In this document: positions 1 to 64,000 of the stretch, one piece after another | Layout of the letters: the number at the start of each line of letters is the position of its first letter | How positions within the stretch are numbered: position 1 is the stretch's first letter | DNA from: Candidatus Dormiibacterota bacterium | GTDB taxonomy: Bacteria > Chloroflexota > Dormibacteria > Aeolococcales > Aeolococcaceae | Assembly (NCBI GenBank): GCA_963754015.1 | Contig: CAVWEG010000004.1 | Coordinates: 262,455-326,454 of the forward strand | DNA length: 64,000 nucleotides | Direction: 5' to 3' | Notes under the pieces: model-generated | Databases searched by the model: none | The model's input: the letters and a program-made list of their open reading frames with translations, nothing else | What the model was told of the DNA's origin: nothing | Position numbers and translations under genes: made by a program

Positions 1-469
1 CAACTTTCGAGTCGGCGCCGCTTCGAAACCTTCTCCGGTTACCCAATCCCCAACTAACGAAGATCAGACGCGCTAAGCGGATATACCGCATTGGGAAAGC
101 GGTGTCGCAATACTGTCCGCGTCGCTGAAGCCGATGATGCTCCTGGCTAGAACGTTCCAGGCCTAACCGCGACAATGCTCAACCCGGCCGGCATCGTGAG
201 TGTGTCCAGATAACAGTTGCGGCCCCCGTGCTCCCTCGTCGGTTCGCCCTCCGCGTCCAAGTCCAGAAAGACCGAATCCGGCTTCTTCTCGCCCACAGCT
301 TCAAACTCAAAGTAGGCGGTGCCCACTTCTGATGAGCCTTTATCAACCCCGCCATGCGTCCTCCCCTACAAGCCGCCGCGGCAGCGAGGCATCGTGCCGA
401 GGAGAGCAGTAGGTGCCCCCGTTGTCGACATGACGCCCCGACGGTGAAGGCCCGAGGAACAAGGTCGCT

Positions 470-500
470 CTGGGTACATTCGCGGATGCTCGCCTGGGGG
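470..500 (+). repeat. Interspersed ~31-bp repeat, copy R1
   Basis: CTGGGTACATTCGCGGATGCTCGCCTGGGGG; matches consensus C(T/A)(G/A)GG(T/G)ACATTGGCGGATGCTGGCCTG seen 6-7 times in the first 3.7 kb. Confidence 0.8.
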
Positions 501-553
501 ACGCTCCTCACCCCAAGGACCGGCCATGGGCTTGGGAGGTAGGCTTCGGCCGC

Positions 554-961
554 ATGAGACGCAACGCAGCCTGCCGTGGGCGATGTTGTGCAGTTCTCTT
601 TGCCCGACGGGCGCTACGCCTGCTGCGTGATGCGTCTGTGGCTTTTTACCGAGTGACTACGCGGGAACCGGGCAAACCTCCGATCGGGAGTCGCGACTAC
701 CAGTTCGTAGTCGGTGTTTACGCCGACGTGCTTAGGTCAAAGGAAGTGCCGATCGTTGGCCGCGATCCGAGCACGGACGTTGATGACGAATGGCCGCCTC
801 CGTACTCGGTGCACCATCCACTAACAGCCCGGACGGACCGGTACGAGAGGGGCTCAATGCGCGGTGCTAAGGAGGACGAGACGCGTGGTCTTGAACCCGC
901 GGCGGCGTGGGACCTGAACCACCTGGTCGACCGACTGATGGGCGTTCAGCGGGGAAACTGA
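554..961 (+). pseudogene. Mini-cassette gene, immunity-protein-like, probably frameshifted near 620-640
   Basis: The ORF-track frame gives a plausible body (FYRVTTREPGKPPIGSRDYQFVVGVYADVLRSKEVPIVGRDP...AAWDLNHLVDRLMG). The expected N-terminal motif GDVVQFSLPDGRYACCVMR lies in another frame (about 583-655) and hits a stop. It resembles the 3214..3654 product. Confidence 0.35.
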
Positions 962-1002
962 TTTCACCTGGTCTTTTCGGCTGCGTTGGCAGCGCCCCGC
1001 AT

Positions 1003-1035
1003 CAAGGGACATTGGCGGATGCTGGCCTGCGCGAG
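1003..1035 (+). repeat. Interspersed ~31-bp repeat, copy R2
   Basis: CAAGGGACATTGGCGGATGCTGGCCTGCGCGAG; 533 bp after R1. Confidence 0.85.
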
Positions 1036-1557
1036 TCACCCGGTCGTCGATATCACCGTCCACTTTCCTGGGTTAATCCCGAAGAACGGCGCCTTGTATT
1101 CGATCGCGACAACTTGGCCATCGGGAACCTGGATCGTTATCGACAAGTCCCCGCCGCGAGAAAGGAAGTTCATCGGGTAATAGCATCGGACGACATGGCG
1201 GCCGGGCTTGAGGGGAATGAAGGAAGTGCCCCATCGCCGAACCACGGGAGAACCGCCATCGACCACGAGCCGGGCGTGTCGAAAGGTGTTGAGTTGCGTG
1301 CGACGGGTCGTGACCTTGATTCCCGTTGGGTGCGTCGTTGCTACCTTCGGGATCTGCTCGGATCCGTGGCTGAACTTCGCGACGAGAATCCGCTGGGCTT
1401 GTTGTTCGTCGTCCTCGGGACTAGGACGGTGGGTCCACCGGCTCCAGCGCGACGGCCTGCTCACGATTCGGAGCATACGCGCGACTGAACGGAGGGTAGC
1501 CTTGGACACAGCAAGTGCGAGCTGATCCGGCTGAGACGACCTTGGCTCTGGGTACAT
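1036..1557 (-). CDS. Hypothetical protein; only the C-terminal ~100 aa look convincingly coding
   Basis: C-terminal part HPTGIKVTTRRTQLNTFRHARLVVDGGSPVVRRWGTSFIPLKPGRHVVRCYY...APFFGINPGKWTVI looks like a real beta-rich domain. The N-terminal part reads through repeat R3 and is doubtful, so the true start is unknown. Confidence 0.35.
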   Translation of the reverse strand: MYPEPRSSQPDQLALAVSKATLRSVARMLRIVSRPSRWSRWTHRPSPEDDEQQAQRILVAKFSHGSEQIPKVATTHPTGIKVTTRRTQLNTFRHARLVVDGGSPVVRRWGTSFIPLKPGRHVVRCYYPMNFLSRGGDLSITIQVPDGQVVAIEYKAPFFGINPGKWTVISTTG

Positions 1558-1580
1558 TGACGGACGCTGGCCTGGCGAGC
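1548..1580 (+). repeat. Interspersed ~31-bp repeat, copy R3
   Basis: CTGGGTACATTGACGGACGCTGGCCTGGCGAGC; 545 bp after R2. Confidence 0.8.
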
Positions 1581-1695
1581 AGCGCTCTCGCTCGGGCAGC
1601 CGAGGCTAGCACCCTGCCGAGCTATCGGCCGGAGGTTCTGTGGAATCCAAGGTCCTTAGATGCAGTGGTTAGTACCTTGAGCGGATGATCTCGCC

Positions 1696-1914
1696 ATGCC
1701 GCTGGTCCGCGCTCCATCAGCACGGCGCGCACGCCGCGGCAGTATCGCTTTGATACTGCTCGCTATGCTCTTCGTTGCAATCGGCCTGTTCTGCATGATC
1801 GCGGGGGGACGTGTTCAGGCTGCGGGTGTTCCGAATCTCTCCGCCGGCGCGGTTCTGTGTGTGCTGGCGGGTGTCGCGTGGTTCTACGTTGCCCCGCGGG
1901 CATCTGGGCCGTGA
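1696..1914 (+). CDS. Small two-TM membrane protein (72 aa)
   Basis: Basic N-terminus followed by two hydrophobic helices (IALILLAMLFVAIGLFCMIAGG and AVLCVLAGVAWFYVA); sole occupant of the R3-R4 cassette. Confidence 0.4.
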   Translation: MPLVRAPSARRARRGSIALILLAMLFVAIGLFCMIAGGRVQAAGVPNLSAGAVLCVLAGVAWFYVAPRASGP

Positions 1915-2045
1915 GGGCACAGCCGCGCGCACGCAAGCACGCATGAGCCCTCACAGGGCGGACGTGTGACTGACGCGGGGCCGGGTGATTGTTGTCCGCC
2001 GGCTACGGGGTCGAGGTCGCAGATCGCTGATCGTTGATTCGCCCT

Positions 2046-2078
2046 CAAGGGACATTGCCGGATGCTGGCGTGGGCAAC
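2046..2078 (+). repeat. Interspersed ~31-bp repeat, copy R4
   Basis: CAAGGGACATTGCCGGATGCTGGCGTGGGCAAC; 498 bp after R3. Confidence 0.8.
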
Positions 2079-2131
2079 ACCAGTGCCCCCAGGCAGCACC
2101 TAACCGCCGCCGACCTTAAGCGGACAGCTCC

Positions 2132-2554
2132 TTGGCATACCGTCTGAAGTGTTCGAAATCGTGGCGCCACGGGATGAACCCGCGTGATGCGGAAGTTGCC
2201 ATCTGCAACACCATCGGACCTGAAAAGAAGAGGCGCGAGTGCTGTTCTGCTTCATCACGACTGCATGACCATGGTGATTCTCATCTGGCTGATGTTGCCG
2301 CCCGGCGCGCCGAAGTTGTTGATCGAAATCGTGGCCGTTGCAGCTTTCGTTGGAATCACGTATCTCCAGATGTTGGTGCGACGGAGTTTGGGCCGCTAAG
2401 GCAGCAACTCGGGCTGTACTTCGAACCCGAGGAGTATGAGGACGAAATTGCCGACGCGGCTCGGCAGTCATCAAACTTCGCAGCGGCGCTCCGGACGGTC
2501 TATCCAACTCCGAACGCGCTCTTGTTATGGGATCGCGTCGGCGCTGATGGATAG
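2132..2554 (+). CDS. Hypothetical cassette protein, possibly frameshifted
   Basis: Only the C-terminal part (GPLRQQLGLYFEPEEYEDEIADAARQSSNFAAALRTVYPTPNALLLW) looks coding. A TM-like segment sits in overlapping ORF 2184..2399 in another frame. Confidence 0.25.
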   Translation: MAYRLKCSKSWRHGMNPRDAEVAICNTIGPEKKRRECCSASSRLHDHGDSHLADVAARRAEVVDRNRGRCSFRWNHVSPDVGATEFGPLRQQLGLYFEPEEYEDEIADAARQSSNFAAALRTVYPTPNALLLWDRVGADG

Positions 2555-2580
2555 AGTTCGGCATCTCATCGCCGATGGTC

Positions 2581-2613
2581 GCTCCCCAGGCCTGCATCCG
2601 CCAATGTACCCAG
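2581..2613 (-). repeat. Interspersed ~31-bp repeat, copy R5 (inverted)
   Basis: Reverse complement reads CTGGGTACATTGGCGGATGCAGGCCTGGGGAGC; 535 bp after R4. Confidence 0.85.
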
Positions 2614-2647
2614 AACGAATCTCTCGCCTTGAAGGAAGCGAAGTGTC

Positions 2648-3094
2648 GTGTCTAGGATGGTCGAGGTGAGCGAAGTCACGACGAATTCCATCGATGCCAA
2701 CGGGCGGGAGATCGGCACCGTCCTCGAATGGTGGCGAGAACCAGCGACGTCTGGCGGCTCGCGCGGAGACTGTCGAGTTGACTGCCACGTCGTTGGTTTC
2801 AGCAACTTTACTGGTGCGGGTCCGGATTATTTCGAGGCGCTCCGTGAGGCAAGGCTCGCGATGGAGGACGCCGGCCTTCGGCCCTGCTGTGCTGGCGCGC
2901 GACGCGACACGTGGGCGTCCGGAATGCAGCGAGATATGGGTCAAGGCCTCACCTGCTACGTGCTCTCTTTTCCGCGTACAAAGGTCCGCCCTCCGGTACT
3001 CGGGACCTTCGATGCAGCCACACCAGATGTGATTGGCAGCGTTGCCGATCAGGAGGCTTTCCAGAAGGCTTGGATGGCCACCCCGCTAACCTGA
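2648..3094 (+). CDS. Hypothetical cassette protein (148 aa)
   Basis: Clean ORF filling the R5-R6 interval, starting 35 bp after R5 and ending 24 bp before R6; no recognisable family. Confidence 0.45.
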   Translation: MSRMVEVSEVTTNSIDANGREIGTVLEWWREPATSGGSRGDCRVDCHVVGFSNFTGAGPDYFEALREARLAMEDAGLRPCCAGARRDTWASGMQRDMGQGLTCYVLSFPRTKVRPPVLGTFDAATPDVIGSVADQEAFQKAWMATPLT

Positions 3095-3117
3095 GGAAGG
3101 GTCCGGAGCGGTTAAAC

Positions 3118-3150
3118 GTCGCGCAGGCCAGCATCCGCCAATGTACCTTG
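3118..3150 (-). repeat. Interspersed ~31-bp repeat, copy R6 (inverted)
   Basis: Reverse complement reads CAAGGTACATTGGCGGATGCTGGCCTGCGCGAC; 537 bp after R5. Confidence 0.85.
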
Positions 3151-3213
3151 GCGAAGGTCTGGGCGGCGGCGAAGGAGCGCGCGGCCGAAGTCCCGCATCA
3201 TCCTATCGAAGCC

Positions 3214-3654
3214 ATGACGAAACCAGGCAACAAGAAGAGCGCCAAAGCCAAGATCGGCGACATATTCAGGGTTCCCATCGCTCAGGAGGTCTGCGCTTAT
3301 GGGCAAGTCATCGGCCAGCAACAGCCGAGGACCTTTCTCGTCGTCATCTTTCGAGTGACCGATCGTGGAGCGGCCTCTATCGACGATGCGATAGAAAGCG
3401 GGTTCGATCTGGCTGGGATCGTGTTCGACGCGAAGTTGGCGAATGGTGATTGGCCGATATTAGAAGCGAGGCCGTCCGTGGCGATGCCACGTCTCTGGTT
3501 TGTGGATGGGCACCCTGACCTCGAGGGACTGCGCCTCACCAACTTCGATCGGACCGTTAGGCAACCACAAGAATCGCTTGGACGGCGGCACGCAGCCTGG
3601 GATGATGACTCACGTCGACCGAGCCACTGGTGCTGGCCCCCCAGCCGAGGGTGA
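3214..3654 (+). CDS. Immunity-protein-like cassette protein (Imm26-like pattern; family assignment from memory only)
   Basis: Internal ATG of ORF 2911..3654. Reads MTKPGNKKSAKAKIGDIFRVPIAQEVCAYGQVIG...GIVFDAKLANGDWPILEARP. The lysine-rich N-terminus, GD-hydrophobic-x-hydrophobic-P motif and later W-P-I motif are typical of small polymorphic-toxin immunity proteins. The C-terminal 40 aa look off-frame. Confidence 0.4.
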   Translation: MTKPGNKKSAKAKIGDIFRVPIAQEVCAYGQVIGQQQPRTFLVVIFRVTDRGAASIDDAIESGFDLAGIVFDAKLANGDWPILEARPSVAMPRLWFVDGHPDLEGLRLTNFDRTVRQPQESLGRRHAAWDDDSRRPSHWCWPPSRG

Positions 3655-3663
3655 CCTGCCTCC

Positions 3664-3694
3664 TATGTTATTGGCCACCGCTGGCCGTATTTGC
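3664..3694 (+). repeat. Possible degenerate copy R7 of the 31-bp repeat
   Basis: ATGTTATTGGCCACCGCTGGCCGTATTTGCG keeps the ATTGGC and CTGGCC blocks at the expected ~546-bp spacing; weak. Confidence 0.35.
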
Positions 3695-3819
3695 GGGAGT
3701 AATTCGAGGGTCTAGATTTTTCGATTTCCCATACCTTTGAGATGATCTCGGCCGCCGTCAGGATCTGTAGAAAGATAGGGTCTGCCTCCGGACCCTACGA
3801 CCCCCCGTCGACGGGTGCC

Positions 3820-4428
3820 TCAGCACGAATTGTCGACGGTATATCCAAAGTACGTTGGCATATATTGTCTAACGTAGTTGCCGCCCGACTGTAGCTCCAA
3901 CCAGTCGCCGCCAGATACGTAACCGACTGTCATACCATCGCAATTCGACCCGTTGTACATATCGACAGGGGGAGTTGATGTGTATACGTCAGTGGGACCA
4001 TTCTGGACGACGTTCGCGTATTGGCTGTATTCCCCTGTAATGCGACCATTATCCGAAGTCCAAGCGCACGGCCCGCAGTGGTTGAGGATGTCTGACTCGC
4101 CGTTGGCATTGTCAGTTGCCCACGACCAATTGGGCAGAAAGCTCTCAGAAGCGATGATCGTATATTTCGAGGTGACCGAAACATTGATTTCCGTTTCCGT
4201 GTCGCCGTAGTCATGTCCTGCCCATTGTGTACAGCCCGTCGAGCTAGGAATCCACCACACCTGAACAGACTGAGTTAGGTATTGACCGTTGCCGAGCGAG
4301 ACCTTTTGGCTTGCAGATGATACGTTGTAGTAACACGGAGTTGAAGCATGCGCGGTATATGGCAGCGCGAGGCCAACGGCCACGCTGACGAATGCCGCGG
4401 AACAGACTGCAATTAGCTTGCGCATCAC
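3820..4428 (-). CDS. Secreted cysteine-containing protein, paralog family A
   Basis: Signal peptide MMRKLIAVCSAAFVSVAVGLALPYTAHA/S, then TPCYY, GCTQWAGHDYGD and a C-terminal Cys (DNSC). Paralogs at 43629..44294 and 52529..53200. Confidence 0.8.
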   Translation of the reverse strand: MMRKLIAVCSAAFVSVAVGLALPYTAHASTPCYYNVSSASQKVSLGNGQYLTQSVQVWWIPSSTGCTQWAGHDYGDTETEINVSVTSKYTIIASESFLPNWSWATDNANGESDILNHCGPCAWTSDNGRITGEYSQYANVVQNGPTDVYTSTPPVDMYNGSNCDGMTVGYVSGGDWLELQSGGNYVRQYMPTYFGYTVDNSC

Positions 4429-4657
4429 TCGACTCCTTCCTTGGTCGCAACAACGGCCACTATGTGAACTTCAGATTGCTACCGGCATTGCCCGTTCGTG
4501 GGGACGTTTACATCTGTTCGCTAATCCGAGTCCAACCCGCGACTGGGCTTGACCCCGGAGGCGGATCCACAAGATGTCGGACACATTCCATCAGAACCAC
4601 TTCGATGACGCGACGGAGCGTCAGAAGTAAAGTAAGCGCATAAGAAATAAGTTGACC

Positions 4658-4673
4658 GTCAATTGTTGACAGT
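4658..4673. promoter_or_regulatory. 16-bp palindromic motif, site 1 (GTCAATTGTTGACAGT)
   Basis: Perfect GTCAA-TTG-TTGAC inverted repeat, 230 bp upstream of the minus-strand secreted-protein gene ending at 4428. Confidence 0.5.
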
Positions 4674-4870
4674 CGTCGCACCTTGAATTGCTATCTACGG
4701 CCCCATCCATGCCGGATTGCGAGCGCAGGCTCCTCACCCTCAGCGCGTTTATGACGGAGTTGCCCCTGTCAATGGTATCCCGACCAGAAGGTCGATCCAC
4801 CGCAAACGCCTCGGAGCCGAGACAGCAGCTCTGCAACACCTACCTGAACAGCCGCCTGATTCCGAAATGT

Positions 4871-5350
4871 CTACGGCCGGTTCGATGGCTTTGCGCCTCG
4901 CCTTCCTTCCCGCAACTGAGCCGATGACGACGGGCGACGACCAGGTGCGCGCTGTCGGCGTTGAATCTCCAGGCGCTCTTGGATATAGCTCTCGACTGCG
5001 GCGATCGGTACGAGCCTCCGGGCGCCGACGGTGAAGTACGGCAGGTCCCGCTGCAGAAGCTTATAGACGGTATTTCGCGACACTCCCAGAGCTGCGGCAA
5101 CATCGTCGACCCCTAAAGACAGGCGCACGCCCGAGACTCTGCGATCAGCCGATGGAGGCTCGTCCCCGGCGCTTGCCAGCTTCGAGCCCTCGCTCTCGAC
5201 ATCGCTCGCGCTAGTCACGATCAGCGACGTGTACCCGCGTTGACGCCAACAAGCACCCCACCTGATGCAGTGCCGGCGCGACCGTCTGCATTCCTTCGAC
5301 GCGCGCACGACTCGCCAAGTACTTCGATTGGAGTTCAAGTTGAATGTCAA
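4871..5350 (-). CDS. Excisionase/MerR-type helix-turn-helix DNA-binding protein (start uncertain, probably shorter)
   Basis: LSLGVDDVAAALGVSRNTVYKLLQRDLPYFTVGARRLVPIAAVESYIQERL matches the excisionase-family HTH pattern. Confidence 0.6.
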   Translation of the reverse strand: MTFNLNSNRSTWRVVRASKECRRSRRHCIRWGACWRQRGYTSLIVTSASDVESEGSKLASAGDEPPSADRRVSGVRLSLGVDDVAAALGVSRNTVYKLLQRDLPYFTVGARRLVPIAAVESYIQERLEIQRRQRAPGRRPSSSAQLREGRRGAKPSNRP

Positions 5351-5458
5351 CAGGCGGTCGCCGTGCTAACGCTGCAATGTCATCGGCGCAACTTCTCAGC
5401 GCCTCATCCGCTCGGCCGCTTTGGAGCTCACATCCTCCCGATCGGATTCGGGGCTGTT

Positions 5459-6145
5459 TCATGGAGAGCTGCTAGCTCGACCGAGTTGGTTGAGCAGGCT
5501 TTCGGCCAGATTCACAACCAACCGCCTCCCCGCCTGCTCCTCCATCCACCGTGCCGCACGAAGCTGCTGCGACACATTCTGCTTCGTGGTTCCCACTGTC
5601 TCTGCAATCAAGGCCTGACTCAGACCCGTCGATCGCAGCCTTGCAACCGCTTCCGCCGCCGGTAAGGCCTTCCGACTGTCGAAGAGCGCCTTCATTAACA
5701 GCAGCGCGGCTTCGAAGCTGCTCGCATCCATCCCCTCAGCAAGCACCCGCAGACCTCCGACACGACCACGCTTAGCCGCCGTGAGCGCTCGTCGCGCGAG
5801 CAGAAACGCACTCCCACGACTTTCGCGGACGCTCGCAGGTAGCGGCCTCTGTACAGAACCGATCCCCACCCCCACCCACCACTCCGCAGCCTCCAGCGCT
5901 CGCAGCGCGACCGCCGCTACCGTCTCTGCTTCGCGGATCAATCCTTCCACCTCGTCGCCGGCGGTCCGTTCGAACGGGAGCACAAACCGGAGCGACGCGT
6001 CGGCCCGTGTCTGATCCAGCCAGGCACCGACCATGTCTGGCCGCGCACGACTACGCCGTTGATCCAGGAGCACTGCCGCCAATGGCGGAACACCTACCTC
6101 GCCGAGCCACGTCACTACGCGCAGGGGTTGACTTCGCACAGTCAA
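5459..6145 (-). CDS. Putative DNA-binding regulator with C-terminal HTH (SatD-like pattern, uncertain)
   Basis: C-terminal LSQALIAETVGTTKQNVSQQLRAARW is an HTH; central TAGDEVEGL resembles the GDEFQG motif I associate with SatD-type proteins. Confidence 0.5.
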   Translation of the reverse strand: MTVRSQPLRVVTWLGEVGVPPLAAVLLDQRRSRARPDMVGAWLDQTRADASLRFVLPFERTAGDEVEGLIREAETVAAVALRALEAAEWWVGVGIGSVQRPLPASVRESRGSAFLLARRALTAAKRGRVGGLRVLAEGMDASSFEAALLLMKALFDSRKALPAAEAVARLRSTGLSQALIAETVGTTKQNVSQQLRAARWMEEQAGRRLVVNLAESLLNQLGRASSSP

Positions 6146-6203
6146 CCCCGAGGCATTGACGCGTCGAGAGATCCCATCAACCCCATCGTCGCGATCCCTG
6201 GTT

Positions 6204-7010
6204 TCACCAATCTATCACCGAAACCGATGCGAGCACATCGCTGCTCAGGACATCCAAATCCAACACAGCGCAGTGACCATTGGCGTGACTACCGGCGCCG
6301 CTGTCGCAGTTGAGGGAGACCACGCGCACCGCTTGCTCTTCGGCCCCGCGATGGAAGCGCTGATCGCTCGGGACATGCCAGTGGCCGTGCACCTGCAAGC
6401 TCGGTCGTACCGTGTACACGATGCGCTCAAGCGCCATGCGGTTCGCGTATACCGCGTTGCGCACCTGGAGCGGGAGGTCATCGAGATCGAAGTCAGCCCG
6501 GAGTTGCACATCGAGATTGATGTCATGGCTGAACAAGACGTCCGCTCGCCCAGGCGTAATGCAGGCCTCAAACTCGGCGCTGGTGATCGCCTCTTGCGGC
6601 CACCAGCTCCGCCGGGGAGTCCGATACATCACGTCAATCGAGCTCGCTCCGCCACACGCCAGCAGCGTCCTCCCCGCCCAGGTCCAGCGATGACCGCGCG
6701 GCAAATGCATGATGTGCGGGCGCACCGGACGCCGGCCTGCCGCATCAAGAGGAAGGGCATAGAGCTGCGCGACATCCTCGTGATTGCCGTCGATGAACCA
6801 GATCGGTATCCGCGTTGCCGCAGCCCTACGATCCAACGCGTCGAGATACCGCTTCCCGTCGAGATCCGGCCAGATCCCAAAATCACCCATCTGCAAAATC
6901 AGATCGCACTGCTGCCGTTTCGCCTGCGGAAAAACATGCGTCAGCATCCACTCGCCGTTGCCATGTACATCACCGGTCAGCAGAACTCGGCGCATCGCGG
7001 TCTTGGTCAT
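6204..7010 (-). CDS. Calcineurin-like metallophosphoesterase
   Basis: Motifs GDVHGN, MGDFG, DGNHED, SHD and VHGHWH in canonical order. Confidence 0.85.
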   Translation of the reverse strand: MTKTAMRRVLLTGDVHGNGEWMLTHVFPQAKRQQCDLILQMGDFGIWPDLDGKRYLDALDRRAAATRIPIWFIDGNHEDVAQLYALPLDAAGRRPVRPHIMHLPRGHRWTWAGRTLLACGGASSIDVMYRTPRRSWWPQEAITSAEFEACITPGRADVLFSHDINLDVQLRADFDLDDLPLQVRNAVYANRMALERIVYTVRPSLQVHGHWHVPSDQRFHRGAEEQAVRVVSLNCDSGAGSHANGHCAVLDLDVLSSDVLASVSVIDW

Positions 7011-7273
7011 TCGCCTGAATGCCAGAGCGCTGGTCCTTCGTGGACTCGAGCCTCCGTCTCAGGATGCATCCTTCCGGGAGGCGCCAGACGCGCAGCGTAG
7101 TGCTCCTCATCGGGCTCCGCATGCACCACCAGCGAGGGGCCGTCCTCGCCGGCAAACGTGATGGTGCACGCGGAGCCGGCTGGGAACCCTGCCAATTTGG
7201 CGAGCAGCGAGAGCAAATTGCGCTGACTAAGGGTGATCACGACCTTTTCGCGAGTCAGCAGATCAAGGCGCAC
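7007..7273 (-). CDS. Small conserved hypothetical protein, TLSxRNLLxLLAKL family, copy 1
   Basis: VVITLSQRNLLSLLAKLAGFPAGSACTITFAGEDGPSLVVHAEPDEEHY; 4-nt ATGA overlap with the phosphoesterase gene; paralogs at 7305..7610 and 51882..52298. Confidence 0.6.
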   Translation of the reverse strand: MRLDLLTREKVVITLSQRNLLSLLAKLAGFPAGSACTITFAGEDGPSLVVHAEPDEEHYAARLAPPGRMHPETEARVHEGPALWHSGE

Positions 7274-7304
7274 GACTAGATCCAGCTCCAGATGGTCTGG
7301 ACAC

Positions 7305-7610
7305 TCATCGCCGCACCGAAGTCAAGAAAATCACTCGCGCCCCCCGGAGTCGCACCATCGAGTCCAACTCGATCGTCGTCGTCAAGCTGCGCCTCCACCT
7401 CTGCAGGCATGCGACGGGCGGGATAGCACGACTTGTGTAGCGGGTCGCGTCCTCCTCCGCATTGCCGATCAGAAGCGGCCACGGCGGATCGAAGAAGACA
7501 AGGATCGGATCCTCGCGGGGTGCCCCGTCCAACATCGCGAGCAAACTCCGAAGGTTCCGCCGGCTCAGCGTGGTCTCGATTTCCGTCAATGTCCGCTGAT
7601 CTATGCGCAT
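7305..7610 (-). CDS. Small conserved hypothetical protein, TLSxRNLLxLLAKL family, copy 2
   Basis: TEIETTLSRRNLRSLLAMLDGAPREDPILVFF...NAEEDATRY; diverged tandem paralog of 7007..7273. Confidence 0.55.
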   Translation of the reverse strand: MRIDQRTLTEIETTLSRRNLRSLLAMLDGAPREDPILVFFDPPWPLLIGNAEEDATRYTSRAIPPVACLQRWRRSLTTTIELDSMVRLRGARVIFLTSVRR

Positions 7611-7619
7611 CGGAAATGC

Positions 7620-8093
7620 TCAGTTCTCTCGGGAGCTGCGCGGCCCCGCGCCGCGATTGCCACGCAGGCCCACGTCCATAGCCGATGTCGAACGACGATA
7701 CGAGCCACGTGCGGGTTGCGCCCCAACCGCGGCAACGCGCCCAACAAGGCCTCGTCCACCCTTCGCATTCACGGCGACGCGTTCCCCCAGCGCCTGCTCG
7801 AGCCCGCGCGCGATAACCAGCAACACCACTCGATGCCGACAAGGATCGCCAGTCTCCAAGTTCAAGCGCAGCGCCGTCGCAGCAAACCGCAGCCACCCCA
7901 ACCCATCGGCGAGCGCATCGTCGTGCTGGGCGGCCCAGGCCAAGACGTCATCAGTGAATGCTTCGAAGGCCTGCGCATACCCCACCAGCTCCGCCCGATC
8001 ATCGTCGCCAAGACGCTCAGCCAGCGACCACACCTGCACATATGCTCGCTCCAACGCCACGAAGGCTTCGGGATTTGGTTCCACCAGCGCCAC
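7620..8093 (-). CDS. Hypothetical protein (157 aa)
   Basis: First gene of the minus-strand operon, 9 nt upstream of 7610; helical acidic sequence with no family recognised. Confidence 0.45.
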   Translation of the reverse strand: MALVEPNPEAFVALERAYVQVWSLAERLGDDDRAELVGYAQAFEAFTDDVLAWAAQHDDALADGLGWLRFAATALRLNLETGDPCRHRVVLLVIARGLEQALGERVAVNAKGGRGLVGRVAAVGAQPARGSYRRSTSAMDVGLRGNRGAGPRSSREN

Positions 8094-8191
8094 GGCCTCA
8101 GCGCCCTCCTGCTTGCTTCACCGTACTGGCCGTATCGTGACAGATGTATCCCTAGAAAGTCAACTCTCCTCGATCCGCTACGCTTCCGCGG

Positions 8192-8557
8192 ATGGACCTA
8201 CCTGCCGGTCTGGGCCCAATGCTGCGCCAGCTTCGGCGCTCCAAAGGAGCCACGGTCAAGGAGCTTGCCCAAACCGCAGACGTCTCGCCCTCCTATCTCT
8301 TCCGCCTCGAGCGCGGCGAGGCACCGAACCCCTCGATCGCATTGCTGCGACGATTGGCCGCCGCTCTTGAAGTTCAGGTGGAGACGCTAACCGAGGCCGG
8401 ACGCGCCCCTGCGCCAAGCGGCGATGCGGCGCTTGCCAATGAGATCGCCGCCGGAGTCCGTACTCTCAGTCACGACGATCTCGAACTCATCCGAGAAGTG
8501 GTACGCCTTCTCCTCCGAAGGTCTCGACGCCAGCGCTTGCCGACGACGCCAGAGTGA
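8192..8557 (+). CDS. XRE-family helix-turn-helix transcriptional regulator
   Basis: LRQLRRSKGATVKELAQTADVSPSYLFRLERGEAPNPSIALLRRLAAALEV is a canonical HTH_3 motif; divergent from the 8093 operon. Confidence 0.8.
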   Translation: MDLPAGLGPMLRQLRRSKGATVKELAQTADVSPSYLFRLERGEAPNPSIALLRRLAAALEVQVETLTEAGRAPAPSGDAALANEIAAGVRTLSHDDLELIREVVRLLLRRSRRQRLPTTPE

Positions 8558-8561
8558 GGGT

Positions 8562-8631
<70 letters not shown>

Positions 8632-8696
8632 AATTCCCTTCGTGGGTAAGGCTTTGTACGGGTGGGGAGGTTGGGAGTCGCGGGGGCCGGCGTGGA

Positions 8697-8730
8697 GTTG
8701 ACAGCAGTGTTTGACAGCAGTTTTGACCGA
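8697..8730 (+). repeat. Short tandem direct repeats TTGACAGCAGT x2 plus partial third (TTGACCGA)
   Basis: GTTGACAGCAGT GTTTGACAGCAGT TTTGACCGA, 66 bp downstream of the tRNA-like CCA end. Confidence 0.7.
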
Positions 8731-9100
8731 GGGAGCGCGGCGATTGGGGGGTTCAGGGTGGCTGAGGGTGCCCGTCTGATGGTGCCTGGGTGGGCAGATG
8801 GAAGCGTGGGGCTCTGCGAACGGGAGGGATTGAGCGCCTCTGGGAAATGTGGGGAGTGTCCGCACCATCAAGCTGAGGTCGCTCAACGTGTGCAATACCG
8901 AGGCACACTACTCGTCTCCAGGTCACTGCTCCCGCCGTTGAACCCCCAGTGGATCCTGGCTGATAAACGGGCCATCAGACGGTCGCTCTGCTGCCTAACG
9001 AACTCGAATGAATTCGCACTTCTCGTCCGATTCGTCGTCGCGTTGCCATACGGGCTATCCCCCTCCGTCGCGCGGAGCAGTCATCGACCGGTTCATGCGT

Positions 9101-9116
9101 GTTGATTGTCGACAGT
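9101..9116. promoter_or_regulatory. 16-bp palindromic motif, site 2 (GTTGATTGTCGACAGT)
   Basis: 14/16 match to GTCGATTGTTGACAGT; about 265 bp upstream of secreted-protein gene 9379..9873. Confidence 0.45.
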
Positions 9117-9378
9117 TATCGAGATGCCGTCACCGGCAGCCGTCTAGCATGTAGATTCGCCCTTTGAGTGCTGCGCGCATTGCACGGCTCTCCGCCAGGT
9201 CACCGGTACTGCAACGTGCACATAACCATGTGAACTCCTCAACCATGTCGCCACTCTTGACGGGCGTATCGAACCTTTGCTAGTCTCCGCTGGAAAGCGG
9301 ACCATTCCGGGGAGCTGCACCGCCGTGATGTGTGCCGGCACGCTGGGTGGTCGTCGACGGAAGTGGAGGATGCACCAT

Positions 9379-9873
9379 ATGGGCGGGACGAAGTCACGAA
9401 GTGGCTCTGGCGTTGCCATGACAGACGTCACCGCTCGCAGACGGCGCCAACGTCCGTCACGGAGAGTCGCGTTCGTTGTCCTCCTCGCTTGCCTGAGCGC
9501 CTCCACTGCCGTTGCCCTCACGCGTCCCCTCGACGCCGGCGCAGTGGGATGCAACGGCTACTCGAAGTATGCCTACGGCCCGGAAAACGCCTATGCATCC
9601 CTGCTCGGAGTGCCGGGTGCTTGCGGCACCGAAGCCTGGTGGGGCAACGCCTCAAACCGCGCGGGCGGCCTCTTTTATAGTATCGACATCACCCTCAAGG
9701 CGTGGGTGTGCGGCCCGCTCGTGTACAACCAGTCACGCAGCGGCAACAACCAACAGCAAGAGACGTTAAACACTCCGACGTATACCTACGGCAGCTGCGG
9801 ACCGCAGTCCCAGAACTCTGGTGAAATCATCACGAACGATGGCACCCATTGGGATTTCGGGCTGAATTTCTGA
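9379..9873 (+). CDS. Secreted cysteine-containing protein
   Basis: GGAGGA 7 nt before the ATG at 9379. Arg-rich n-region then hydrophobic core VAFVVLLACLSASTAVALT. Mature part has paired Cys (GCNGYSKY, GACGTEAWWG, WVCGP, GSCGP). ATG 9418 is an alternative start. Confidence 0.7.
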   Translation: MGGTKSRSGSGVAMTDVTARRRRQRPSRRVAFVVLLACLSASTAVALTRPLDAGAVGCNGYSKYAYGPENAYASLLGVPGACGTEAWWGNASNRAGGLFYSIDITLKAWVCGPLVYNQSRSGNNQQQETLNTPTYTYGSCGPQSQNSGEIITNDGTHWDFGLNF

Positions 9874-9919
9874 TCATGAGACCCAGATCAAGCCACCCCG
9901 GAAGAGGAGCACAGCCACT

Positions 9920-10441
9920 ATGAGCAGCATGCGACGACACATCCCAGGCGTGGTGCAACTGCCAGCCATCGGCGTCGTCCTTGTCGCAATCGTGCTCGGC
10001 ATCGTACTTGGCCTCCGGCACTCACCGGCGGGCGTGCATCGTTCCTCGCTCATGAACTTCGCCATCACGACGCAGGCAGAAACAGGTTCGTCACCGACAT
10101 TGAGCACCGCGCAAGCCGACGCGGCTGGGCGCCAGCTACTGGCCGACGACCCCAACAACCCCTTCACTAATTACGTGCTCGCCAGTGCAGCCTTCGAACC
10201 TGGGCTGACGCAAGTCGCCGATCCAAGCGGGGTCCTCTGGTTTCAAGCCAACCCGCCAGAGAATGACTACGTTCTCGTCTATACCGCGCCGGCTCAAGGA
10301 GGCTACAAGTACATCGCATCCATGATCGTGGTCGACGCCGACACGGGCAAGGAGAGCGAGTACCAGCTGCGCTACTCGAACACCCAGAGTGCCGTGCTCC
10401 CGGCGCCGCCATCCACGCCGTGCGCCGCCTGCGCTAACTAG
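9920..10441 (+). CDS. Membrane-anchored hypothetical protein (single N-terminal TM)
   Basis: GGAAGAGGAG upstream of the ATG; TM segment VVQLPAIGVVLVAIVLGIVLGL; co-directional 46 nt after the secreted-protein gene. Confidence 0.65.
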   Translation: MSSMRRHIPGVVQLPAIGVVLVAIVLGIVLGLRHSPAGVHRSSLMNFAITTQAETGSSPTLSTAQADAAGRQLLADDPNNPFTNYVLASAAFEPGLTQVADPSGVLWFQANPPENDYVLVYTAPAQGGYKYIASMIVVDADTGKESEYQLRYSNTQSAVLPAPPSTPCAACAN

Positions 10442-10817
10442 CGGCCTCCGTCGTCGCGCGCCGGACTGAGGTTGAGCTTCGCAGCGTTGCCTTTCGGTTA
10501 GCTCGTTCTCACACGCGCATCTTCAGGGATTCGTCGGACGCATACATCCCCATCGTCGAAGAGGCCGATTGGCACGGCCGAAGTTGTATCCGTGCCTCAA
10601 TCGCACCGCGGTTCGTGACAAGAAGGATATCGCCACTAGCGACCCTGCCGGCAGCCTTCCACCCCAACTCTATCGGCTCCTCCGCTGGGGCCACGCTTCC
10701 TCTCTCGAACGAGAGCGTGTCCGCCTCGCGGTCTGCGCGTTGAGACGCGTTCGAGCAAAGGATACCGCCCTCGTTTGCCCTGCTCACGCAGCGATTGGCG
10801 CTGGTGCGTGCCCGGGC

Positions 10818-11141
10818 CTATGGAGTCGAGAGCGCCACACCGCTCATGCACGTCGCGTGTGCTGTTTGGAAGACGGTCGACCGAAGGTTGACCGAACTCG
10901 CGTAGGTGAACGTAATTCCACCGCCTGCAAACGACGGATCGTTGGCGGGCACTCCATGCGCGCGCATGCACTCTGCATACACCAGTGCTTGAGATCGGTC
11001 CCTCTGGCTGACGGTCGCGACTGCATGTTGTGTCCCGCTAGTACCACACGCGCTCAACAGGCCGGCAACGCCGGTCACGGCGAGCCATTGACGCCCGCCG
11101 CGACTGGCGCTCACGCGCCGATATGCCGACAGTTGTGTCAC
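10818..11141 (-). CDS. Putative lipoprotein
   Basis: Lipobox-like VAGLLSAC-G after a basic N-terminus; the YAECMRAHGVP motif is common in small actinobacterial-type lipoproteins. Confidence 0.6.
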   Translation of the reverse strand: MTQLSAYRRVSASRGGRQWLAVTGVAGLLSACGTSGTQHAVATVSQRDRSQALVYAECMRAHGVPANDPSFAGGGITFTYASSVNLRSTVFQTAHATCMSGVALSTP

Positions 11142-11179
11142 CCGTGAGGTGACCCTAACCGCTTCACGTCACGCCCGGC

Positions 11180-11569
11180 TCAGTTTTCCCCGGGGACCGC
11201 TACCCAGAACCAGTTGTTGTTGTCTTGATAGACCGGAACGTTGTACCAGTTCCTGCCTGCATATCCGACGCCTGGCGGATAACTCCAGTACCCTTGCACC
11301 TGAATTGATCCTTTCCACCAGTGCCCGGTGTCATACACCGGGAAGTCCGGGACGCAATCATTCTCTGGGAGCGCCGCTGGGACCTCAACCCAACGCTCCG
11401 TGTTGACCCCGTTTTGGTTATCACCGATGGTCAGCGCCCAGTTCGCGGTGCACGACGGAATATACACAAGCTCCTGCCCATTGCTCCCCGCCAGCGCCAC
11501 GCTCCCCAGCCCTAGCAGGAGGGAGAGCGCGACACCGGCGCCGCACAGCTGTTTGAATCCACGCCTCAT
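11180..11569 (-). CDS. Secreted cysteine-containing protein, Trp/Tyr-rich
   Basis: Signal peptide MRRGFKQLCGAGVALSLLLGLGSVALAG; two Cys (IPSCTANW, ENDCVPDF). Confidence 0.7.
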   Translation of the reverse strand: MRRGFKQLCGAGVALSLLLGLGSVALAGSNGQELVYIPSCTANWALTIGDNQNGVNTERWVEVPAALPENDCVPDFPVYDTGHWWKGSIQVQGYWSYPPGVGYAGRNWYNVPVYQDNNNWFWVAVPGEN

Positions 11570-12079
11570 GTTCGTCGCCTCCTGTCGCGGTCGATTCGGA
11601 ACGATGACAACACCCAGACAGCAAAAGGAATATCAACCCAGATTGCCGACGCTCGCAGAAGCTCGAGGACGGGCATGTGCATGAGAAACGGCTCGACCAC
11701 GATCCAGATCAGCACGGCGCCGGTAAGGGTCATCAGCATCCCCCCAGTCGCCGAGAACGGCTTGCAGCTCATGCCAGGTCCGTGAACGCTGGCGTCGCTT
11801 CCGTTGCGCGCGAAGGAATTGCATCCCAGAGCGCAACGGATGGCTTCCGCCAATGAGCATCACAGTCGATGACCGCGACGCCGCCGAGAGCGCCTCTCAG
11901 ACTCCTGCTCATCCAGTTGCTCCTACTGCGGATGGGCCTGAAAACCCCTGACAGTCGGGCCCGAGGGTGAATGAAACGCCGTCGCGTCAAACACTGTCGT
12001 CTGCAGCGAGAGATCAGGAACCATCAAACGGAGTGTGCGGATCGCGCGATGCCGGGCACATCCCTCCGGGAGGGAGTTC

Positions 12080-12742
12080 TCATGCCGTATCGGAGTTTTG
12101 ACCCTCCGAAGGGGTTTGCAGTACATATGAAAGCTCCCATCGAGAGTGTAGGTTCAGCTTCCGCAAGATGACTTTCATATGGCTCTTCACAGTGTTCGTG
12201 CTAAGGCCAAGAGCGGCTGCAATCGCACCGTCCCGCACCCCTTGCGCCGCACAGAGCGCAACCCTGCACTCCTGCTTTGTCAAGTTCGTGAGAGGCATCG
12301 CTTGGGGGGTCCAAACAACTGCGACGGCGCCCGATATCACAGCTTTTGCCGCTCGCGCCGTCGCCTCACAGTCGCGCTCTATCCCTCCTAGGGCGACTCT
12401 GAGGCGCGCGACCGTCCCTTGAAGTCGCTGCAAATGGCGCTCAAGCTCCAGCAGATCCACGCTCAGCTCACTCGGCGGTTGTGTCACGCTCAATGAGCCG
12501 TCGTGGTTGTTGGCACGGTCCCGCAACGCCGCCGTGCCAAACAAATCAACGCGACGGGCATTGTTGCCAGGAGTTGAGGGATCGCTTGTGCGAACCAGGC
12601 CGCGCTCGATGGGTGTTGCGGCTTGACGCTGGTTCCCTTCCATGCGCGACTCCTCCCTGACGGCCTCCGCATTCAGGTCGGAGAGTGGCTCTCTGTCACA
12701 CAGTCGTGGGGTCGCTTTTAGGCTGAGAGTACCCTCCGCCAA
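12080..12742 (-). CDS. LuxR/GerE-family transcriptional regulator
   Basis: C-terminal LTKQECRVALCAAQGVRDGAIAAALGLSTNTVKSHMKVILRKLNLHSRWEL is a canonical GerE HTH. Confidence 0.8.
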   Translation of the reverse strand: MAEGTLSLKATPRLCDREPLSDLNAEAVREESRMEGNQRQAATPIERGLVRTSDPSTPGNNARRVDLFGTAALRDRANNHDGSLSVTQPPSELSVDLLELERHLQRLQGTVARLRVALGGIERDCEATARAAKAVISGAVAVVWTPQAMPLTNLTKQECRVALCAAQGVRDGAIAAALGLSTNTVKSHMKVILRKLNLHSRWELSYVLQTPSEGQNSDTA

Positions 12743-12895
12743 CTGCGCACGACTTTAGCGCCCACGGCGTGATTCTGCTGACCTTCGCCCACCCGTTCGT
12801 CTGCACACGATGTCCGAGCCATCACCCGCGGTCACTCACCTGCGCCGCGCCCCGTATCACGATCCGAACTATTCCACGCTGGCGCCCGCTTTCGG

Positions 12896-13213
12896 TCATG
12901 CGAAGCGATCAGCCTCGAGATGTGCAAGAAATGCATCCGCGAGCGCATGGAGTTCCATCGATGCGCTCTCATCGTCGACCACGGCAGTTGCCAGCCGGTG
13001 CGCGCGCTCGACGAGCTCGCCCAAAACGTCTGGATCTTCGGTCGTCCAACCACGCGAGGCGATCAACCGGAGGACCTTGCCAAACTGCCCTTTTGTGCTG
13101 CTCACACCAATAATTCTGAACGATTCGAATTGATAAGTCGAGCCCGCCATACCGAACGCAACGTTAGGAGAACTGGGGCTAACGGGCACCCGTCGACTGT
13201 CGAATGTTGACAA
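12896..13213 (-). CDS. Hypothetical protein (start uncertain, maybe 13150)
   Basis: Plausible helical C-terminal half (WTTEDPDVLGELVERAHRLATAVVDDESASMELHALADAFLAHLE); no family recognised. Confidence 0.4.
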   Translation of the reverse strand: MSTFDSRRVPVSPSSPNVAFGMAGSTYQFESFRIIGVSSTKGQFGKVLRLIASRGWTTEDPDVLGELVERAHRLATAVVDDESASMELHALADAFLAHLEADRFA

Positions 13214-13214
13214 T
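13199..13214. promoter_or_regulatory. 16-bp palindromic motif, site 3 (GTCGAATGTTGACAAT)
   Basis: 14/16 match to the consensus; 86 bp upstream of the ATG of secreted-protein gene 13300..13887. Confidence 0.5.
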
Positions 13215-13299
13215 CAGGGAGTTGGCTCGTGTTCCGCATATCGTCGATCTGTGGAGTACTCTGTCGCCCTTGAGAAACATCGGGTCAGGAGGAACCTCA

Positions 13300-13887
13300 A
13301 TGGCGCGTAGCCGCACACAGCGTATAGCCTTTGCGGCCCTGGCAGCAGCCGTGAGCATCACTGGCTTCGCGGTCGGCACCGCGCCCAACATCGCCCATGC
13401 GGCCTCCTGCACGGAACAGAGTGGAGAGGTTTATGACTTCAATCACATTGCGTATGGCAGCGGCTATCTGCAGCTCGATCTCAGCTGGGCCTTGACCACT
13501 AATAACTACTGCTCGCATCCGATCGACACCATGGAAGTCATCAACAATTTCACGTCGAGTGTCAAGGACCTCTTCGACGCGAGCCACTCCGTGCTCTTCG
13601 ATGAACTGGTCGATGACAATAGCGGCGCCGTCTATGAAACGGATGGGAGACCAACCATGTATAACCCCAGCGATCCGTACTCTGGATACCTTGAGGGCTA
13701 CGTGCTCAATTGGCCAACCTGTCAAGGTGGGGCGCCTTGTACCGCGACAGCTTACAACTCGTTCGTAAGCAGCCCATGTGCCAACAGTCTGATTGACAGC
13801 TACGAGGATCAACAGAGCTTTGTGATTGGTCCCGCGAGCTGTAGGAATCCTGTTGCCGGCGAAGGCGCACTCAGCGTCTCGAGTTAA
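13300..13887 (+). CDS. Secreted cysteine-containing protein
   Basis: AGGAGG 8 nt upstream of ATG 13300; signal peptide MARSRTQRIAFAALAAAVSITGFAVGTAPNIAHA/AS, then a Cys at mature position 3; further Cys pairs. The ORF-track start at 13204 is rejected. Confidence 0.75.
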   Translation: MARSRTQRIAFAALAAAVSITGFAVGTAPNIAHAASCTEQSGEVYDFNHIAYGSGYLQLDLSWALTTNNYCSHPIDTMEVINNFTSSVKDLFDASHSVLFDELVDDNSGAVYETDGRPTMYNPSDPYSGYLEGYVLNWPTCQGGAPCTATAYNSFVSSPCANSLIDSYEDQQSFVIGPASCRNPVAGEGALSVSS

Positions 13888-14305
13888 CGATCCCCTGGCC
13901 GTCAGGGCACACGTCCCCGCCCTGAACCCGCGTTGAGCCGATCGCTGTTGCATCCCGCGCGTCCATCGGCGGTGCCGCGGGCCAGCATGCCACCCCGCCC
14001 AAGCTCGCGAGGATTCTGACAACGATTGGATGTGGAGCCAGTCGAGGCGCAGCAATGCGCTCCAAATCACGATCAGGTGCCACGATCGTTCGCGCCCAAG
14101 AGCGAGCGTCGTATCGAGTCTCATTGGAACGCGAGGACTGACTGAAACGTCAACACACGACCCTACCCCGATATCCGACTGACGATGATGGGGCCGCAGT
14201 GGCGGGACGGCCATTCCGAGATGAGAACTCATCCGAACTCACCCTTTCCCCTTTTCGGCCCTCATTTGAGGTAACATAAGAGGAAACCTACAAACGAGGA
14301 TAACT

Positions 14306-14983
14306 GTGACTGAACAGGCCCACACGTTCGCGGATCCTCTGGATGTCGCGCCTCGCCTAGCCGCCCTCGGCCTGACGGAGGGAGTGCTCAGGGATGCCCT
14401 TGCGAGCGGGGTCCAGCAGGCATCCTCATGCACGCGGCACGATCCTCCCACGATGGCCGGCACCCTCATCTGGGGGAAGTCGATCCGGTATCTACGGGAT
14501 GCCCTAGTAGTTGAAGGCTGGCGAGCCAGCAACACGCGTAACTACCCGACGACGGTACATCCCGACTGCAATTGGCAGATTGCGGTCTCCAGTGGCGACG
14601 AGAACACAGGAGTCCTTCATCCTGTCCATCCGCCTCGTACCAAGAATCCAAAGGGTCCGGCAACGAAGGACGCCGCGGAGCGCAATACCCAGCAGATGGT
14701 CATGTTTCCGGAGTTAGATCCTCCGCAGGACACCGTAGAGGAGATCATCCCGGCTCAGACTTGGTTGCTTGTTTACCATCCGGATCGGAGTCGCAAGATA
14801 ATTCGGTGTGAGTTGTCGCTCCCGAAGTCGGTAGGAGACGACGGGCGAATCGATGATTGGTTGGATCGGTTGATCTTGCATCCAATCTCACTTGATCACG
14901 GTGATGATCAGGAGGAGATCTTCACTGATCCGAGTGACGACTTAGGTGATGAGGAAATCGATATTCGCATCGATCGTCGCTAG
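14306..14983 (+). CDS. Hypothetical protein with acidic C-terminal tail (225 aa)
   Basis: GTG start; ends 11 nt before the XRE-ImmA gene, so probably one operon; no family recognised. Confidence 0.6.
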   Translation: MTEQAHTFADPLDVAPRLAALGLTEGVLRDALASGVQQASSCTRHDPPTMAGTLIWGKSIRYLRDALVVEGWRASNTRNYPTTVHPDCNWQIAVSSGDENTGVLHPVHPPRTKNPKGPATKDAAERNTQQMVMFPELDPPQDTVEEIIPAQTWLLVYHPDRSRKIIRCELSLPKSVGDDGRIDDWLDRLILHPISLDHGDDQEEIFTDPSDDLGDEEIDIRIDRR

Positions 14984-14994
14984 CCGTATCCGCA

Positions 14995-16167
14995 ATGTCA
15001 CCTGAGTTCAAACCATCGCGTCTCGTCTTAGCTCGTGAGAGACGGGGTATGACCAAGGCCACCCTAGCGGCAAGCGCTGGCGTCACCATTCGAAGCATCA
15101 CGAACTACGAAGGTGGCTATCATTACCCGGCCGCGACAACTCTTCATCGGCTAGCCTCTGCACTGGATTTCCCTCCAGGTTTCTTCCTAGGCCCAGACCT
15201 GCAGCCGGCTCCCATCGAGGCCGCGAGCTTCCGTGCCCTCAAGAACCTCACCGCACGGCGACGGGATCAAGCGAAGGCTTCTGCCACATTCGCACTCGCT
15301 CTCAGCAGGTGGATCGACAAGCGATTTAAGCTGCCGCCACCAAGCATTCCTCGTCTCAGTTATCTCGCTTCCCCGGAGATCGGCGCCGAGGTCGTCCGAC
15401 GCGATTGGGGAATCGGCGAGAGGCCCATCACCAACGTGATCCATCTTTTGGAATCCCATGGCGTTCGAGTGTTCTCGCTTGTTGAGGAGTGCGCGGAACT
15501 GAATGCGTTCTCTCTGTGGATTGAGGACGTCCCGTATATCTTCCTCAACACCATGAAGTCGGCTGAGAACAGCCGCATGGATGCCGCGCACGAACTCGGG
15601 CATCTAGTCATGCACTGGGAGCACGGATCATCGATTGGACGGGACAAGGAACGCGATGCCCAAGCATTCGGCGCAGCGTTCCTGATGCCGCGCGGCAGTA
15701 TTCTAGCGAATGCGCCTAGGACAGGGCACCTGACAGAGATCAATCGTGCGAAGCTCATTTGGAAGGTATCGTTGGCGAGTTTAGTCTTCCGTCTTCACGC
15801 ACTGGGCTTGTTGTCCGATTGGCAATATCGCAGTGCGTTCATCGAACTGTCGAGCCTCGGCTATCGTCGGGCAGAGGCCGACGGGATTCCGCGAGAAACT
15901 TCGCAGGTGCTCACCAAAGTATTCGATGCCCTGCGATCTGAAAACGTGTCGAAGTCAGACTTGGCGGAAGAGCTGGCAATTCCGGTCGAGGAACTCAATC
16001 GTGTCGTCTTTGGACTGTCACTAACCACGCTTCGAGGAACTGAATACGCTACCGGTGCATCGCGGTCGTCGCCGCCACTTCGCGTAGTGAATTCGTCAAA
16101 GGGCGCTGCTGATATTCGCGATCCATCGGTAGTTCCAACAGACCTTGCATCCCACCCATCGGCCTGA
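14995..16167 (+). CDS. XRE HTH fused to ImmA/IrrE-family (DUF955) zinc metallopeptidase
   Basis: N-terminal RERRGMTKATLAASAGVTIRSITNYEGGYHYPAATTLHRLASAL (HTH_3); central AAHELGHLVMH HEXXH motif followed by AQAFGAAFLMP. Confidence 0.85.
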   Translation: MSPEFKPSRLVLARERRGMTKATLAASAGVTIRSITNYEGGYHYPAATTLHRLASALDFPPGFFLGPDLQPAPIEAASFRALKNLTARRRDQAKASATFALALSRWIDKRFKLPPPSIPRLSYLASPEIGAEVVRRDWGIGERPITNVIHLLESHGVRVFSLVEECAELNAFSLWIEDVPYIFLNTMKSAENSRMDAAHELGHLVMHWEHGSSIGRDKERDAQAFGAAFLMPRGSILANAPRTGHLTEINRAKLIWKVSLASLVFRLHALGLLSDWQYRSAFIELSSLGYRRAEADGIPRETSQVLTKVFDALRSENVSKSDLAEELAIPVEELNRVVFGLSLTTLRGTEYATGASRSSPPLRVVNSSKGAADIRDPSVVPTDLASHPSA

Positions 16168-16348
16168 TCTACTCCGGCGGAAGTGACGCACTGGGGAACA
16201 TCCTCGACGGACAAGTCGTTAGCGCGAACTTGTACGAATACGAATGTACACCTTTGAGTGTTGCTCGGCCACGGAGGTTATGAACGTCACATAGGATGTA
16301 GGGTGGGGGTAGACTGGCCGTTGTACACGAAGGGGCAGGAACTGGAAC

Positions 16349-17458
16349 GTGGTCAGCGAAGAAACGTCAAGGGAAGTGGCTGCCCCTAGACAGAACAGCT
16401 CGACCGAGAAACCGCCAATGCCTCCCGCCGAGGTCCAACTCCTCAAGAAGGCCAGAGAGTCCGCCCTGCAAGCAGTCCGGGTCTATAACGACCCCGTAGG
16501 CGGATTTCGCACAGAGACGTTCATCGTCTTGATGGTCATCGCCTGGAACGCCATATTCCAGGCGATGCTCGAACGGGACCACATCGACTGCTACGAGCAC
16601 GATGCCCTAGGCCACGAGATCCTGATCGAGGGCCGGCCTAAGGTCTGCGATACCTGGGCGCTTGCCGGCCTCGCCATTCCCCAACATGAGACGCGAGCCG
16701 TGCGGGCGAACCTGGACTTTTTCTTACGCCTTCGCCACCGCATCTCGCACCGCTACCTGCCTGCGCTTGACCTCCACGTGACCAGTGAGGCGCAGGCGAT
16801 GCTCCTCAACTTCGAGAACTTGCTATCCAAGGAGTTCGGAGAAGAAGCAGCCCTGGGCGATCAACTCGCGGTACCCCTTCAGCTGTCGGGATTTCGTGAC
16901 GCGAGCCGGATGCGCTCGCTTCGGGTCGCACAAGCACAGCTCCCGGTGGACGTACAGGAGTTCTTGCGCCGCCACCGCTTGGAAGTCGACGATGACGTTC
17001 TGCGTTTCTCGGAATATGCGCTCCCCATCTTCTTTGTACCGGTTGCCGCCAATCGGGAGCGCTCGGCAGACGCGATCGTCCGCTTCGTTCGTCCAGCTGA
17101 TGTGTCCCCAGAACTCGAAGCTGCCCTCGAGCAACTCGCCGTCGTGGCCAAGCCCAAGAAGGTGCCGGTCGCGTCGAACGACCTTCTCCGAGCCAAAGAG
17201 GTCATCAAACTCGTGAGCGACAGTGCCTCCTTTCGGTTCACGTCGGACCTCCACCAGAAAGCCTGGAAGTTTTTTCATGTCCGCCCATCGCCCGGAGCGC
17301 CAGACCCGGCCATGACAGACGAGCGCTACTGCCGATGGGACAGGCTGCTGGGCGGGTACGGGTATACGTCTGCCTGGGTGGACAAACTGACCAATGATTT
17401 GGGCGACCCCGACGTCTACCGGACGGTGGCGGACTACAAGTCACCGCAGCGGGACTGA
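16349..17458 (+). CDS. DUF3644-like domain protein (Abi-like context)
   Basis: ARESALQAVRVYNDPVGGFRTETFIVLMVIAWNAIFQAML matches the remembered DUF3644 N-terminal signature (AIE-YN-P...AWE-LLKA). Confidence 0.6.
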   Translation: MVSEETSREVAAPRQNSSTEKPPMPPAEVQLLKKARESALQAVRVYNDPVGGFRTETFIVLMVIAWNAIFQAMLERDHIDCYEHDALGHEILIEGRPKVCDTWALAGLAIPQHETRAVRANLDFFLRLRHRISHRYLPALDLHVTSEAQAMLLNFENLLSKEFGEEAALGDQLAVPLQLSGFRDASRMRSLRVAQAQLPVDVQEFLRRHRLEVDDDVLRFSEYALPIFFVPVAANRERSADAIVRFVRPADVSPELEAALEQLAVVAKPKKVPVASNDLLRAKEVIKLVSDSASFRFTSDLHQKAWKFFHVRPSPGAPDPAMTDERYCRWDRLLGGYGYTSAWVDKLTNDLGDPDVYRTVADYKSPQRD

Positions 17459-17759
17459 CTTCCGACGAGAGTGGAAGAAGCGCGTATTGGCCCCCGCAAG
17501 CACACAACTTCGCATCAGTTGCGTCACCCTCAGCGCCGGTGCGAACATATGTGCCCGGGAAGGGGAATCGCCACGGATGTACCCGTCGCCTTATAGCCCT
17601 TCCGGGGGCTTCATGGCCCAGCAGCGGGGCAGGATGCAATGGAAATCCAAGAAGCCGCCTTCAAATATGCGGCCCTTGACGGTTCGCAGCGGCTTAGTGC
17701 CCGACCGTGAAATGGGCTCGCCACTTTCTGATCGTCATCCGCATCCGAGGTCGTGTTCG

Positions 17760-18725
17760 ATGACTGCGAAGTCGACCGTTGCTGCTCCTCCCGATCCCGT
17801 AAGCTTCGCAACGCAGGGACATCATTTCAGCGCGGCCAACGCGGTCGACATCACCACACTCGCAGCACATGCCACTGCTCCGCTCTCGGTGATCGTCCAG
17901 ATAACGAAGCGATGTAACTTCGACTGCAGCTTCTGCTCTGAGACCCTTCAGATGCGGGATCCATCGATATCAGACCTCGCGACGATGGCGACGAATCTGT
18001 CGGGCACCAAACGTGTCTTTCTCTCAGGTGGCGAACCCCTCTTGCGGCGTGACTTCATCGAGGTCGTCGATCTCTTCCATGAGTACATCGTCGGCGTCCC
18101 GACTAATGCTACGCGGGGGCTCGTCCACGCGCGCGCGATGGTCGGCAAAGTCGCATTCGTAAACATTGGTCTCGAAGGTCCGCGGGCAACGACGAATCGC
18201 GTGCGCGGCGATTACGATAAGGTGATGAGTGGCGTACACGCCTTTGTGGAAGCACGCCTCCCGATCTCGTTGTCCGCCGTCGTGTATAGATCCACCCTCG
18301 CGGCACTCCCCTTCACTTACCAAATCGCTGATGTCCTGGGAGCAGGGAAGTTGAAGCTCATCCTCCCGCTGCGCAAAGGCAACGCCCTCCATCTCGAGAA
18401 GGGTGAGTTTATTTCGCACGAGGAAGCTGGCCTCACCTTTGATCGTCTGCTCGAGCTCCGGTCGACTTTCGATTGGCGTCCAGCGCTCCGGATGACGACG
18501 TGGACCCCAGAGACCGAGGGACACATGATTGTCATCGAGCCGAACGGCACCGCGAACGCCTGGCCGGTGTACGACGCACCCGATCTCTTTCAACCGCTCG
18601 GCAATGTGCTAGAAGAGCCGATCACGACCTTGTGGGCACGATACCGATTCCGTGCCAACCATTTCGCGAAGTACCTCGGCCAAAGCATCCGCAGCGTGGA
18701 ACACTCCGAACCTTCGCGTGCGTGA
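17760..18725 (+). CDS. Radical SAM enzyme, small viperin-sized (about 321 aa)
   Basis: CNFDCSFC (CX3CX2C) cluster motif in VIVQITKRCNFDCSFCSE; downstream SGGEPLL glycine-rich SAM motif; no extra Cys clusters, so not SPASM-type. Start taken at ATG 17760 (GAGG 9 nt upstream), with ATG 17712 as an alternative. The ORF-track start at 17394 overlaps the upstream gene and is rejected. Confidence 0.85.
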   Translation: MTAKSTVAAPPDPVSFATQGHHFSAANAVDITTLAAHATAPLSVIVQITKRCNFDCSFCSETLQMRDPSISDLATMATNLSGTKRVFLSGGEPLLRRDFIEVVDLFHEYIVGVPTNATRGLVHARAMVGKVAFVNIGLEGPRATTNRVRGDYDKVMSGVHAFVEARLPISLSAVVYRSTLAALPFTYQIADVLGAGKLKLILPLRKGNALHLEKGEFISHEEAGLTFDRLLELRSTFDWRPALRMTTWTPETEGHMIVIEPNGTANAWPVYDAPDLFQPLGNVLEEPITTLWARYRFRANHFAKYLGQSIRSVEHSEPSRA

Positions 18726-19371
18726 CTTTACGAACCTTTCGTGGGCTGAAGAGCCTTTCGGCGCTGCTCATCGACCGGGCATGCGCCGCGGCGAGGTCGG
18801 GATCGGGATCCATATCGCCTGGTCAAATTCGCACAAGTATCTGGGCTTCGACGCCGCATATCTCCGCTTCCCGCGCCGCCAACCACTCCATGCCACCAGC
18901 GCGACGCTGGACTTCGGGTTCCGCTCGCTACGTATCGAATCTCCGCTCGATGAACCATCAGCTCTTGAGGCGCTAAGTGCTGTTCTTGTGGCTGCGCGAC
19001 GGGGTTCGTGCCTGCTAGCGGCCTCCCATCTGGGGGCAGACTTGTCGCTGCTGCGCAGTGAGTCCTCGACCTCCTATCGAGGTATCTCGGCGCTCGCGTT
19101 CGATTGGGGGCGGCGCGCAACCGCGAGCCCAGCGCTAGCCACGCTCGTCGACACAGAGATCGATGTGCCTCCGAAAGATGAGACCTCGATCAACCACCTA
19201 ACCGGTTCACCGCTGCCCGCGTCCTCCGATACCACCGTTGTCGCGGGCGTTACCGAAGCTTTGCGGCGGCTAATACGTGCGGCCGCTGCGATCTCTCGAA
19301 TCGTGGTGCTCGACGACTTCGATCTGGCCGAAACCGTCGATGCTGCGACCTGGGACGCCGTCCCAACCTAA
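18718..19371 (+). CDS. Degenerate paralog of the exonuclease-like protein 20023..20793
   Basis: GTG 18718 overlaps the radical SAM stop (GTGCGTGA). VGIGIHIAWSN...YLRFP...CLLAASHLGADLSLL aligns with VIAAVDVEWTKN...YIRFP...CVVGHQLSSDLAVL of the paralog, but the D-x-E acidic pair is replaced by H-x-A. ATG 18781 is an alternative start. Confidence 0.55.
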   Translation: MRDFTNLSWAEEPFGAAHRPGMRRGEVGIGIHIAWSNSHKYLGFDAAYLRFPRRQPLHATSATLDFGFRSLRIESPLDEPSALEALSAVLVAARRGSCLLAASHLGADLSLLRSESSTSYRGISALAFDWGRRATASPALATLVDTEIDVPPKDETSINHLTGSPLPASSDTTVVAGVTEALRRLIRAAAAISRIVVLDDFDLAETVDAATWDAVPT

Positions 19372-19412
19372 CACCGTCTTGCGGTCACGATCCTAATCTA
19401 TGGCGTTTGCAA

Positions 19413-20021
19413 CTACGTTCCGAGCAGCCCCCGCGTCTCGAGCTGATCACTCGTCCAATGGACGCGTGCCGGCGTGGGGAGGTCGAGTGGGAGCAGCATC
19501 ACCTCAGTTCCTACCTGTTGGAGCACCTCGCGCAGTTGCACGTCGATGTCCTTCCGATGCGCCACCACCTTGGAGCGAAGAGGGTCGGCGACGAGATCTT
19601 GCCGAAACTCGTCTGCGCAATATACGACCGCGTCATACATCGATCTCATCGCTCTACAGAATGTCTCCATCGCCATGCAGATGTCCGCCATACGGACGTC
19701 GCTCATATCAAGGAGCGCTCGGACATGAGCCGGGACGTTCATGATTGTCTTGTCCGCAACGAGGAGCTGATGTCCGCGTGCGGCGCGAAGCTGTGCGCTC
19801 AGCTGAGCGCCGAAAAGGTCCGCTTCTGCGACCACATCGAAGGTCCCGACACCGTGTAGCACGATCTCATCGATGAAGGGGGAGACGCGTGCAGCCTCGC
19901 CCGCATACCCGGCATTGATGCCGTTTTCGCGGCAATGCGCGACGAGCGCAAGCGCGAGCGTTGTCTTGCCGCTCGCCTGTGCCCCCTCGACAGCGACGAC
20001 CACACAATCGCGCACTGTCAT
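19413..20021 (-). CDS. P-loop NTPase, AAA_28/NadR-kinase-like
   Basis: Walker A VEGAQASGKTTLALAL; overall pattern resembles NadR-type ATPase/nucleoside kinase domains. ATG 20021 lies 1 nt after the stop of the upstream gene. Confidence 0.7.
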   Translation of the reverse strand: MTVRDCVVVAVEGAQASGKTTLALALVAHCRENGINAGYAGEAARVSPFIDEIVLHGVGTFDVVAEADLFGAQLSAQLRAARGHQLLVADKTIMNVPAHVRALLDMSDVRMADICMAMETFCRAMRSMYDAVVYCADEFRQDLVADPLRSKVVAHRKDIDVQLREVLQQVGTEVMLLPLDLPTPARVHWTSDQLETRGLLGT

Positions 20022-20022
20022 C

Positions 20023-20793
20023 TCACGCGACCAGCGCCTGGAAGGCCGGTGCTGACAGCCACTCATACTGTCCCTCGAGCTCCGTCATCAGCAGATGATT
20101 GACGTTGAGCTGCCCGCTCCAACGGACGCCGTATGTGGTGGTGAGTGCAACCAACGCAGTCGAGAGGCTGTGCCGAAGATTGAGGATGGTTATCCGCTCT
20201 CGTGCTGCAATCGTTCTGCTCACGAGCCAACGACGATGAAGCGCAGTCATTGAGATGCCCCATAGCTCCGGTTGCGTTACCTCGAGTCCGAGCTCACCGC
20301 ATACATCGACGAGGCGCCGCGACTTGCCAGTGAGCGCCTCGCTCACGTCATACCGAGTGTCGATAACAGTACGCTCGCAAACATCCGCGTCCCTTCGCGC
20401 ATGCCAGGCGGTGCGCAGCGCCTGAACGCCGAGAAGCCGCCTCGGACCGGCCTGCGCGAGCACCGCTAGGTCGCTCGAGAGTTGGTGGCCAACCACGCAG
20501 TCGACCTCCTGCCGAATCGCTCGGAGGCGATGGTCGATGCGTCGAACGAGATCTCCAGTTTCCTCGTCGGACTCAACGTAGGAACTCTCGTAGAAAAAGC
20601 GCGCCGACGAGTCGATATCCGTTGATCGCGAGTTGGGAAAGCGGATATACACGATGGAATAGCAAAACGGGACGTTGCCGCCCCGAATCCGATAGTTCTT
20701 TGTCCACTCCACATCGACTGCCGCAATGACCCTATGGCCGCGGCCAGATAGGGATGCATCTCCCTTTCTTGGAAGGTTGCCAGCAGAGATCAC
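20023..20793 (-). CDS. Putative DEDD/DnaQ-like 3'-5' exonuclease-fold protein
   Basis: AAVDVEWT (Exo I D-x-E), VGHQLSSDLAVL (Exo II-like) and later VIDTRYD and RHSLS acidic/His positions. Assignment is from motif spacing only. Confidence 0.6.
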   Translation of the reverse strand: MISAGNLPRKGDASLSGRGHRVIAAVDVEWTKNYRIRGGNVPFCYSIVYIRFPNSRSTDIDSSARFFYESSYVESDEETGDLVRRIDHRLRAIRQEVDCVVGHQLSSDLAVLAQAGPRRLLGVQALRTAWHARRDADVCERTVIDTRYDVSEALTGKSRRLVDVCGELGLEVTQPELWGISMTALHRRWLVSRTIAARERITILNLRHSLSTALVALTTTYGVRWSGQLNVNHLLMTELEGQYEWLSAPAFQALVA

Positions 20794-20921
20794 CGGCCTG
20801 AGACCGCCCGCTCGTGCAACTGGGCGCGTCGCCGCTGGCCCGCTCTCCGTTGATGCGCTTGTGGCTTCTGTAGAATACCTAAACGAATCATGCCGTTTTC
20901 AGGATAACCGAAATTAGACTT

Positions 20922-21242
20922 ATGACACGATATTATCCACCCGATGAGAAGCTGATCGATCAGCCCAATACGTTCGTGCTGACCGTGCGCCTGCCTGCGC
21001 CGCTTGAGCGCCGGGTCAAGGATCTAGAGAATCAAGCTCGCAACGCCGGCATGCCTGTTCAGCGCTACACCCTGATTGGAGGCTTGCTCATGCACGTCCG
21101 ATTCACCGACCAGGAACTCGTGGAGCTATTGCTCGCGTATAACACCGATCTCGTGGCATCCGTCGGTGAGGTCGATCCCCGATACGGGCTACGGGTCGTG
21201 CACGGGAAGCGCGGCCGTCCGTCACACGTGGACGCAGTCTAG
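20922..21242 (+). CDS. Small hypothetical protein, possibly ribbon-helix-helix-like
   Basis: TFVLTVRLPAPLERRVKDLENQARNAGMPVQRYTLIGGLL resembles a beta-strand plus two-helix RHH layout; AT-richer upstream region. Confidence 0.45.
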   Translation: MTRYYPPDEKLIDQPNTFVLTVRLPAPLERRVKDLENQARNAGMPVQRYTLIGGLLMHVRFTDQELVELLLAYNTDLVASVGEVDPRYGLRVVHGKRGRPSHVDAV

Positions 21243-21307
21243 AATCCCACCCGGGAGTTGCCAGGCGGTCGCTGTCTAATAGTCGCTGCGAATCGATCCG
21301 GGCGGGG

Positions 21308-22108
21308 TCAGTCCAGCGCGAAGCCCGATCGCAATGTAGCTCGCGACGCGTCCGTGCCCCGCGCCTCTCGCAGTTGCTCGCGGAGCCCGATGCACGCGCA
21401 CCACGGCAAAGACATGGCATGCCCGCAATCCGGGCACAACACACGCTGTTCGTGCACCATCGCCTCACGCACGCCGGCGATGCGCATTCGTTGCAAGAGG
21501 ATGTGCATCACCGCGACATCAAAGTAAGCCGCAGCAGCCTCGTCCGAGAGCTGACTCAACGTCGCGAGTTCCGCTGTAGGCGCTAGCAGCTCTCGGGCGA
21601 ACCAATCTGCGGTCCATTCCTCGGACTCGTGGCAGTGAGGGAGCTGTCCACGCTGCACCAGAATATGACCGAGTTCGTGCGCGACGACCCAACGCCACCG
21701 CGGTGAGGACGTAATCGTTGAGGCTACGAAGATGGTCCGGCCGGCCTGAGCCATTCCTTGAATACAGTCGAAATCGGCCGCCTTGATGGTGATCCCGAGT
21801 TGGCGGCATGCGACCGCCAGTGATGCTTCCCCAACTGCGCCAGCGCCCAGCATCGCGACGCTGCGGACTGCCTGAGCAACCCCGGGTATGAGCGGGCGAA
21901 TCTCTGGGTGCGAGCTCCGTTCGGAACGCACGTCCACGAACCAGAGCGGAAACTGCCCCGCCTCCTGGGGTGGCGCCCCCAGCTGAGCCCCGTGCGAGCG
22001 GCGCGCCAACAACGCCGGCCGCAGAGCTTTCGGACGAGTCAACACGCCGGGTATCCAAACATACGTTCGATTCAGTGTCAACCCACCATGCGGTCGGGAC
22101 CAGGACAA
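21308..22108 (-). CDS. ImmA/IrrE-like HEXXH metallopeptidase with C-terminal Cys cluster
   Basis: VVAHELGHILV, then ADWFARELLAP, then CPDCGHAMSLPWCAC; starts 36 nt after the HD gene stop. Confidence 0.7.
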   Translation of the reverse strand: MSWSRPHGGLTLNRTYVWIPGVLTRPKALRPALLARRSHGAQLGAPPQEAGQFPLWFVDVRSERSSHPEIRPLIPGVAQAVRSVAMLGAGAVGEASLAVACRQLGITIKAADFDCIQGMAQAGRTIFVASTITSSPRWRWVVAHELGHILVQRGQLPHCHESEEWTADWFARELLAPTAELATLSQLSDEAAAAYFDVAVMHILLQRMRIAGVREAMVHEQRVLCPDCGHAMSLPWCACIGLREQLREARGTDASRATLRSGFALD

Positions 22109-22144
22109 AGCGTCCAGCGCAGTGGCGGCTCGATCGACGTCCGG

Positions 22145-23950
22145 TCATTCCTCGCCGGCCGGTCGTTCCTCCAGGGCGTGACGCCAATTCAAAAGAAGCT
22201 GCTCGATGCTCGGTCGGTCACCCTCCGACTCGGGGAGCGCAAGCTGGACCGCCTCGACCGCGCTGCCGGCGACTGCATCCAGTTCGCTCGCTGTCATGCT
22301 GAGGTCAAGCCCGACTTGGCGAGCCACCTCCTGTTGAAGGAAGGACAGTTGCGAGAGGTTGACTTGGTCCATCCAACCGGTCGGATATGTGACACCTAAG
22401 TCATACAACGACGGCGCTTCGAACTCCTCGGCACAAAGGGCGGCGAGCGTTTGCCGGCGACGGGTGGTGTCGGCTGCGCTCTCTGCGGGCCGAACATAGA
22501 CGAGGATTCTCCAGAGGAGCCGATGAGCCTCGTTCAAGGCCGTCACCCGGTTCGAGCGTGCTCGATCCCATTCGTGCAGTGACGTGATCGAACCGTCAGA
22601 GCGCTCCACGCGCACCGCAGCCACCTTCTCCATCATCCGCTCCGCCGGGATGTGTACGAGCACGTCTCCCGGCTCCAACCCCATTTGTCGTGCAACCCGA
22701 TCCTCAAAGGCACTGCGTTGCTTAGCCGTCCGATACCGATCGGTGATCGCCTTGACGTTGTGCCCAAGCTCGGCGTGCGTGGCCAGGTACGCGACCTTAT
22801 ATAGGCGACGCTCCAACAAGTCCGAACCAATACGTGCCGCCCTCGCGCGCCGCTGTGGGTCTGCCGTTGCTGGGATACCCAGGGCATCGGCCAGATCCGG
22901 AACGGCGAGCATTCGGAGCAAGAGGTCATCGGAGATAGCAATCCCTCGCGGCAGCCCCGGCGCATTGGCAAAGAGCATTCGTGTGGCAGGTCCAGACTTG
23001 AGACCGGTTCCTCGAGGGTCCGCTTCGTGAAGGCCGAGCTCTTGCACCGCTCGGCCAACCATGACCGACGCGGCATTCTTGGCGTGGTGAAAGTAGACTC
23101 GCTCGGCCAGTTCGTAACGGTAGGTGAGAAGTTTGATCACCTCGAACTCGACATCCGGTCGCGGCATTCCGTGCTTCTCAAGCCGCAATGCCATGCGGTT
23201 GATGTCGTAGCCTCCACTGATTGCTCCCATGGGTGACTTGGTGATGACGAAATACGTGAGGAAACGGTCACCGAGAGCAACTGGCATCCCGCAAGCTTCA
23301 AGGTCGCGCACGACATAATCGAGCAAGTCGGCGCAGACCGTGTTGCCCACGATGTCAGCGACGAACGGATATGTGAGCTTGGCGATGTCGGCCTCATTCT
23401 TGGCCGTGAGAATCCTGCCGAGCTCGTCAATTTCTCCGTCTGCGAGATCACGGTGTTGGTGTGCTCGCGCCAAGGCCCGGGCGATGCCCCCCGTCTTGAA
23501 GAGGAGCTGCCACCGCTCAGCGTCCTCATCGTGACGTGGGAACAGATTAAACTCGTCCTCAAGGGTATGCCCGAACGGGATATGTGGCAGATCGTGTAAC
23601 AGAGCAGCGAGTCGCGTCAGGCGGCGTGCCTTCGCGTCCATCGGGACCATGTATGTCGCGTCCGGGTTTTTCTCGAGAGCGTCGATGACGCGTTGCGCCG
23701 TATGCAATGTCCCGAGCGAATGCTCGAACCGGGTATGCAGCGCGGAACGGAAAACATAATTGCTAGACCCGAGCTGGCGCACTCCGGCCAGACGCTGGAA
23801 CTCTGGAGTGTCGACAATGTCAATCTCCACCCCGAAGAGGCGCACGTCCTGCGAGGACGCGAGCGTGAACAGCTTGGTTCGAACGTCGTGGGTGTAGGGC
23901 GATCGCGGCGGTGGGTCGGGACGGCGAACAGGGACTCCGGAGACCGACAT
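22145..23950 (-). CDS. HD-domain phosphohydrolase, SAMHD1/dNTP triphosphohydrolase-like (601 aa)
   Basis: IVDTPEFQRLAGVRQLGSSNYVFRSALHTRFEHSLGTLH and LAALLHDLPHIPFGH are the canonical H...HD motifs and the N-terminal FQRL box of this family. Confidence 0.85.
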   Translation of the reverse strand: MSVSGVPVRRPDPPPRSPYTHDVRTKLFTLASSQDVRLFGVEIDIVDTPEFQRLAGVRQLGSSNYVFRSALHTRFEHSLGTLHTAQRVIDALEKNPDATYMVPMDAKARRLTRLAALLHDLPHIPFGHTLEDEFNLFPRHDEDAERWQLLFKTGGIARALARAHQHRDLADGEIDELGRILTAKNEADIAKLTYPFVADIVGNTVCADLLDYVVRDLEACGMPVALGDRFLTYFVITKSPMGAISGGYDINRMALRLEKHGMPRPDVEFEVIKLLTYRYELAERVYFHHAKNAASVMVGRAVQELGLHEADPRGTGLKSGPATRMLFANAPGLPRGIAISDDLLLRMLAVPDLADALGIPATADPQRRARAARIGSDLLERRLYKVAYLATHAELGHNVKAITDRYRTAKQRSAFEDRVARQMGLEPGDVLVHIPAERMMEKVAAVRVERSDGSITSLHEWDRARSNRVTALNEAHRLLWRILVYVRPAESAADTTRRRQTLAALCAEEFEAPSLYDLGVTYPTGWMDQVNLSQLSFLQQEVARQVGLDLSMTASELDAVAGSAVEAVQLALPESEGDRPSIEQLLLNWRHALEERPAGEE

Positions 23951-24235
23951 TGCCTTCCTGAAATAAGCAGATTGAAGGCATAGGATGCCCTATCGACGCC
24001 AGGCGTGCAAGCGGTCGACTGCGACCCCGCGTCAACCGGCGCGTTCGAGCCAAACGAATCACCTGCGCGAATCCGATGCCTGGAGAGTCGTTCGATCTCT
24101 CCGTCACGATCTGGGCGGAGCGGACCCGAGGTGAGGGTGCTCGCTACCGACTCCACCCGCGCCGTCCGACACTGACTCGCCTGTTGTCGGAGGCCAGTGC
24201 GCCGGGAGCAGTCAGTAATCGAGGAATCTTCACGC

Positions 24236-24856
24236 TTAGCCCTCGTCGCAGTCCCGACAGATGGATGCTCCAGCCCTGAACTGCGATTTTCCTTTTGTCA
24301 GATGACACTTCGTGCAGGTCCTGGTGGCCGGCGCTGGAGCACCGCATCCGCAACGTTTACACACGCGGCAGCGAGCGTCACCACAGGTCTCACAAGCCCG
24401 CGTTCCCCAGGCTGGCCCTCCACAGTGGCGACATGTTCCGGAGTACGCCTGAGGCGCCGCCTTCGTCACCCCTGGGTCATCCAAGAGAGTTAGCCCAGTA
24501 TGTGGCCAATAGCAGTACGCGGAGAACACCGCAATGACAATGGCTCCGGCTCCGACCGCATCGACCCAGAAACGCTTCCGGTATCGACTTGCCCAGACAA
24601 CATCTCCCTGACCGACGAAGGTACCGCTGACTCCGGCCTGCCACACGGAATGGTCGATGGGAAGAGACGTTCCACGAAGCCACGCGTACTCGCACTCTCC
24701 TGACTGTGATGCATATCGGACCTGCCTCCGCTCCCGATCGAGCAGGGCAACGTACCCTTCGCAGCCGATTCGGTCGGCAAGTCGGACTGCGCATGCTTCC
24801 ATAGACCCGGCGGTTGCGTTGTAAAGCGCTTGGACATCTGCCGCCGGGGTCGTCAA
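24236..24856 (-). CDS. Hypothetical protein with TM segment and C-terminal multi-CxxC zinc-ribbon region
   Basis: C-terminal CRHCGG...CETCGDARCRVCKRCGCG...CTKCH...CRDC; overlaps the upstream ImmA-like gene by 4 nt. Confidence 0.6.
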   Translation of the reverse strand: MTTPAADVQALYNATAGSMEACAVRLADRIGCEGYVALLDRERRQVRYASQSGECEYAWLRGTSLPIDHSVWQAGVSGTFVGQGDVVWASRYRKRFWVDAVGAGAIVIAVFSAYCYWPHTGLTLLDDPGVTKAAPQAYSGTCRHCGGPAWGTRACETCGDARCRVCKRCGCGAPAPATRTCTKCHLTKGKSQFRAGASICRDCDEG

Positions 24857-25302
24857 CCGACAAGCACAGCGGCAACCGCCTCATCAGGAATCAGGATCCG
24901 TCCCGCGATCGCATCACAGAGGCGTTCTTCCGCTCCTATTCCTCCATCCGCATCCACATCAGCCAGCTCCGACAACAAGTCGTCATCGGACATCACCAGG
25001 TGATGCCCGAACTCATGGAGCACCGTGAAGTTCTCACGCCGACTTCGCGGCATGGCGACATAGCAGATGGCTTGCTGATCGTGGAAATACGCACCATCGC
25101 AAGAACACACATCGGTGGTGTCGCTGCTCGACACCTCACCGACACGTAGCCCGGCTCCCCGCACCGCTGTGACAGGCGAGCTGGCGAGTTCGCGGCGCGC
25201 CTCCATGCTGAGCGCCGCGTCGAGCCGCTTCGCATATGCGCTCCAGTCTCGATTCACATTTCCCCAGTAATCACCTGATAGACGTCGATGAGGCGCTGCC
25301 AA
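24853..25302 (-). CDS. Small ImmA/IrrE-like HEXXH metallopeptidase
   Basis: VLHEFGHHLV motif, then ERLCDAIAGRILIP, which resembles the family's second conserved block. Confidence 0.65.
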   Translation of the reverse strand: MAAPHRRLSGDYWGNVNRDWSAYAKRLDAALSMEARRELASSPVTAVRGAGLRVGEVSSSDTTDVCSCDGAYFHDQQAICYVAMPRSRRENFTVLHEFGHHLVMSDDDLLSELADVDADGGIGAEERLCDAIAGRILIPDEAVAAVLVG

Positions 25303-25381
25303 TCGGTTGGCGACAGTTCCTCACGCCGCGCCAACCACGAATACGACCGCTGTCGCTTCGCTTGCTTACGAATGTGCTCAA

Positions 25382-25927
25382 CTATCCCGGTGGGTGTTGC
25401 CGTGGCCATCCCCAGTGAGCAGGACTCGCTGCAACTTCGGAGTGGCTGTCGCTCGCCTCGATCTTGAAGTACGGCCCGACGATGGCGTCATCGGCCACTT
25501 CCCCAACAAACATCACCGGGTCCACGCCGTGGGGCGCCAATGTGTCCGCCACCTGCGTGGTGGTCTTGCCCTTGACAGTGATGGTGATCAGGCAGCCAGC
25601 CTCGTTGAACGGCAGGACCGCCACATCAGGCGCGCTGATGTGGAAGTTTACGTCCGCCAGCCACGCGTCCACAGCCGCCGTGTGCGGCCACACCGTGATC
25701 GATGTCGGGAACATGTCGCAGTCCGGGTCGATCACGGTGCCGCCGCCTGTTTGCGGTCCTCCCGCCAATGCCGCTTGAACAGCTTGCAGCAGGAAGTTGT
25801 AGCTCTCCGCGCCCACCAACGTCTGCGCGATAAGCGCTGGTTCATCGTTCGCCTCAGCCCACTGAATCAGGGTGTCTTCCCGCCAGATCGCGACGCCGAT
25901 CGCCTGCGCATCCGCATTGCTCAGCAA
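25382..25927 (-). CDS. Hypothetical protein (181 aa), possible beta-grasp segment
   Basis: 6 nt downstream of the E1-like fragment. CLITITVKGKTTTQVADTLAPHGVDP loosely resembles ubiquitin-like beta-grasp starts; speculative. Confidence 0.45.
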   Translation of the reverse strand: MLSNADAQAIGVAIWREDTLIQWAEANDEPALIAQTLVGAESYNFLLQAVQAALAGGPQTGGGTVIDPDCDMFPTSITVWPHTAAVDAWLADVNFHISAPDVAVLPFNEAGCLITITVKGKTTTQVADTLAPHGVDPVMFVGEVADDAIVGPYFKIEASDSHSEVAASPAHWGWPRQHPPG

Positions 25928-25933
25928 GCCCCC

Positions 25934-26335
25934 TTATTGGTTGATAACCGCCGGCGAATCGCCAATCCGGTAGATGCCCATCCCGCTGTCGATGAATGGA
26001 ATACCACATGCCTCGAGCGCGCCGATGACGTACTCTTTGGCTGGCCCTCCATCCATGCTCAGGAACACAAAGTCCATGCCCTGCAGAGCAGAGACATTGT
26101 GTTCACCAATGCTCATCCCATGGGCGAAGATTGCTCTGCGCATTGGGTCGCACGTCTGGCGTAGGTACTCCACCATTGCCGGACTGCCTGCAAGTTCAAC
26201 GAGCGACGCAGCGCCGGGCACTGAAACAGCCGCGCTCGCCGTATTGAACGTATCGGTGTTCCTGCACCGCCCGTAGATGTTGAGGCGGTAGCGAATGACC
26301 TCGGCCTTGTCGTGAGATTTGACTCGCTTCCCCAC
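25934..26335 (-). pseudogene. ThiF/E1-like adenylyltransferase fragment (C-terminal half of the Rossmann domain only)
   Basis: MDFVFLSMDGGPAKEYVIGALEACGIPFIDSGMG matches the D-x-V-x-D...R...giP-x-I-x-gG block of ThiF/E1 proteins. No GxGxxG nucleotide loop is present, and its 5' end abuts or overlaps the divergent ImmA pseudogene. Confidence 0.4.
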
Positions 26336-26738
26336 GGTGTGTCTGGGATGCTCTTATGCCGCAATGGCCTCGCACTTGTCGCGGTAAACGCGGCACATTC
26401 CGAGCACCGTCAACGGTTTACGATCGCGCACGAGATTGGGCACTTCATGTTGCATAAAGGGTGTCTACATCGACAAGACGACCCGCATCAACGAGCGTCC
26501 TTCTGGAACGCGCTCGAAGTCGGCGATGGGGATATACACTGACGAAGTCCAGGCCAATGCATTTGCCGCGGAGTTGTTGATGCCCGGCGATATGTTGGTG
26601 CGTGAGTTTACGCTGCGTCTCCGCTCCGGGTCGCGCGTGGTATCCGCAATCGTTGCATCGTTAGCTGAACGCTTCAACGTGAGTGCCCAGGCTATGGAGA
26701 TTCGCCTCAAAGTGACCGGAGCGCTCGCCCCGTACTAA
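26312..26738 (+). pseudogene. ImmA/IrrE-family metallopeptidase split by a frameshift
   Basis: ORF 26312..26542 carries FTIAHEIGHFMLH. The overlapping ORF 26436..26738, in another frame, carries EVQANAFAAELLMP and the family C-terminus. Confidence 0.6.
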
Positions 26739-26783
26739 ATCGGCGACACCTCCATAGCAGCGAGCGCATTGCGGCGCGGCGCG

Positions 26784-26981
26784 CTACCTGCCTCCGCGGC
26801 GCTGGCGCTCTGCCTCCCGCGCCGCCATGTTCTCTTGAATAACATCAGAGTCATAGAGACTCTTCCCGATCTTGGCACCCGCAATGAGTGGGCCAACGTG
26901 CGGAATGAAGCTCGCGGCTCCCCACGCAGCTTCGCCCAAATCCTGATCTTGTGCCTTTCTGGACAGCTTCCTAGGAGTCAT
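26784..26981 (-). CDS. Small hypothetical protein (65 aa)
   Basis: ORF only; short hydrophobic/glycine segment AAWGAASFIPHVGPLIAGA. Confidence 0.3.
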   Translation of the reverse strand: MTPRKLSRKAQDQDLGEAAWGAASFIPHVGPLIAGAKIGKSLYDSDVIQENMAAREAERQRRGGR

Positions 26982-27130
26982 AGCCTCTCCTTCCTTGTGA
27001 CGGACGGCGCCACTCGCATTCTAGGGTTAGCAGCGGACGCGCGCAGCTCGCCGGTACGGCGCGTGCGAGATCGCTGCCAGCCTCCACCCAAATCCTGCGC
27101 CGCAGCACGGGTGAAACCCTGTTTCATGCC

Positions 27131-27643
27131 TCACGCCGCTGTGTCGTCAGCCTCACCACTCTGCGACGCCGCTACTCCAAAGAGGAAACCACCGAGCGCC
27201 CCCACCAATCCCGCGATCGCTGGAGGGAACTCCCCTGCTGTCGGGAGTGGCAGCACCTGTTGCAGCCGATCTTCGCACCCGCTCCACGGACACCGCCGCA
27301 TGATGAATTGATCGGACGCGGTGACGACCCGTTTGCAACTGGGGCACTGACCCACCCTCACCGTCTGCAGCTGCCCCTGGATCGAGTTGGCCCATGCGCG
27401 CCAATTCCGGTCCCGCTCCTGCATGACCGCGAGGTCCTGATTCCGCTGTTGGATGAGCTGCTCCAAGTTGGCAACCGAGCGCTCATTGGCAGCGGCCTCG
27501 AGGCCACGCTCCACGAGAAACGAAAGGGCTGAGCTCAGCGTCATCCCCCGCTCAAGCGCGTACTCCTCGGCGTCCTCGCGAAGTTTCGCTGACGCTCGAA
27601 AGTACAGGCTTTCGGAGCGCGTCGCCGGATCGTTGGCGGGCAA
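27131..27643 (-). CDS. Ribbon-helix-helix-like N-terminus + coiled coil + zinc ribbon + C-terminal TM protein
   Basis: LYFRASAKLREDAEEYALERGMTLSSALSFLVERGL (RHH-like); CPSC...CPWSGC; GEFPPAIAGLVGALGGFLFGVAA (TM). Confidence 0.6.
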   Translation of the reverse strand: MPANDPATRSESLYFRASAKLREDAEEYALERGMTLSSALSFLVERGLEAAANERSVANLEQLIQQRNQDLAVMQERDRNWRAWANSIQGQLQTVRVGQCPSCKRVVTASDQFIMRRCPWSGCEDRLQQVLPLPTAGEFPPAIAGLVGALGGFLFGVAASQSGEADDTAA

Positions 27644-28038
27644 CGCCTACGATCCCAGGAGCCGAGCGAAAAATCCCTTTTTCTTGGGTCCTCGTGGCTT
27701 GCCGACGTCACTGCGCTTGCGCCGCCAACCACCCGATTTGGTCCGAGATCGCGGTTCCTTGCCGACATGAGGGATACGTCCTCCAGCTCGACGATCTGCT
27801 GGCATCGCATGGCCTCCATATGGTCAATTTGGTGGCGTTGGTGTGGACTGTACCAGATTCTCTGGCAATTGTGTCAGATTATCGATACGAATCGATACAT
27901 TCACCGGTTAAAGCTATTCGTAACCCAGCGAGCTAGGGAACGACAGCAGTCGTAGCTCCCCCGGTTGTTGCGGCGACGTCCGAGAGGACCAAAGGGGGCC
28001 CATCGGAGGGGACATTAGAAGGGACATCAGGCGCGCCG

Positions 28039-28054
28039 TTCGATTGTCGACTGT
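28039..28054. promoter_or_regulatory. 16-bp palindromic motif, site 4 (TTCGATTGTCGACTGT)
   Basis: 13/16 match; 28 bp upstream of the Fic gene ATG, with a TATATT box at 28067-28072. Confidence 0.4.
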
Positions 28055-28081
28055 CTTGTTTTTGAGTATATTTGGTGAGTT

Positions 28082-29356
28082 ATGACCGAGACATTACTAG
28101 GGACATCTGAGAGGACATGCGAAGGGACCTTTCAGGGGACCCTCCGTCTGAAACCAGAACTCACATGCCTCGAGACCCACCCGTGGCTGACGTTCGTTCT
28201 CGACCTGAGTAAGGCGCAGTACCCGCTCTGGCTGGGTCTAGGAGAAGCCCGTTCAAAGATCGAACACATTGCCGGCGTTCCCATTCAGCCGGAATTCGCC
28301 GAGCGGCTCCACGAGGTGTTTCTAGCCAAGGGGGCCCAGGCAACGACAGCAATCGAAGGAAACACGCTCTCCGAGGAGCAGGTCCTCGAGCAGGTGCAGG
28401 GGCGCCTGACTGTCCCCCCTTCACAGGAGTACCTCAAGCAGGAGGTCAAGAATATCCTAGACGCGCTGAACCTAGTAGCGAAGCAGACAGTGCAGTCGCA
28501 TCGCTCAGCGGAGGTGCGGCTCTCCCCTGACCGGATCAAGGAATTCAATCGCCTGGTGCTCCGGGATTTGCCCCTGAACGACCCGGATATCGTTCCAGGC
28601 GAATACCGCGGGGACCGCCGAGTTGTCGGCATGTACCGGACGCCACCGCCCGGGGAGTGCGCACCCCTCATGGAGCTCTACTGTGACTGGCTGAACGGCG
28701 ACGATTTTCACACGGTGTCGGGCGATCTGGACCCTGTATCCATCGCGATTCTCAAGGCCGTAATCGCGCATATCTACTTCGTCTGGATCCACCCTTTCGG
28801 CGATGGGAACGGCCGAGCCGCGCGATTGATCGAATTCCAAATCTTGCTGGAAGCTGGCGTACCCCAACCGGCCGCTCACCTCTTGAGCAATCACTACAAC
28901 CAGACACGTGCCGAGTACTACCGGCAACTGAGCGCTGCCAGTGTGTCCGGGGGAAATATCGTGCCGTTTCTCACGTACGCTGTCGGCGGCCTCGTCGATC
29001 AACTGAAGGGCCAGATCGCTTGGATCCGCGAACAGCAAATGAAGGTGACCTGGGTCAACTACGTTCATGAGCAGTTTGCGAATGACTCGACGACAACAGC
29101 GGTACGTCGTAGGAAGCTCGTGCTTGCCTTGACCGAGCGTGATAAGCCGATGCCGCGAGGTTCGCTGCGCAAGCTGACGCCTCAGCTCACCGAGCTGTAC
29201 GTCGGAAAGACAGTCAAGACACTCGCTCGTGACTTGAATGTTCTGCTCGATGACTCGCTGATCGTCCGCGAGCGCGGCGGATATCGTGCCCATCGAGAGA
29301 TCGTCGCCGGTCTACTTCCGACCCGCCGCCGGGGGCAAGGTACACAGATCAGTTAG
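28082..29356 (+). CDS. Fic/DOC family protein
   Basis: HPFGDGNGRAARL is the canonical Fic motif HxFx(D/E)GNGRxxR; probable C-terminal winged-helix-like region. Confidence 0.9.
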   Translation: MTETLLGTSERTCEGTFQGTLRLKPELTCLETHPWLTFVLDLSKAQYPLWLGLGEARSKIEHIAGVPIQPEFAERLHEVFLAKGAQATTAIEGNTLSEEQVLEQVQGRLTVPPSQEYLKQEVKNILDALNLVAKQTVQSHRSAEVRLSPDRIKEFNRLVLRDLPLNDPDIVPGEYRGDRRVVGMYRTPPPGECAPLMELYCDWLNGDDFHTVSGDLDPVSIAILKAVIAHIYFVWIHPFGDGNGRAARLIEFQILLEAGVPQPAAHLLSNHYNQTRAEYYRQLSAASVSGGNIVPFLTYAVGGLVDQLKGQIAWIREQQMKVTWVNYVHEQFANDSTTTAVRRRKLVLALTERDKPMPRGSLRKLTPQLTELYVGKTVKTLARDLNVLLDDSLIVRERGGYRAHREIVAGLLPTRRRGQGTQIS

Positions 29357-29757
29357 GGCGAGCAGGAAGGAGTTGGCGCGAATGTGAGTCGGTTCATTTC
29401 ACTTGTTGCATTACGTCGGACCGGACCTGGGAAAGGGAATACGAGCTTCAAGGTCTTCCTTCTGTAGTCGGGTCGACGCGGCGTCCACGAAGGGGCCGCA
29501 AGTCGGCATAGCGGGCTTCTCTCGCTTTGCCTAATCGGAACAGTTGCGCGCCGCGCGGAGGCAGTTATCTATGATGGATATGCCTCCTCACGCCGGTTGC
29601 GGCGCTTCTCTTTCCCCGCGATCAACTGCCGACGGAAAAACACGACTGCGCCAGCCACCGGTCACCGCTTCGTGCGCGCGGTGTCGCCTCTGGCCGGGTC
29701 GCCTGCTGCGGACCGGCGCGAAACGCTTGCTTCGACGTGTGCAGACCTGCACTCACG

Positions 29758-30351
29758 TCACGGCGGATTCGACCACTCCCGAATCCGTATCGAGTGATGA
29801 CAGTGTGCCCCTGCTGGAATGACAATCTCCGCAGACGGGTCGTGATACCTTCGATGCCCATCGAGAATCTCACGGCAGCTGATGCCAGGCCCTTCAAGGT
29901 GCGTGCATGAGCGGCGCGGCCTCGCAGCGTCTCCAGCCCGGTACACCTCACACGTTGCGATGCCTTGCTCAAGCGCAAGACCTGCCACCGCCATCGTGTA
30001 CGCGGTGCTGAACTCCGTGTAGCAGAGCTTCCTCGCGGCGTCCGGCACGTTGATGGGGTGCAAGTACGGCCCACTCTTTCCCATCTGCCTTCGGTTCGGG
30101 TTCCACTGCCGACGGTCGTTCATCGTCGTCGCAAGCCATCCCATATCCCGCTCACCCAACGCAACCGGCATCGCCTCGAGGAAGTGATCCCATCCTGCCA
30201 CCGTCAGATCGCGCCCATACGGCCACTCCGTTTTCGACGCTCGGTCTTTGACGAGACCTTCGAGCTCTGCGCTCCAGTCCGCGAGCATTCGCGCGCGAAC
30301 ACCCTCTCGTTCGAGATGATCGAGGCGAAGCGGTGGATGCACGCGAGGCAC
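29758..30351 (-). CDS. Hypothetical protein (197 aa)
   Basis: Clean ORF with plausible composition; no family recognised. Confidence 0.5.
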   Translation of the reverse strand: MPRVHPPLRLDHLEREGVRARMLADWSAELEGLVKDRASKTEWPYGRDLTVAGWDHFLEAMPVALGERDMGWLATTMNDRRQWNPNRRQMGKSGPYLHPINVPDAARKLCYTEFSTAYTMAVAGLALEQGIATCEVYRAGDAARPRRSCTHLEGPGISCREILDGHRRYHDPSAEIVIPAGAHCHHSIRIREWSNPP

Positions 30352-30400
30352 GAAGTCGATTCTCTAAGCGTGATGAGGCTTTTGATCCAAATCCGCCGAC

Positions 30401-30567
30401 CTAGCTGACGTACTCCCAGGTACATCCCTTCGGATGGCTCTCATGCCAGTTGTCGCACGGTGGGAATGTCTCGCCCTTCTTGACGTTCTTCTGCGTCCCT
30501 GCTACTGCGTGCACTGCACCCGGCCGTCCTTCGGCACGGTATCTCCAGGCTTGTACTGGTCCGCCAT
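30401..30567 (-). pseudogene. Small Cys-containing protein gene interrupted by a frameshift
   Basis: GGAGGG 7-8 nt upstream of ATG 30567. Frame 1 reads MADQYKPGDTVPKDGRVQCTQ then a stop. Frame 3 continues AGTQKNVKKGETFPPCDNWHESHPKGCTWEYVS then a stop at 30401. Confidence 0.35.
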
Positions 30568-30710
30568 GGCTCGCCCTCCTGAATATCCGCCGGGAAAGCC
30601 CCCGACGCGCATCAGGATAGCGAGCGGGGGCACCTGCCGCGGCTGTCAGCCCGGAGACGAAAGTTGATCCTCACCAAACATCTGTACGGAGTAGACTAAG
30701 CGGGAGTCCG

Positions 30711-32099
30711 ATGAATCCTTTACCTCCGCCGGCTGAAGGGCTATTAAGGTCCAGCAACCTCTCCGACGACGCCATCCCACGCACACCGCTCGGCACGACG
30801 CCGCCGCCGCGGCTCCGCCCAGGTCAATTCCCGCCTTCGTCTTTCGGGACCATCGACACCGGGCCACTACGCCACGACCTCTTCCGCCTCATTCGCAGGC
30901 ACCCCGAGCGAACTCGGCTTTGGCAGGCGCTCCATCTCAGCGCCGCCCGTGTCTTCACGGCTCCCAACGTGATCGCCGAGATGGACCGCGACCTGCCGAT
31001 GCATGCTGCGAAGGCAAACGTCGAGCTCGAAGTGGCTCGGACCCAATGGGAAACCCAATACCGACCGTGGCTCCGTGTCGTCGACGTATCCGACCTCGTT
31101 CCCGAAGTCGGGGACCACCCAGACGTACTCGCCGTGTACGCCCGGGGCAGCGACGGCCCTCTCGCCTTGCTGTCCGCCCTCCTTGGGGTCAGAGCATGGA
31201 CCGAAGACAAGGATCTCGGTGTCCTTGGAATCGGTCGGGAGCTCTGGCTTTCGCATGCCGTCGCCACCGTTGACGAGGCGCAGCTCTCTTCGGTCGGTGC
31301 CGTCGCATACATCGCTACCGCAAAGTCGATTGAAGTCACCGCGTCTCAGGCCGTCGCCCTCTACCGCAAGGCAGAGCTCACGATTGGCCGGCCCGCCACG
31401 CTCCTGCTGAGTGCGCTACTCGCGCTTGGCGCCGTGTGGTACCTGTGGGATGACGATCGGCGCAAGCTCGTGCTCGATTCCCATGTGATGCGTGGTCTTG
31501 GCTCAGCGACCGGCTCTTTGATGACAGTCGCCGTTGACATGCACACCCGTCACGAGGCAGCCAATGGGTTCCTGCAGCAACACCTCCGTGATGACCCTCG
31601 CCCTCCAACCATCCATATGCGCTTGGCGCGTGTTCTTGCGGGCGCGCGTCACCCACTAGCAGTCGAAGAAATCGCCCAGCAAGCATCGGTTAGCGCGGCG
31701 GTGGCGAGTGCCGTCCTCAACAATCACACTGCGTTCGTCAGCGATCCGTATGGTCGTTGGGAGCTTGGCTCGCTACTGACTCCCCGAGTGGAGGAGCCGC
31801 CACATTCCTGGACACAGGTCACTCAATTAAAGAGCCTCGCCCGCGCGAGTCTCGAGAGAACGTCGCTGCACGTAGGTTCCATCGGTCTACAGTACGAGGT
31901 CGACGACGTTGCTTGTCATGCCCTATTGATTCGTATGACTCAGACTGCGTCAGCAACAATCCGACGCGGTCGCGGTGAATTCGTCATTAGGGTGCGACCA
32001 TCAAACCCGACGTCCACTTCGATGACTGCGTCGGAATGTTGTCGTGGCCGAATCCCCTTCGGCGCGCCGGTCGCCTCGACGACGTTCTCGATGCTGTGA
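30711..32099 (+). CDS. Hypothetical protein with PIN-like N-domain, TM segment and winged-helix-like C-region
   Basis: FGTIDTGPL...NVIAEMDRDL...AWTEDKDL suggests PIN acidic positions; LLLSALLALGAVWYLW is a TM segment; PLAVEEIAQQASVSAAVASAVLNNHTAFV is wHTH-like. All from pattern only. Confidence 0.5.
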   Translation: MNPLPPPAEGLLRSSNLSDDAIPRTPLGTTPPPRLRPGQFPPSSFGTIDTGPLRHDLFRLIRRHPERTRLWQALHLSAARVFTAPNVIAEMDRDLPMHAAKANVELEVARTQWETQYRPWLRVVDVSDLVPEVGDHPDVLAVYARGSDGPLALLSALLGVRAWTEDKDLGVLGIGRELWLSHAVATVDEAQLSSVGAVAYIATAKSIEVTASQAVALYRKAELTIGRPATLLLSALLALGAVWYLWDDDRRKLVLDSHVMRGLGSATGSLMTVAVDMHTRHEAANGFLQQHLRDDPRPPTIHMRLARVLAGARHPLAVEEIAQQASVSAAVASAVLNNHTAFVSDPYGRWELGSLLTPRVEEPPHSWTQVTQLKSLARASLERTSLHVGSIGLQYEVDDVACHALLIRMTQTASATIRRGRGEFVIRVRPSNPTSTSMTASECCRGRIPFGAPVASTTFSML

Positions 32100-32174
32100 G
32101 CACCTTGAAACCACTTGATGGATGATTGTTCAGGCCCCCTCAGATGGCGGGCTTGATCTTGGTCCTCCGGCTAG

Positions 32175-32405
32175 TCATGACCCCGTCAGCGGCGGCGCTG
32201 CTGAGATCAATAGTTCTGGTGGTAGCAGTTTCAGAGCACCCACAACCTCGATTCCAATCAACCTGCCGTTTGCGTCGAAGTCCAGATTCAGCATACCGCC
32301 AATCTTTTTAGGATGACACTTATATGTCGACTTGGCGTCACCCGGGCCGATATGCACCAGGGCGATGTATGCCGCGTCTACGGACGGGTCATAGGTAACC
32401 TTCAC
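32175..32405 (-). CDS. DUF2283-like small protein; predicted immunity/antitoxin for the Rhs C-terminal toxin
   Basis: MKVTYDPSVDAAYIALV...GRLIGIEV matches the DUF2283 signature. GTG start lies 1 nt after the Rhs stop. Confidence 0.8.
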   Translation of the reverse strand: MKVTYDPSVDAAYIALVHIGPGDAKSTYKCHPKKIGGMLNLDFDANGRLIGIEVVGALKLLPPELLISAAPPLTGS

Positions 32406-32406
32406 C

Positions 32407-35400
32407 CTATCCTCCTCCGATGAGCCAGCGAATATACGCTCGAGTCACATCGGCGATCACCGTGACAACAGTCCCTCCAGGGACCTTTCCGACAAAAATA
32501 CCCGAACGCGAATCAAAGTAGCCTGTCCTCAACTCGCCGCTGGCCGGATCATTATATGCAAATGGAGTGCGTGTCATGGCTGCGTCCACCTGAGCTTGAC
32601 TAATGCCTCGGTCGGCCATTTGCTGCGCCGCATGTGACGAGAGATCACATTCGGTGTCGTTGTGGACAAGAACATCGGAGCCGGCAATCCCGATGAAAAA
32701 GTCGTGATCTCTGTTAACTGTGAGGTCATACATCCACCCAGTCCCCGCCACAGACGTGAGTTGCACGACCGTCGCTAGCTGACCATTTGCGGTGAGTAAC
32801 TGGTCACCGATACGAAGATTGAACGCCGGCGTCCAGCTATGCGATGTGACATCCCAGAAGAGGTGATTGGCGGTGGAGTGCACCGTTGACCGCGCCGTTG
32901 TCGTGAGCACCGTGATGTCCATCAGATCGGCATCATCGTGAAGCCATAGAGCCGTGACGGTTTCAGACTGGATCTTCCCAGTCGCAGGATCGGTGGCCAT
33001 GACCTGGTCACCGGCCAACACTTGGCTGATAGGGATCGTGCTGCCGTCCGCCAGGAGCACCTCCGTGCCAGCCGAGAAACTCTCTCCGCCGCACATCGTC
33101 GGAGTGCCAGCGTCGTCACCGATATCTCCAGCTTCCCCGTCGGCTGAGGTCAGGGCATCCCAAGCTGCCGTAGCTCCCTCGTCGGCCGGCAAAAGGGCGT
33201 CAATAGCCGCCCCCACCCACTCGAACAACTCGGCACCTACGAAGCCCTCAGCACAAGCCACCGCCGCATTGACAAATGCGTCGCCCCAGTTGACCTTCCG
33301 TCCGCTCAGCACGTCGGCGATATCCGGGACAAGGCTAATTACAGCACCGACCGCACATCCCTCGAGAAGGAATTGTCCCGTCGGATCCGTGATGTCCACA
33401 GGGTCGCCCGCGGCATACGAGTACAGATCAGTACTTCTGCCGTTGAACCCGAGCGGGTCCTGGCTAATGAAACGAGCCTCGGATGGGCTGTAATACCGAG
33501 CTTGGTCGTAGTCCAACCCAGTGCCGTCATTCTGCTGCCCGACAAACTCGAATGGATTCGCACTGCTCGTTCCGTTCGTCGACGCGTTGCCATATGGATC
33601 GTAGGTGTACGTGGTCGGCACCGCCCCCGACGAGTTCCCCAACCCCACCGTGGTCCCCAACGAATCAGTCAGCAGTGACGACGTCCCGGTGCCGTCGGTG
33701 CGGGAGAATACCTCGTCGAGCCCTTGTCCGGTGAGCGTGCTGGCGGTCACGGTCCCTCCAACCAGGTTCTCGAGCACATTGCCGCCGTCCGTCAGGTAAT
33801 CCGTGGTCAAACCGCCTACAGTCGACGACTGACGTACTCCGAACGGGTCATAGCTGTACGTCGCATTGCTTACTCCGCTTATACCCGTCAGCTGTCCCCG
33901 ATCGTTCCAGCTGTACGTGTTGCTCGGATCGCTGGTCAGATTTCCATCGTTGTTGTAGTGCAGCGTCGATCCGTTCTGACTCGCGAGCTCGTTGTCAGCG
34001 TTATACGTCCACGTCGATGTCGTCGCCGTCGGCAGTGCGACCTGCGAGAGTGTCCCGCCGACGGAGGTACGTTGCCCATCCCCGTCGTACCCATACGTCA
34101 ATGTGCCCACCGTGGTCGAGCCCGATGTGTCGGTTATGCCGGTCACCTGGCTGGCAGCGTCGTAGCCGTACGTCTCAACAATTCCGTCAGGCAGTGTGAC
34201 CGTGCTGGGGCGCAGGTCCGCGTCTGGCACGATGCTAACACTCTGCGAACTGGTGCTTTCACCTGTCAGCGCCCCGGCGGCGTCGTAGCCGTACGTAACC
34301 ATTGAGCCGCTTGATGGTGTCATCGTGTGTCGGTTACCGTCCGCGTCATACGCGTAAGCGACCGATCCTTCGGGACCGCTATCAGAGGTGAGGCGATCGA
34401 ACCTGTCGTATCCGAGAGTGTAGGTGCCTGACGCTGAGTCCACGATTCCGGTGAGCCTGTTCCCTAGGTCATAGCTGTCACTGATCTTCGATTGCTGCGT
34501 TGTAGGTCCCGTAACTCCATAGCGAGCCGTCGCCAGGCGGTTCATCGGGTCATAGGTGAACTTGTCCACCGCCCCGTTCCCGTCCGTGACCTGCACAATG
34601 TTGCCGAGACCGTCATACACGTACGAAGTCGTGTTCGTCAGCGCGTCCGCAACGCTCCCTGCCTGATCCATGTCGTTCGGGCTCACGGTGGTCAGGTTGG
34701 TGTCTGGGTCTTCGACTAAGGTGACGTCGCCGTTAGGATTGTAGGTGTACTGCGTGGTGTCGCCCAACGCGTCTTCCACCGCGGTGACTTGGTTCATCGC
34801 ATCGACGGTGTACTGCGTGGTATTCCCATCGGGGTCCGTCGACTGCAGAACTCGCCCGCCGGCATCAACGTACTGCGTGGATACATTGCCGTCCGGATCG
34901 GCTACCGCCACCAAGTCGCCGTTGAGATAGCTGTAGTAGGTCACATTCCCAAGCGGATCCGTGACCGAGGTCGGCTCACCGTTCTGGGTGGTAGTGATCG
35001 TCTGGTTCCCGAGCGCATCAGTCGCGGTGATGACGCCGACTCCGCCACTGTCGTCTTGGTACCCAATGGTGCTGGTGTTGGTCAGCGGGTCTTCGACTGA
35101 TGCGAGTTGGTGGGATATGGGTTCGTACGTGAAGGTAGTCGTCTCGGCCGACGCGGTTCCGTACATCATCGTGATGGTCAGGACACCTCCATACGCGTCG
35201 TACGTGTAGTGCGCGTCACGACCCAACTGGTCGACGGCGTCGGTGACCTGATGCGTGGTCCCGTCCAACGTATATGTCGTTTCCTCTTGATCGGCAGTGC
35301 CCGATGCATCGGTGGTTGAGGTGAGATGTCCAGAGCTATCGAATGTCGAGACGCTTACATTGCTGTCTGGATCCGTCACAGTGGTCGCAGTGACGCTCGA

Positions 35401-38199
35401 GCCGCTGAGCGTGTAGTTGAACTGGTAGGTACCGGAGTCCGCGTCTGTCTGCAGATGGACGCGTCCATTTGCGTCGTACATCGTTTGGATCCACGTATCT
35501 AGCGTTGGGTCCTCTATAGACGCGATCTGCGTACAGGCGAGGTCGCCACCAGTGCACGTGCCCCAGTTGTACATCGTTGTCTTGGTAGCTGCATCCTCAA
35601 CGGACGTCAACCGCCCCGCGCCATCGTAGCCATACTCGACGCTTCGGCCCGTGTTGTCCGCGGCTTGCGTAATGCATGACGCCGGGTCCATCCCGGTCAC
35701 GCAACTACCCCATGTAAACGCGATCCAACGGCCGTCAGGCGAAGTCACCTGCTCTAGCTCGGAATTGGTCGCGTTCCGCTCTACACTGATTGAATTCCCA
35801 TACTCATCCGTGATCCCGGTGAGTGACGGATGGTACGTCCCGAACTGGTACTGAGTTCCATTGGGCATGGTGACGATGAGATCACTGTCGACAATCTCGT
35901 CAAGGGTGGCACCCGCATAGCTCGTTGAACCCGTAGCGTCATAGATATAGCTTGTCCCAGAGGGAGCAAAGGTCACGTCAGCCCCATCCGGCATTTGCAG
36001 GTCGTAGTTGCCGCTCGAATCGGGCGACACGAACATATCGAGGTTGTCGCTCTGGCTGTACCCGAATGCGCGTAGCTCTGGATCGCCCTGGCGGTATGAG
36101 CGGGTGACTGAGATGGGAAGGATGTCTGGCAATTCGAGATCGGTGTGGGTGCTATTCCAATTCCCGCTTTCGAGGTCCACAGGATCGCCGGCGGCGAGCA
36201 GGCTATCGACTAGTGGACAGAAGAGTCCGAGGATCGACCCCGCGAGTACGGTGCACAGCGGGTCCGACGAGATCGAATAGGACTCGATGTACTTGAGACG
36301 CAGGGTCGCCGGAGGGACGATATGCGCTGCATCCGCGCTGACCCTTCCCACCCCATACGCGTACCAGCCGGTGCCGTTCTTTGAGGCATCGTTGTCATCA
36401 AATTGGTAGTACGACCCCGGGCGCGCCTGCGTCAGGTTCGGGTAGATGATCTGGAGTCCAGGCCCGGCCACCACGCTGGCGTCCGACGGCTGCAATGTGT
36501 AGAAGAAGGACATGCCTGGGGCCAACGGAAGAGGCGTCCGCGTCAGCGGTGTCTCCGTCAACGAAAGCTGGTGAACGACCTTTCCATAGTGGTCGCGTAT
36601 CACTGTTCCTTTGGGAATCACGACTTGAAGCCCCGGAATCGCCGGCGATGAGTACACGATCTGCTTGGTCGTCGGCGACGCTATGGTGATCGCGTTAGCC
36701 AGATCGAGGGCCGGTAACCACACCGTCCATGGCAGCACCGCTGTGACGTGTGCCGTGACAACCACGCCTTCCTCGTAGGCGCCGTGATTTATGCTGTCGG
36801 TCGGCTCTGTGGCGTCGATCCACAGTTCCTGATGCCCCGCGGCGACCCCGGTCAAGAGAAAACGTCCCTGGCTGTCTGTCGTCGTTAGCTTCTTCCCAAT
36901 AGAGACGGACACACCCTGCAGCGGGAGCGAGTTCACATCTTCGATGACCCCAGCGAGCGCTGTAACGCTCTTCGCGGCCTGTAGCGGCGCAACCTCGGAC
37001 GCACGTCCCGAGCTGATCGGCGCGGGCGTCTCAGCCGCGACGAACACCTGGCTCAGCTCGGCATTCGCCGAAGAACTCACCGATCCCGCTGGCGTCACCA
37101 GAGTGACCGTGCCCGGGAGCGTTCCCCGCGGTACTCGACCGCTCAGCCTTGTCGAGGTCGCCGACACCACGTCGACATCTGTCGCGCCAACTCGAAGGCG
37201 GTCCAGTCCACTACTGCTTGCAAAGTGCGCACCTGTGACCGTGAGGGTGATCCGCGATCCACTCGTGGCTGCGCTGACAGCGCTGATCGTCGGGGCCTGA
37301 GCGGCGGTTTTATTGCTACCCGCACGGTGCATCAGACCACCGGTCGTTCTGCTGATGGAGAGTAGGTTGCCGGCGGCGTCGTAGTTGTATGTAGCCGTGC
37401 CTGCCGCGGTCGTCACTGTCGAGAGACGACCGGCGGCGTCATAGGTATACGTCGCCCCAGTTCCCACTACCGTGAACGTGGCCACGATGTCGCCCCACTC
37501 AACTGCGGTGGACAGGGTGGCGCCATATGACTGCGAGCCTGTGCTACTCGTGACCTGGTAGGCGCTCTGAACGTTGTTCAGGAGACTGGTCGGCGTCGAC
37601 TGATGCGCGCTGTTGTGCGTGTACCCGGCCGTCTGCGCAGAGATCGTTGGCCCAGAGTTCCACCCGATCCCGGCCACCACTAACTCGATTGCCTGCGCTG
37701 TCGCGCTCGTTGAACCACTGCTCGGTGCCGTGCCGCTGCTCGAACTCGCTCCTGCATCCACGCCCAGCGGGGTCGTCGGACTGACTCCCGCGAACTCCTG
37801 CACCGATTCCACGATCGTTGCCGACGCACTCGCATGTACCGTCACCGAAGACACCGCTGACGCGTCCGCCGCGTAGAACATGCCGGTCACGTTGGTGCCC
37901 GACGCCTTGGTCAAGACGGTGGCGAAAGTGTCCCCCGCCGAGTCAGTCACCGCAGGCGAGCCGAAGCTGCTCACACCCCGCAGACTCGCAGTGACGACGA
38001 GCAGGTCCCCGGCTGAGCTCGTGATTGTCGCCACGAGCGTCGCGGACTGGGTCGTCTCGGTGGCTCCAACCTCTTGCACCTGGGCGATCCCTGATGCCTT
38101 GACTGCCGACGCGCCGGATGCGAAGAAACTCACAGTTACGACCGAGGCCGCCGCGATCGCGCTGCCGAGAGCCCGCCAACGCCGCTTCTGCCTTTGCAT
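32407..38199 (-). CDS. Rhs/YD-repeat polymorphic toxin (1930 aa): signal peptide, shared N-domain, IPT/TIG-like and CarboxypepD_reg-like domains, YD-repeat shell, Hint domain, C-terminal toxin
   Basis: Dozens of YD repeats (YTYDAAGRL, YGYDGAGRL and others). Shell-plug motif DPVDLESGNWNSTHTDLELP. Core end YDQARYYSPSEARFISQDPLG...GDPVDITDPTGQ. Hint domain and short variable C-terminus. Confidence 0.95.
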   Translation of the reverse strand: MQRQKRRWRALGSAIAAASVVTVSFFASGASAVKASGIAQVQEVGATETTQSATLVATITSSAGDLLVVTASLRGVSSFGSPAVTDSAGDTFATVLTKASGTNVTGMFYAADASAVSSVTVHASASATIVESVQEFAGVSPTTPLGVDAGASSSSGTAPSSGSTSATAQAIELVVAGIGWNSGPTISAQTAGYTHNSAHQSTPTSLLNNVQSAYQVTSSTGSQSYGATLSTAVEWGDIVATFTVVGTGATYTYDAAGRLSTVTTAAGTATYNYDAAGNLLSISRTTGGLMHRAGSNKTAAQAPTISAVSAATSGSRITLTVTGAHFASSSGLDRLRVGATDVDVVSATSTRLSGRVPRGTLPGTVTLVTPAGSVSSSANAELSQVFVAAETPAPISSGRASEVAPLQAAKSVTALAGVIEDVNSLPLQGVSVSIGKKLTTTDSQGRFLLTGVAAGHQELWIDATEPTDSINHGAYEEGVVVTAHVTAVLPWTVWLPALDLANAITIASPTTKQIVYSSPAIPGLQVVIPKGTVIRDHYGKVVHQLSLTETPLTRTPLPLAPGMSFFYTLQPSDASVVAGPGLQIIYPNLTQARPGSYYQFDDNDASKNGTGWYAYGVGRVSADAAHIVPPATLRLKYIESYSISSDPLCTVLAGSILGLFCPLVDSLLAAGDPVDLESGNWNSTHTDLELPDILPISVTRSYRQGDPELRAFGYSQSDNLDMFVSPDSSGNYDLQMPDGADVTFAPSGTSYIYDATGSTSYAGATLDEIVDSDLIVTMPNGTQYQFGTYHPSLTGITDEYGNSISVERNATNSELEQVTSPDGRWIAFTWGSCVTGMDPASCITQAADNTGRSVEYGYDGAGRLTSVEDAATKTTMYNWGTCTGGDLACTQIASIEDPTLDTWIQTMYDANGRVHLQTDADSGTYQFNYTLSGSSVTATTVTDPDSNVSVSTFDSSGHLTSTTDASGTADQEETTYTLDGTTHQVTDAVDQLGRDAHYTYDAYGGVLTITMMYGTASAETTTFTYEPISHQLASVEDPLTNTSTIGYQDDSGGVGVITATDALGNQTITTTQNGEPTSVTDPLGNVTYYSYLNGDLVAVADPDGNVSTQYVDAGGRVLQSTDPDGNTTQYTVDAMNQVTAVEDALGDTTQYTYNPNGDVTLVEDPDTNLTTVSPNDMDQAGSVADALTNTTSYVYDGLGNIVQVTDGNGAVDKFTYDPMNRLATARYGVTGPTTQQSKISDSYDLGNRLTGIVDSASGTYTLGYDRFDRLTSDSGPEGSVAYAYDADGNRHTMTPSSGSMVTYGYDAAGALTGESTSSQSVSIVPDADLRPSTVTLPDGIVETYGYDAASQVTGITDTSGSTTVGTLTYGYDGDGQRTSVGGTLSQVALPTATTSTWTYNADNELASQNGSTLHYNNDGNLTSDPSNTYSWNDRGQLTGISGVSNATYSYDPFGVRQSSTVGGLTTDYLTDGGNVLENLVGGTVTASTLTGQGLDEVFSRTDGTGTSSLLTDSLGTTVGLGNSSGAVPTTYTYDPYGNASTNGTSSANPFEFVGQQNDGTGLDYDQARYYSPSEARFISQDPLGFNGRSTDLYSYAAGDPVDITDPTGQFLLEGCAVGAVISLVPDIADVLSGRKVNWGDAFVNAAVACAEGFVGAELFEWVGAAIDALLPADEGATAAWDALTSADGEAGDIGDDAGTPTMCGGESFSAGTEVLLADGSTIPISQVLAGDQVMATDPATGKIQSETVTALWLHDDADLMDITVLTTTARSTVHSTANHLFWDVTSHSWTPAFNLRIGDQLLTANGQLATVVQLTSVAGTGWMYDLTVNRDHDFFIGIAGSDVLVHNDTECDLSSHAAQQMADRGISQAQVDAAMTRTPFAYNDPASGELRTGYFDSRSGIFVGKVPGGTVVTVIADVTRAYIRWLIGGG
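32410..32658 (-). other. C-terminal toxin domain of Rhs (83 aa), DUF4258-like
   Basis: LSSHAAQQMADRGISQAQVDAAM resembles the H-A-x-x-R-M-x-x-R-G-I start of DUF4258, a family classically paired with DUF2283. Confidence 0.6.
32659..33093 (-). other. Hint (pre-toxin HINT) domain of Rhs (145 aa)
   Basis: Starts CGGESFSAGTEVLLADGSTIPISQV and ends DFFIGIAGSDVLVHN, the Cys1 and terminal HN signatures of Hint/intein-fold domains. Confidence 0.85.
37450..38090 (-). repeat. Shared N-terminal domain module (Rhs copy)
   Basis: About 79% aa identity by hand count over ~207 aa to 41860..42500, with long identical DNA runs such as CTGATGCGCGCTGTTGTGCGTGTACCC. Confidence 0.85.
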
Positions 38200-38202
38200 C
38201 GC

Positions 38203-41200
38203 TCAGTGCCCTCGCAACGAATAGTGGGTGCTTACCTGGGTTGAGGTAAGCGCCGAGTTGTAGACCGCAAGTTCGTCGAGGCCGCCGGACCAGGCGTACA
38301 GCGTTGGCCCTGAGTAGTAGGGGGCGTAGCCAAGCTCTAACCCGACGGCATTCGCGGTGCTCGGTGTTGTTGCAAACGACTGCGGCGATCCCAAGCTACT
38401 CCCATCCAAATACGCAGACACCGAGGTGCCGTTGTACGTAACGACGAGGTAATGCCAGGCACTGTCGATATCGGTGCCGCCTGGGTATGCAAATTGCACG
38501 TCGTTGCCTCCCGTGATCACGTCCAGCCCTGCCGACGATGTGGCAATGGCGAATTCCTGTCCAACCCCGGTCATGACCGTTGGACCCCACGCCACAATTT
38601 CGCAGTAGCTTGTCGTCGCACACGAGGTGGTAGACGCAAGATTCACCCAGACTTCCACGGTGCGTGCGCTGTTGCCCGTCGGCAGCGAGGTGGGGTCAGT
38701 CGTAAGCGTCGTCGCCGAGCAGCACGCCCCATTCAAGGTAATCGCCGGATCCGTGCCCACAGCACCCGGTTGGTCGGGGGTAACTCCGTTGCCTCCGTCG
38801 AAACGGCCCTCGAACTCCGTTGACGACGAGTCCGCGAAGACGGGTCCGTGTGCTTCCGAGAAACGGTAGTACGGACCCGCACCGTCGGCAATCACCGCAC
38901 TCGCGTAGGTCGATGACACTCCTGCCGGCGAGGACGAGTTCGTTGATGTTGCGGTCGGCCCTGAGCCCCACGCGTTCGTGGCAGTGACCGTGAACGTGTA
39001 CGCCACGCCTCCCGCGAGTCCGTCGATCCGCGCGGCAGTTTGCGTACCCAACACATACACGGCATTGGCAACGTGCCCACCGCCCGTGGCTTGGACGAGG
39101 TAGTAGTTGATCGGAACCCCTCGAGGTCCGGGCACGCCCCACGACACGGTGGCTGCATTGGATCCTCCGTAAGCGCCGTGCACCAACATCGGTGCCCCAG
39201 GCTGGGAATGCCCGCTTTGGGCGAAGTGCGTCGCGATCGCCGACCCGCTCAACACGGCGGGATAGACAGCCACATCGTCCAGCCCACTATTCGCGCCGAG
39301 CGGCTGGTCGCACCCGCCGCAGTATACCAATCCACCGATGACCAAAGGCCCTTGCGTCGTCGTGAGCGCGGGACTGACCGCCGCGCTACCAACCAGCTGC
39401 CCGTCGAGGTAAGCGGTCGCCGTCGTGGTCCCGTTGTAGGTCACATCGAGAAGGTGCCAGCTCCCATCGTTCACTGGATGAGACGGCGACCAGTTATAGC
39501 TGTGCCCATTGGTGTAGATCCCGAAGGACCCCTGGCCGTAGACACTCGAGTTGCTGACGACCAGTGACAGCGACTGATCTGTGCCTGTACCGCCGTAGCT
39601 CAAGACAGTTTGATACGCGTCGCTCGTTGTGCGGATCCAGCCTTCAAGCGTCACAGCTGACCCCGCAGTGGGCTCGCCGGCCCCTACGAGATATGTGCCG
39701 ATAGTATTCCCGTTCGGTTCCACTGCAGCGTCGCCGTCGGAGCTCACTGCCCCTGCAATGCCACTGACAAACCCGCTGCCAGCAAGTGCGTGGTACGGGA
39801 CTCCCAACGATGTGGTTCCCGTCGAATCGGTCATTAACGGACCGCCGCTGTCATCGAGGCGGTAATAAAAGGCCGGGCTGTCTCCCAGAATGGTGCTTGC
39901 ATATGTTGTCGCGCTACCGGTTGGCGTGTGGGCACTCGATGCTCCAACACTCCCCGAACCAAATGGGTCGATCCCATGCACCTGGAAGGTATAAGACGTC
40001 CCTCCCTTCAAACCTTTCAGTGTTGCGGATGTTGCCGAACTCGCCACAGACGTTGAGTTGCGGGCCGTACCGCCGATGTATGCCGTCACGACATAACCCT
40101 GTACTGTCGGCTCAGTTCCTGGAACGGTGGCCGTCGACGCCGTCCACGAAACTGTTGCTTGGTTGCTCCCGCCGGAGACGACCGCGGTCACGCTCCCGGG
40201 AGCAGACGGCACGGTGTTCCCGCTCGCCGTGAAGTGCGCGAGAATCTGGCTCGAGCTGAGTGCAGCTGGGTAGATCGCCACCTCATCCAGCCCACTGTTG
40301 CTCCCTTGCGGTGGATCGCACCCACCGCAGTACACGAGCCCCCCGATCGCGAGTGGTCCGACGGTCGTAGCGAGGGACACCGATCCATATGCAGTCCCTA
40401 CCGACACTCCGTCCATGTAACCCGTCACAGTCGAGCCGTCATATGTGACGTCGAGGAGATGCCAGTTGCCATCGTCCACCGGCCGCGCTGGTGTGAACCA
40501 GTACGCGCTACTGTCGGTCACCACACCGAAGTCGCCGCCGCCGTACGCTAAGTTGTTCGATGTCATCAGCGAGAGTGACTGGCCGCTAGCAGTGCCGCCA
40601 TAGCTCAGCACGGTTTGCTGGCCGGCGCTCGTTGTTCGAATCCAGCCTTCCAGTGTTACTGGCGAGGTCCCGGTTGGCTCCAGAAGCGGGCTGAGGTCAC
40701 TCCCCACGACATTCCCATTGGGCTCCAAGGCAGCGTCGGTATCACTACTGAGCGCGCCACCAATACCAGTTGTGGTGCCGGCGCTGGCCGACGCCGGATT
40801 CGCACTCCCAGAAGAGTCGGCCATCATTGGCCCGCTGTCGTCCAAACGGTAATATGCCTTTGGACTATCAGCCAGAACCGTGCTCGCATAGGTCGTTGAG
40901 CTGCCCGTCGGCGTGTGCGAGCTCGAAGTTCCTGCCGTACTAGGCCCGAACGCGTTCACCGCGACCACCTGGAAGGTATACGCCGTGCTTCCCTTGAGTC
41001 CAGTTAGGGTGGCGCTCGTGGCAGTGCTGCCAACTGAGGTGGCATTGCCCGCCGCACCACCCACGTAGGCGGTGGCGACATACCCTTGCACGGCGGCTTC
41101 GCCGCTCGGGACCGCTGCGCTCGATGCCGTCCAAGTGACCGTCGCCTGGTTGGCGCCCGAAATCGCTGCCACACTCCCCGGCGCCGTCGGGACTGTGTTG

Positions 41201-42624
41201 CCGCTCGCTGCGAAGTGGCTCATGATCTGACTAGAACTCAGCGCGCTCGGGTAGAGCGCTACCTCGTCAAGCCCGCTGGTGCTCCCTTGGAACGGGTCGC
41301 AGCCGCCGCAGTACATCAGGCCACCCACGTCCAGTGAACCGGCGGTCGTGGTGAGCGTCACCGAACTGATCCCACTCCCGACCGCGACCCCATCGAGATA
41401 GCCTTCGAGGGTCGTTCCGTTGTAAGTGACGTCGAGCAGGTGCCAATTACCATCGTCGACAGGGCGAGAGGGTGTGAACCAGTAGAAACCGCCATCGGTC
41501 ACCACACCGAAATCGCCGCCGCCGTAAGGCTGGTTGTTGCTAGTCATCAGCGAGAGTGACTGGCCGCTTCCGGTGCCGCCATAACTCAGCACGGTTTGCT
41601 GTCCGGCGCTCGTCGTCCGAACCCATCCCTCTAATGTCACCGCTGCTGCTCCGGTTGGCTCTCCCGCCGTTCCCGTCTCGGTGCCGACCAGATTCCCATT
41701 CGGCTCGGCCGCAGTGTCACTGTCGCCGCTCAGCGCCCCCGCAATACCGTACGTGAAGCCGCTGCCGTATGTCCCACTCCGCCCATTTCCGGAGGAATCG
41801 GCCATCACCGTGCCGCTACTCTCGTCGAGGCGGTAGTAGAACGAGGGAGCGTCGCCAACGACCGTCGCCGCGTACGACCCGCCCTTGAATGTGGCGACGA
41901 TGTCTCCCCAGAACGTCGAGGCGGACAGCGTTGCTCCGTATGCCTGCGTTCCCGTGCTGGCGGTCACCATGTATGCGCTCTGCACGTTGTTCAACAAGCT
42001 CGCGGGCGTCGACTGATGCGCGCTGTTGTGCGTGTACCCAGAGGTTTGCGCAGAGATCGTCGGTCCAGAGTTCCAGCCGATCCCCGCCACGACCAACTCC
42101 ACCGCCTGTGCCGTGGTCGCCGTCGATCCGCTTGCGGGGGCTGTGCCCGTGGAAGTCGCTCCCGCGTCGACATCCAACGGTGCGCTCGTCCGAACGCCGG
42201 CGAACTCTTGGACTGACTCGACGATCGTTGCGGATGCGCTCGCGTGCACCGTAACCGAGGTCACCGCCGGGGCGTTGGCGACATAGAACATCCCCGTGAC
42301 ATTCCCCCCTGTGACCTTTGTCAGCACCGTCGTGTAGGCATCACTCGCGGAGTCCGTTACAGCGGTTGCTCCAAACGAGCTCACTCCGCGCAGGCTTGCG
42401 GTGACCACCAGCAGATCACCGGCAGTGGTGGTGACGGACGCTGCCAACGTCGTTGACTGCGTACTTTCCGTGGCGCCGACCTCCTGCACCTGCGTGATCG
42501 CTGACGCCGCAACCGGTATTGCAAGAGCGCCGGCGGTCACGCCGATGAGTGAGGCGAGCGAGAGAGTTCCTACAGTACTCAGCGCAATCCGACGACGCCA
42601 CGGGGTGGACGTAAGTCTCGCCAT
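38203..42624 (-). CDS. Giant secreted LamG/FN3 modular protein (1473 aa): shared N-domain + 4 LamG-like + 3 FN3-like modules
   Basis: Signal peptide MARLTSTPWRRRIALSTVGTLSLASLIGVTAGALAIPVAASA. Repeated blocks YYRLDDS...LEGWIRTTS...DDGNWHLLDVTY...GLDEVAIYPAALS (LamG). Each is followed by P-APGSV...ATVSWTAS...YTFQV (FN3). Stop lies 3 nt before the Rhs start. Confidence 0.9.
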   Translation of the reverse strand: MARLTSTPWRRRIALSTVGTLSLASLIGVTAGALAIPVAASAITQVQEVGATESTQSTTLAASVTTTAGDLLVVTASLRGVSSFGATAVTDSASDAYTTVLTKVTGGNVTGMFYVANAPAVTSVTVHASASATIVESVQEFAGVRTSAPLDVDAGATSTGTAPASGSTATTAQAVELVVAGIGWNSGPTISAQTSGYTHNSAHQSTPASLLNNVQSAYMVTASTGTQAYGATLSASTFWGDIVATFKGGSYAATVVGDAPSFYYRLDESSGTVMADSSGNGRSGTYGSGFTYGIAGALSGDSDTAAEPNGNLVGTETGTAGEPTGAAAVTLEGWVRTTSAGQQTVLSYGGTGSGQSLSLMTSNNQPYGGGDFGVVTDGGFYWFTPSRPVDDGNWHLLDVTYNGTTLEGYLDGVAVGSGISSVTLTTTAGSLDVGGLMYCGGCDPFQGSTSGLDEVALYPSALSSSQIMSHFAASGNTVPTAPGSVAAISGANQATVTWTASSAAVPSGEAAVQGYVATAYVGGAAGNATSVGSTATSATLTGLKGSTAYTFQVVAVNAFGPSTAGTSSSHTPTGSSTTYASTVLADSPKAYYRLDDSGPMMADSSGSANPASASAGTTTGIGGALSSDTDAALEPNGNVVGSDLSPLLEPTGTSPVTLEGWIRTTSAGQQTVLSYGGTASGQSLSLMTSNNLAYGGGDFGVVTDSSAYWFTPARPVDDGNWHLLDVTYDGSTVTGYMDGVSVGTAYGSVSLATTVGPLAIGGLVYCGGCDPPQGSNSGLDEVAIYPAALSSSQILAHFTASGNTVPSAPGSVTAVVSGGSNQATVSWTASTATVPGTEPTVQGYVVTAYIGGTARNSTSVASSATSATLKGLKGGTSYTFQVHGIDPFGSGSVGASSAHTPTGSATTYASTILGDSPAFYYRLDDSGGPLMTDSTGTTSLGVPYHALAGSGFVSGIAGAVSSDGDAAVEPNGNTIGTYLVGAGEPTAGSAVTLEGWIRTTSDAYQTVLSYGGTGTDQSLSLVVSNSSVYGQGSFGIYTNGHSYNWSPSHPVNDGSWHLLDVTYNGTTTATAYLDGQLVGSAAVSPALTTTQGPLVIGGLVYCGGCDQPLGANSGLDDVAVYPAVLSGSAIATHFAQSGHSQPGAPMLVHGAYGGSNAATVSWGVPGPRGVPINYYLVQATGGGHVANAVYVLGTQTAARIDGLAGGVAYTFTVTATNAWGSGPTATSTNSSSPAGVSSTYASAVIADGAGPYYRFSEAHGPVFADSSSTEFEGRFDGGNGVTPDQPGAVGTDPAITLNGACCSATTLTTDPTSLPTGNSARTVEVWVNLASTTSCATTSYCEIVAWGPTVMTGVGQEFAIATSSAGLDVITGGNDVQFAYPGGTDIDSAWHYLVVTYNGTSVSAYLDGSSLGSPQSFATTPSTANAVGLELGYAPYYSGPTLYAWSGGLDELAVYNSALTSTQVSTHYSLRGH
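41860..42500 (-). repeat. Shared N-terminal domain module (LamG-protein copy)
   Basis: Paralogous to 37450..38090, as described in that entry. Confidence 0.85.
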
Positions 42625-42710
42625 TCACCATCCTGACGGCGCGACAACGTGGTCACGCCCCATCACCGCCATGGGAACGCATCCCTCGGTTTCGGCCGAG
42701 CGAGCGCAGC
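42588..42710 (-). repeat. 123-bp segment (first 13 codons plus 86 bp of upstream leader of the LamG gene) duplicated at 59446..59568
   Basis: 122/123 identical to 59446..59568 by hand alignment; the single difference is at the start codon. Confidence 0.9.
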
Positions 42711-43628
42711 GTAGTGCGGTCCGGCAACAAACGCAAGTAGCAGCAATGTAACAGCGCGAGCCATGCGATCATTGTGCTTCCACAGCTGTATCCATCTGTA
42801 CGCCGCATGACTAATCGCGGTGCCGCCAGTTTCGCCTATGCTCAAGCTCTTGAGGCACGTCGACGTAGACGCATCCGCGCATGTATATGACGTCTAGCAG
42901 GGGCAGAGCACCTGCAGCATCGATGTCCGCATCCAGGTTACTTCATGCGAGTGCGAGCCGTCGGCGCGTCCATCGCTTAACCGGAGCCACAGATCCCCCA
43001 GCGCTGGCGGTAACGTACCCGCTGTGTTGATCTTGGGGGTGCGGACCCCTCCTAATCACAGCCCACTAACCGTAGCGAGTGGCCTGCATATCTGGCCTTC
43101 CGGCTGCGCTCAGTAGAAGTGGCACATCCGCCGGACGCGTTCGTCCGAGATACAAGCGTGGAAAACAGGAGCCTACCGCAGACCTTGACCGCTGGCGCAA
43201 CGATCGGGATTCTGGCCGCGTGGGATGGGGCGCTCCTGATGCGATTTGTCTACTGCGGCATCACGCCACTGTTCGATCGGTTCACTGATGCCGGTCTAAC
43301 CGCTGGAATGGGTCGATAAGCATCGACGGTCAAGTCGCTGGCGCGAATACCGCCGTGAAGTAGGTGGCACACGCCTAGCGAAGCGGTCAACTCTGGCGAA
43401 GCTGGCCCGACGCCGATGCGCGCTGCTTCGAGCACCCCCACGCGTCGAGTTCCCCGACGACGGCACAGACGCGGGGTGCGGCGGTTCCTCTGACGCCCAC
43501 CCCGCGCCGCCGAGGGTGTGCGGTTTTCTGACGCCCTCTCCGCCGCCCGTCTGGCATAGGAAAGTGCCGCCCAGCCAAAGCTGAGCGGCACTCCAAGAAC
43601 CGACCGGCAGTGTTTAGGCTACCTCCGG

Positions 43629-44294
43629 TTAGCAATCATTATTGGGTGTCCATCCCACAGGCTCGTCATACACCTTAGTCGGCACTGTGACATCTTGGTT
43701 GCTGATGACAAGTGTCGTGTTGGCGTTCGCGTTGCCGAAGGAATCGAAGTTACCGTCACAAAGCGTGCTATATGTCTGTTCTGTGCTGGTAACCTCGAGA
43801 TTAGTGTTGCCGTTTGTTCCGCCCAGGTAGTACGGGGCATTGAACGCGCCGATTTGCCCGATATCCCATGGCACGCCGGTACAACTAGTCCATCCCACGC
43901 CAACAATGGCGCAATCCGAGAAGTAATTCGGACCGCCGGGATAGGCGGTACCGTACCACGTAGTATCCCAACCCTCGACACGCAACCCGCTGCCTTGGTT
44001 GTTGTTGAAGAAGTCTGCCGTCGATCCAAGTTGATAGTCTTGGATGACATACATATCCCCCCAGTCGTGGCCTGCCCATTGCGTACATCCTGACGCCGGA
44101 ATCTGCTCGAAGCTTGACGTCATGTCGATGTAATTGCCGTCAGCCAGATTCTTGATGTCGTACCAAGGGTGCGTGTAGGTTGTGAAATAGCAATCATTGG
44201 ATGCGTGTGCAATCTTCGCCGCCCCGAAGGTAAACGCTGTTGCCCCGACCAACAGAGCGGCCAGCCCGATTGAGGCCTTCCTAGGTAGTCGCAT
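43629..44294 (-). CDS. Secreted cysteine-containing protein, paralog family A
   Basis: AGGAGGAG upstream of ATG 44294; signal peptide MRLPRKASIGLAALLVGATAFTFGAAKIAHA/S; NDCYF, GCTQWAGHDWGD, C-terminal NNDC. The long ORF-track N-extension is rejected. Confidence 0.8.
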   Translation of the reverse strand: MRLPRKASIGLAALLVGATAFTFGAAKIAHASNDCYFTTYTHPWYDIKNLADGNYIDMTSSFEQIPASGCTQWAGHDWGDMYVIQDYQLGSTADFFNNNQGSGLRVEGWDTTWYGTAYPGGPNYFSDCAIVGVGWTSCTGVPWDIGQIGAFNAPYYLGGTNGNTNLEVTSTEQTYSTLCDGNFDSFGNANANTTLVISNQDVTVPTKVYDEPVGWTPNNDC

Positions 44295-44871
44295 GCGTCT
44301 CACGAATCTCCTCCTGTGTTGCCTGGCGTGGGATGGTGATGCTATGCGCCGAGTGTCATACAGGCGCAGCGCGCCCATCTTGGTCCTTTTATAGCCGCTT
44401 TGCACGGCGCGGTTTGATACGGCAGTGGCGGTGCGACCATTGACCGGAGAGCGGACAGCTTCGCCTAGTGCGCCCTCGGTGCAGGATTCCGGCGACGCCG
44501 ATGACCCCAAGGGCGATAGTGGCGGTCATCGCGACGATGGGCAGGCGGCCCATGCAAAGATCGCGCCGATCCAGCGAGACGGCTACGGGCTGACCGCAAT
44601 GATCGTCCCGACGAAGGGTGTGATGATGAGGGCGAAGCCACTACTGATCACTGCACCGGTGCCCACAGGAGCCTCGATTGGTCGCGTTCAAGCGTTTGCA
44701 ATCCGCTTAGCCCTACTAACCATGACGTTTCAAGGCTGTCGGCCTTCTGAGATCGGGCGAGGATCAACGTCCCGTAGAAGGCAGGCCGACGTTCACCGCA
44801 ACGAGCGACGGGAAGAGTGTTGCAGCTGCGAACGCGCTTCGCGGACCGAGGAAGCGCGGATCGAAGGAGGG

Positions 44872-45414
44872 TTAGTGGATCTTGTGTGCGGGGTTGCCGG
44901 CCCAGACCTCGCCGGCTGGGACGTCGCGGATCACAACTGCCCCCATGCCAATTCGCGCGCCTTCTCCAATCACGATGAACGGCTTGAAAAGTGCTCCTTG
45001 GCCCACCCGATTGCCACCGACAAGCGTGACGTGGCCGCCGACTGATGAATGTGGCGCAATCTCACACCCATCACCGATCACGGCGTCATGACCGATGTGG
45101 ACTCCCTTCATCAACCAGCACTTCCCAATCCGTGTTGGACCGAGGAGTCCCGCATCGATCGTACACAAAGCCTCGATCCGTGCTTGTCGATCAATGATGG
45201 GAACGATCCCGGGTGTACCGATCGGATGGTCACGGTGCTCTGGGGGTCTTCCGATGACGGCAGTTGGATCCACGAACTTCCCCCAATGCGAAGCGTCCGT
45301 GCAGCGGTCGCATGTGCCGTGATTAACGGCGGGCAGCTTCCGGCCGCAAAAGTAGCAGCGCGGCGGAAGATACGCATCGAGAGCAAGCGTCTTTCGTGCG
45401 GGTGCTGTTGCCAT
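44872..45414 (-). CDS. Left-handed beta-helix (hexapeptide-repeat) acyltransferase with N-terminal Cys4 motif
   Basis: Hexapeptide repeats IGHDAVIGDGCEIAPHSSVGGHVTLVGGNRVGQGALF...IGEGARIGMGAVV; N-terminal CYFCG...CDRC. Confidence 0.8.
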   Translation of the reverse strand: MATAPARKTLALDAYLPPRCYFCGRKLPAVNHGTCDRCTDASHWGKFVDPTAVIGRPPEHRDHPIGTPGIVPIIDRQARIEALCTIDAGLLGPTRIGKCWLMKGVHIGHDAVIGDGCEIAPHSSVGGHVTLVGGNRVGQGALFKPFIVIGEGARIGMGAVVIRDVPAGEVWAGNPAHKIH

Positions 45415-45568
45415 GCATCTGCCTTTACACCACCAACTCGCCAGCCTGAGTAAAGGCCGAAACGGTCGTGGTGGGCGAGCTTAAGCCCTGCCGCACTCCG
45501 CGTCTGCTCGGTAACAGACATAGGCTTACCCATCACGTATGAGATCTCCGGGAAGGCACTCTGCCGCA

Positions 45569-46121
45569 CTACCGCCGCATACGTCGCCACCAAGGCCGCC
45601 CGACGTATCGACGGGTGGCATCCAGATGCGCTCGGACGCCAGGCGGGAAGTCGAGGGTTGGGACGGAGTCACCGGCGAGCCCCGAGCTCCGATAGCTCGT
45701 GATCAGCCAACGCCACGGCTCGGCGTCATATTCGTCGAGCGTCTCCCGCGCGTTGCGGCCGATCATCGTGCAAAGTCGGACGAACTCTTCAGGATGCCCC
45801 TGGGTTGCCGCTTCGAACATCGCGCGCTCGCGTGCCGTCGGCGGTCTTTCGCTCTCGGCCATCGGCACCGAGGCTAGCACCGGTACCAATCGGTGCAGAA
45901 CAAGCTTGCACCGCGTCACGACCTGAAAGAGTCGCGGGCTCACCCAGGCAAATGGCGGGACCGCAAACCGGCACGGTCGAACGCCTGGATTGCAGCAAAC
46001 CCAGCTCCGCGGCCTGCTGATCCGCTCTCTCCTGGACATAAGCCAGCGCAAGTCGCCACGGCCTAAGGAAGAACCCACACTCCCGAACGAAAGCCGGATT
46101 CTCGGAGATATTCATCGGCAC
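45569..46121 (-). pseudogene. Hypothetical gene, possibly split between two frames
   Basis: ORF 45789..46121 has a plausible N-terminal part (MNISENPAFVRECGFFLRPWRLALAYVQERADQQAAELGLLQ). ORF 45569..46078 has a plausible C-terminal part (PTARERAMFEAATQGHPEEFVRLCTMIGRNARETLDEYDAEPWRWL). They are in different frames. Confidence 0.3.
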
Positions 46122-46157
46122 GTCTCGATTCGCCCTTCAGCCCAAACTCCTCGATGA

Positions 46158-46799
46158 TCAGGGCTCCCCGAAGCCGACGCCTCGACACCCTCTCATCAGG
46201 TCATTAGCTGACGGTGCGCGGCTCAATCCATGGCGATGGCGAAGAAGCCCGATGAAGACGAGATGGAATTTCGAGGGTGTCATCAACTCCACCCATTCCA
46301 GCAGACGTTCCAGGGTTCGTCGCGGATTCGTGCGACGTTTGCAGCAGCGACGCCAGGGAGAGTTGAAGTCCAGCGATCCGGTGCGGAGTCTGTAACTGTC
46401 GGCTCGCCCGAACTCGGAGAATGAGCTGGCGAATCGTATTCGCAATGTCGCTGTGCGGTGCACCGAGGAACAAGTCACGGCGAGCCTGGCTGACGTCGGC
46501 TTCGATGAGCAGCAGCGGGGCCGACGCGTAAAGCGAAGCCAATTGGGGGGGCTTGTACGCGCCTCGACAGCAGCGACTTCGTTCCCAATCATCGCTCCTA
46601 AATCGGCTGCCTCGATCTGGAACGCTAGCTGGGTCGTGAGGTGCGGGGACCTGCACAAGTAGGTCGAGATCATGGCCAGCGTGGCGGCTCGGCGCGCTCT
46701 GCGACCGCGTCGAAGTCGTGGGGAGCAAGATAATTCGCCAACCTTACGCGTTGTCTTTGCGCCCAGTTTGTGCGATGAGCGCATCTGCAAAACGGTCAC
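46158..46799 (-). pseudogene. Hypothetical gene with coding-like segments alternating between two frames
   Basis: Overlapping ORFs 46158..46799 and 46204..46728 each contain stretches that look coding (APLLLIEADVSQARRDLFLGAPHSDIANTIRQLIL; TLERLLEWVELMTPSKFHLVFIG). Confidence 0.25.
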
Positions 46800-48477
46800 T
46801 CAACGCGGCGATCGTCAGTGACGGATTGGGCCCGACTGGTCCAGGCATGACAGATCCGTCTGCAATGAAGAGGCCGGGGTAGTTGAAGACCTCCCCGTTG
46901 GCGTCGACTACGCCGTCGTCTGCGCTTCGGCCCATGGGGCAGCCACCGAGCCCGTGGACCGTAATGACTTTTCGCAAATACCAAAGCGGGTTGATCTCAA
47001 AGTCCGCATCGAGCTCGTCAGCCAAGCGCGCCATTGTTGCCTTCACTCGATCGAAATAGGTCGTGGAACGAGACAAGTCCCAGTGCAGCTGCAACCACTT
47101 GTCCCGCAGTGACATCACTCCATTAGGGGTGTCACGCCCCATGCCGAGCAGGATCATGAAGCCGTCAGAAGCTTCTCCGTCACCCAAAAAGAGTGAGAGC
47201 TCGCCACCCAGATCGCTCTTGGGCGTATGCCGAAGAGCTCCCCAGATCTCTCGCGCTGCAAACCTTGTGGCGCGAATCGCCTCGTTGGGTGTGTCGGCAG
47301 CCTCGAGCGCCCATTGCGCGAAAGTTGGTAGACCGCCTTCTTGGATGTAGTAGCCGGGGCCATCACCGCCGTCGACGGTGTCCGCAACACGTAGGGTACT
47401 TGTGATCACCGGTCCGAACGATGGTGCAAAGCTCGAGTCACGATCTTTCGCCGTCCACCCTTTGGGCCGGCGGATGAAGCCGAGAAGATCGCCATTGCCG
47501 GACAGGCGTGTGCCCAACGCTTTGCTGAGCAACGGAAAGTGAGCACTGTTTCTCAACAATAAGTAGGTGGTCCCGAACGTACCCGCGGACAGCACCGAGC
47601 GATCACAGGTGACAACATTGAGCGTCAGCGCCGCCGTATCCGTCTTACGACCCTCATCGTCGGGCGAATGCTCCACATAGCAAACGCTGAAACCTCCGTC
47701 CGGATGAGGGGCGAAACTACGGACCTCGCAGCGTGTTCGCAGCAATGCGCCTTCGCGTTGCGCCATGCTCAGATAGTTGTAGTCAAGACTGTTCTTCGAT
47801 CCGTAATTGCACCCTACGTCGCATTCACCGACCAGGCGGCAGGTGTATCGCGTGCGACCGTGCAGGTTGGGCTCCGCTTCCGCGATTGGCTCACCTGGGA
47901 TCGCGCTATGCCCCGGATTGCTGAATGTCACGGCAAGGTTCGGTAAGCTCCAATCCAACCCCGCTCGCTGTGCAGCCTCGCGAAAAGCCACTGTTTTCGG
48001 TGTCGAGGCGTACGGTTCGACGTCCAGCGGATAGCGCTGCGGTGCCAGCACCCGCTCGGCCTGGTCGTAATGCGGGTCAAGCTCGGCGCGAGACACCGGC
48101 CATTCCTCGGCTGCGCCCGTCACGGGGTTCGGTTGGACAAACCAGCGCTCATCCTTGCGAATGAGCACATTCGCATAGATCAGCGATCCGCCGCCGAGTC
48201 CGGCGGAGGCGACTGCCTCGATCTCGGACGACGCCCAGGCCTGAAACAGACCATGGCCGCCCTCGCTGGGATCCCAAAAATTGCCGGTCATCGCGCGCGG
48301 ACTTCGCGGAAACGATCCTGGCGGGTACGGCTTGCCGCGCTCAAGAACGCAGACGCTCAGCTTGGCAGCGGCCGTCTTATACGCCATGACTGATCCGCCA
48401 AAGCCTGAGCCAACGACGACCACATCGAAGTGGCCCCTAGCCTTCACAGTCGCTCGCATGAACGCAGTCATCGTCAA
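46744..48477 (-). CDS. GMC-family FAD-dependent oxidoreductase (cholesterol-oxidase-like)
   Basis: N-terminal FDVVVVGSGFGGSVMAYK...VLERG (FAD GxGxxG); C-terminal HGLGGCPMG...GLFIADGSVMPGPVGPNPSLTIAALS. Confidence 0.9.
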   Translation of the reverse strand: MTMTAFMRATVKARGHFDVVVVGSGFGGSVMAYKTAAAKLSVCVLERGKPYPPGSFPRSPRAMTGNFWDPSEGGHGLFQAWASSEIEAVASAGLGGGSLIYANVLIRKDERWFVQPNPVTGAAEEWPVSRAELDPHYDQAERVLAPQRYPLDVEPYASTPKTVAFREAAQRAGLDWSLPNLAVTFSNPGHSAIPGEPIAEAEPNLHGRTRYTCRLVGECDVGCNYGSKNSLDYNYLSMAQREGALLRTRCEVRSFAPHPDGGFSVCYVEHSPDDEGRKTDTAALTLNVVTCDRSVLSAGTFGTTYLLLRNSAHFPLLSKALGTRLSGNGDLLGFIRRPKGWTAKDRDSSFAPSFGPVITSTLRVADTVDGGDGPGYYIQEGGLPTFAQWALEAADTPNEAIRATRFAAREIWGALRHTPKSDLGGELSLFLGDGEASDGFMILLGMGRDTPNGVMSLRDKWLQLHWDLSRSTTYFDRVKATMARLADELDADFEINPLWYLRKVITVHGLGGCPMGRSADDGVVDANGEVFNYPGLFIADGSVMPGPVGPNPSLTIAALSDRFADALIAQTGRKDNA

Positions 48478-48567
48478 CAGCGCATGGATGGTTCATCGAC
48501 AATCCAAGGCGCGCGACGATCGACCCATAGGCGAGGGGGGCCGCCACGAGCTGTGCGCACCGGCGGC

Positions 48568-49492
48568 TCATGCGGCCGCGAGCTTCAAGGTTGCGACAGT
48601 GACATGGGGCCAGCTCAGTCCGTTGAAATTGAGCAGCACGGTCTGGCTGTACTGCAGTTGCTGAATGTTGGGCGTCCCCTGCACCGTTTCCAGCCAGAAT
48701 GTCGCCGTCACCAGTGCAGCATTGGCGTTCGGACCGCCGCTGCCGCCCACCAGGAAGGCTGTGTTGAGCGTCCCGCCGCCTTCGACTGGAAGATCCGTGG
48801 TGGAGACCTGCAAGGTAATCGTCTGCACGATGGTTTGCCCCGCTAACGCACCCACGAGCACGCTATTGGGATCATCAACCATCGCCTGGGTAATCCCCTC
48901 TAACTGCGCAGGCGGCGTGCGGAAGGCCGTCGTTGTCGCAAGGTTTTGCTCCGGAAATGGTGAGGGGCCAGGTGGATTACCGATGCTGAAGGGGTTGAGG
49001 TTGATCACCGGGATGGAGGGACCACCCGTCGCGACGCTCGCGAGTCCTTGGGCCAGAATCGTCGTCCCATGAGGGATCGAGCCGAGTTCGCGCAATGCTC
49101 GCTGAGACAGCCGGATTGGTAGTCGACGGAATGTTCAGCCATACGCCAGGTTCGATGTGCAAGCCGTTGTTCGATGGAGGCAGGTTGACATCGCTGATCT
49201 GCTGCAGATAGCGCAGACCTCCCATGGTGATATCTGATTGCAGCAGACCCCGGTTCGGAATGCCCCCTGGAATCTGATCAAACTCCAGGATCTCACTGGT
49301 GCTGTTCAGTTCGAGAAAGCGGTCTTGTCCGCTTGTCAAAGTGTTTGGTCTCCAAATCGCATTGAAGCCACTCCCGGACCACTTTCCGACAAAGCCGGCA
49401 AGCGATCCGAGATCGTCGGCCGGAGCCGGTTCCGGGGTGGGCGGCGGCGGCGATGGGTTCGGGTTATACGCGAAGGTCGGCTCAAGGTTCAT
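48568..49492 (-). pseudogene. Conserved hypothetical protein interrupted by a single frameshift near 49080-49095
   Basis: GGAG upstream of ATG 49492. ORF 48977..49534 reads well up to ...WLNIPSTTNPAVSASIA, then degenerates. ORF 48568..49095 continues RELGSIPHGTTILAQG... to a clean end in another frame. Confidence 0.6.
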
Positions 49493-50358
49493 CGTTTCTC
49501 CTCGATGCTCCAGCGAGCGATATCCATCCAACAAATCGACTTTCCATCCGCCACGTGGGCATCGTTGGCTGGGATGGATCCGCCGTTCTCAATCCAACCC
49601 AGGTAGTGTGTTGCTCTCCGGGCAAACTGGCGCCCTCGTAAGCCGCCGCGACGGTGCACCATGGCGCTCCTACCGTCGCAGATGCACAACCGTGAACGCA
49701 CCGTGTGTGATGGTCAAGACCTGTAAGAGAGGCCGCGCCAAGGAGACTGTTCACAACGCCGGCCTGACGACGCCAACCACCAAAGCCTCCCCGCCTGTTG
49801 CGAATCCACCTTCCGTTCCGAACAAGAACGGGGCGATGGTAGGCGCTTCCCTCGACACTGTCAAGTCGAATCTGCTCCTGGCGACCAGCTGACCGGCATC
49901 CCTCCCGGTTGAGCAAGTTCGTGGCTGCGCGGAGCGTCGAGCGATAGCAGCTGAAAGAGGCTATGGGCACGGAGGCGACGTCAAGGCCTTGTGTCGACGG
50001 GCACGCACGACGCCAGGAGGACCGTCATTTGCGGCGTACCCTGGCGCCTCTGGGCCCGGTGGCTTGAGTACTCGCTGACGCGAGCTGACGAGTTCACCGG
50101 GCTCACTCGTTTCAGGGATCGAATCAGCGAAGCCCCGTCGCGCATTGCTGAGATGACCAAGGTTCGGCTCCGACGGTGGGCTCGCTTGAGAACTGCACCG
50201 GGGAGAACCTCTCGTCGAACTCGTACTGTACGAGAAGCGCTTCCGCTACTACTGCGGGCCGTCGCGCCAAACTCGCCCCGCGCCGAGGAACCCATCCGCC
50301 CGGACCCGTTGCGAGAGAGCCGGTGCACGGCGGTGCTGGATTCTGTTTGTTTGACGAC

Positions 50359-51198
50359 TTACGAACTCGGGACGGCGACCTGCGTCAACGAGTGTTGGGC
50401 AAGTCGCTCCCAGACGTGATGCGGCACGATCCCCCGTTTGAGCATGTCGATATCCGAGGGGCTGATTTCCAACGCCAGCGCTTCGGCCTCAAGCGCGTCG
50501 GGGGAATCGCGCAGACGCATCAGCCGGTCGGCCAAGGCGAGCGTCAACTCGGTGACCCGGGCCGTCGTGTCAGTGATGTGCTCTGTGGACCGCTGAATTT
50601 CATCGGGATCGTAAGCCCTATTGCGGAGCGCCATGACCGGGAGCCGTCCGAGCGCCGCGACATCCTCCATCTTCAAGTTTGGGTCACGCGGTGTAAGGCT
50701 ATGCACACGCGTCGCCACCACCTTGGCGGCAATCTGCGCCCCACTGTGCTTCTGCGCCGGGCTGAGACCGAGCACAATGCCTGGCCCTGTTATGGAACTC
50801 AGCCGGTTGTAGAACATCGCCATGAGGATGAAGAGAGCCACGAAGCTAATGAGGGCCACCTCCACCGCGTCGGTTGCTGAGCTGTTCGTCTTCGTAACCA
50901 CCGTGCCCGTGACCGGCGACGGCGTTGCTGTGGGCGGTTCCTGTGATGCAGAGGTTGGCGAAGGGGCCGCCCCTGCGTAGGTCGTCGCCGTAACCGAGGA
51001 TGTCTCAAGGCTGTCGACAGCCCGCAAACCCGCTGCTAACGCAACCACCAGCGCGAGAAGGCCGAGGATGATCCGCGGCCCCCAATTTGCGTCGTCTCCG
51101 CCGACATGTCCGCTCACCCGAACTCCGTCCCGAAATCGCAGTCCATGACCGGCATCCCTCCGTGGCCAGCCCACGGACGCGGGCGGCGGCCGCATCAT
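50359..51198 (-). CDS. Hypothetical membrane protein (two TM segments)
   Basis: TM segments IILGLLALVVALAAGL and VALISFVALFILMAMFY; Ser/Thr/Pro-rich linker. Confidence 0.55.
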   Translation of the reverse strand: MMRPPPASVGWPRRDAGHGLRFRDGVRVSGHVGGDDANWGPRIILGLLALVVALAAGLRAVDSLETSSVTATTYAGAAPSPTSASQEPPTATPSPVTGTVVTKTNSSATDAVEVALISFVALFILMAMFYNRLSSITGPGIVLGLSPAQKHSGAQIAAKVVATRVHSLTPRDPNLKMEDVAALGRLPVMALRNRAYDPDEIQRSTEHITDTTARVTELTLALADRLMRLRDSPDALEAEALALEISPSDIDMLKRGIVPHHVWERLAQHSLTQVAVPSS

Positions 51199-51881
51199 AG
51201 TCCCGCCGGAACCCAGGAGACAAGAGGACCGTCACCGAACTCGGAACGACGGTCGCAGCATCGGTAGCAATCTGCTTGCTTGGGTCGCCACATGCCCTGC
51301 GACATGCACCGGAAATCCCCGAGACGCCAAACGGACCCAGCAGGGCAACTCCTCACAACGTACGTCAGCGCGACCAATCCACCCAGAACTCTGCGACGCT
51401 CAGGGGATACGCGCCACGAAGAGTCCAAAGGCTTTGAGCACGAAGCTGTCGAAAACGCAGCCGGCAACGCCAACGCTGCATCCCCAACCTCCGGCCGAGG
51501 GTCGTGACTCAAAAGTGAGACCCCCGGCACGCCGCCGAGGGCCTCATCAGGAAGGGAAATGAGTTTCGCAGTGACACCGGGAAAACGGATCCATGTCTTC
51601 CGGACAGCATCTTACCGTCTGTCGATTGTTGACCGTTACCGCTTCATATGCGCTCGGTTATTCGTCGCCATCAACGCGTCGATATCCGTTCGCATCGCAG
51701 GGGGACGCATGCAGGCCCTGCGTATTCCCCAGCTCGGGATGCCCCAGGTCCGGCAAGTCGGGCGCTGGCTCGATCGTCCCGTTCGCAGGAACCATCGGAG
51801 CGGCGACCGGGATCGTGGGGCAGGGGTCAACGTGTCCCGGACGTTGAGCCGGACTAGCAGCGGACGTGCCTTGCAACCCGC

Positions 51882-52298
51882 TCACTGTCGCCCTGCGGCC
51901 GACGCCGCCTCCGTGTCCGGATGCGCCGGAGCCGGCGGCTCGGAACGCTTCTCGTAATGCTCGTCGTTCTCCTCGGCTCGCACCAGCAACTGCGCACCTT
52001 CGCCGCCGGGGAGCAGGATGGTGCACGCCGAATGCGGCGGATGACCGTCCAGCTTCGCAAGCAACGTCAACAGGTTGCGCCGGCTGAGCGTTACCACCAT
52101 CTCGGTCCGCGTGACCCGACAGGTAGGCTCACGACGACCGAGGCTAAACGCTCTCATTTCCTCGCGTAGATTTCCTCTTTCGAGACCCTCGTCATGTGAC
52201 ATGCGAACACCGGACAGCGGAAGAACAACGACGCCCCTTGAGTCCAACGCCCGAGCGAAGGCGGGAGCCGCGTCGAGCGGATCCATGGGGCGAAGCAT
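51882..52298 (-). CDS. Small conserved hypothetical protein, TLSxRNLLxLLAKL family, copy 3 (start uncertain)
   Basis: RTEMVVTLSRRNLLTLLAKLDGHPPHSACTILLPGGEGAQLLVRAEENDEHY closely parallels 7007..7273. Confidence 0.55.
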   Translation of the reverse strand: MLRPMDPLDAAPAFARALDSRGVVVLPLSGVRMSHDEGLERGNLREEMRAFSLGRREPTCRVTRTEMVVTLSRRNLLTLLAKLDGHPPHSACTILLPGGEGAQLLVRAEENDEHYEKRSEPPAPAHPDTEAASAAGRQ

Positions 52299-52528
52299 CG
52301 AAGCACCCCTGATCGGTCAACCGTAAGGAGGACCGTCGATGACATCCTCCACCTCGGCTAGCGCCTGCTGTACGAAGCCTCCGGTTGCGGTGCAACGGCA
52401 TCGCTGAAAGCGCAGTCAGCGCGCCGAGGGCGACCCGGGACGACAAGATATCTCGGGAACCTTGCAAGCGCGCCAGAAAACCGTCAACATCGCCCGCAGA
52501 AGACCCTCTCTAGGGTCCATCTCAGGAG

Positions 52529-53200
52529 GTGGCATCCATGCGCAAGCCGCTCATCCTTGGCGTGGTGGCGCTGCTCGTTGGAGGCTCCGTCATCGGGTTT
52601 CCGAAGGCCGTTCACGCCTCGGCTCCTTGTTACTACTCAGAGTTTCAAGACCCATTGGGGAACGTCGTTTATCTTTCGCATGACAATGATTGGGTCAACG
52701 AGACTCTCAGCATTTGGCAGATTCGCGGAGCCGGCTCCATCGGATGCACGCCGTGGAAGAATCACGTGTACGGCGATACCGAGGTCGAGATTTCTTGGCA
52801 TACGGACAACGGCACGCTGTTGAGAGACGAGCCCAATAACCCGGACGTCTCACTGACTCTCGAGGCGTGGACCTACGATACGACCTACAACGATGCCTAC
52901 TTCACGTATGCACCTAGCTGGTACTTCTACTACGACACGGGCTCGGACCACGGGGGCTATAGCTGGTATTACACTGGCGGCGGTCCCGCAGGCACCGCGA
53001 GTTCTGGGAACTACGTGAGCGATATCGCGCTCCTCAACCCCAGCGGCAATGACGTTTGTGGTGTCGATCTCAGCGATGGTTGGGGATCTCCCGCCGGGGG
53101 CGGCGCCGCACACACCCGCTACGTAGACTACGACGGCTACATCTACACAACGTCGAGTCACGTCTTTCCTCTTGCCGATTACCTTGGGTGCCCCGGATGA
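52529..53200 (+). CDS. Secreted cysteine-containing protein, paralog family A
   Basis: Signal peptide MASMRKPLILGVVALLVGGSVIGFPKAVHA/S; APCYY, GCTPWKNHVYGD, C-terminal LGCPG. Confidence 0.8.
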   Translation: MASMRKPLILGVVALLVGGSVIGFPKAVHASAPCYYSEFQDPLGNVVYLSHDNDWVNETLSIWQIRGAGSIGCTPWKNHVYGDTEVEISWHTDNGTLLRDEPNNPDVSLTLEAWTYDTTYNDAYFTYAPSWYFYYDTGSDHGGYSWYYTGGGPAGTASSGNYVSDIALLNPSGNDVCGVDLSDGWGSPAGGGAAHTRYVDYDGYIYTTSSHVFPLADYLGCPG

Positions 53201-53635
53201 CCCAAGCATTACGCTCACCATGTAAAACGCCTCAAGGTGTCCGGCAGGGTCACGGGGACGGGCGAAGGCCCCAACTCCCGGGTCTCGCCAACAGGCATAT
53301 GCTGAGCGCGGGAACAGGAAAGGACAGCGGCTGCGCCGGCGCTACGCGAGGCTAATCGAGGACGACGAGGCTAGACGCTTGAGGACATATTCCCCTGTCT
53401 GAATGAGACCCTCGGCATCACGTCGGGGGTCTCTCGTTTCTCGCGGCCTCTAGGTCACCCTGTGCGCCCCTGGAGCTACTCCTCGCAGCACCGTCTTGAC
53501 GCGCCTCGGCCATTCAGCGTAAAACTCCTCCACCGACCGCCACACGGAGTCAGGAGGGACCGAGGACGCAATGGAAGTGTTAGACCTCAGCTACGTCTAC
53601 CACAATGGTCCGACGACATCCCGCGTACGCGCGGA

Positions 53636-53905
53636 ATGACAGGGCAGGTCGAGATTTGCATCACTGCCACCTGCCTCCTGGATGGAGCTCACATGGATGC
53701 TGCTATGGAGCGTGCTGCTGACGTTATATACAGGCGCCACCAGCGCGGAGGACCGTGCATTGCCGGCGACCTCGAGGCCGGCGTGATCAGCATCCTCACG
53801 TTCGTTGACGATGAAGATTGCGACGCGTGGCTGCCGCAGCTGCGCGCGCTGTGTTTGGCGATTGAGGGCAGCATAGACAGCGTCACCGTTGGTCCGCCGG
53901 TCTAG
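53636..53905 (+). CDS. Small hypothetical protein (89 aa)
   Basis: Internal ATG of ORF 53462..53905; the downstream part looks coding; no family recognised. Confidence 0.3.
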   Translation: MTGQVEICITATCLLDGAHMDAAMERAADVIYRRHQRGGPCIAGDLEAGVISILTFVDDEDCDAWLPQLRALCLAIEGSIDSVTVGPPV

Positions 53906-54444
53906 CTGCCTGATATCACCCACGGCTCGGCTTCACGGCTGCCGGTGACTGCGAACGTGTGGGAGCAACCCTTCATTGAGGTGTTGCAATGGCTCCAAAC
54001 GAGCTATTCGCAAGCTTCAATCCATGGAGCGCGCTCAGAACCGTGCCACACGGATGCTCCCATGGGCCGCGTAGTTCGTGCTGCAGATTCCACGAAGTCC
54101 CGCAGCCGCCGGGCTTTTCTTCCCTGTGCCGCCGAAGCGGGCCTAGGGTGACGCCGGTCGCTTCAGTCTGGGGCTTCCTGGCTTATGCGAAAGCTCGATT
54201 ACCTCGACAGATCGTGCTCTCTCGCCTTCCGTGGCGCGGCCTTGGCCGCGGCAGCCATCTGGCGCTGCGTTAGGAAGCGACTTGTCTCCAAGGGTCCTGT
54301 AGGCAGTTGCTCAAGGAATCCCTCGGGGGAGCCGACGAACGTGTCCTCTCCCAAGTTCTTCTGTGTCCGCTTAGCGGCCCATTTTCCGATCACTCTGCGA
54401 GTATAACGCTCCGCTGCCGGGACCAAACTTGCGTACAAGCTTCG

Positions 54445-56061
54445 TTACGCCCCTGCCCCTCGAGGGTCCGACCCGGCGATGACCATCGCACGGATCCATC
54501 CAATCGCCGTGAACACGAGGCAAAGGCCCGACACAAACATAGGGATGACCCAAAGGACTATCGGTGGTCGCGGCTCAACCGAAAGGAAGGCTGCCGCAAA
54601 CAACGACGCGCCGATCAACGCGATGGCAACGCCCCTCCAACTGCGGATCAACCACCTGACGCTGGCGTGCTGACCTGGTGGAAACACGATTGCCACGAAG
54701 ATCGCCGGCGCCGCAAGGATCAGCGTCGTGGCGCCCCCCTCATCGGAGTGATCACCCACAAGGTGTGCCGCGAGCCCTCCGATCAAGACCGCGAACGTAA
54801 GTGCCGCCAGTAGCAAAGTCGTCATCAAAACGCTCGGCGAGAGCGTGAGCGTGAGCACCGCCCGCTGCACAGCGATCGCGCCTTCGCGGTTGACATACAG
54901 GTGTGCGCGCTCGGCGCATGGCCGGCTGGCTTGAACGCTTGGAACAATCCCCCCGGCACCATCTTCGAAGCGTGCATCCGCTATGTGTATGCCCTCGGCG
55001 ACTGGGATCTCGGCGTGATAGGCGCTCGCGAGCTGAGCCTGAGGAACGAGAAACCCGACACGCGTCGAACTCAACCCGACGAGCACCGGTAGGTCTCCCC
55101 ACCGAAAGCTACGGCGCTCCGCCTCATTATCGAACTCGTACTTGAGGACGATTCGTTCGCGAGGCTGCGCATCGACGATGGCGTAGAGCGCGTAGCAGCG
55201 TGCAAAGTAGTTGCCAAGGACGGCGAGCCACTGTCGCGCGAACCACGCTGTGATCGCCGTCGTGAGATCTGCTGCTGCATGGTCGATTCGCGTCGCGATA
55301 TCTCCCAACTTCGCGTTGCGTCCGGAGTGAAGCCCCTTTCGCAAGGTCCGGACCGCATCGAGCGACCGTTCGACGGTAATAGTGGCGGCGTCAAACTCGT
55401 GACGTTCCAGCAACCCCGTGACCGTGTGCGCACTGGACATGAGACCCATTACATGCTCAAGATCCGCAAGCGTCACGCGCAGCCCAGAGCTGCCTGAGCT
55501 TCTGAGCTCTCGCAGGTCGGATTGTGCACGTTCAGCCGCAGTCACAAACCGTCGTCCGGTGGCTCGGATCGCGTCGCTGATTGCGCTCTCACTCGCGAGG
55601 TTAAGAAGCTGCACGCTGGAGGCCTGCGCCTGTGCCTCGTCCACTTCGGTCAGAAGCGCATCGATCAGCGCTTCGGCCTCCGGTGTGATCGGGGCGCCCA
55701 TCTGGGTGGTGCGAAACACTTGGTGGAAAACCGCAGTGGTCAGCTCCTGCCCGTCGCGTTTCGTCAAAATCGGCAGCGGTCCTCCGTCGGGCCGATACGA
55801 GTCGAAGTGTTGGAGTACCCCCGGCGTTTTCCCGATAAGCGTCAGAGGAACAATCAGGCCGCCGCGACGAGCGCGCATTCCCGCGAGCAGTTCATCGCTC
55901 AATGTCGGAATCGTGAGATCGACACTCGTATGCCGCCGAACCGTGCGAAAACTCACAAACTCTATGGTCTCGACGCGACGATGAACCCAATCGTCCCATC
56001 GATACAAGGGCTCCACCAGCCACCAAGCTTCTACGTCGAGATCGACACCGACGTCCTCCAC
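54445..56061 (-). CDS. Hypothetical protein with large soluble N-domain and about 4 C-terminal TM helices (538 aa)
   Basis: Long clean ORF. C-terminal hydrophobic segments LMTTLLLAALTFAVLIGGLAA, LILAAPAIFVAIVF, VAIALIGASLFAAAFL and IVLWVIPMFVSGLCLVFTAIGWI. Confidence 0.7.
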   Translation of the reverse strand: MEDVGVDLDVEAWWLVEPLYRWDDWVHRRVETIEFVSFRTVRRHTSVDLTIPTLSDELLAGMRARRGGLIVPLTLIGKTPGVLQHFDSYRPDGGPLPILTKRDGQELTTAVFHQVFRTTQMGAPITPEAEALIDALLTEVDEAQAQASSVQLLNLASESAISDAIRATGRRFVTAAERAQSDLRELRSSGSSGLRVTLADLEHVMGLMSSAHTVTGLLERHEFDAATITVERSLDAVRTLRKGLHSGRNAKLGDIATRIDHAAADLTTAITAWFARQWLAVLGNYFARCYALYAIVDAQPRERIVLKYEFDNEAERRSFRWGDLPVLVGLSSTRVGFLVPQAQLASAYHAEIPVAEGIHIADARFEDGAGGIVPSVQASRPCAERAHLYVNREGAIAVQRAVLTLTLSPSVLMTTLLLAALTFAVLIGGLAAHLVGDHSDEGGATTLILAAPAIFVAIVFPPGQHASVRWLIRSWRGVAIALIGASLFAAAFLSVEPRPPIVLWVIPMFVSGLCLVFTAIGWIRAMVIAGSDPRGAGA

Positions 56062-56347
56062 CGATGCGCCTCCTTCCTATCAGGCCGCGTAGCGATTGCG
56101 GAGCATAGGATCTTCCCGTAGGACTTGCAACCGCCAGTCGCGACTAGTCGGGGTGCCGCTCGACCTGACAGGTACGCTCGGCGTCGACGTTTCGCGAGGC
56201 TGGGGCGCCAACCACGCACGCCGACCGCTACCGTCGCACGAGAGCACAGGACGCTACCATCGAGGATCTGTGCTAGACGACTGATGCAACCAGTTTCGGA
56301 ATGGCTGCGGGAGGCGAGGGCGAATGCCCTGTGCTGCATGAGCGCCC

Positions 56348-56363
56348 GTCGATTGTTGACGAT
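56348..56363. promoter_or_regulatory. 16-bp palindromic motif, site 5 (GTCGATTGTTGACGAT)
   Basis: 14/16 match; about 325 bp upstream of secreted-protein gene 56688..57317. Confidence 0.45.
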
Positions 56364-56687
56364 TGCTGCGGTCTGCTCTGCAACTCACGGCCGCCGAACT
56401 TGAACTTGTCGACCTAGGCGCGGAACTTGGCGTCGACGTGCGTTCAATACTTCCCAACGACCGATTCGCTTCTGGTAGCTACCCGAACGACCCCGCGATC
56501 GCGTCCGCGACGTCATCGCGACGGGGAACACTCCAGCCTTCGAGCAAGAGGGCGCAGTGCGACGTTGCGTACAGCGTGGTCGCCGCCGTACCATCCCGCA
56601 CACGCGCAGTCCAGACCTCCGTAAATCGCTTCCTCGGTGCGACGAACCAAGTCGGATCAACCAGGGCATTAGGAGGAGCAACGCATC

Positions 56688-57317
56688 ATGCGACTTCGCA
56701 GGGATATTGTCGCGGGCGCAGCCGCGCTAGCGATCGTCGGAGCGGGTCTAGGCGTCCGGCCGACCTCGGCTAAAGCGTCTACGTCATGCGGCGCTTCGTC
56801 GACACTGCTCGGCGACTACGCGCAGTACTTCACCTTCAATGGCTTCACAAACGGCGCGTTGTACCAGATCGAGTTGCGAGGCACCTGGAGCAAGAAGAAT
56901 AAGGCTAACGATTGCATCTGGGGACGCGTAACCTACACGGCACAGGCGAGCTTGTTTTTCGACGTTGACGGTACCGCCTACCCCGCCGCAGGGCTCAGTG
57001 GAACCATTTGGTACTCGCCGAGCTTCGGTGTGTGGGATGCCGACCCTTACTCGGTAGAGAGCTTGAGCCAATCGTGGTACGGCGTCAGTAATAACTCGTC
57101 CGAGCCCGGTCCAGAGGATCCCAGCGTCCTACAGGTTCAGGGCCAGATGATAGCTGGCCCTCCGTCGTGGTCCGGCGATTGCATCGTTATGAATCCTGAA
57201 GGAAACGTCGGTCCGCCATACACTCAGGACTCTTATTTTGCCGACGCAAGCGGCAACACGTACACGGCTGGCTCCAACGTGCCAGGGAACAACACAACTC
57301 TTATCTGCCCGAGCTGA
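56688..57317 (+). CDS. Secreted cysteine-containing protein
   Basis: GGAGGAG upstream; signal peptide MRLRRDIVAGAAALAIVGAGLGVRPTSAKA/S, then TSC; further Cys at NDCIWG, GDCIVM and LICPS. Confidence 0.75.
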   Translation: MRLRRDIVAGAAALAIVGAGLGVRPTSAKASTSCGASSTLLGDYAQYFTFNGFTNGALYQIELRGTWSKKNKANDCIWGRVTYTAQASLFFDVDGTAYPAAGLSGTIWYSPSFGVWDADPYSVESLSQSWYGVSNNSSEPGPEDPSVLQVQGQMIAGPPSWSGDCIVMNPEGNVGPPYTQDSYFADASGNTYTAGSNVPGNNTTLICPS

Positions 57318-57973
57318 CGCCCCGTCAGTTCGGCTTGTACACCGTATTGAGGGCCGCCTACGCGGAGGTCGCGGCGCGGCCCTTAGGAGGTCTATATCCG
57401 TACTGACCCTCGCCTCTCCCGAGCGGCAGCAGACACGAGTTACACCTCAGCGCAAGACGTGCGGCTATACCAAGCGCGAGCTGCACGTCTTCGGGATGGA
57501 AGGTTGTGTCTCAAGTCAGTGCGAGTTGAACGAGGCGTCCGCGAGACATGGCGCTTGTGACGCGCAGTCGAGGTGCAGCGACCTGCGACGGCGGGCGATC
57601 GTTGGGCCACTGGTTACCGGCCCGAGGCAGCGCACGCGCTAGAGAGCGAGCTGATCTGGAAGCGCCTTTCTCGCGGTTGCGTGAGGACCAGTCAGCGGCG
57701 CGTATCGTTCGCCGCCGAACGCCAGATAGCGCGTGACCGGCCGGCGTACGTAGCCGTGCCGCTCCGCTGAATTGGTGTTCTCGACGTGAGGACTCGGCGA
57801 CGTCTTGTGGACTCGCGTTCACCACGTGGCGATTTGACAGCGAGAGGCTTACAGCATCGATTCGCCAGCGCGTGGCACCTTGCGCCGCACTCCCGCTACG
57901 ACAGAGAAGCTTGCAGCTAGTGCGGTCTGCGAAGTCATCGGTGCAGGTGGTCTAAGTCTCTGACTCAAGCGAT

Positions 57974-57989
57974 GTCGATTGTTGACAGT
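57974..57989. promoter_or_regulatory. 16-bp palindromic motif, site 6 (GTCGATTGTTGACAGT; equals the consensus)
   Basis: Lies in a gene-poor stretch just left of the IS1595 remnant; no obvious intact downstream gene. Confidence 0.45.
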
Positions 57990-58249
57990 GATGCGCGCTC
58001 ACTGCAAACTGGATTGGATCCTTGATATGACCACTTACGCAGACAATCGGCGAGTAGCTTGGTTCGGCGCTGTATCGTTCACGTATGGTGCTGAGCTCGC
58101 TTGACTCTCGCTTGCTCACTGCGCATGATCGTCACGCGCGCGGGTCCTGCACAACCACAGTGCTGTCCGCTTGGCCGACACGTCGTCGACGATCCGCGCT
58201 CACGCAACTTCCCGGCCGATGGTGCGCCCGCCATCGTCAGCGTCGATCA

Positions 58250-58690
58250 TGTGGCGACCGGACTCCCGCTCAACCAGGGGGCTCGACGCTGTGATGGATG
58301 CCGGAGATCACGCGCTGAACAGGCTCCAAAAGTTCTCGATGCCATGGGTATGGACGCGGCCACGCACATGCGCCTCGGAGTGGTCGATGACCTCATGGGT
58401 GTAGTCCTGCTCAAGGCCACGATATGACGCGAACGCGTCTGTGTAGACGATAGAGCCAGGAGCAACGTTGGTCCCAACCTCGGAGCGAAGCACATGGCCG
58501 GTACGCGTCGGAACCATCTTGGCGCGGACTTCGCCGTCGCGCACTCGTGGCTCGAGCCACGATCTTGCCCGAAGGCCGGATTCCTCACCAGCTCGCACTA
58601 TCAGAAGGGTTGCGGCGGGCTCGACCGCTGACGCTCTCCAAACCAGTTCTAAAGGGACTCTAGATCGCCGGAGGGTGATCACTGTGTGAG
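58250..58690 (-). mobile_element. IS1595-family (ISXO2-like DDE) transposase remnant, truncated and frameshifted
   Basis: IVYTDAFASYRGLEQDYTHEVIDHSEAHVRGRVHTHGIENFWSLFSA, then a stop. The family pattern continues after a frame change (VISGIHHSVEP). No intact N-terminus or terminal inverted repeats identified. Confidence 0.6.
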
Positions 58691-59080
58691 AGGTGGCTGG
58701 CAGCGACGTGGATCATCTTGCTTCCCGCTCCGCGTAGCGCGAAACGAGAAGTCAAGTCTCAGATTTGGTGTTTACTGTCGAAGGCGTCTGCGCCGACGAC
58801 CGTACATGCGCCGTCCGTCGCTAGTACCTGTTCACACGCGATTGAGCAAGCAAGATGCGGACGGCACACGTCCACGCCTCGGCACTGCTCGCGGTGGGTG
58901 GACTGGATGCCTTCGCCGGGGCGAAGCCGGATTTGACTGCGGCAATTAGCGCAGTTCATCGCAGACCAACATTAGCTCAGGTCCCTCGCACCTGGGGTCG
59001 CCGCGCCTAAGTTGGAGTAAGTCGGACGCCGGCGTGAATCGCTGCCCATCGCTATCGTGCTCGGTCGCCTACCATGAACG

Positions 59081-59350
59081 CTAGCTTTCGTCAAGTTGGT
59101 CCTCGACCGGCTTACCCGATATTCCCTGTCTCACAAAGCCGGTTCGTCGATTGATGATAATAGGCTCTCCTCCCGCGAGGGTATCGCGTATGTTGCCGCT
59201 CGCAATGAATTCGCTGGTGTTATAGCCCACTACCCAGCAATGTGCATTGCCAGTGACAGTCGTAATCGCGAGGGCATCGGGGACCTTGACTTGGATTGCG
59301 TTCTGGAGAAATTCCTCCGCCAGCAGTCTTGCCTGCTCCTCAGTAACCAT
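59081..59350 (-). CDS. Orphan immunity protein, YrhB/Imm35-like
   Basis: MVTEEQARLLAEEFLQN...NAHCWVVGYNTSEFIASGNIRDTLAGGEPIIINRRTGFV matches the remembered YrhB-type immunity pattern (gWvF-y-s..yl.tgd....l-G-gPiiVdk-tG). The ATG overlaps the TGA of a short upstream toxin-tail ORF. Confidence 0.7.
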   Translation of the reverse strand: MVTEEQARLLAEEFLQNAIQVKVPDALAITTVTGNAHCWVVGYNTSEFIASGNIRDTLAGGEPIIINRRTGFVRQGISGKPVEDQLDES

Positions 59351-59445
59351 CAGCCTCCCCCAGTCGTCATAAGAAGAAAGAACTTCACGTACCCAGCGAA
59401 CGATGCCCCGGTCCCCGTCTGAAAGTCGATAAAGTTAACAGCGCC

Positions 59446-59568
59446 TCCGACGACGCCACGGGGTGGACGTAAGTCTCGCCAGTCACCATCCTGACGGCGC
59501 GACAACGTGGTCACGCCCCATCACCGCCATGGGAACGCATCCCTCGGTTTCGGCCGAGCGAGCGCAGC
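59446..59568 (-). repeat. Second copy of the LamG-gene leader/5' end, start codon mutated to CTG
   Basis: 122/123 identical to 42588..42710. 59482 is G where 42624 is T, turning ATG into CTG. Reads LARLTSTPWRRR, then diverges to a stop. Confidence 0.9.
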
Positions 59569-59724
59569 CCTTTGGCGACCGGGCACCCGGATGACGTGCC
59601 CGTCTGCCGGTTCACGAGAGAACCACCGAATTGACCCGCACACGCAATCCACGCTGCCCTGCGAGGAACTGCCGAACACGGAGTAACAAGGCTACCCCAA
59701 GCAGCCGCTGACTAAGGAGCAAGG

Positions 59725-60308
59725 TTGAACATTCGCCGCAAGATCGGCGTGGGGACAATTACGTTCGTCGCAACTCTGGTCGCGTTCGGGGCATCGTCCC
59801 GACTCGCGCGTCCGGGCAATCGTTCTCGGTCGCCGCGACCACCACCGCCACGACCAGCTCAGCCACGGACATGCTGAACGTGCCGCTCAGTTCAACGCTG
59901 CCGGCTGGGGACTTGCTACTCGCCACGGTATCGATCACAGGTCCGGCCGATGGAGACGACTGGGACCCCGGGATCACCTTCTTCAGCAACACTACCTGCA
60001 CGCTGCCCTTTCTGGGGTCCAGCGCCTACACCTCCTATGACGTCATTTCGTACAACGACGGCAGCAGGACCACCGCTACCATGGTGGCTGTCGAGTTCAA
60101 CGTTGCGGTGAAGTGCATGATGGTCAACGTGGCCGGTGGCAACGCCTCATACGCTGTGAGCGTTGACGACGTTCATCCATCCAGTGCCGGGACATTCGGA
60201 CTTCTCGAAGACAACGCACCCACCCATGCCAATACCACAGGTGAGAACATCGCCGCGACCGCCTTTGATGGCCCCTACACCGGGGTTCGCCTGGACGTTG
60301 CGAGCTAG
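59725..60308 (+). pseudogene. Secreted protein gene with the signal peptide and mature part in different frames
   Basis: AAGGAG upstream of TTG 59725 gives MNIRRKIGVGTITFVATLVAFGAS (signal peptide), then runs to a stop at 59874. The mature-looking part (QSFSVAATTTATTSSATDMLNVPLSSTLPAGDLLLATVSITG...) is in the frame of ORF 59871..60308. Confidence 0.45.
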
Positions 60309-60821
60309 TTGTCGAGGGTGATGCGGCACCAAGCGTCAGCGACGGCACCGACACCCCCGCGTGGACCATCGGCGCGAATGCCCAGGGAACCGTGACCGGG
60401 TCCTACACCAACGCGCAGACCAACGTGGTGACTATCGCGGCCAGTGGGCGTCGCAACCCCTGACCGAATCCCAAACGAAGTCCGAGCAGGTGCTTGACTC
60501 TGCTTGGGTTTTTGAGTGCAGCTGAACTAGATCCCCAACTTCTTGGGGGCAAGGCCCGGTGGAGCAGTCTGCCGGGCCTTTCGCATGCCTGCATGATGGC
60601 CGATCTGTCTGCTTACCGTAGCCGCCGCTACGCCGAACACACCACAAGCGCAGCGCCGCCCGCTACGTTGAATCAGCCCGCCCCTCAATCATCCGCCGCT
60701 TCGTGCCTTGCTCGATGATCGCGCCGAACGCGGCTGTCTGGATCACGCTGGCAACGACCAGGTCGATGGCGATCGGGCCAAGCGTCAGCACGCCACCCTC
60801 GCCACGTCAGAGCATATCGTC

Positions 60822-61820
60822 TCATCCGTTACGAGCCAATCGACGGACTCGCCGTAAGTTCGCACGCAGGCGTGCGAGCGCTTCGCGCTTAAATAAAAGT
60901 GCTCGTTTCTCAAGCGGACTCACAACCATGCCGACGAGCGCGACGCCCGTGGAAGTCGCGTTCCCAGCGCCAACTGCTTCAGTATCGCGAACGAGGCTAA
61001 CGGATCGCAGTTGCCTGGCGCGTAGCAAATCACGATCGACCGACGCATCGAGGAGGCGGAGACCAACGGTGAATTCGTGCGATCCGATCTCCGTCGGAAA
61101 GAATGAGGCCACCTCGAAGTCGATGAGATCAAGACGGGCGAGCTTCGCAAAGAGGGCCAAGAACGAATCGGGGGTGAACACGTGACAGTGAACATCCACG
61201 AACTCGTTCTTCTCTTTCATGCGTCGACAGGCTTCGAGCGCGGCGACGTCAGCATCGTCGACATGTGCCGGAATGGTGGCGCTGTAGTCGGCCACGCCGA
61301 CCCACAAAGAGTCCGCGTCAACCATGCCGGCTATCGCCTTGGAGTAGAAGTCGTAGGCTTGTCGGTAGCTCGGTTGGCGCAGGTTTCGGAGGTAAGCGTC
61401 CACGACGTCACTGACGTGGGTGATCTCGCGATTGATATCGAACGAGTACCGTTTATCGGGAATCACGAGGGAGAAGATGCCACCGGGTGGCAACACAGCA
61501 GCCACCTCAGCTATCCATCCCACCGGATCTGGAATGTGCTCGATCACGTGTGAGGCGATGACGTAATCGAACGGCGCATCAGCTCCGACCGCGTCGGCGA
61601 TTGTCTTGTTATCACCAACGACGTAATCGACGTCTACTATCCTTTTGAGTCGGTTCTGCATCCCTGGATTCGTCGCATACTTCTGCTTGAGCGCTTCGCT
61701 GCTGGCATGATCGAGGTAACGGATCGGCCCTTCGTCCTTGGTAACGCGCGGCGTCGCTAACGGCCCGATCTCTAGACCACGCATGACGGCCACGTCGATG
61801 TTCATTAGTTCAGGACGCAT
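60822..61820 (-). CDS. Class I SAM-dependent methyltransferase
   Basis: FDYVIASHVIEHIPDPVGWIAEVAAVLPPGGIFSLVIPD is the typical post-motif-I/II region of Methyltransf_11/23-type enzymes. Confidence 0.8.
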   Translation of the reverse strand: MRPELMNIDVAVMRGLEIGPLATPRVTKDEGPIRYLDHASSEALKQKYATNPGMQNRLKRIVDVDYVVGDNKTIADAVGADAPFDYVIASHVIEHIPDPVGWIAEVAAVLPPGGIFSLVIPDKRYSFDINREITHVSDVVDAYLRNLRQPSYRQAYDFYSKAIAGMVDADSLWVGVADYSATIPAHVDDADVAALEACRRMKEKNEFVDVHCHVFTPDSFLALFAKLARLDLIDFEVASFFPTEIGSHEFTVGLRLLDASVDRDLLRARQLRSVSLVRDTEAVGAGNATSTGVALVGMVVSPLEKRALLFKREALARLRANLRRVRRLARNG

Positions 61821-62232
61821 GATCGCCTCGAAGGGATGCGGTCGGTTGGTGCAGCGCCAGTCGGCGCTAATCCCAGCAGCGGCCGCGGTGTTGGCCGCGC
61901 AGCTGGATTAAGCGCTTTGGCGCTGCCCTCGAATCGTTTCAGCCTGGGCACTTGAACCTGAATTGTATGCGGGCTCCGAATGAGGAGCGATATGCTACCG
62001 GCTCTTCATATCGCAAGGGGAACGCAGGCGGGCCGGCGTCGTCATTGGGGGATCTGGACACGCAACCGGGTTGGTGGCCCGTTGGAGAATTCAGCGGCTA
62101 CCGCGTCTTCGCACGATTGTGCTTGCTTCGACGCAACTCAAGATCGGCACCTCAAGACGCGGAGTGCTCAACACGATCGACACGGCGCGAACCCTTGGAC
62201 GCAGTCGGGTGCAACTCTCAGGTGACAGTGGG

Positions 62233-62685
62233 TCAGTGAGGAGGCGTGAGGGTGAGCGACCAAGGGCAACCGATCGCCCCGACCGTTCCACGCTCTGGTA
62301 CAGGGAGCGACCACGTGGCTGCGCCCGGTGGCATATAACCGGAAATCCCTCTCCATCGCCCAGCCGTCAAATACACCGACCCGTCGTCGTGACCTGTGGA
62401 GCCCTCCGGTTCGCTAACCGCGCCACGCGGACTGACGAGGCGAAACGTGGCGAAAGGAACACAGGGTTCCAACGGGAATCCAGAGACCCGCACCTGCGGA
62501 TACGTCAGGGTGAAACGGTAGGTTCCGGTCTCCGCGATTGGAATGACGGCCTGGACGGCCCCGGTCCAGGACGGCTCCGTCCCGGCTCGGCTTGTGATCG
62601 ATGTCGCGACTCGCGGGTTTGACGCACATCCGGCGAGCAGCCCGCACAACGCCAAACTCGCCAAGAGAGTTGATCGGCTACGCAT
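62233..62685 (-). CDS. Lipoprotein
   Basis: MRSRSTLLASLALCGLLAGC-AS contains a canonical lipobox (LLAGC). The internal ATG 62685 is preferred over the ORF-track start. Confidence 0.7.
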   Translation of the reverse strand: MRSRSTLLASLALCGLLAGCASNPRVATSITSRAGTEPSWTGAVQAVIPIAETGTYRFTLTYPQVRVSGFPLEPCVPFATFRLVSPRGAVSEPEGSTGHDDGSVYLTAGRWRGISGYMPPGAATWSLPVPERGTVGAIGCPWSLTLTPPH

Positions 62686-63165
62686 CTCACAAGGCTTACG
62701 CGCCGGATGGTCATAAAGTTCCCCGGCCTCGCGAAGGCTCAAGGTGATCGATCGTCCTGCCAGCCGGTTCCTGTGCCCTCGTTGGCCTACTCGGTCCCTC
62801 GGCACAAAATAACAGCGGAACGCCGACAGAAAGCACCATGGCGGCAGCGAAATTGTTCAGCGTCGACGGAGCGGGCGCGCGCCGACGTGGGATGACCGTC
62901 CTAAGACGAGTTGGGGGACGGCCAGGGTTGGGCGTCCGTTCGCGCGACCTGGGCACCCTGCGCGCTCGGGCTTAATGACTGCCGCCCGCAGCACGCGTAC
63001 AGCGGCCTTGCAGACTCCGAGTACGACGACGACGCCTTAGTGGCCGGAGCCGTCGTTGATGCGCGTCGTGTGCCGCTGTAAGGAGCCCATCCTGAGTGGC
63101 AGAGAAGCGATCAACCGACGAGCTCCGCGCTTCTTGGAGACTTTGCTGCTATCGCAATGACGGAA

Positions 63166-63181
63166 AGCGTTAACAATCGAC
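63166..63181. promoter_or_regulatory. 16-bp palindromic motif, site 7 (reverse complement GTCGATTGTTAACGCT)
   Basis: 13/16 match; 111 bp upstream of secreted-protein gene starting at 63292. Confidence 0.4.
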
Positions 63182-63291
63182 TTCCGACAATGAGCCACAA
63201 ATTCCCTATTGCCAGCAACGCTTCTTGGGTGTATCGTCGCGGAACGGTGTGCCGCAGCGCATACATGCATTGCACGTGAGTAGGTGAACCG

Positions 63292-64000
63292 ATGGCGAGA
63301 CGGCGACGGCTGATCCGACATTGTGCGATGGCCGCCTTACTTGGTAGCGCTACGTTCGGACTCGCCTCGGTTGCCGCGCAAGCGTCCACGTGCAGCGGCA
63401 GCCTTGTATATTCGTATACGGGCTTCGTTACCACCTCATTCGCCTATCGAGGTATGGAGGCGTTGGTCAGTGATGCCGCAGTCAATCTGGAGGCTGCGGG
63501 AATCCATATTCTCGAGTATGTCGATTCTCTGGACAAGCCAACAACCGGCTTGTGTAACGGCCAGACCTACTGTTGGGCGCAAAACGGCTGGGGCTTCGGA
63601 ACCGTGAATACCTCCCACTCCGGTGCAGACCAGCGTCCGTACTTCGAGCGCAACGACCCATATGGCTACTATCCGTACTTCGATACCTCGGTCGGCGTCC
63701 ACTGCTGTGGGAGCACCGCCACCAACGACATCAGTAACAACTGGGATGGGATGTACGACGTGAATGGCTACGGCCAGTACACGAGTTACTTCAACAACAC
63801 AGTAGGCAGTGGCACCGTGTTACTCGGTTATTCGTACCAGCCGCCGCCTATTACCAGTCTTCGCGAGGACATGACCGGTGAAGAGGAAAACAACTCCGGG
63901 ACCTGTGCCTATGTCGGAAACATGTATTTTGCCGCAGCCCAGCTACGTCCCGGCACGAGTTGGTCGCCCTGGACGAGCAATGGCTATGAGAACGAGTTGA
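63292..64000 (+). CDS. Secreted cysteine-containing protein, partial (runs off the window end)
   Basis: Absent from the ORF track because it has no stop. AGGTG 7 nt upstream of ATG 63292. MARRRRLIRHCAMAALLGSATFGLASVAAQA/S, then TCSGS; the open frame continues to 64000 with several Cys (GLCNGQTYCW, VHCCGS, GTCAY). Confidence 0.7.
   Translation, partial: MARRRRLIRHCAMAALLGSATFGLASVAAQASTCSGSLVYSYTGFVTTSFAYRGMEALVSDAAVNLEAAGIHILEYVDSLDKPTTGLCNGQTYCWAQNGWGFGTVNTSHSGADQRPYFERNDPYGYYPYFDTSVGVHCCGSTATNDISNNWDGMYDVNGYGQYTSYFNNTVGSGTVLLGYSYQPPPITSLREDMTGEEENNSGTCAYVGNMYFAAAQLRPGTSWSPWTSNGYENEL

Follow-up and report, generated by a model that had tools for sequence, protein, structure and literature searches.

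Repeats in a Dormibacterota locus probably represent the attP-type arm of a large serine recombinase site and bound mobile mini-cassettes

Why does a short conserved sequence recur at nearly even distances, and on both strands, between small genes of a Dormibacterota genome? The preliminary description of this locus had counted seven copies of a repeat in the window, i.e. the whole 64-kb stretch of DNA analysed. Six of them proved real: the 24-nt core GGKACATTGGCGGATGCTGGCCTG is present four times on the + strand and twice on the − strand (Table 1), with at most two mismatches in each copy. No match was obtained in 100 shuffles, and the chance expectation for six copies is 0. The spacings given before were confirmed, as we measured 533, 545, 498, 538 and 537 bp, and neither pattern searches nor searches with a profile built from 64 copies detected any further copy in the window. 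The conserved stretch is only about 35 nt long and the flanks of the copies do not align. In contrast, the seventh, a "forward degenerate" copy near 3664, is unsupported, since it matches the core at 13 of 24 positions and is missed both by the 64-copy profile and by the short-form pattern (see below).

We observed that a core of about 29 nt occurs in 397 copies in 166 genome and metagenome loci of soil bacteria from the candidate phylum Dormibacterota; among the genome loci bearing the motif, 44 of 47 are from Dormibacterota, and these represent 27 species-level genomes. The comparison relies on MAGs and metagenome contigs, and most arrays are known as pieces of up to 8 kb without a recombinase. 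Within arrays, the copies have a uniform orientation and lie 0.3-1.9 kb apart. The period of about 535 bp is not a property of the element, as 76 intervals elsewhere range from 306 to 1800 bp (5th-95th percentile) with a median of 730 bp. The mixed orientation is correct for the window but not as a general trait, since copies point the same way in the 165 other loci, with one weak exception. The regular spacing and the mixed orientation are accidents of the window locus, and nothing supports shuffling by inversion. The cassettes of the various arrays carry genes for immunity proteins, GNAT acetyltransferases, ECF sigma/anti-sigma pairs and others; among the gene families of the loci, that of the ECF sigma factors recurs most often. 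A single genome carries several arrays. In addition, insertion sequences of the IS110 family parasitise the same core as a landing site.

Cassettes that are 75-98% identical were found in different species with unrelated neighbours, and the sharing extends exactly from repeat to repeat. The crossover is fixed, since the break in homology invariably falls between positions 21 and 24 of the core (..GCC-TG|). In 59 site pairs having only the upstream flank in common, core positions 2, 8, 9, 18 and 21 are linked to that flank, with a mismatch of 0.03-0.25 at these positions against a background of 0.37-0.61, and the homology stops at +24. The 41 pairs having only the downstream flank in common show an unlinked core and homology that begins at +24. 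This linkage analysis of the 59 and 41 pairs locates the junction around an invariant TG, with a resolution of 2-3 nt. Repeat-to-repeat sharing and a fixed crossover thus support the earlier proposal that the repeats are module boundaries of cassettes.

The motif is not a coding segment, as none of the reading frames stays open across it. It has no consistent placement relative to genes either, the four possible arrangements of neighbouring genes being about equally common. As noticed at first, the repeat is not obviously palindromic, which both alignment and folding bear out; it shows neither a palindrome, nor terminal inverted repeats, nor target-site duplications. The suggestion of a regulatory or RNA element found no backing: the repeat has no match in Rfam, no polarity with respect to genes and no stable or shared fold (no hairpin, no consistent structure, z-scores of at least about 0). 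A CRISPR was rejected because the intervals between repeats are 0.3-1.9 kb long and contain genes, compared with about 25-70 bp for CRISPR spacers.

A recombinase encoded outside the window had also been suggested. Indeed, a cognate-looking large serine recombinase (LSR) of 466 aa, with Resolvase, Recombinase and zinc-ribbon domains, heads an array together with a Rep gene in six other, independent loci (L171, L175-180, L181/182, L183, L184 and L019). The LSR-Rep element is 3.4-4.3 kb long, its Rep is of the rolling-circle type, and in some genomes it is the first unit past the head; the genes flanking it vary by locus (ABC transporter/PHP-domain gene, NACHT-TPR gene and others). On its right side, the LSR element ends with the canonical core. 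In 6/6 loci the ATG of the LSR gene is located 25 nt past the ..TG| junction, and the stretch between junction and ATG, NNCCAGGATACGCTAATGTACCYTG, is the inverted core; the element therefore has a dyad-symmetric attP centred on TG. In the reconstructed attP of L171, 18 of 25 positions are symmetric about TG. Among 184 loci, the 18-mer NNCCAGGATACGCTAATGTACCYTG was found only beside LSR genes, and conservation of the P' arm extends to all six LSR loci. The first P site past several LSR elements is a poor match, with scores of 11-16. When L171, which has the LSR element, was compared with L172 and L173, which have an attB-type head and no LSR, we observed common flanks, and the homology begins exactly at the junction. 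No tyrosine or other recombinase recurs near the arrays; the sole tyrosine integrase close to one of them (L037) is of phage type and about 3 kb distant.

The full site appears to be about 50 bp long, comprising a left arm, the central TG and a right arm. The left arm consists of a distal motif, CTC-NR-GGKACA, a 5-nt linker and a proximal motif, GGATGCTSGCC. In the head sites (9/9) this left arm is shorter by exactly 5 nt, missing between the distal and the proximal motif; six further sites of this short form were found, each of them located upstream of every canonical site of its locus. In known systems, attB is distinguished from attP by a 5-bp shift of the motif bound by the zinc-ribbon domain (PMC3783163), and because the 5-nt deficit matches this attB geometry we consider the heads to be attB-type. 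On the other side of the TG, the mirrored proximal motif peaks at +24 and the mirrored distal motif at +35, not at +40; 104 of the 312 sites have their best distal match at +35, versus 6 expected. This suggests that array joints have, as their right arm, a degenerate and inverted version of the left one in attB geometry (B'). These right arms are weak, the best match of the distal motif being at +35 in only a third of the sites. Of the six window sites, 3 and 4 alone have a positive right-arm score, for the mirrored distal motif at +35 (+4.2 bits in site 4). With a left P arm, a TG and an attB-type right arm, the window repeats would therefore be attR-type joints (P-TG-B').

We consider it likely that the repeats are the attP-type left arm of the site of an LSR of about 466 aa from Dormibacterota, and that they bound mini-cassettes mobilised by this enzyme. 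Strand exchange would occur at the central TG; each joint inside an array would be attR-like, and a cassette would extend from just past one TG to the next and carry a P arm of its own at the 3' end. An array would start at a chromosomal attB-type head, and the LSR-Rep element would possess an attP of the form P-TG-P'. Judging from the sequence comparisons, the LSR element could integrate at the attB of the head and later excise via its own attL and any downstream attR, an excision which would collect or drop neighbouring cassettes. Since the element would pick up and drop its neighbours in this way, small recombinase-less cassettes would build up in one orientation and travel between genomes. 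Such a route, in which the LSR presumably catalyses cassette movement, would require an excision factor.

The window itself contains two arrays placed tail to tail, with three plus two complete cassettes (Table 1). No recombinase gene, no LSR and no attB-type head were found in its 64 kb; the link of this locus with the LSR is therefore made solely through the homology of its sites, and the recombinase acting on its arrays would be encoded outside. For ORF 554-961, a weak Imm26-like N-terminus shows up in a different frame (E = 0.044, which misses the family cut-off), so that the gene may be frameshifted; gene 3214-3654 belongs to the Pfam family Imm26 (E = 2.6e-5, above the family cut-off). 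Positions 1017-1470 are 72.6% identical to L078. The cassette at 2587..3123, whose 148-aa protein has homologues, is present from repeat to repeat in two other genomes: 2587-3150 is 97.3% identical to L011 (4399-4961) and 2587-3147 is 75.6% identical to L108 (1164-1725). At junction site 5, L011 shares only the sequence 5' of the core (in site orientation, i.e. the higher coordinates). Where the two tails meet, 2432-2613 is 77.6% identical to L024 (6245-6426), and 2432-2586 is homologous to the start of a cassette located 3' of an L024 site. At the upstream boundary of the last cassette, the head of the inverted sub-array, short-form scans detected no head site. A doubtful half-site (3642..3667) scores in the top 0.1% of positions with the short-form matrix, which is not significant; it overlaps the claimed seventh copy on the opposite strand.

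Table 1. Repeat sites and cassettes of the window (positions in the 64-kb stretch)
Feature	Position	Strand	Remarks
Junction site 1	468..518	+	P-type left arm and core 468-494 (24-nt core from 473); central TG 495-496; profile score 41
Junction site 1, right arm	497-518	+	degenerate, apparently B'-type
Junction site 2	1001..1051	+	core 1006-1029, 0 mismatches; central TG 1028-1029
Junction site 3	1546..1596	+	core 1551-1574; central TG 1573-1574
Junction site 4	2044..2094	+	core 2049-2072; central TG 2071-2072; final site of the forward sub-array
Junction site 5, inverted	2565..2615	-	core 2587-2610; TG 2588-2587 (- strand); final site of the inverted sub-array
Junction site 6, inverted	3102..3152	-	core 3124-3147, 0 mismatches; TG 3125-3124 (- strand)
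Doubtful degenerate head-type half-site	3642..3667	-	..GGTCACCCTCGGC TG; 1.1 bits with the short-form matrix
Cassette, 533 bp, ending in core 2	497..1029	+	ORF 554-961
Cassette, 545 bp, ending in core 3	1030..1574	+	gene on the - strand within 1036-1557 (codon-usage score)
Cassette, 498 bp, ending in core 4	1575..2072	+	small membrane-protein ORF 1696-1914 (+)
Meeting point of two opposed sub-array tails	2073..2586		homology to L024
Cassette, 537 bp	2587..3123	-	148-aa gene 2648-3094 (+ strand, antisense to the site)
Cassette ending in core 6	3124..3660	-	Imm26 immunity-protein gene 3214-3654 (+)

Another recombinase or process could build the arrays, the LSR elements being secondary settlers that land on an abundant repeat. 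Most arrays are indeed observed without an LSR, IS110-family elements do exploit the core in just this manner, and canonical LSRs do not join attR with attR, a recombination which, to our knowledge, is not part of the canonical LSR reactions. We nevertheless find this explanation unlikely. The core forms the right end of the LSR element and recurs, inverted, directly at the LSR start codon, so that the repeat is an attP arm and not a mere target; moreover, the LSR-specific 5-nt offset and the right arm at +24/+35 are also found at joints and heads without a nearby LSR, and no tyrosine or other recombinase recurs by the arrays. The repeat might instead be the binding site of a regulator or nucleoid protein, or a promoter-like element, and the mosaicism would then result from homologous recombination at short identical stretches. 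A conserved stretch of about 29 nt could allow such short-patch exchange, and the recurrence of ECF sigma factor genes in the loci would fit. This is highly improbable, however, because variable positions up to 21 follow the upstream flank with a sharp switch at 22-24 instead of spread crossovers, because polarity relative to genes is lacking, and because two arms around a central dinucleotide are the architecture of a recombinase site.

The small cassettes with a site at each 3' end, their integron-typical cargo, the platform that heads the array and the targeting of the site by the IS110 family, which recalls the IS1111-attC group, could all be explained by an integron, or by a tyrosine-recombinase system like rAID-1, with unusually conserved sites in this lineage. 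Against this, the site forms no hairpin, the RYYYAAC and GTTRRRY boxes are absent from its consensus, neither an IntI-like nor a XerD-like gene adjoins it (the integrase of L037 is of phage type and about 3 kb away), and the enzyme at the array heads is a serine recombinase, which leaves this reading a very slight probability. A selfish repeat of REP/BIME or MITE type that spread through intergenic regions would also be short, intergenic, multi-copy and lineage-specific. We tested for generic REP-type scatter and found the copies clustered in uniformly oriented arrays instead, compared with the scattered and often alternating REP; the repeat is not palindromic, lacks terminal inverted repeats and target-site duplications, and has a core linked to the upstream cassette across species, and no REP-associated transposase was seen. 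We give this last possibility hardly any credence.

The LSR reading agrees with the att sites of A118/LI, Bxb1 and phiC31 in several respects: an enzyme with Resolvase, Recombinase and zinc-ribbon domains, sites of about 50 bp with crossover at a central non-palindromic dinucleotide, a dyad-symmetric attP beside the recombinase gene, and a distal motif 5 bp nearer the centre in attB-type sites (PMC3783163). However, known LSR systems pair a single attP, carried by a phage or element, with a single attB of the host; here we observed dozens of putative attR-type joints, with cassettes of 0.3-2 kb devoid of recombinase and several arrays per genome. In SCC/SCCmec, the large serine recombinases Ccr act on tandem modules located between direct-repeat att sites; ccr-less modules (ACME) are mobilised in trans, and single modules or composites excise (PMC7029739). 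The likeness lies in tandem modules, presumably LSR-driven here as well, some of them without a recombinase. SCC nevertheless has one site, which lies at the 3' end of rlmH, along with 15-bp repeats and only a few modules, each measuring 10-60 kb, unlike the many single-gene cassettes, multiple arrays and conserved arm of about 29 nt seen here in a different phylum.

Integrons are the textbook case of cassette capture, and are bound to one tyrosine recombinase and folded attC sites. The arrays resemble them, in function only, by a recombinase platform at the head of a uniformly oriented array of small cassettes, a site at the cassette 3' end with crossover at its own 3' edge, targeting by the IS110 family, and a cargo of GNATs, immunity proteins and many unknowns. 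In contrast to IntI and the single-stranded attC hairpins, conserved in structure and not in sequence, we found here a serine recombinase and a double-stranded, sequence-conserved, hairpin-less site; no IntI was found beside the arrays, whose heads carry the LSR. The pdif modules of Acinetobacter plasmids are also small gene modules bounded by copies of a recombinase site whose enzyme is encoded elsewhere, but pdif sites are XerC/XerD dif-like and alternate in orientation, and our repeat has no dif-like similarity. In Bacteroidales, the "integron-like" rAID-1 arrays of orphan immunity genes have repetitive intergenic sequences and an associated recombinase (bioRxiv 10.1101/471110). That enzyme is of the XerD tyrosine family and the phylum is another one; the cargo described here is also broader than immunity genes. 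In the literature searched, we found no prior description of a cassette system such as this one.

Whether Dormibacterota possess an independently evolved serine-recombinase counterpart of the integron, a gene-capture platform on the chromosome with an attB head, an optional LSR-Rep shuttle and an array of attR-type joints, is in our view evenly balanced. The same even weight applies to the proposal that this counterpart stockpiles single-gene cassettes and swaps them between species by means of double-stranded, sequence-conserved sites and LSR chemistry. Our observations suggest that arrays with the logic of integrons arose on LSR chemistry in an uncultured soil phylum. If true, this would be a convergent evolution of cassette stockpiling, and would account for the exchange of immunity, acetyltransferase and sigma-factor genes among Dormibacterota. 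Metagenomes could also be mined for the accessory gene pool of these bacteria with the repeat as a sequence tag, and a natural LSR whose attP- and attB-type arms are defined would become available; the puzzle of how attR-type sites recombine matters for the directionality rules on which genome engineering relies.

The conserved part of the repeat, a 24-nt core (GGKACATTGGCGGATGCTGGCCTG), occurs six times in the window with at most two mismatches per copy (sites 1-6, numbered by rising coordinate; see the table), and 100 shuffles gave 0 matches. The preliminary description had claimed seven copies; six are real, but the seventh, near 3664, agrees at 13 of 24 positions and was missed by a 64-copy profile. 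Its statement that there are no others in the window is correct, since we detected none further within the 64 kb. Alignment with flanks showed that the conserved stretch is about 35 nucleotides long and that the surroundings are unrelated between copies.

Coordinates of the repeat copies and of other features in the window and in the comparison loci (L-numbers)
Locus	Position	Strand	Feature
Window	473, 1006, 1551, 2049	+	core match
Window	2587-2610, 3124-3147	-	core match
Window	554-961		cassette-1 ORF
Window	570-655		Imm26-like N-terminus of cassette-1 ORF
Window	2587-3150		cassette shared with L011 and L108
L011	4399-4961		match to this window cassette
L108	1164-1725		match to this window cassette
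Window	4871-5350	-	HTH_17 ORF (excisionase-type helix-turn-helix)
Window	8192-8557, 14995-16167		Cro/C1-type HTH or Peptidase_M78 genes (examples)
Window	32407-42624 and neighbourhood	-	two very large ORFs (1930 and 1473 aa)
L019	2752-4343		LSR gene at array head
L024	4237-5689		ECF sigma gene (example)
L172	6246-8044		ECF sigma gene (example)
L166	6299-6664		HTH_17 protein
L170	2976-3734		HTH_17 protein
L166	6815-6932		tandem repeat, 21-nt period
L026	~572-1909		IS110 insertion in core
L039	~4594-5940, 6011-7209		IS110 insertions in core
L181	14410, 14928		IS110 insertions in core

A degenerate pattern covering all six window copies was then searched in one-genome-per-species bacterial and archaeal genomes, in metagenome contigs and in viral contigs. 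It matched 117 metagenome contigs and 47 genome stretches, 44 of which belong to Candidatus Dormibacterota MAGs (27 assemblies); as it had no match in viral contigs, a phage origin was rejected. A profile search yielded 397 core copies across 166 loci. Copies are almost always co-oriented within a locus and form arrays (10 copies in L030, 14 in L036, 11 in L142), mostly 0.3-1.9 kb apart (median gap 730 bp). The ~535-bp periodicity and the mixed orientation, previously taken as properties of the repeat, are thus local accidents of the window. Numerous metagenome contigs stop within tens of bases of the repeat (e.g. L053, L054, L063, L072, L097 and L118), which suggests that it breaks short-read assemblies and that arrays are therefore under-represented in MAGs. 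We also observed a solitary site, exactly 58 nt 3' of a conserved gene for a 247-aa secreted protein, in L038, L066, L068, L070, L129 and L157; these loci share a syntenic chromosomal context (HAD-like and methyltransferase-like neighbours) and have no array, and the solitary copy is possibly vestigial or unused.

The repeats had been proposed as module boundaries, and indeed cassettes, the units running from just after one core-terminal TG to the next, match across loci over precisely the stretch between one repeat and the next, and have unrelated flanks. One window cassette is 97.3% identical to its counterpart in L011, repeat to repeat and between unrelated flanks, and the corresponding match in L108 reaches 75.6%. 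Given the taxonomic specificity of the motif and this 97% identical L011 cassette, the window most probably belongs to a Dormibacterota genome. An all-against-all comparison of the loci revealed many more shared cassettes, with 75-98% identity and alignments stopping at the repeat cores. Within tight cassette families, gene orientation relative to the site is fixed. Most of the 93 cassette ORFs are unknowns; six encode GNAT acetyltransferases, and others WapI and Imm26 immunity, L-PSP, GyrI-like, redoxin, methyltransferase and pentapeptide proteins, while another array carries Imm74 and CdiI_2. The most recurrent family in and around the arrays is that of ECF sigma genes (23 members, 22 of 166 loci), an unusual cargo for a cassette system; these genes often stand beside a presumed anti-sigma gene. 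In the cassette-1 ORF of the window, an Imm26-like N-terminus (GDVVQFSLPDGRYACCV; weak Pfam match, E = 0.044) is out of frame with the rest, which could be explained by a frameshift in an immunity gene or by an error in the sequence. The window's 148-aa cassette protein has distant homologues in L166 and L170, neither of them located within such an array. Both of these loci lack the repeat and encode HTH_17 proteins nearby; in L166 a tandem repeat (CTCGCGTACTCCTCGCGTACT..., ~5 copies) adjoins the HTH_17 gene.

What kind of element the repeat is was approached by exclusion. It is not a conserved coding segment, as already thought: a set of 99 copies drawn from many genomes has no frame, forward or reverse, that remains open beyond ~30 codons per side, and a 'GTLADAGL' coding frame was rejected because several copies interrupt it by a stop only a few codons away. 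The alternative of an RNA element is not supported: no Rfam family matched in the window, and single-strand DNA folds of the six copies, made for both strands, disagree with one another and have shuffle-level stability. From these folds a hairpin, attC-like or REP-like structure was rejected as well. Neighbouring genes take all four possible arrangements at similar frequencies (20, 19, 14 and 13 among 66 copies), which confirms the lack of consistent placement relative to genes and led us to reject a promoter, terminator or leader. By-eye comparison with consensus sequences gave no match to sigma-54, ECF, dif or Xer sequences. The repeat fails the tests of integron attC, REP and CRISPR systems; it behaves as an attachment site of a large serine recombinase (LSR) in every sequence-level test that was run.

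The crossover was mapped by pooled statistics over pairs of sites sharing one flank only. In 59 independent pairs with a common upstream flank, core positions 2, 8, 9, 18 and 21 are linked to that flank: mismatch at variable core positions is 0.03-0.25 (background 0.37-0.61) and rises to background at +24. The 41 pairs with a common downstream flank show background mismatch at the core positions, and homology begins at +24. This puts the junction near the invariant TG, between core positions 21 and 24. The whole core is part of the 3' end of the upstream cassette, a pattern that is the signature of site-specific exchange. Under homologous exchange, crossovers would be spread over the core.

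A recombinase encoded outside the window had been suggested. None is encoded within the 64 kb, and protein clusters and Pfam scans of the first 47 + 117 loci gave only IS110 transposases and one phage-type integrase beside the arrays. A recurrent 247-aa array neighbour was rejected as the enzyme because it is a secreted protein. By tracing a cassette protein into longer contigs, we reached L171, a 20.7-kb stretch whose array lies between an ABC transporter gene and a PHP-domain gene. Next to the flank, the unit that opens the array encodes a 466-aa LSR with Resolvase, Recombinase and zinc-ribbon domains, together with a REP_ORF2-G2P / RepSA-like protein (Rep). The syntenic L172 and L173 are without this LSR-Rep unit, and their homology to L171 starts exactly at the junction. 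The LSR family is large, and five more independent LSR-headed loci were found: L175-180, L181/182, L183, L184 (61% identical LSR) and L019, a GTDB Dormibacterota MAG. An LSR thus heads arrays in six loci other than the window. The L019 gene is broken over at least four frames, reflecting either a decayed recombinase or indel errors of long-read assembly. At LSR heads the order is flank, short-form left arm, TG, NNCCAGGATACGCTAATGTACCYTG, LSR ATG, Rep, canonical core and co-oriented array sites; the 18-mer adjoining the LSR is absent elsewhere among 184 loci.

The LSR-proximal sequence is an inverted copy of the canonical core. When the ends of the L171 element are joined, they give an attP, AGCCGCTGGGTACATTGGCGGATGCTCGCC-TG-CACCAGGATACGCTAATGTACCTTGATGCC, dyad-symmetric about TG at 18 of 25 positions. 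The left arm contains a distal motif (CTC-NR-GGKACA) and a proximal motif (GGATGCTSGCC), between which all head sites (9/9) show one exact 5-nt gap relative to the canonical core. According to Rutherford et al., the zinc-ribbon-domain motif lies 5 bp nearer the centre in LSR attB than in attP (PMC3783163); by this rule, heads bear attB-type arms (B) and array cores attP-type arms (P). An IUPAC pattern for the short-form arm found six more head sites (L029, L034, L049, L078, L079 and L110), all upstream of every canonical site in their locus and beside larger chromosomal genes. The mirrored motifs were also sought to the right of 312 array sites: the proximal one peaks at +24 and the distal one at +35, not +40 (top-scoring offset in 104 of these sites, ~6 expected), so that array joints are P-TG-B', attR-type, the primes denoting inverted right arms. 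The L172 head is B-TG-B', attB-type, and one and the same cassette start is preceded by a B arm in L079 and by a P arm in L004, the joint falling at the TG in both.

IS110-family insertion sequences (DEDD_Tnp_IS110 + Transposase_20) were observed inside the core, between GGTAC and ATT, with junctions ..CTA GGTAC/TGGCATGATG..IS..GGAGCATC/ATTTGCGGATGC... They appear to target the core specifically, recalling the IS1111-attC group, which targets integron attC sites.

In the window, sites 1-4 (+) and 6-5 (-) are two tail-to-tail arrays that meet within 2073-2586. Given what the central dinucleotide is known to do, the non-palindromic TG would have prevented the LSR from inverting either array with respect to its partner. 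The head of the left array is beyond the window start, and exact-protein look-ups aimed at the sequence further left gave no match or just a 3-kb contig; that of the right array, expected at ~3660-3800, was not recognised in head-site scans of the window. Window genes include those for an RHS toxin, Imm35, Fic, an IS1595 transposase and HTH proteins. Two very large ORFs were noted (table), with RHS-repeat, DUF6531, PT-HINT, Laminin_G/fn3, Imm35 and Fic matches elsewhere in the window; together they suggest an island devoted to polymorphic toxins and competition, ~30 kb away from the arrays. An HTH_17 ORF lies ~1.2 kb past the inverted sub-array. The window also encodes several Cro/C1-type HTH proteins and three Peptidase_M78 (ImmA/IrrE-like) proteins, both typical of mobile-element regulatory modules.

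We propose that the LSR-Rep element would integrate at a head site by attP x attB. Its attL could then recombine with any downstream attR, and since every downstream joint is attR-type, excision would yield a circle with a valid attP, carrying along neighbouring cassettes in varying number. If that circle re-integrated elsewhere and the element alone then excised, the cassettes would stay behind, and such pick-up and drop-off would produce oriented arrays headed by attB or attL. Alternatively, a less directional LSR could exchange attR x attR directly. Mechanistically, cassette movement by the LSR-Rep element would parallel the SCC composite islands: there, modules lacking ccr are mobilised in trans, and excision can involve one unit or a composite (PMC7029739). 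In function, the system is similar to integrons and to the rAID-1 clusters of Bacteroidales (10.1101/471110). Searches of open-access papers and bioRxiv on Dormibacterota integrons, integron-like repeat arrays and LSR cassette arrays turned up no account of this system, and there is a substantial chance that the Dormibacterota arrays deserve rank as a distinct class of cassette system.

Follow-up and report, generated by a model that had tools for sequence, protein, structure and literature searches.

We find that a 16-base motif repeated across a 64-kb stretch of DNA from an uncultured soil bacterium of Candidatus Dormiibacterota (the window, or island, below) is probably the operator of a FadR-subfamily GntR regulator encoded on another contig, C7, a prediction that takes in proposed binding at the island sites. 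The best reading of the sequences is that the putative regulon of this remote repressor has spread into strain-specific DNA with small cysteine-rich secreted proteins. The repeated motif itself is real. With up to three mismatches allowed, it has ten matches in the window against 0.44 expected from shuffles, and none of 100 shuffled windows reached ten. The coordinates and sequences of the seven sites listed in a first-pass annotation of this DNA were all verified, and an eighth strong site, at 51621–51636 (GTCGATTGTTGACCGT, one mismatch), was absent from that list. The two remaining matches (29789 and 59146) are weak: for one the weight matrix gives no score of at least 12, and the other falls inside the Imm35 gene. 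Genome-wide there are only 16 strong sites, as ranked by a weight matrix trained on 14 of its 16 top-ranked sites, and eight of them fall within the 64-kb island. Almost all are intergenic (15/16, p = 4e-10 over the whole genome), in keeping with the earlier prediction of a shared operator for one transcription factor.

The inverted repeat described previously is present and reaches further than had been noticed. Its deeply conserved core, positions 5–16 (ATTGT-YG-ACAGT), forms a FadR-type TTGT-N2-ACAR palindrome, and an additional box, (AC)TGTCG, lies to the left. Flanking positions beyond the search pattern show an excess of A(-2), C(-1) and T(0), which complement positions 14–16 (T at position 0 in 9 of 16 sites, p = 0.0015). 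Core and left box together form a 19-bp dyad or, equally, two to four heptads GTYGAYW in a 7-bp register; the upstream heptad, which is outside the search pattern, is heptad-like (p = 1e-4), and off-register controls are not. Sequence similarity among the sites ends beyond ~21 bp. Two proposed "degenerate relatives" of the motif, at 52480 and 59425, have an indel or altered spacing relative to it and do not score; the tandem TTGACAGCAGT repeats at 8697–8730 match the right half-site and nothing beyond it. The strong window sites, with their scores, are the following predicted operators:

4658–4673, plus strand: GTCAATTGTTGACAGT, score 29.3; a third heptad, GTTGACC, precedes; 229 bp upstream of sA (minus strand)
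9101–9116, plus strand: GTTGATTGTCGACAGT, score 27.6; 262 bp upstream of sE
13199–13214, plus strand: GTCGAATGTTGACAAT, score 31.5, the genome's highest; a third heptad, GTCGACT, precedes; 85 bp upstream of sB and 456 bp from the start of the divergent LuxR gene
28039–28054, plus strand: TTCGATTGTCGACTGT, score 22.8; 27 bp upstream of the Fic start codon
51621–51636, plus strand: sequence as above, score 30.7; 90 bp upstream of the minus-strand pair 51195–51530 / 50359–51198, the second gene of which (50359–51198) encodes a membrane-anchored protein
56348–56363, plus strand: GTCGATTGTTGACGAT, score 27.4; 324 bp upstream of sC, in a divergent region with minus-strand genes 56031–56339 and 54445–56061
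57974–57989, plus strand: exact consensus GTCGATTGTTGACAGT, score 30.0; no intact gene downstream; adjoins an IS1595 transposase fragment
63166–63181, minus strand: GTCGATTGTTAACGCT, score 23.1; a heptad, GTCGGAA, precedes; 110 bp upstream of sD (plus strand)

The gaps to the five secreted-protein genes and to the Fic gene agree with those reported before, and site-to-start-codon distances in the island range from 27 to 325 bp. The neighbouring genes are listed below; all except the transposase fragment are putative targets.

3820–4425, minus strand: sA, 201-aa secreted cysteine-containing protein, signal peptide ...AHAS/TPCYY
9379–9873, plus strand: sE, 164-aa secreted protein; a membrane-anchored protein (9920–10441) follows
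13300–13887, plus strand: sB, secreted protein of ~195 aa
28082–29356, plus strand: Fic-domain protein, 424 aa (PF02661, E = 3.9e-13)
56688–57317, plus strand: sC, 209-aa secreted protein
58308–58682, minus strand: IS1595-type DDE transposase fragment (PF12762, E = 2.7e-14), the IS remnant recognised in the first-pass annotation, adjoining the site at 57974, probably an operator orphaned when its gene was disrupted
63292–64000, plus strand: sD, 262-aa secreted protein, continuing past the window end

In translation, the secreted proteins show signal peptides; they have no recognisable enzymatic domain. The supposed link of the motif to such genes holds in the window (5/8 sites versus ~10/70 genes, p ~ 0.002 by a rough count); genome-wide it is only modest (7–9 of 16 sites, versus a background in which 25% of genes have a hydrophobic N terminus). 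Also among the putative targets are Fic, the divergent operon of the regulator itself, and genes for membrane proteins and lipoproteins. In two other regulator-carrying genomes the motif is also found upstream of unrelated small secreted proteins. Because the island targets are mostly strain-specific, conservation of regulon membership can be compared for the sA family only. Paralogues of sA are located at 52538–53200 and within the minus-strand ORF 43629–44510, and a 46% homologue of one of them, sA2, on another organism's contig has the core motif ~190 bp upstream. For sC, a single distant homologue is known. The site at 28039, next to the Fic gene, overlaps a possible TTGTCG-16-TATATT promoter and lies within a 12-bp-periodic RGGGACAT array.

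Of the eight strong sites in the window, seven point the same way. Sites are concentrated in strain-specific DNA both here and in genome G436, and on contig C9 one site lies 33 bp away from a break in synteny with G436. These features would suit a recombination or cassette-boundary site that mobilizes island genes, comparable to the 31-bp repeat array at 470–3694 in the window. We regard such a role as extremely improbable, since the motif bears no relation to the 31-bp repeat and is fixed at 16 loci between the regulator gene and its divergent operon (see below), and since intergenic promoters are expected at gene-replacement boundaries regardless. An extended joint site and an accompanying recombinase were sought; similarity stopped at ~21 bp, and no recombinase was consistently nearby.

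The exact 16-mer consensus of the island sites is found 27 bp upstream of the gene for the GntR regulator, a FadR-type protein of 243 aa (contig C7, 261949–262677, outside the window) with a GntR winged helix and an FCD ligand domain according to Pfam. The window itself contains no GntR genes. None of the other GntR paralogues in the genome is more than 30% identical to the C7 regulator, and no strong sites were found within ~2 kb of them. The C7 operator exactly covers the -35 regions of two back-to-back promoters. One of them (TTGACA-17-TACGGT) reads toward a 167-aa protein and a class-V aminotransferase; the TANNNT -10 box of the other ends 6–7 nt before the GntR start codon, implying a leaderless mRNA.

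The TTGACA embedded in the motif, and the canonical TTGACA-17/18-TANNNT promoters at the C7 locus and in genome G037, raise the question of whether the motif is a plain strong promoter element (a TTGACA -35 with an upstream extension) used by the housekeeping sigma factor without a dedicated regulator. This is very unlikely. The first-pass annotation had found no consistently spaced -10 boxes, and at all eight island sites a TANNNT box 15–20 bp from the -35-like hexamers is missing in both directions. The CGATTG extension is present on just 2 of 656 genomic TTGACA hexamers, non-hexamer positions and dyad flanks are conserved, two island sites face away from the sole adjacent gene start, and across genomes the motif goes together with the GntR gene. 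Of the 16 strong sites, only the C7 autoregulatory one has a -35 followed by TANNNT at 16–19 bp, and it has this in both directions.

The operator of a GntR regulator is expected to lie upstream of, or divergent from, a gene with GntR winged-helix and FCD domains and to be conserved across orthologues. All 16 loci examined, each encoding the C7 regulator or a homologue at least 49% identical, have the core upstream (11 genus orthologues, one at 49% identity, and four at 50–56%). In footprinting of the 11 genus-level orthologue loci (72–100% identity), the motif and both -10 boxes are kept and the flanks diverge; at one of them, L078, the neighboring genes differ and the motif is kept. In another family, a low-GC genome encodes the 49%-identical orthologue, with two sites at a distance of 21 bp. 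All four 50–56% homologues, one of them from an actinobacterial Gaiellaceae MAG, have ATTGTCAACAAT-type cores no more than 330 bp upstream, where chance expectation was estimated at ~0.007 per locus. In the loci of distant homologues the 12-mer ATTGTYRACAAT is palindromic; we found no published report of this operator core in the literature.

An orthologue of the regulator is encoded in 4/41 relatives and 4/401 sampled genomes of the phylum (its own genome counted in both), in addition to the one 49%-identical homologue. Within the genus, the motif is largely restricted to genomes with the regulator: 17 sites were found in 6 genomes that carry it versus 5 sites in 21 that do not, ~12-fold more (p = 6e-8; p = 9e-5 once the regulator-adjacent site is subtracted), although regulator-carrying genomes are related to each other and these counts are not fully independent. 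The exception is G037, which has the exact 16-mer and no orthologue. The 16-mer there has only an indirect explanation: G037 encodes a FadR paralogue, 30% identical, whose own site (GTTGACA-GTTGACA) is similar.

The first-pass annotation had put forward XRE, LuxR and RHH proteins of the window as candidates for the binding protein. The window's own regulators are LuxR/GerE (12080–12742), RHH_5 (27131–27643), and HTH_17 (4871–5350), any of which would make the island a self-contained regulon. Three sites are within 200–460 bp of these genes, and the 7-bp register, with two to four heptads in the motif, would be most naturally matched by the RHH protein, in the manner of omega, the pSM19035 repressor. 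Binding to short tandem repeats is known for RHH proteins, omega and MetJ among them. We nevertheless consider an island-encoded binder very unlikely. Among 41 relatives each of the three proteins is confined to this genome, save for one weak RHH hit in G037, and the motif is not; none has a homologue in the multi-site genus genomes G013 and G019; and the exact site beside the GntR gene, conserved at 16 loci, would be left unexplained. For an omega- or MetJ-like operator, heptads are present and the nearby RHH gene is absent from other motif-bearing genus genomes.

Assignment to the GntR regulator rests on sequence identity, footprinting, and co-occurrence. In the mechanism we propose, both C7 promoters would be shut by one dimer at the operator or by two to three acting cooperatively, and the protein would come off once a small-molecule effector bound its FCD domain. 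The clade of the C7 regulator is uncharacterized (nearest solved structures match at E = 6e-17 only), and for this clade of GntR/FCD regulators 576 database proteins match at E ≤ 1e-40. Homologues adjoin peptidases, dipeptide-epimerase-like enzymes, and oligopeptide ABC transporters; hence the effector is probably peptide- or amino-acid-derived. The C7 protein may bind all eight island sites, creating a metabolite-responsive switch for five unrelated small secreted cysteine-containing proteins, the Fic enzyme, and a membrane-protein pair. It could act there as a repressor or, at the distal sites (85–325 bp upstream), possibly as a roadblock or an activator.

The switch itself would be a standard bacterial design with an ordinary mechanism. 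The regulator and its sites form a concrete, testable candidate regulator-operator pair for an uncultured phylum-level lineage (Dormibacteria), provide a putative shared operator core for a GntR/FCD clade found beside peptidase and oligopeptide-transport genes in several phyla, and flag small secreted proteins of unknown fold as putatively co-regulated, giving a handle on their function. They also suggest that a putative regulon can concentrate in strain-specific DNA far from the regulator gene. More tentatively, the same putative operator on unrelated strain-specific cysteine-rich secreted proteins and Fic raises the possibility, which we hold to be less than even, that a peptide-sensing FadR-type regulator has been co-opted in Dormibacteria to act as master switch for an accessory secretome with fast turnover. 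If so, a gene module passed from one strain to another would come directly under a single nutrient- or prey-derived signal, and metabolite sensing would be linked to interbacterial antagonism or surface remodeling in a variable toxin/defense island.

The predicted operator resembles those of known FadR-type regulators. The subfamily consensus is an NyGT-Nx-ACNy palindrome with TKGT/ACMA boxes and x = 2–3; in some groups the GT-AC distance is 2 nt, and extra boxes occur 7–12 nt from the center (PMC4494728). Positions 6–15 of our motif, TTGT-YG-ACAG(A), conform to this palindrome. Groups with GT-N2-AC operators include GntR, HypR, UxuR, PrpR, MdcY, and HpxS (Suvorova et al. 2015, PMC4494728). 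With these groups the system shares the GntR winged helix and FCD domain, a palindromic core with TKGT/ACMA boxes 2 nt apart (GT-AC), a single site covering both promoters of a divergent regulator/operon pair, and an additional weaker box 7–12 nt from the center. It differs in that half of the sites lie in a distant variable island, before non-metabolic secreted proteins rather than a local catabolic cluster, and in that the left flanking box (GTCG) is unusually well conserved.

In Streptomyces coelicolor, the FadR-type autorepressor HypR controls both catabolic genes and a putative collagenase (class M9 metallopeptidase), from sites at diverse positions relative to transcription starts (PMC6608401). 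FadR type, mixed regulon, and varied site positions are common to both systems. In contrast, the HypR motif is CTNTGC(A/C)ATGTCAC, its binding and repression were demonstrated experimentally whereas ours are predicted, and our secreted targets lack enzymatic domains. Tandem direct repeats are bound by two other GntR proteins, NanR, three dimers of which bind (GGTATA)3, and NagQ, which recognizes TGGTATT heptamers. Our sites likewise consist of short tandem repeats, two to four GTYGAYW heptads in a 7-bp register; unlike those of NanR and NagQ, each heptad is nearly palindromic (GTCGAC) and the whole site is a dyad, so that the site can equally well be described as one dimer plus an accessory box.

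The first-pass annotation had listed seven copies of a 16-bp palindromic motif in the window and suggested that they are a shared operator, and all seven were confirmed in position and sequence. When GTCGATTGTTGACAGT was searched with up to three mismatches (≤3), 10 matches were found in the window, compared with 0.44 expected from dinucleotide-preserving shuffles. They include a strong site at 51621 (one mismatch), absent from the original list, and two weak matches at 29789 and 59146. Searched at the same threshold, the whole genome (a 3.5-Mb assembly of 66% G+C) gave only 27 matches, 10 of them in the window, which spans C4:262455-326454, makes up 1.8% of the genome length, and has ~61% G+C. 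A weight matrix was built from 14 confident sites; it set apart 16 strong sites (score ≥21.7) from a noisy tail, a ranking that is partly circular, since 14 of the 16 form the training set. Eight strong sites cluster in the window (p = 1e-10), and the others lie at C7 262705, C9 57983, C9 65007, C9 71212, C1 15183, C5 138948, C5 260936, and C4 855120 (contig and position). By a rough codon-model gene call, 15 of the 16 are intergenic (p = 4e-10). GC3-based gene calling performs poorly in the window, and the codon-model caller overlooks several genes there, so site contexts in the window were read by hand.

Strong motif sites in the window and the genes they face.
Site 4658: sA, secreted protein, 3820-4425, minus strand; gap 229 bp
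Site 9101: sE, secreted protein, 9379-9873; gap 262 bp
Site 13199: sB, secreted protein, 13300-13887; gap 85 bp
Site 28039: Fic, 28082-29356; gap 27 bp
Site 51621: gene pair 51195-51530 and 50359-51198, the second membrane-anchored, minus strand; gap 90 bp
Site 56348: sC, secreted protein, 56688-57317; gap 324 bp
Site 57974: no intact gene; adjoins an IS1595 transposase fragment
Site 63166: sD, secreted protein, 63292 onward; gap 110 bp

Around the site at C5 138948, ~9 kb (C5:137800-146965) contain no called gene; this region may be decayed or of atypical composition. A near-match at C1:88851 (L021) lies within a 783-aa ORF and is kept with its flanks in three genomes (with L002 and L005), most likely reflecting coding conservation and not an operator.

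Contig C7 has an exact copy of the 16-mer, located 27 bp upstream of a gene that is transcribed divergently and whose 243-aa product contains a GntR and an FCD domain. This FadR-subfamily GntR regulator (C7 GntR) has generic GntR/FCD regulators as its closest solved structures. The TTGACA of the motif forms a TTGACA-17-TACGGT promoter for genes encoding a 167-aa protein and a class-V aminotransferase. The GntR gene, on the opposite strand, has a TANNNT box whose end is 6-7 nt upstream of its start codon; this implies a leaderless GntR mRNA, and the -35 region of this promoter likewise falls within the motif. A single site in such a divergent regulator/operon pair usually serves both operons (Suvorova et al., PMC4494728). 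The gene next after the regulator encodes an S58 peptidase. Other GntR paralogues in the genome are all ≤30% identical to C7 GntR, and no strong site was found within ~2 kb of any of them.

Orthologues of C7 GntR are rare, being present in 4/41 close relatives and in 4/401 sampled genomes of the phylum (its own genome counted in each case), plus one 49%-identical homologue. Among genus-level orthologues, which share 72-100% identity, 11/11 loci keep the motif together with both -10 boxes while their flanks have diverged; at one of these loci (L078) the neighboring genes differ. Two sites, GTAATTTGTTGACTGT and GATTGTTGACAATCGAC, lie 21 bp apart at the gene for the 49%-identical protein, which neighbors an MFS transporter gene in a genome of low G+C content from a different family. 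An ATTGTCAACAAT-type core is present at most 330 bp upstream in all four homologues of 50-56% identity, which come from metagenomes and MAGs (one labelled Gaiellaceae); we estimate a chance expectation of ~0.007 per locus. The genes next to these four encode S15 peptidases, MR/MLE-type enzymes, SBP_bac_5 proteins, and oligopeptide ABC ATPases. The motif also tracks the regulator across the genus: 17 sites (≤2 mismatches) were found in 6 genomes with the regulator versus 5 sites in 21 genomes without it, and two of these five represent a near-match that is conserved within coding sequence. This contrast is significant (p = 6e-8; p = 9e-5 without the regulator-adjacent site), with the qualification that the regulator-bearing genomes are kin and the counts not fully independent. 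This co-occurrence, and the retention of the motif in 16/16 regulator loci examined, support the earlier proposal of a shared operator for one transcription factor, and support the window motif being the predicted operator of the remote FadR-type GntR.

The binding protein had been sought among regulators encoded in the window itself, and here the remote GntR replaces the earlier candidates. Three such genes were considered:
12080-12742: LuxR regulator
27131-27643: RHH_5 protein
4871-5350: HTH_17 protein

Each is unique to this genome among 41 relatives, with the exception of a weak RHH match in G037, and the genus's remaining motif-bearing genomes contain no homologue of any of them. They cannot account for the motif in the related genomes G013, G019, and G436. 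The proposed mechanism is of a well-known kind; what makes it interesting is that its putative secreted targets are unusual and strain-specific and that it reveals an operator shared across a clade.

The search pattern covered only the 16-mer, yet the adjoining positions -2, -1, and 0 show an enrichment of A, C, and T, complementary to positions 14-16; 9/16 strong sites have T at position 0 (p = 0.0015). The motif is therefore a 19-bp dyad, ACTGTCGA-TTG-TYGACAGT. An equally good reading is as GTYGAYW heptads in a 7-bp register. Resemblance to the heptad is significant for the 7 bp 5' of the 16-mer (p = 1e-4), weak for the 7 bp 3' of it (p = 0.03), and not significant for off-register controls (p = 0.12-0.75); a clear third heptad is present at four sites, e.g., GTCGACT-GTCGAAT-GTTGACA at 13199. 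Across distant relatives, conservation is deepest at positions 5-16, ATTGT-YG-ACAGT.

Binding sites of the FadR subfamily are palindromes with TKGT/ACMA boxes and a GT-AC distance of usually 3 nt, or 2 nt in the GntR, HypR, UxuR, PrpR, MdcY, and HpxS groups, and 13 FadR groups have weaker extra boxes 7-12 nt from the center (PMC4494728). The motif core TTGT-YG-ACAG and its left-hand box match this description. Tandem arrangements are also found among GntR regulators: the NagQ operator consists of tandem TGGTATT heptamers (PMC4494728), and that of NanR is (GGTATA)3 bound by three dimers (PMC8012715). On sequence alone, the motif may accommodate either one dimer plus an accessory box or two to three cooperating dimers. 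A LexA-like reading, CTGT-N-ACAG, was set aside (spacing 9, not 8; small site set). A literature search for the operator sequence returned unrelated matches only, such as primers and shRNAs.

G037, a genome of another family, has no C7 GntR orthologue at E≤1e-30. One of its SBP_bac_5 genes is nevertheless preceded by an exact 16-mer, and another site is found close to hydantoinase and SBP genes. The genome also encodes a FadR-type paralogue (30% identity), transcribed divergently from a different SBP_bac_5 gene (L060, G037:C1:1-3097), with CCTGTTGACAGTTGACAGT and a TTGACA-17-TATCGT promoter in between. This looks like a separate peptide-utilization regulon with a related operator. At the paralogue locus a GTTGACA-GTTGACA candidate operator sits on the promoter; apart from this one, two sites (L050, L051) lie in loci with SBP_bac_5, AstE-like, and hydantoinase-like genes.

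The five secreted proteins facing window sites (sA-sE) have 164-262 aa, contain cysteine, and gave no Pfam matches. They are mutually unrelated, and the only one with paralogues at other places in the window is sA, which has two (sA2 and one more). The association of the motif with secreted-protein genes, claimed earlier, holds within the window (5/8 sites vs ~10/70 genes, p = 0.002, a rough count) and is modest genome-wide, where 7-9 of the 16 strong sites face genes with hydrophobic N termini against a 25% background, gene calls and secreted-protein statistics both being rough. Three independent observations support it. In G436, two genes for secreted proteins have a site upstream, one (at 223 bp) encoding a cysteine-rich protein of 210 aa that is unrelated to those above, the other a repeat protein of 377 aa; G019 has a site 83 bp upstream of a gene for a 283-aa secreted protein; and ATTGTCGACAGTTGACA lies ~190 bp upstream of the gene for an sA2 homologue (sA family, 46% identity) on a metagenome contig of 1.29 Mb. 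The sA2 orthologue in G018 (72% identity) shows neither motif nor upstream conservation; G018 has no regulator, and sA2 itself has no strong site. Motif and upstream conservation are also absent at the only sC homologue (43%), whose source genome lay outside the regulator search, and neither comparison bears on the association. Paralogues of the sA family lie at 3820-4425(-), 43629-44510(-), and 52538-53200(+); the mature N terminus begins (P/D)CY(Y/F), and only three homologues, 46-71% identical, are known outside this genome. An AlphaFold2 model from a 6-sequence alignment was mostly strands, at an unusable confidence (mean pLDDT 39).

To look for a plain promoter, both strands were scanned for TANNNT at a distance of 15-20 bp from any of three candidate -35 hexamers; of the 16 strong sites, only the one on C7 qualifies. 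With 0/8 window sites having such a box in either direction, the first-pass annotation was right that this explanation is not sustained. At these sites the regulator may act by repression, roadblock, or activation. HypR of Streptomyces coelicolor, a FadR-type autorepressor with catabolic and putative collagenase targets and sites at varied positions relative to transcription starts (PMC6608401), is a useful precedent.

The complete genome G436 has a 95-kb stretch syntenic with contig C9; the intervals compared (L073-L077, G436:C1:1575001-1670000, against C9 1-75 kb) differ by several strain-specific replacements. The strongest sites of the G436 stretch lie at a rearrangement junction or in segments without a counterpart here, and the three C9 sites lie within segments replaced or rearranged in G436. 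The predicted regulon is thus concentrated in strain-specific DNA of more than one genome, as might be expected if the motif were a recombination site. We give that explanation a low probability: similarity ends at ~21 bp, the sites share no consistent recombinase neighbor, and the sequence is fixed at the regulator's own promoter in 16 loci.

Other repeats occur near the sites. At 27985-28150, at least seven RGGGACAT boxes (or GAGACAT, AGGACAT) recur with a 12-bp period, two just upstream of site 28039 and five across the first ~25 codons of the annotated Fic ORF. Their core is similar to the one in the 31-bp cassette repeat (AAGGGACATTGG; 1002 and 2045). One possibility is an iteron-like array for protein binding; another is that Fic actually starts further downstream. 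A direct repeat at 27878-27900, ATCGATAC-GA-ATCGATAC, unrelated to the motif and ~240 bp upstream of the RHH_5 gene start, is a candidate operator of the RHH_5 protein. The tandem TTGACAGCAGT repeats at 8697-8730, previously listed as motif relatives, match it in the right half-site but not in the remainder. Finally, a stretch immediately before site 9101 (8982-9053) matches 33526-33597 within the Rhs gene at 83% identity, suggesting that it is a displaced piece of Rhs.

Follow-up and report, generated by a model that had tools for sequence, protein, structure and literature searches.

Within the window analysed here (64,000 nt; positions 262,455–326,454 of the forward strand of contig CAVWEG010000004.1, assembly GCA_963754015.1, Candidatus Dormiibacterota bacterium), two pairs of genes meet tail to tail, raising the question of whether the four belong together and what they might do. 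An earlier note had described them as a radical SAM enzyme and a degenerate exonuclease-like protein facing a second exonuclease-like protein and a P-loop NTPase. All four open reading frames are found where that note placed them, and the motifs that it quoted for the radical SAM enzyme and the two exonuclease-like proteins all check out, as do the overlap and the spacings described below. On the plus strand, the radical SAM enzyme (rSAM, 17760..18725, 321 aa) is followed by protein B (18718..19371, 217 aa), with the GTG codon of B lying inside the final codons of rSAM. The resulting 8-nt overlap (GTGCGTGA) suggests translational coupling of the two genes. An alternative ATG at 17712 would extend rSAM to 337 aa, but the start at 17760 is the probable one, since the gene calls in the relatives L086 and L087 are 321 aa long. 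On the minus strand, the stop codon of protein A (20023..20793, 256 aa) is separated by 1 nt from the ATG of a P-loop nucleotide-kinase-like NTPase (19413..20021, 202 aa). A direct read of the sequence places 41 bp (19372..19412) between the two convergent stop codons, and no terminator-like hairpin was found in this spacer. The convergent junction of B and the NTPase is likewise present in L086 and L087. Comparison with the closest relative, L087, gives dN/dS values of 0.07–0.27 and hence purifying selection on each of the four genes, with rSAM at the lower end of this range (0.07) and the fast-evolving B at the upper (0.27).

The association of these genes is not due to chance, since they recur in 80 species-representative loci. 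This co-localisation speaks decisively against the refutation that the earlier note had envisaged, and the genes form a conserved, functionally linked cassette. Its occurrence is sporadic (111 of 185,579 species), and its copies are often truncated. The usual layout elsewhere is a co-directional operon comprising rSAM, B, A, the P-loop kinase, and a MutT-like NUDIX gene. This five-gene order is present in 42 of the 64 species loci that had enough flanking sequence to be evaluated, and rSAM-B-A-kinase in another 9; five have the order kinase-rSAM-A or just rSAM-A, and MazG is present in four of these five. Variants outside the rSAM-B-A-kinase-NUDIX group have no B, and in them MazG replaces NUDIX. 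The core consists of a non-viperin rSAM, protein A with its DEDD fold, and a P-loop kinase resembling thymidylate kinases, to which most genomes add NUDIX or MazG and Actinomycetota add B. In all intact architectures rSAM and A are adjacent or have only B between them, a proximity that is also expected of a maturase and its substrate. The window copy lacks the fifth gene carried by most relatives, and its convergent, NUDIX-less form is a rare lineage variant rearranged from the conserved cassette. The tail-to-tail arrangement, which the earlier note had emphasised, is not ancestral and is no design feature of the cassette. Neither the four curated libraries scanned nor the literature searches yielded a name for the cassette, in keeping with the earlier failure to recognise it as a named system, and the literature searches found no publication on it.

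The radical SAM enzyme carries a single CxxxCxxC cluster motif (CNFDCSFC) as well as SGGEP, and matches Pfam Radical_SAM (PF04055, E=4e-13, 50.3 bits against a cut-off of 29.5 bits). Its homologs across Actinomycetota are ~65–92% identical, and at 39% identity (E=2e-82) the enzyme of L088 also counts as a true ortholog. The Foldseek neighbours of its AlphaFold2 model (mean pLDDT 84.6) are SkfB, viperin, CteB, SuiB, anSME, PqqE, AbmM, BlsE, and MoaA, with TM scores of about 0.55–0.65; AbmM, MoaA, BlsE, and viperin act on nucleotides. In a profile search of solved structures PqqE, SkfB, AbmM, MoaA, and BlsE rank above viperins, and the best sequence-profile relatives are the SPASM/twitch enzymes PqqE, SkfB, MftC, and anSME, together with MoaA. 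The C-terminal domain is similar to a SPASM/twitch domain devoid of cysteines, and by eye we take the 'IEPNG…PLGN…W'-type motif in its β-hairpin and helix to be of SPASM/twitch kind. Unlike the SPASM/twitch enzymes, rSAM has no auxiliary-cluster cysteines, its cysteines being three in total, in agreement with the absence of SPASM clusters claimed before. Every NCBIfam score is far under the cut-off of its family (46 bits for the MoaA model against cut-offs of 231–325), placing the enzyme outside the housekeeping families. By sequence comparison rSAM is nearest to the PqqE/SkfB/MoaA group. Members of the SPASM/twitch-like lineage, to which it belongs, often modify peptides or proteins, and this weighs against a nucleotide substrate.

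For the enzyme itself, the analogy with viperin drawn in the earlier note holds only in size and cluster motif. Like prokaryotic viperins (pVips), rSAM measures ~300 aa, has a single [4Fe-4S] motif, and lacks auxiliary clusters; viperins are among its best structural matches (E about 1e-10, TM about 0.6–0.7), and PADLOC pVip models match it partially. As in kinase-linked pVips, a TMPK-like kinase adjoins it, and the cassette is located in defence islands. The viperin-specific tests failed, however. The similarity is confined to the N-terminal, cluster-binding third, the C-terminal domain looks unlike that of viperins, and where viperins have N-x-H, rSAM has I-V-Q, of which I45 and Q47 are invariant. 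Together with a score of 26.5 bits for the viperin model NF038283 against its 180-bit cut-off, this replacement led us to reject the identification of rSAM as a viperin. In addition, the two DEDD-fold proteins and the NTP pyrophosphohydrolase, obligate or frequent in the cassette, are not found in viperin operons.

With relatives such as PqqE, SkfB, MftC, and anSME, all protein- or peptide-modifying, rSAM might instead modify A and/or B, as anSME does sulfatases, and thereby activate a nuclease effector, B serving as a decoy or chaperone. The overlap of the rSAM and B genes would fit such a maturation, as would locus L093, where a distant A-like protein adjoins a different, SPASM-like rSAM. 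We consider it quite improbable, as rSAM does not have the auxiliary-cluster cysteines that maturases of proteins and peptides typically carry, the invariant Cys44 and Cys165 of A are not kept in a distant subfamily, and the conserved kinase and the exchange of NUDIX for MazG would be left unexplained.

Protein A has no Pfam or NCBIfam match, and no sequence-profile relationship to any member of Pfam, NCBIfam, or the PDB was found. Each of its 781 homologs is annotated as hypothetical, and the family has only 236 representatives in 1.84 billion clusters. The AlphaFold2 model of A (mean pLDDT 89.5, pTM 0.91) predicts a DnaQ/PolB-type 3'-5' exonuclease (RNase H-like) fold, making A the founder of an unnamed family of this fold: its top Foldseek matches, in the PDB and in BFVD alike, are all DEDD exonuclease domains, with TM scores of only 0.3–0.5. 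Asp27, Glu29, and Asp108 are invariant, the D-x-E pair ending strand 1 and the second Asp starting the helix that follows strand 4. The matches to DnaQ-like DEDD exonucleases (the PolB exonuclease domain, YprB-like proteins, TREX1, and RNase T) are at the level of the fold only, and A has its own long conserved insert (SRRLVDVC…QPEL…SMTALHRRW). Since exonuclease motif III (H/Y…D) cannot be assigned in A, exonuclease catalysis by this protein is only putative. The proposed paralogy of A and B is borne out by BLASTP (E=1e-7 over 126 residues) and by HHalign of the two families (probability 99.4%, E=2e-21, 190 columns), which, with the Foldseek result for A, also supports an exonuclease-like fold of both partners. 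B lacks the Asp27/Glu29 pair, as had been noticed, and is a catalytically degenerate paralog of A. The roles of effector and sensor that the earlier note suggested for the two proteins are conjectural. Word-based searches find only three homologs of B, an ORF occupies its operon position in 54 loci, and several lineages retaining the system have no B.

The constant proximity of rSAM and A, the only pair that is always adjacent or separated by B alone, also raises the prospect of action on a polymer. The two proteins would act jointly at the 3' terminus of an RNA or DNA molecule of the phage that is bound in the exonuclease-like site, yielding for example a non-extendable or cleaved terminus, with the kinase and pyrophosphohydrolase merely regulatory or pool-balancing. 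A retains the metal-binding D-E-D residues, which in DEDD enzymes grip the 3'-terminal nucleotide, and rSAM is rich in invariant Arg and Lys residues. Radical SAM enzymes that act on polymers include RlmN/Cfr, MiaB, and spore photoproduct lyase, but none of these is among the nearest families of rSAM; no nucleic-acid-binding domain was detected, and the kinase and NTP pyrophosphatase that consistently accompany the pair suggest free nucleotides instead. Such action is rather unlikely.

The NTPase matches Pfam AAA_28 (E=5e-10), with 40.2 bits where 27 bits suffice, and, weakly, Thymidylate_kin, and precomputed matches of its orthologs show the same combination. The designation 'NadR-type' thus stands as far as the AAA_28 label is concerned, but the P-loop itself (Walker A, VEGAQASGKTT) is of the thymidylate/deoxynucleoside-kinase type. 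The corresponding protein of Streptomyces phage Gilgamesh (gp42) is annotated as 'thymidylate kinase', and the gene at the kinase position in L093 belongs to the Thymidylate_kin family by a precomputed Pfam match; even there, the distant A-like protein is still accompanied by a thymidylate kinase and a different rSAM. By its sequence family the fifth gene encodes an NTP pyrophosphohydrolase, a MutT-type NUDIX in Actinomycetota and MazG in L080-L083 and L088-L090, which strengthens the nucleotide theme of the earlier note. Three of the accessory activities produce or use up free mononucleotides, so that the most parsimonious substrate is a nucleotide; the absence of the pyrophosphohydrolase from the window copy implies that its step is not essential everywhere.

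The cassette of the window lies in a genuine defence island. The flanking HD, ImmA/IrrE (M78), DUF3644, and Fic genes reported previously are present, and a defence scan matched RosmerTA (RmrT, 1e-61, with RmrA, 6e-139), PDC-S19 (2e-79), and SoFic (4e-54). Elsewhere, a dCTP deaminase (5e-130) is a neighbour in L087, the cassette sits between type II CBASS and NERD/UvrD genes in L088-L090, and type I R-M is found alongside it in L003. The cassette is also mobile, being part of an integrative element in L004 and of a plasmid in L020. Among 150 immediate neighbours on actinobacterial chromosomes (raw counts), known defence genes are a minority, with Cas3 in two cases, and XRE/WhiJ-type regulators are numerous. 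The frequency of WhiJ-type regulators, the wealth of nucleoside antibiotics in the hosts, and the presence of the nucleoside-antibiotic enzymes AbmM and BlsE among the structural neighbours of rSAM could indicate a metabolic role in Actinomycetota unrelated to conflict, such as nucleoside natural products, nucleotide salvage or sanitation, or nucleic-acid repair. That role is hardly likely: transporter, tailoring, and resistance genes do not accompany the cassette, its distribution is sporadic with frequent decay of copies, and the core also occurs outside Actinomycetota beside CBASS, and in a phage.

That phage is the cultured Gilgamesh, in which the cassette comprises gp39–43, near integrase and HTH genes. 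Five IMG/VR contigs also carry the full cassette, and in Streptomyces assemblies a matching portal gene is found on contigs of 125–128 kb. The gp44-gp45-portal block is shared by at least 10 Gilgamesh-like contigs that have other cargo at the position of the cassette, some with MADS-like matches; in these elements the cassette belongs to the variable cargo and not to the core. The enzyme set is reminiscent of phage pre-replicative pathways, namely those of T4 (gp56 dCTPase, gp42 hydroxymethylase, gp1 dNMP kinase, and DexA) and of Z genomes (MazZ, PurZ, and DatZ), in which an NTP pyrophosphatase acts first, an enzyme modifying the NMP next, and a dNMP kinase last, while a DEDD exonuclease provides NMPs. 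The cassette differs from them in that its modifying enzyme is a radical SAM protein, no dedicated polymerase or transferase accompanies it, and it is mainly chromosomal. The phage occurrence fits a function benefiting the phage equally well. The cassette would then provide a hypermodified (d)NTP for the phage genome as an anti-restriction measure, or act in counter-defence, the chromosomal copies being prophage remnants. We regard this as unlikely, since Gilgamesh is the only one of 50,697 phage records with the cassette, its copy adjoins the integrase and HTH genes, in a region usually occupied by genes that prophages express, and most of the 80 genomic loci have no phage genes within 6 kb, many of them lying beside regulators, transposases, or defence genes.

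Among known defence systems, Ophion, a validated system of the radical SAM enzyme OpnA, the PHP protein OpnB, and the PRTase OpnC (bioRxiv 10.1101/2025.09.30.679545), likewise combines a non-viperin rSAM with a proofreading-type protein and a nucleotide enzyme. It has PHP where the cassette has a DEDD fold and a PRTase where the cassette has the kinase and NUDIX or MazG, and its hosts are Gammaproteobacteria; this separation follows its description, not the OpnA sequence. The cassette appears to be analogous to both Ophion and the viperin-plus-kinase operons, and a member of neither. A link between viperin chemistry and DEDD exonucleases is provided by the DEDDh exonuclease nsp14, which is reported to remove the viperin product ddhC from RNA (PMC9415739).

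We tentatively favour a pathway related to conflict in which a free nucleotide is modified and the exonuclease-like protein is an obligate partner, and infer its substrate, product, order of steps, and defence phenotype as follows. Free mononucleotides would be the substrates of the module, with (d)NMP supplied or cleared by the pyrophosphohydrolase and/or the exonuclease. The radical SAM enzyme would alter the nucleotide chemically and the kinase re-phosphorylate it, so that a non-canonical (d)NTP would build up, by which nucleic-acid synthesis of the phage would be poisoned or marked. The pyrophosphohydrolase and A, the latter possibly in a heterodimer with B, would either feed this pathway or protect the host by clearing the nucleotide pool of the analogue and stripping it from 3' ends. 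By analogy, this scheme matches the logic of the viperin-plus-kinase operons and of the phage pre-replicative pathways, and the module would serve as anti-phage or inter-phage defence cargo. Conserved and yet unnamed, the cassette occurs in defence islands of bacteria and in a single cultured phage of Streptomyces, and its probable role in the conflict between phage and host is to produce or handle a modified nucleotide.

The four genes of the cassette were all found where the earlier note had placed them. On the plus strand, the gene of the radical SAM enzyme (17712 or 17760–18725), which carries the motifs CNFDCSFC and SGGEP and encodes three cysteines in all, is followed by that of B (18718–19371), the 217-residue paralog of A, whose GTG start codon precedes the TGA of the radical SAM gene by 3 nt, in an 8-nt overlap. 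On the minus strand, the gene of A (20023–20793), the 256-residue exonuclease-like protein with the motifs AAVDVEW and GHQLSSDLAVL, is separated by 1 nt, between its stop and the next ATG, from that of the P-loop NTPase (19413–20021). The spacing of 41 bp between the convergent stops was also borne out. Two ATG codons are candidates for the start of the radical SAM gene, one at 17712, chosen in the earlier note, and one at 17760, the probable start, to which the gene calls in relatives correspond; upstream of 17760, the frame remains open for 122 codons (17394–17759), which reach back into the last part of the DUF3644 gene. Relative to the nearest related cassette, the metagenomic locus L087, dN/dS was 0.07 for the radical SAM enzyme, 0.27 for B, and 0.14 for both the NTPase and A, and on these values all four genes are functional. 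Neither further copies of the four genes nor tRNA genes were found within the window, and no promoter-like sites were found between its positions 17300 and 21300.

The first protein is a member of the Radical_SAM superfamily (PF04055, 50.3 bits versus the threshold of 29.5), with Cys52, Cys56, Cys59, and the SGGEP motif, and its 762 homologs (~65–92% identity) are found in Micromonospora, Frankia, Streptomyces, Kitasatospora, and other genera. The viperin model NF038283 scores only 26.5 bits against a cut-off of 180 bits and covers just residues 63–124, and the pVip models of PADLOC match residues 60–168 only. Viperins contact their nucleotide substrate through an N-x-H motif that immediately precedes the CxxxCxxC loop (…VNYHFTR.C…). 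The segment ‘SVNYHFTRKC’ of the viperin-like enzyme of T. virens aligns with ‘SVIVQITKRC’ of the cassette enzyme, with N-x-H replaced by I-V-Q, and Ile45 and Gln47 are invariant across the family. The curated score, the partial coverage, and the missing N-x-H all argue against a true viperin, which was rejected. The earlier note had named membership in a housekeeping family such as MoaA, QueE, or PqqE as an outcome that would speak against its interpretation; upon checking, all scores fell far under the equivalog cut-offs (MoaA, 46 bits versus 231–325; PqqE, 43.7 versus 381; QueE, 23 versus 260), as did those of MftC, NirJ, and the other NCBIfam models, and the housekeeping families were rejected.

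The cysteines of the SPASM/twitch auxiliary clusters are absent, all three cysteines of the protein being located within CxxxCxxC; despite this, SPASM/twitch enzymes are its best sequence relatives. In a profile search of solved structures, PqqE, SkfB, AbmM, MoaA, and BlsE rank above the viperins, whose matches are confined to the cluster-binding region, whereas in Foldseek SkfB, viperins, CteB, SuiB, and anSME score alike. The NCBIfam scores under the cut-offs, the partial viperin matches, the I-V-Q in place of N-x-H, and the mixed Foldseek neighbors thus set the enzyme apart as a distinct family. It probably descended from SPASM/twitch-type ancestors by loss of the auxiliary clusters, as indicated by a cysteine-less C-terminal motif, ‘IEPNG…PLGN…W’, and by another related locus, L093. 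The L093 operon (2888–5685) encodes a bona fide thymidylate kinase, a 427-residue radical SAM enzyme that has a Cys-rich C terminus and belongs to another family, and a distant A-like protein. This operon possibly represents an ancestor of the cassette system or a parallel to it. The kinship with SPASM/twitch enzymes and the absence of their auxiliary-cluster cysteines both have to be weighed in the case of a maturase role, in which the radical SAM enzyme would modify A or B and which seems very improbable.

All 781 homologs of A are annotated as ‘hypothetical’ and have no Pfam domains. The AlphaFold2 model of A is confident (pLDDT 89.5, pTM 0.91) and shows an RNase H-like exonuclease fold; its best 50 PDB structure matches are all DEDD exonuclease domains, the PDB matches including Pol α, PolB, TREX1, RNase T, QIP, and DinG, and most of those in BFVD are DEDD exonuclease domains as well (PolB exonuclease domains, YprB-like, and DEDDh proteins). 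The scores are modest, with E values of 2e-5 to 1e-2 (best 2e-4 in PDB and 2e-5 in BFVD) and TM of 0.3–0.5. Residues Asp27, Glu29, and Asp108 are invariant in the A family (41 sequences). In the model, strand 1 ends with Asp27 and Glu29, and the helix that follows strand 4 begins with Asp108, which places these residues where Exo I and Exo II are expected. A divergent, low-GC subfamily of A keeps these acidic residues as DTEW and GHQL(S/T)SD, together with DTRYD and NxRH. Tyr148, Asp149, Asp163, His186, Glu199, and His208 are invariant as well, with none of them in the canonical H-x4-D or Y-x3-D spacing of Exo III. No curated DEDD family of Pfam or NCBIfam matches A, and the DEDDh model of PADLOC reaches only E=0.014; single-sequence phmmer found no PDB sequence match, and the family profile gave only spurious matches to WD repeats. 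When 1.84 billion cluster representatives were searched exhaustively with the profile, 236 proteins matched with E values of 0.001 or lower. Ten distant ones were examined, all of them members of the A or B family, and the A family is small and sharply bounded.

The paralogy of A and B, claimed in the earlier note from shared motifs, is confirmed by their pairwise alignment (BLASTP E=1e-7) and, more extensively, by that of the family profiles (HHalign probability 99.4%, E=2e-21, 190 columns). The loss of the D-x-E pair in B is equally real, as the window copy reads ‘IGIHIAW’ and the consensus of the B family has no conserved acidic pair there. This family was recovered by position, as 54 ORFs at the B slot of related loci; a word-based homology search gave only three matches.

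The NTPase passes the AAA_28 model of Pfam (40.2 bits versus the threshold of 27), with the Walker A motif GAQASGKTT in a P-loop of the TMPK/dNK type. The threshold of the thymidylate kinase family PF02223 is missed (13.4 bits versus 27). Weak thymidylate kinase matches are seen in orthologs, the ortholog in Streptomyces phage Gilgamesh is annotated ‘thymidylate kinase’, and the only unmarked Thymidylate_kin match is that of the L093 kinase. In 42 loci, neighbor clustering brought out a fifth gene that directly follows the NTPase and encodes a MutT-like NUDIX hydrolase of ~150 residues; no NUDIX-like sequence is present anywhere in the window.

The four genes recur together in other genomes, which makes them a conserved unit, and in the first related contexts they form a co-directional operon, rSAM-B-A-NTPase. 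With a single genome scanned for each species, A was located in 111 species, nearly all of them Actinomycetota, and 80 loci were taken, one of them on a Lentzea plasmid; no A was found on PLSDB plasmids. Among the 64 loci with sufficient flank, 42 have all five genes (rSAM-B-A-kinase-NUDIX), nine have rSAM-B-A-kinase without NUDIX, and five have kinase-rSAM-A or rSAM-A, with MazG in four of the five; the cassette is partial or decayed in eight, and truncated cassettes are common. MazG is found in the actinobacterial three-gene variants L080–L083 and, outside Actinomycetota, in L088–L090, where the order is the radical SAM enzyme (39% identical to that in the window over the full length, E=2e-82), an A-like protein, a 178-residue P-loop protein (VEGIDCSGKSSL), and MazG. 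Two unrelated folds of NTP pyrophosphohydrolases, NUDIX and MazG, therefore occupy one slot next to a kinase that is almost always present, and no other clue speaks as strongly for a module that handles free nucleotides, which are probably non-canonical. The same clue speaks against another explanation, which relies on the exonuclease fold of A and in which the radical SAM enzyme and the DEDD-fold protein would act at the polymer level; we consider it unlikely.

The convergent arrangement described in the earlier note is real in the window, but it is atypical, being found in none of the 64 evaluable loci. Because the window shares this layout only with L086 and L087, which are close relatives from metagenomes, and the NUDIX gene is missing, it is an inversion of the A-kinase pair that is specific to this lineage and accompanied by loss of the fifth gene.

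The HD, M78/ImmA, DUF3644, and Fic genes reported to flank the cassette are all real. A complete RosmerTA-type pair (14306–16167, plus strand) consists of matches to RmrT (14306–14983, E=1e-61) and RmrA (14995–16167, E=6e-139), the latter comprising an HTH and an M78 peptidase and previously noted only as an ‘ImmA/IrrE peptidase’. For the DUF3644 protein (16349–17458, plus strand), PADLOC gives a match to its candidate PDC-S19 (E=2e-79). With the corresponding protein of L087 (4043–5116 of that locus), the DUF3644 protein shares 86% identity, a conservation equal to that of the radical SAM enzyme, and it therefore travels with the cassette in this clade, while the genes further out differ; it is not among the commonest neighbor families of the cassette in other lineages. 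A 106-residue ORF (20922–21242, plus strand), divergent from the A-kinase pair, is 72% identical and in the same position in L087, and ~40 nt just upstream of it, in the intergenic region 20794–20921, are conserved too. It matches no family and may encode a clade-specific regulator of the cassette. Three more M78/ImmA-IrrE ORFs, some of them short or fragment-like, are located within 6 kb: 21308–22108 (minus strand, with a weak CapP-like match in PADLOC), 24853–25302 (minus strand), and 26436–26738 (plus strand). A 601-residue protein with HD and HD_assoc_2 domains (22145–23950, minus strand) shows weak similarity to a defense dGTPase in its N-terminal part (E=2e-7) and was not seen in L087, the contig of which ends shortly after the cassette. 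The Fic protein (28082–29356, plus strand) matches the SoFic defense model (E=4e-54). Further away, the region 32407–42624 (minus strand) encodes a 1930-residue RHS-repeat protein, in which a PT-HINT and a C-terminal DUF4258 domain suggest a polymorphic toxin; a 1473-residue LamG/fn3 protein precedes it.

Elsewhere, L087 includes a dCTP deaminase defense gene (5e-130), the cassette of L088–L090 is flanked on one side by a type II CBASS (patatin, CD-NTase, E1/E2, JAB) and on the other by NERD/UvrD and SACS/NOV_C genes, L003 adjoins a type I R-M system, and L004 an integrative element. The 150 immediate neighbors on actinobacterial chromosomes include XRE/WhiJ-type regulators, DUF397, HATPase_c_2, transposases, relaxases, and, in two loci, Cas3; as raw counts without a background rate, they give a modest defense signal. 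The cassette might on that count belong to a metabolism unconnected with conflict, which, next to surroundings such as those of L088–L090, is highly improbable. The component models of named and candidate defense systems in PADLOC-DB v2.0.0 give the cassette proteins only partial or weak matches, partial ones to pVip for the radical SAM enzyme and weak ones to mad8 and PDC-S01 (E ~0.004–0.008) and to DEDDh, with none for B. No published description of this gene set was found in the literature.

The cassette is also carried by phages. In the cultured phage Gilgamesh (MN234216, 129 kb), the only one with the cassette among 50,697 phage records, it comprises gp39–43, between the integrase/HTH genes and the portal; it is also present in five IMG/VR contigs, and a portal–MuF fusion is found among the downstream genes of several Streptomyces loci. 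Of 16 Gilgamesh-like elements retrieved solely through their portal gene, which share a conserved gp44-gp45-portal block, at least 10 have different cargo at the cassette position, so the cassette is a variable cargo at a phage hot-spot and not a core phage function. The alternative cargo, ~7 kb upstream of gp44-gp45-portal (L104–L116), is diverse and includes proteins with matches to mad2, mad3, and mad8 of MADS and to PDC-S07, and the position looks like a hot-spot worth mining. Among the cassette contigs L051, L064, and L075 (Streptomyces assemblies) and L096–L098 (IMG/VR), those of 125–128 kb in Streptomyces assemblies agree with Gilgamesh in size and portal gene. Culture-collection strains may thus harbor complete prophages of the Gilgamesh type, which could be extrachromosomal.

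In the most economical model, mononucleotides are the substrate of the cassette chemistry: the NTP pyrophosphohydrolase and/or the exonuclease would supply or clear (d)NMP, the radical SAM enzyme would modify the nucleotide, and the kinase would re-phosphorylate the product. The proposed sequence parallels operons of viperin with a kinase and, at each step, the established pre-replicative nucleotide-modification pathways of T4 and of Z-genome phages. Such a parallel could speak for genome modification that benefits the phage, to which the status of variable cargo is opposed, and that explanation is quite unlikely. An anti-phage role is favored by the mobility of the cassette, its location in defense islands, and its status as prophage cargo. 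Of the interpretation in the earlier note, a conserved, unnamed, nucleotide-centered, defense-associated cassette is supported, while neither viperin membership nor roles of A and B as effector and sensor are.

A validated precedent is Ophion (bioRxiv 10.1101/2025.09.30.679545), in which a non-viperin radical SAM enzyme is joined by a hydrolase of proofreading type and by a nucleotide enzyme. Its partners, a PHP protein and a PRTase, set it apart, as neither domain was found in the cassette or its conserved neighbors. A precedent for a DEDD enzyme that handles a terminator made by a radical SAM enzyme is the reported excision of ddhC by nsp14 ExoN (PMC9415739). The cassette, which may be a form of radical-SAM nucleotide-based immunity, contains two unannotated protein families. 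A more specific reading, which we put forward tentatively, is that of antiviral nucleotide chemistry not known so far. Here, a non-viperin, SPASM-derived radical SAM enzyme would turn a mononucleotide into a new analogue, partnered by a novel DEDD-fold family (an active/inactive heterodimer in Actinomycetota), while the interchangeable NUDIX or MazG would feed the pathway or shield the host from its own product. Bacterial defense islands and temperate phages would share this system, in the latter as superinfection-exclusion cargo.

The anti-phage mononucleotide model can be tested, as a complete five-gene cassette is available in the cultured, publicly held Gilgamesh (gp39–43), the host of which, S. 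lividans, is genetically tractable. If this model holds, immune nucleotide analogues would be made by a further radical-SAM route besides that of viperin, from which new chain terminators or antimetabolites might be obtained, and a function would be provided for two unannotated families, A (~780 homologs, without a family in Pfam) and B, its degenerate paralog. The exchange of NUDIX for MazG and the pair of active and inactive exonucleases would then suggest a built-in arm for self-protection or substrate supply, of a kind that viperin systems are not known to have. Even if the role were not in defense, the tightly conserved partnership of a radical SAM enzyme with an exonuclease-fold protein would still be biochemically unusual.
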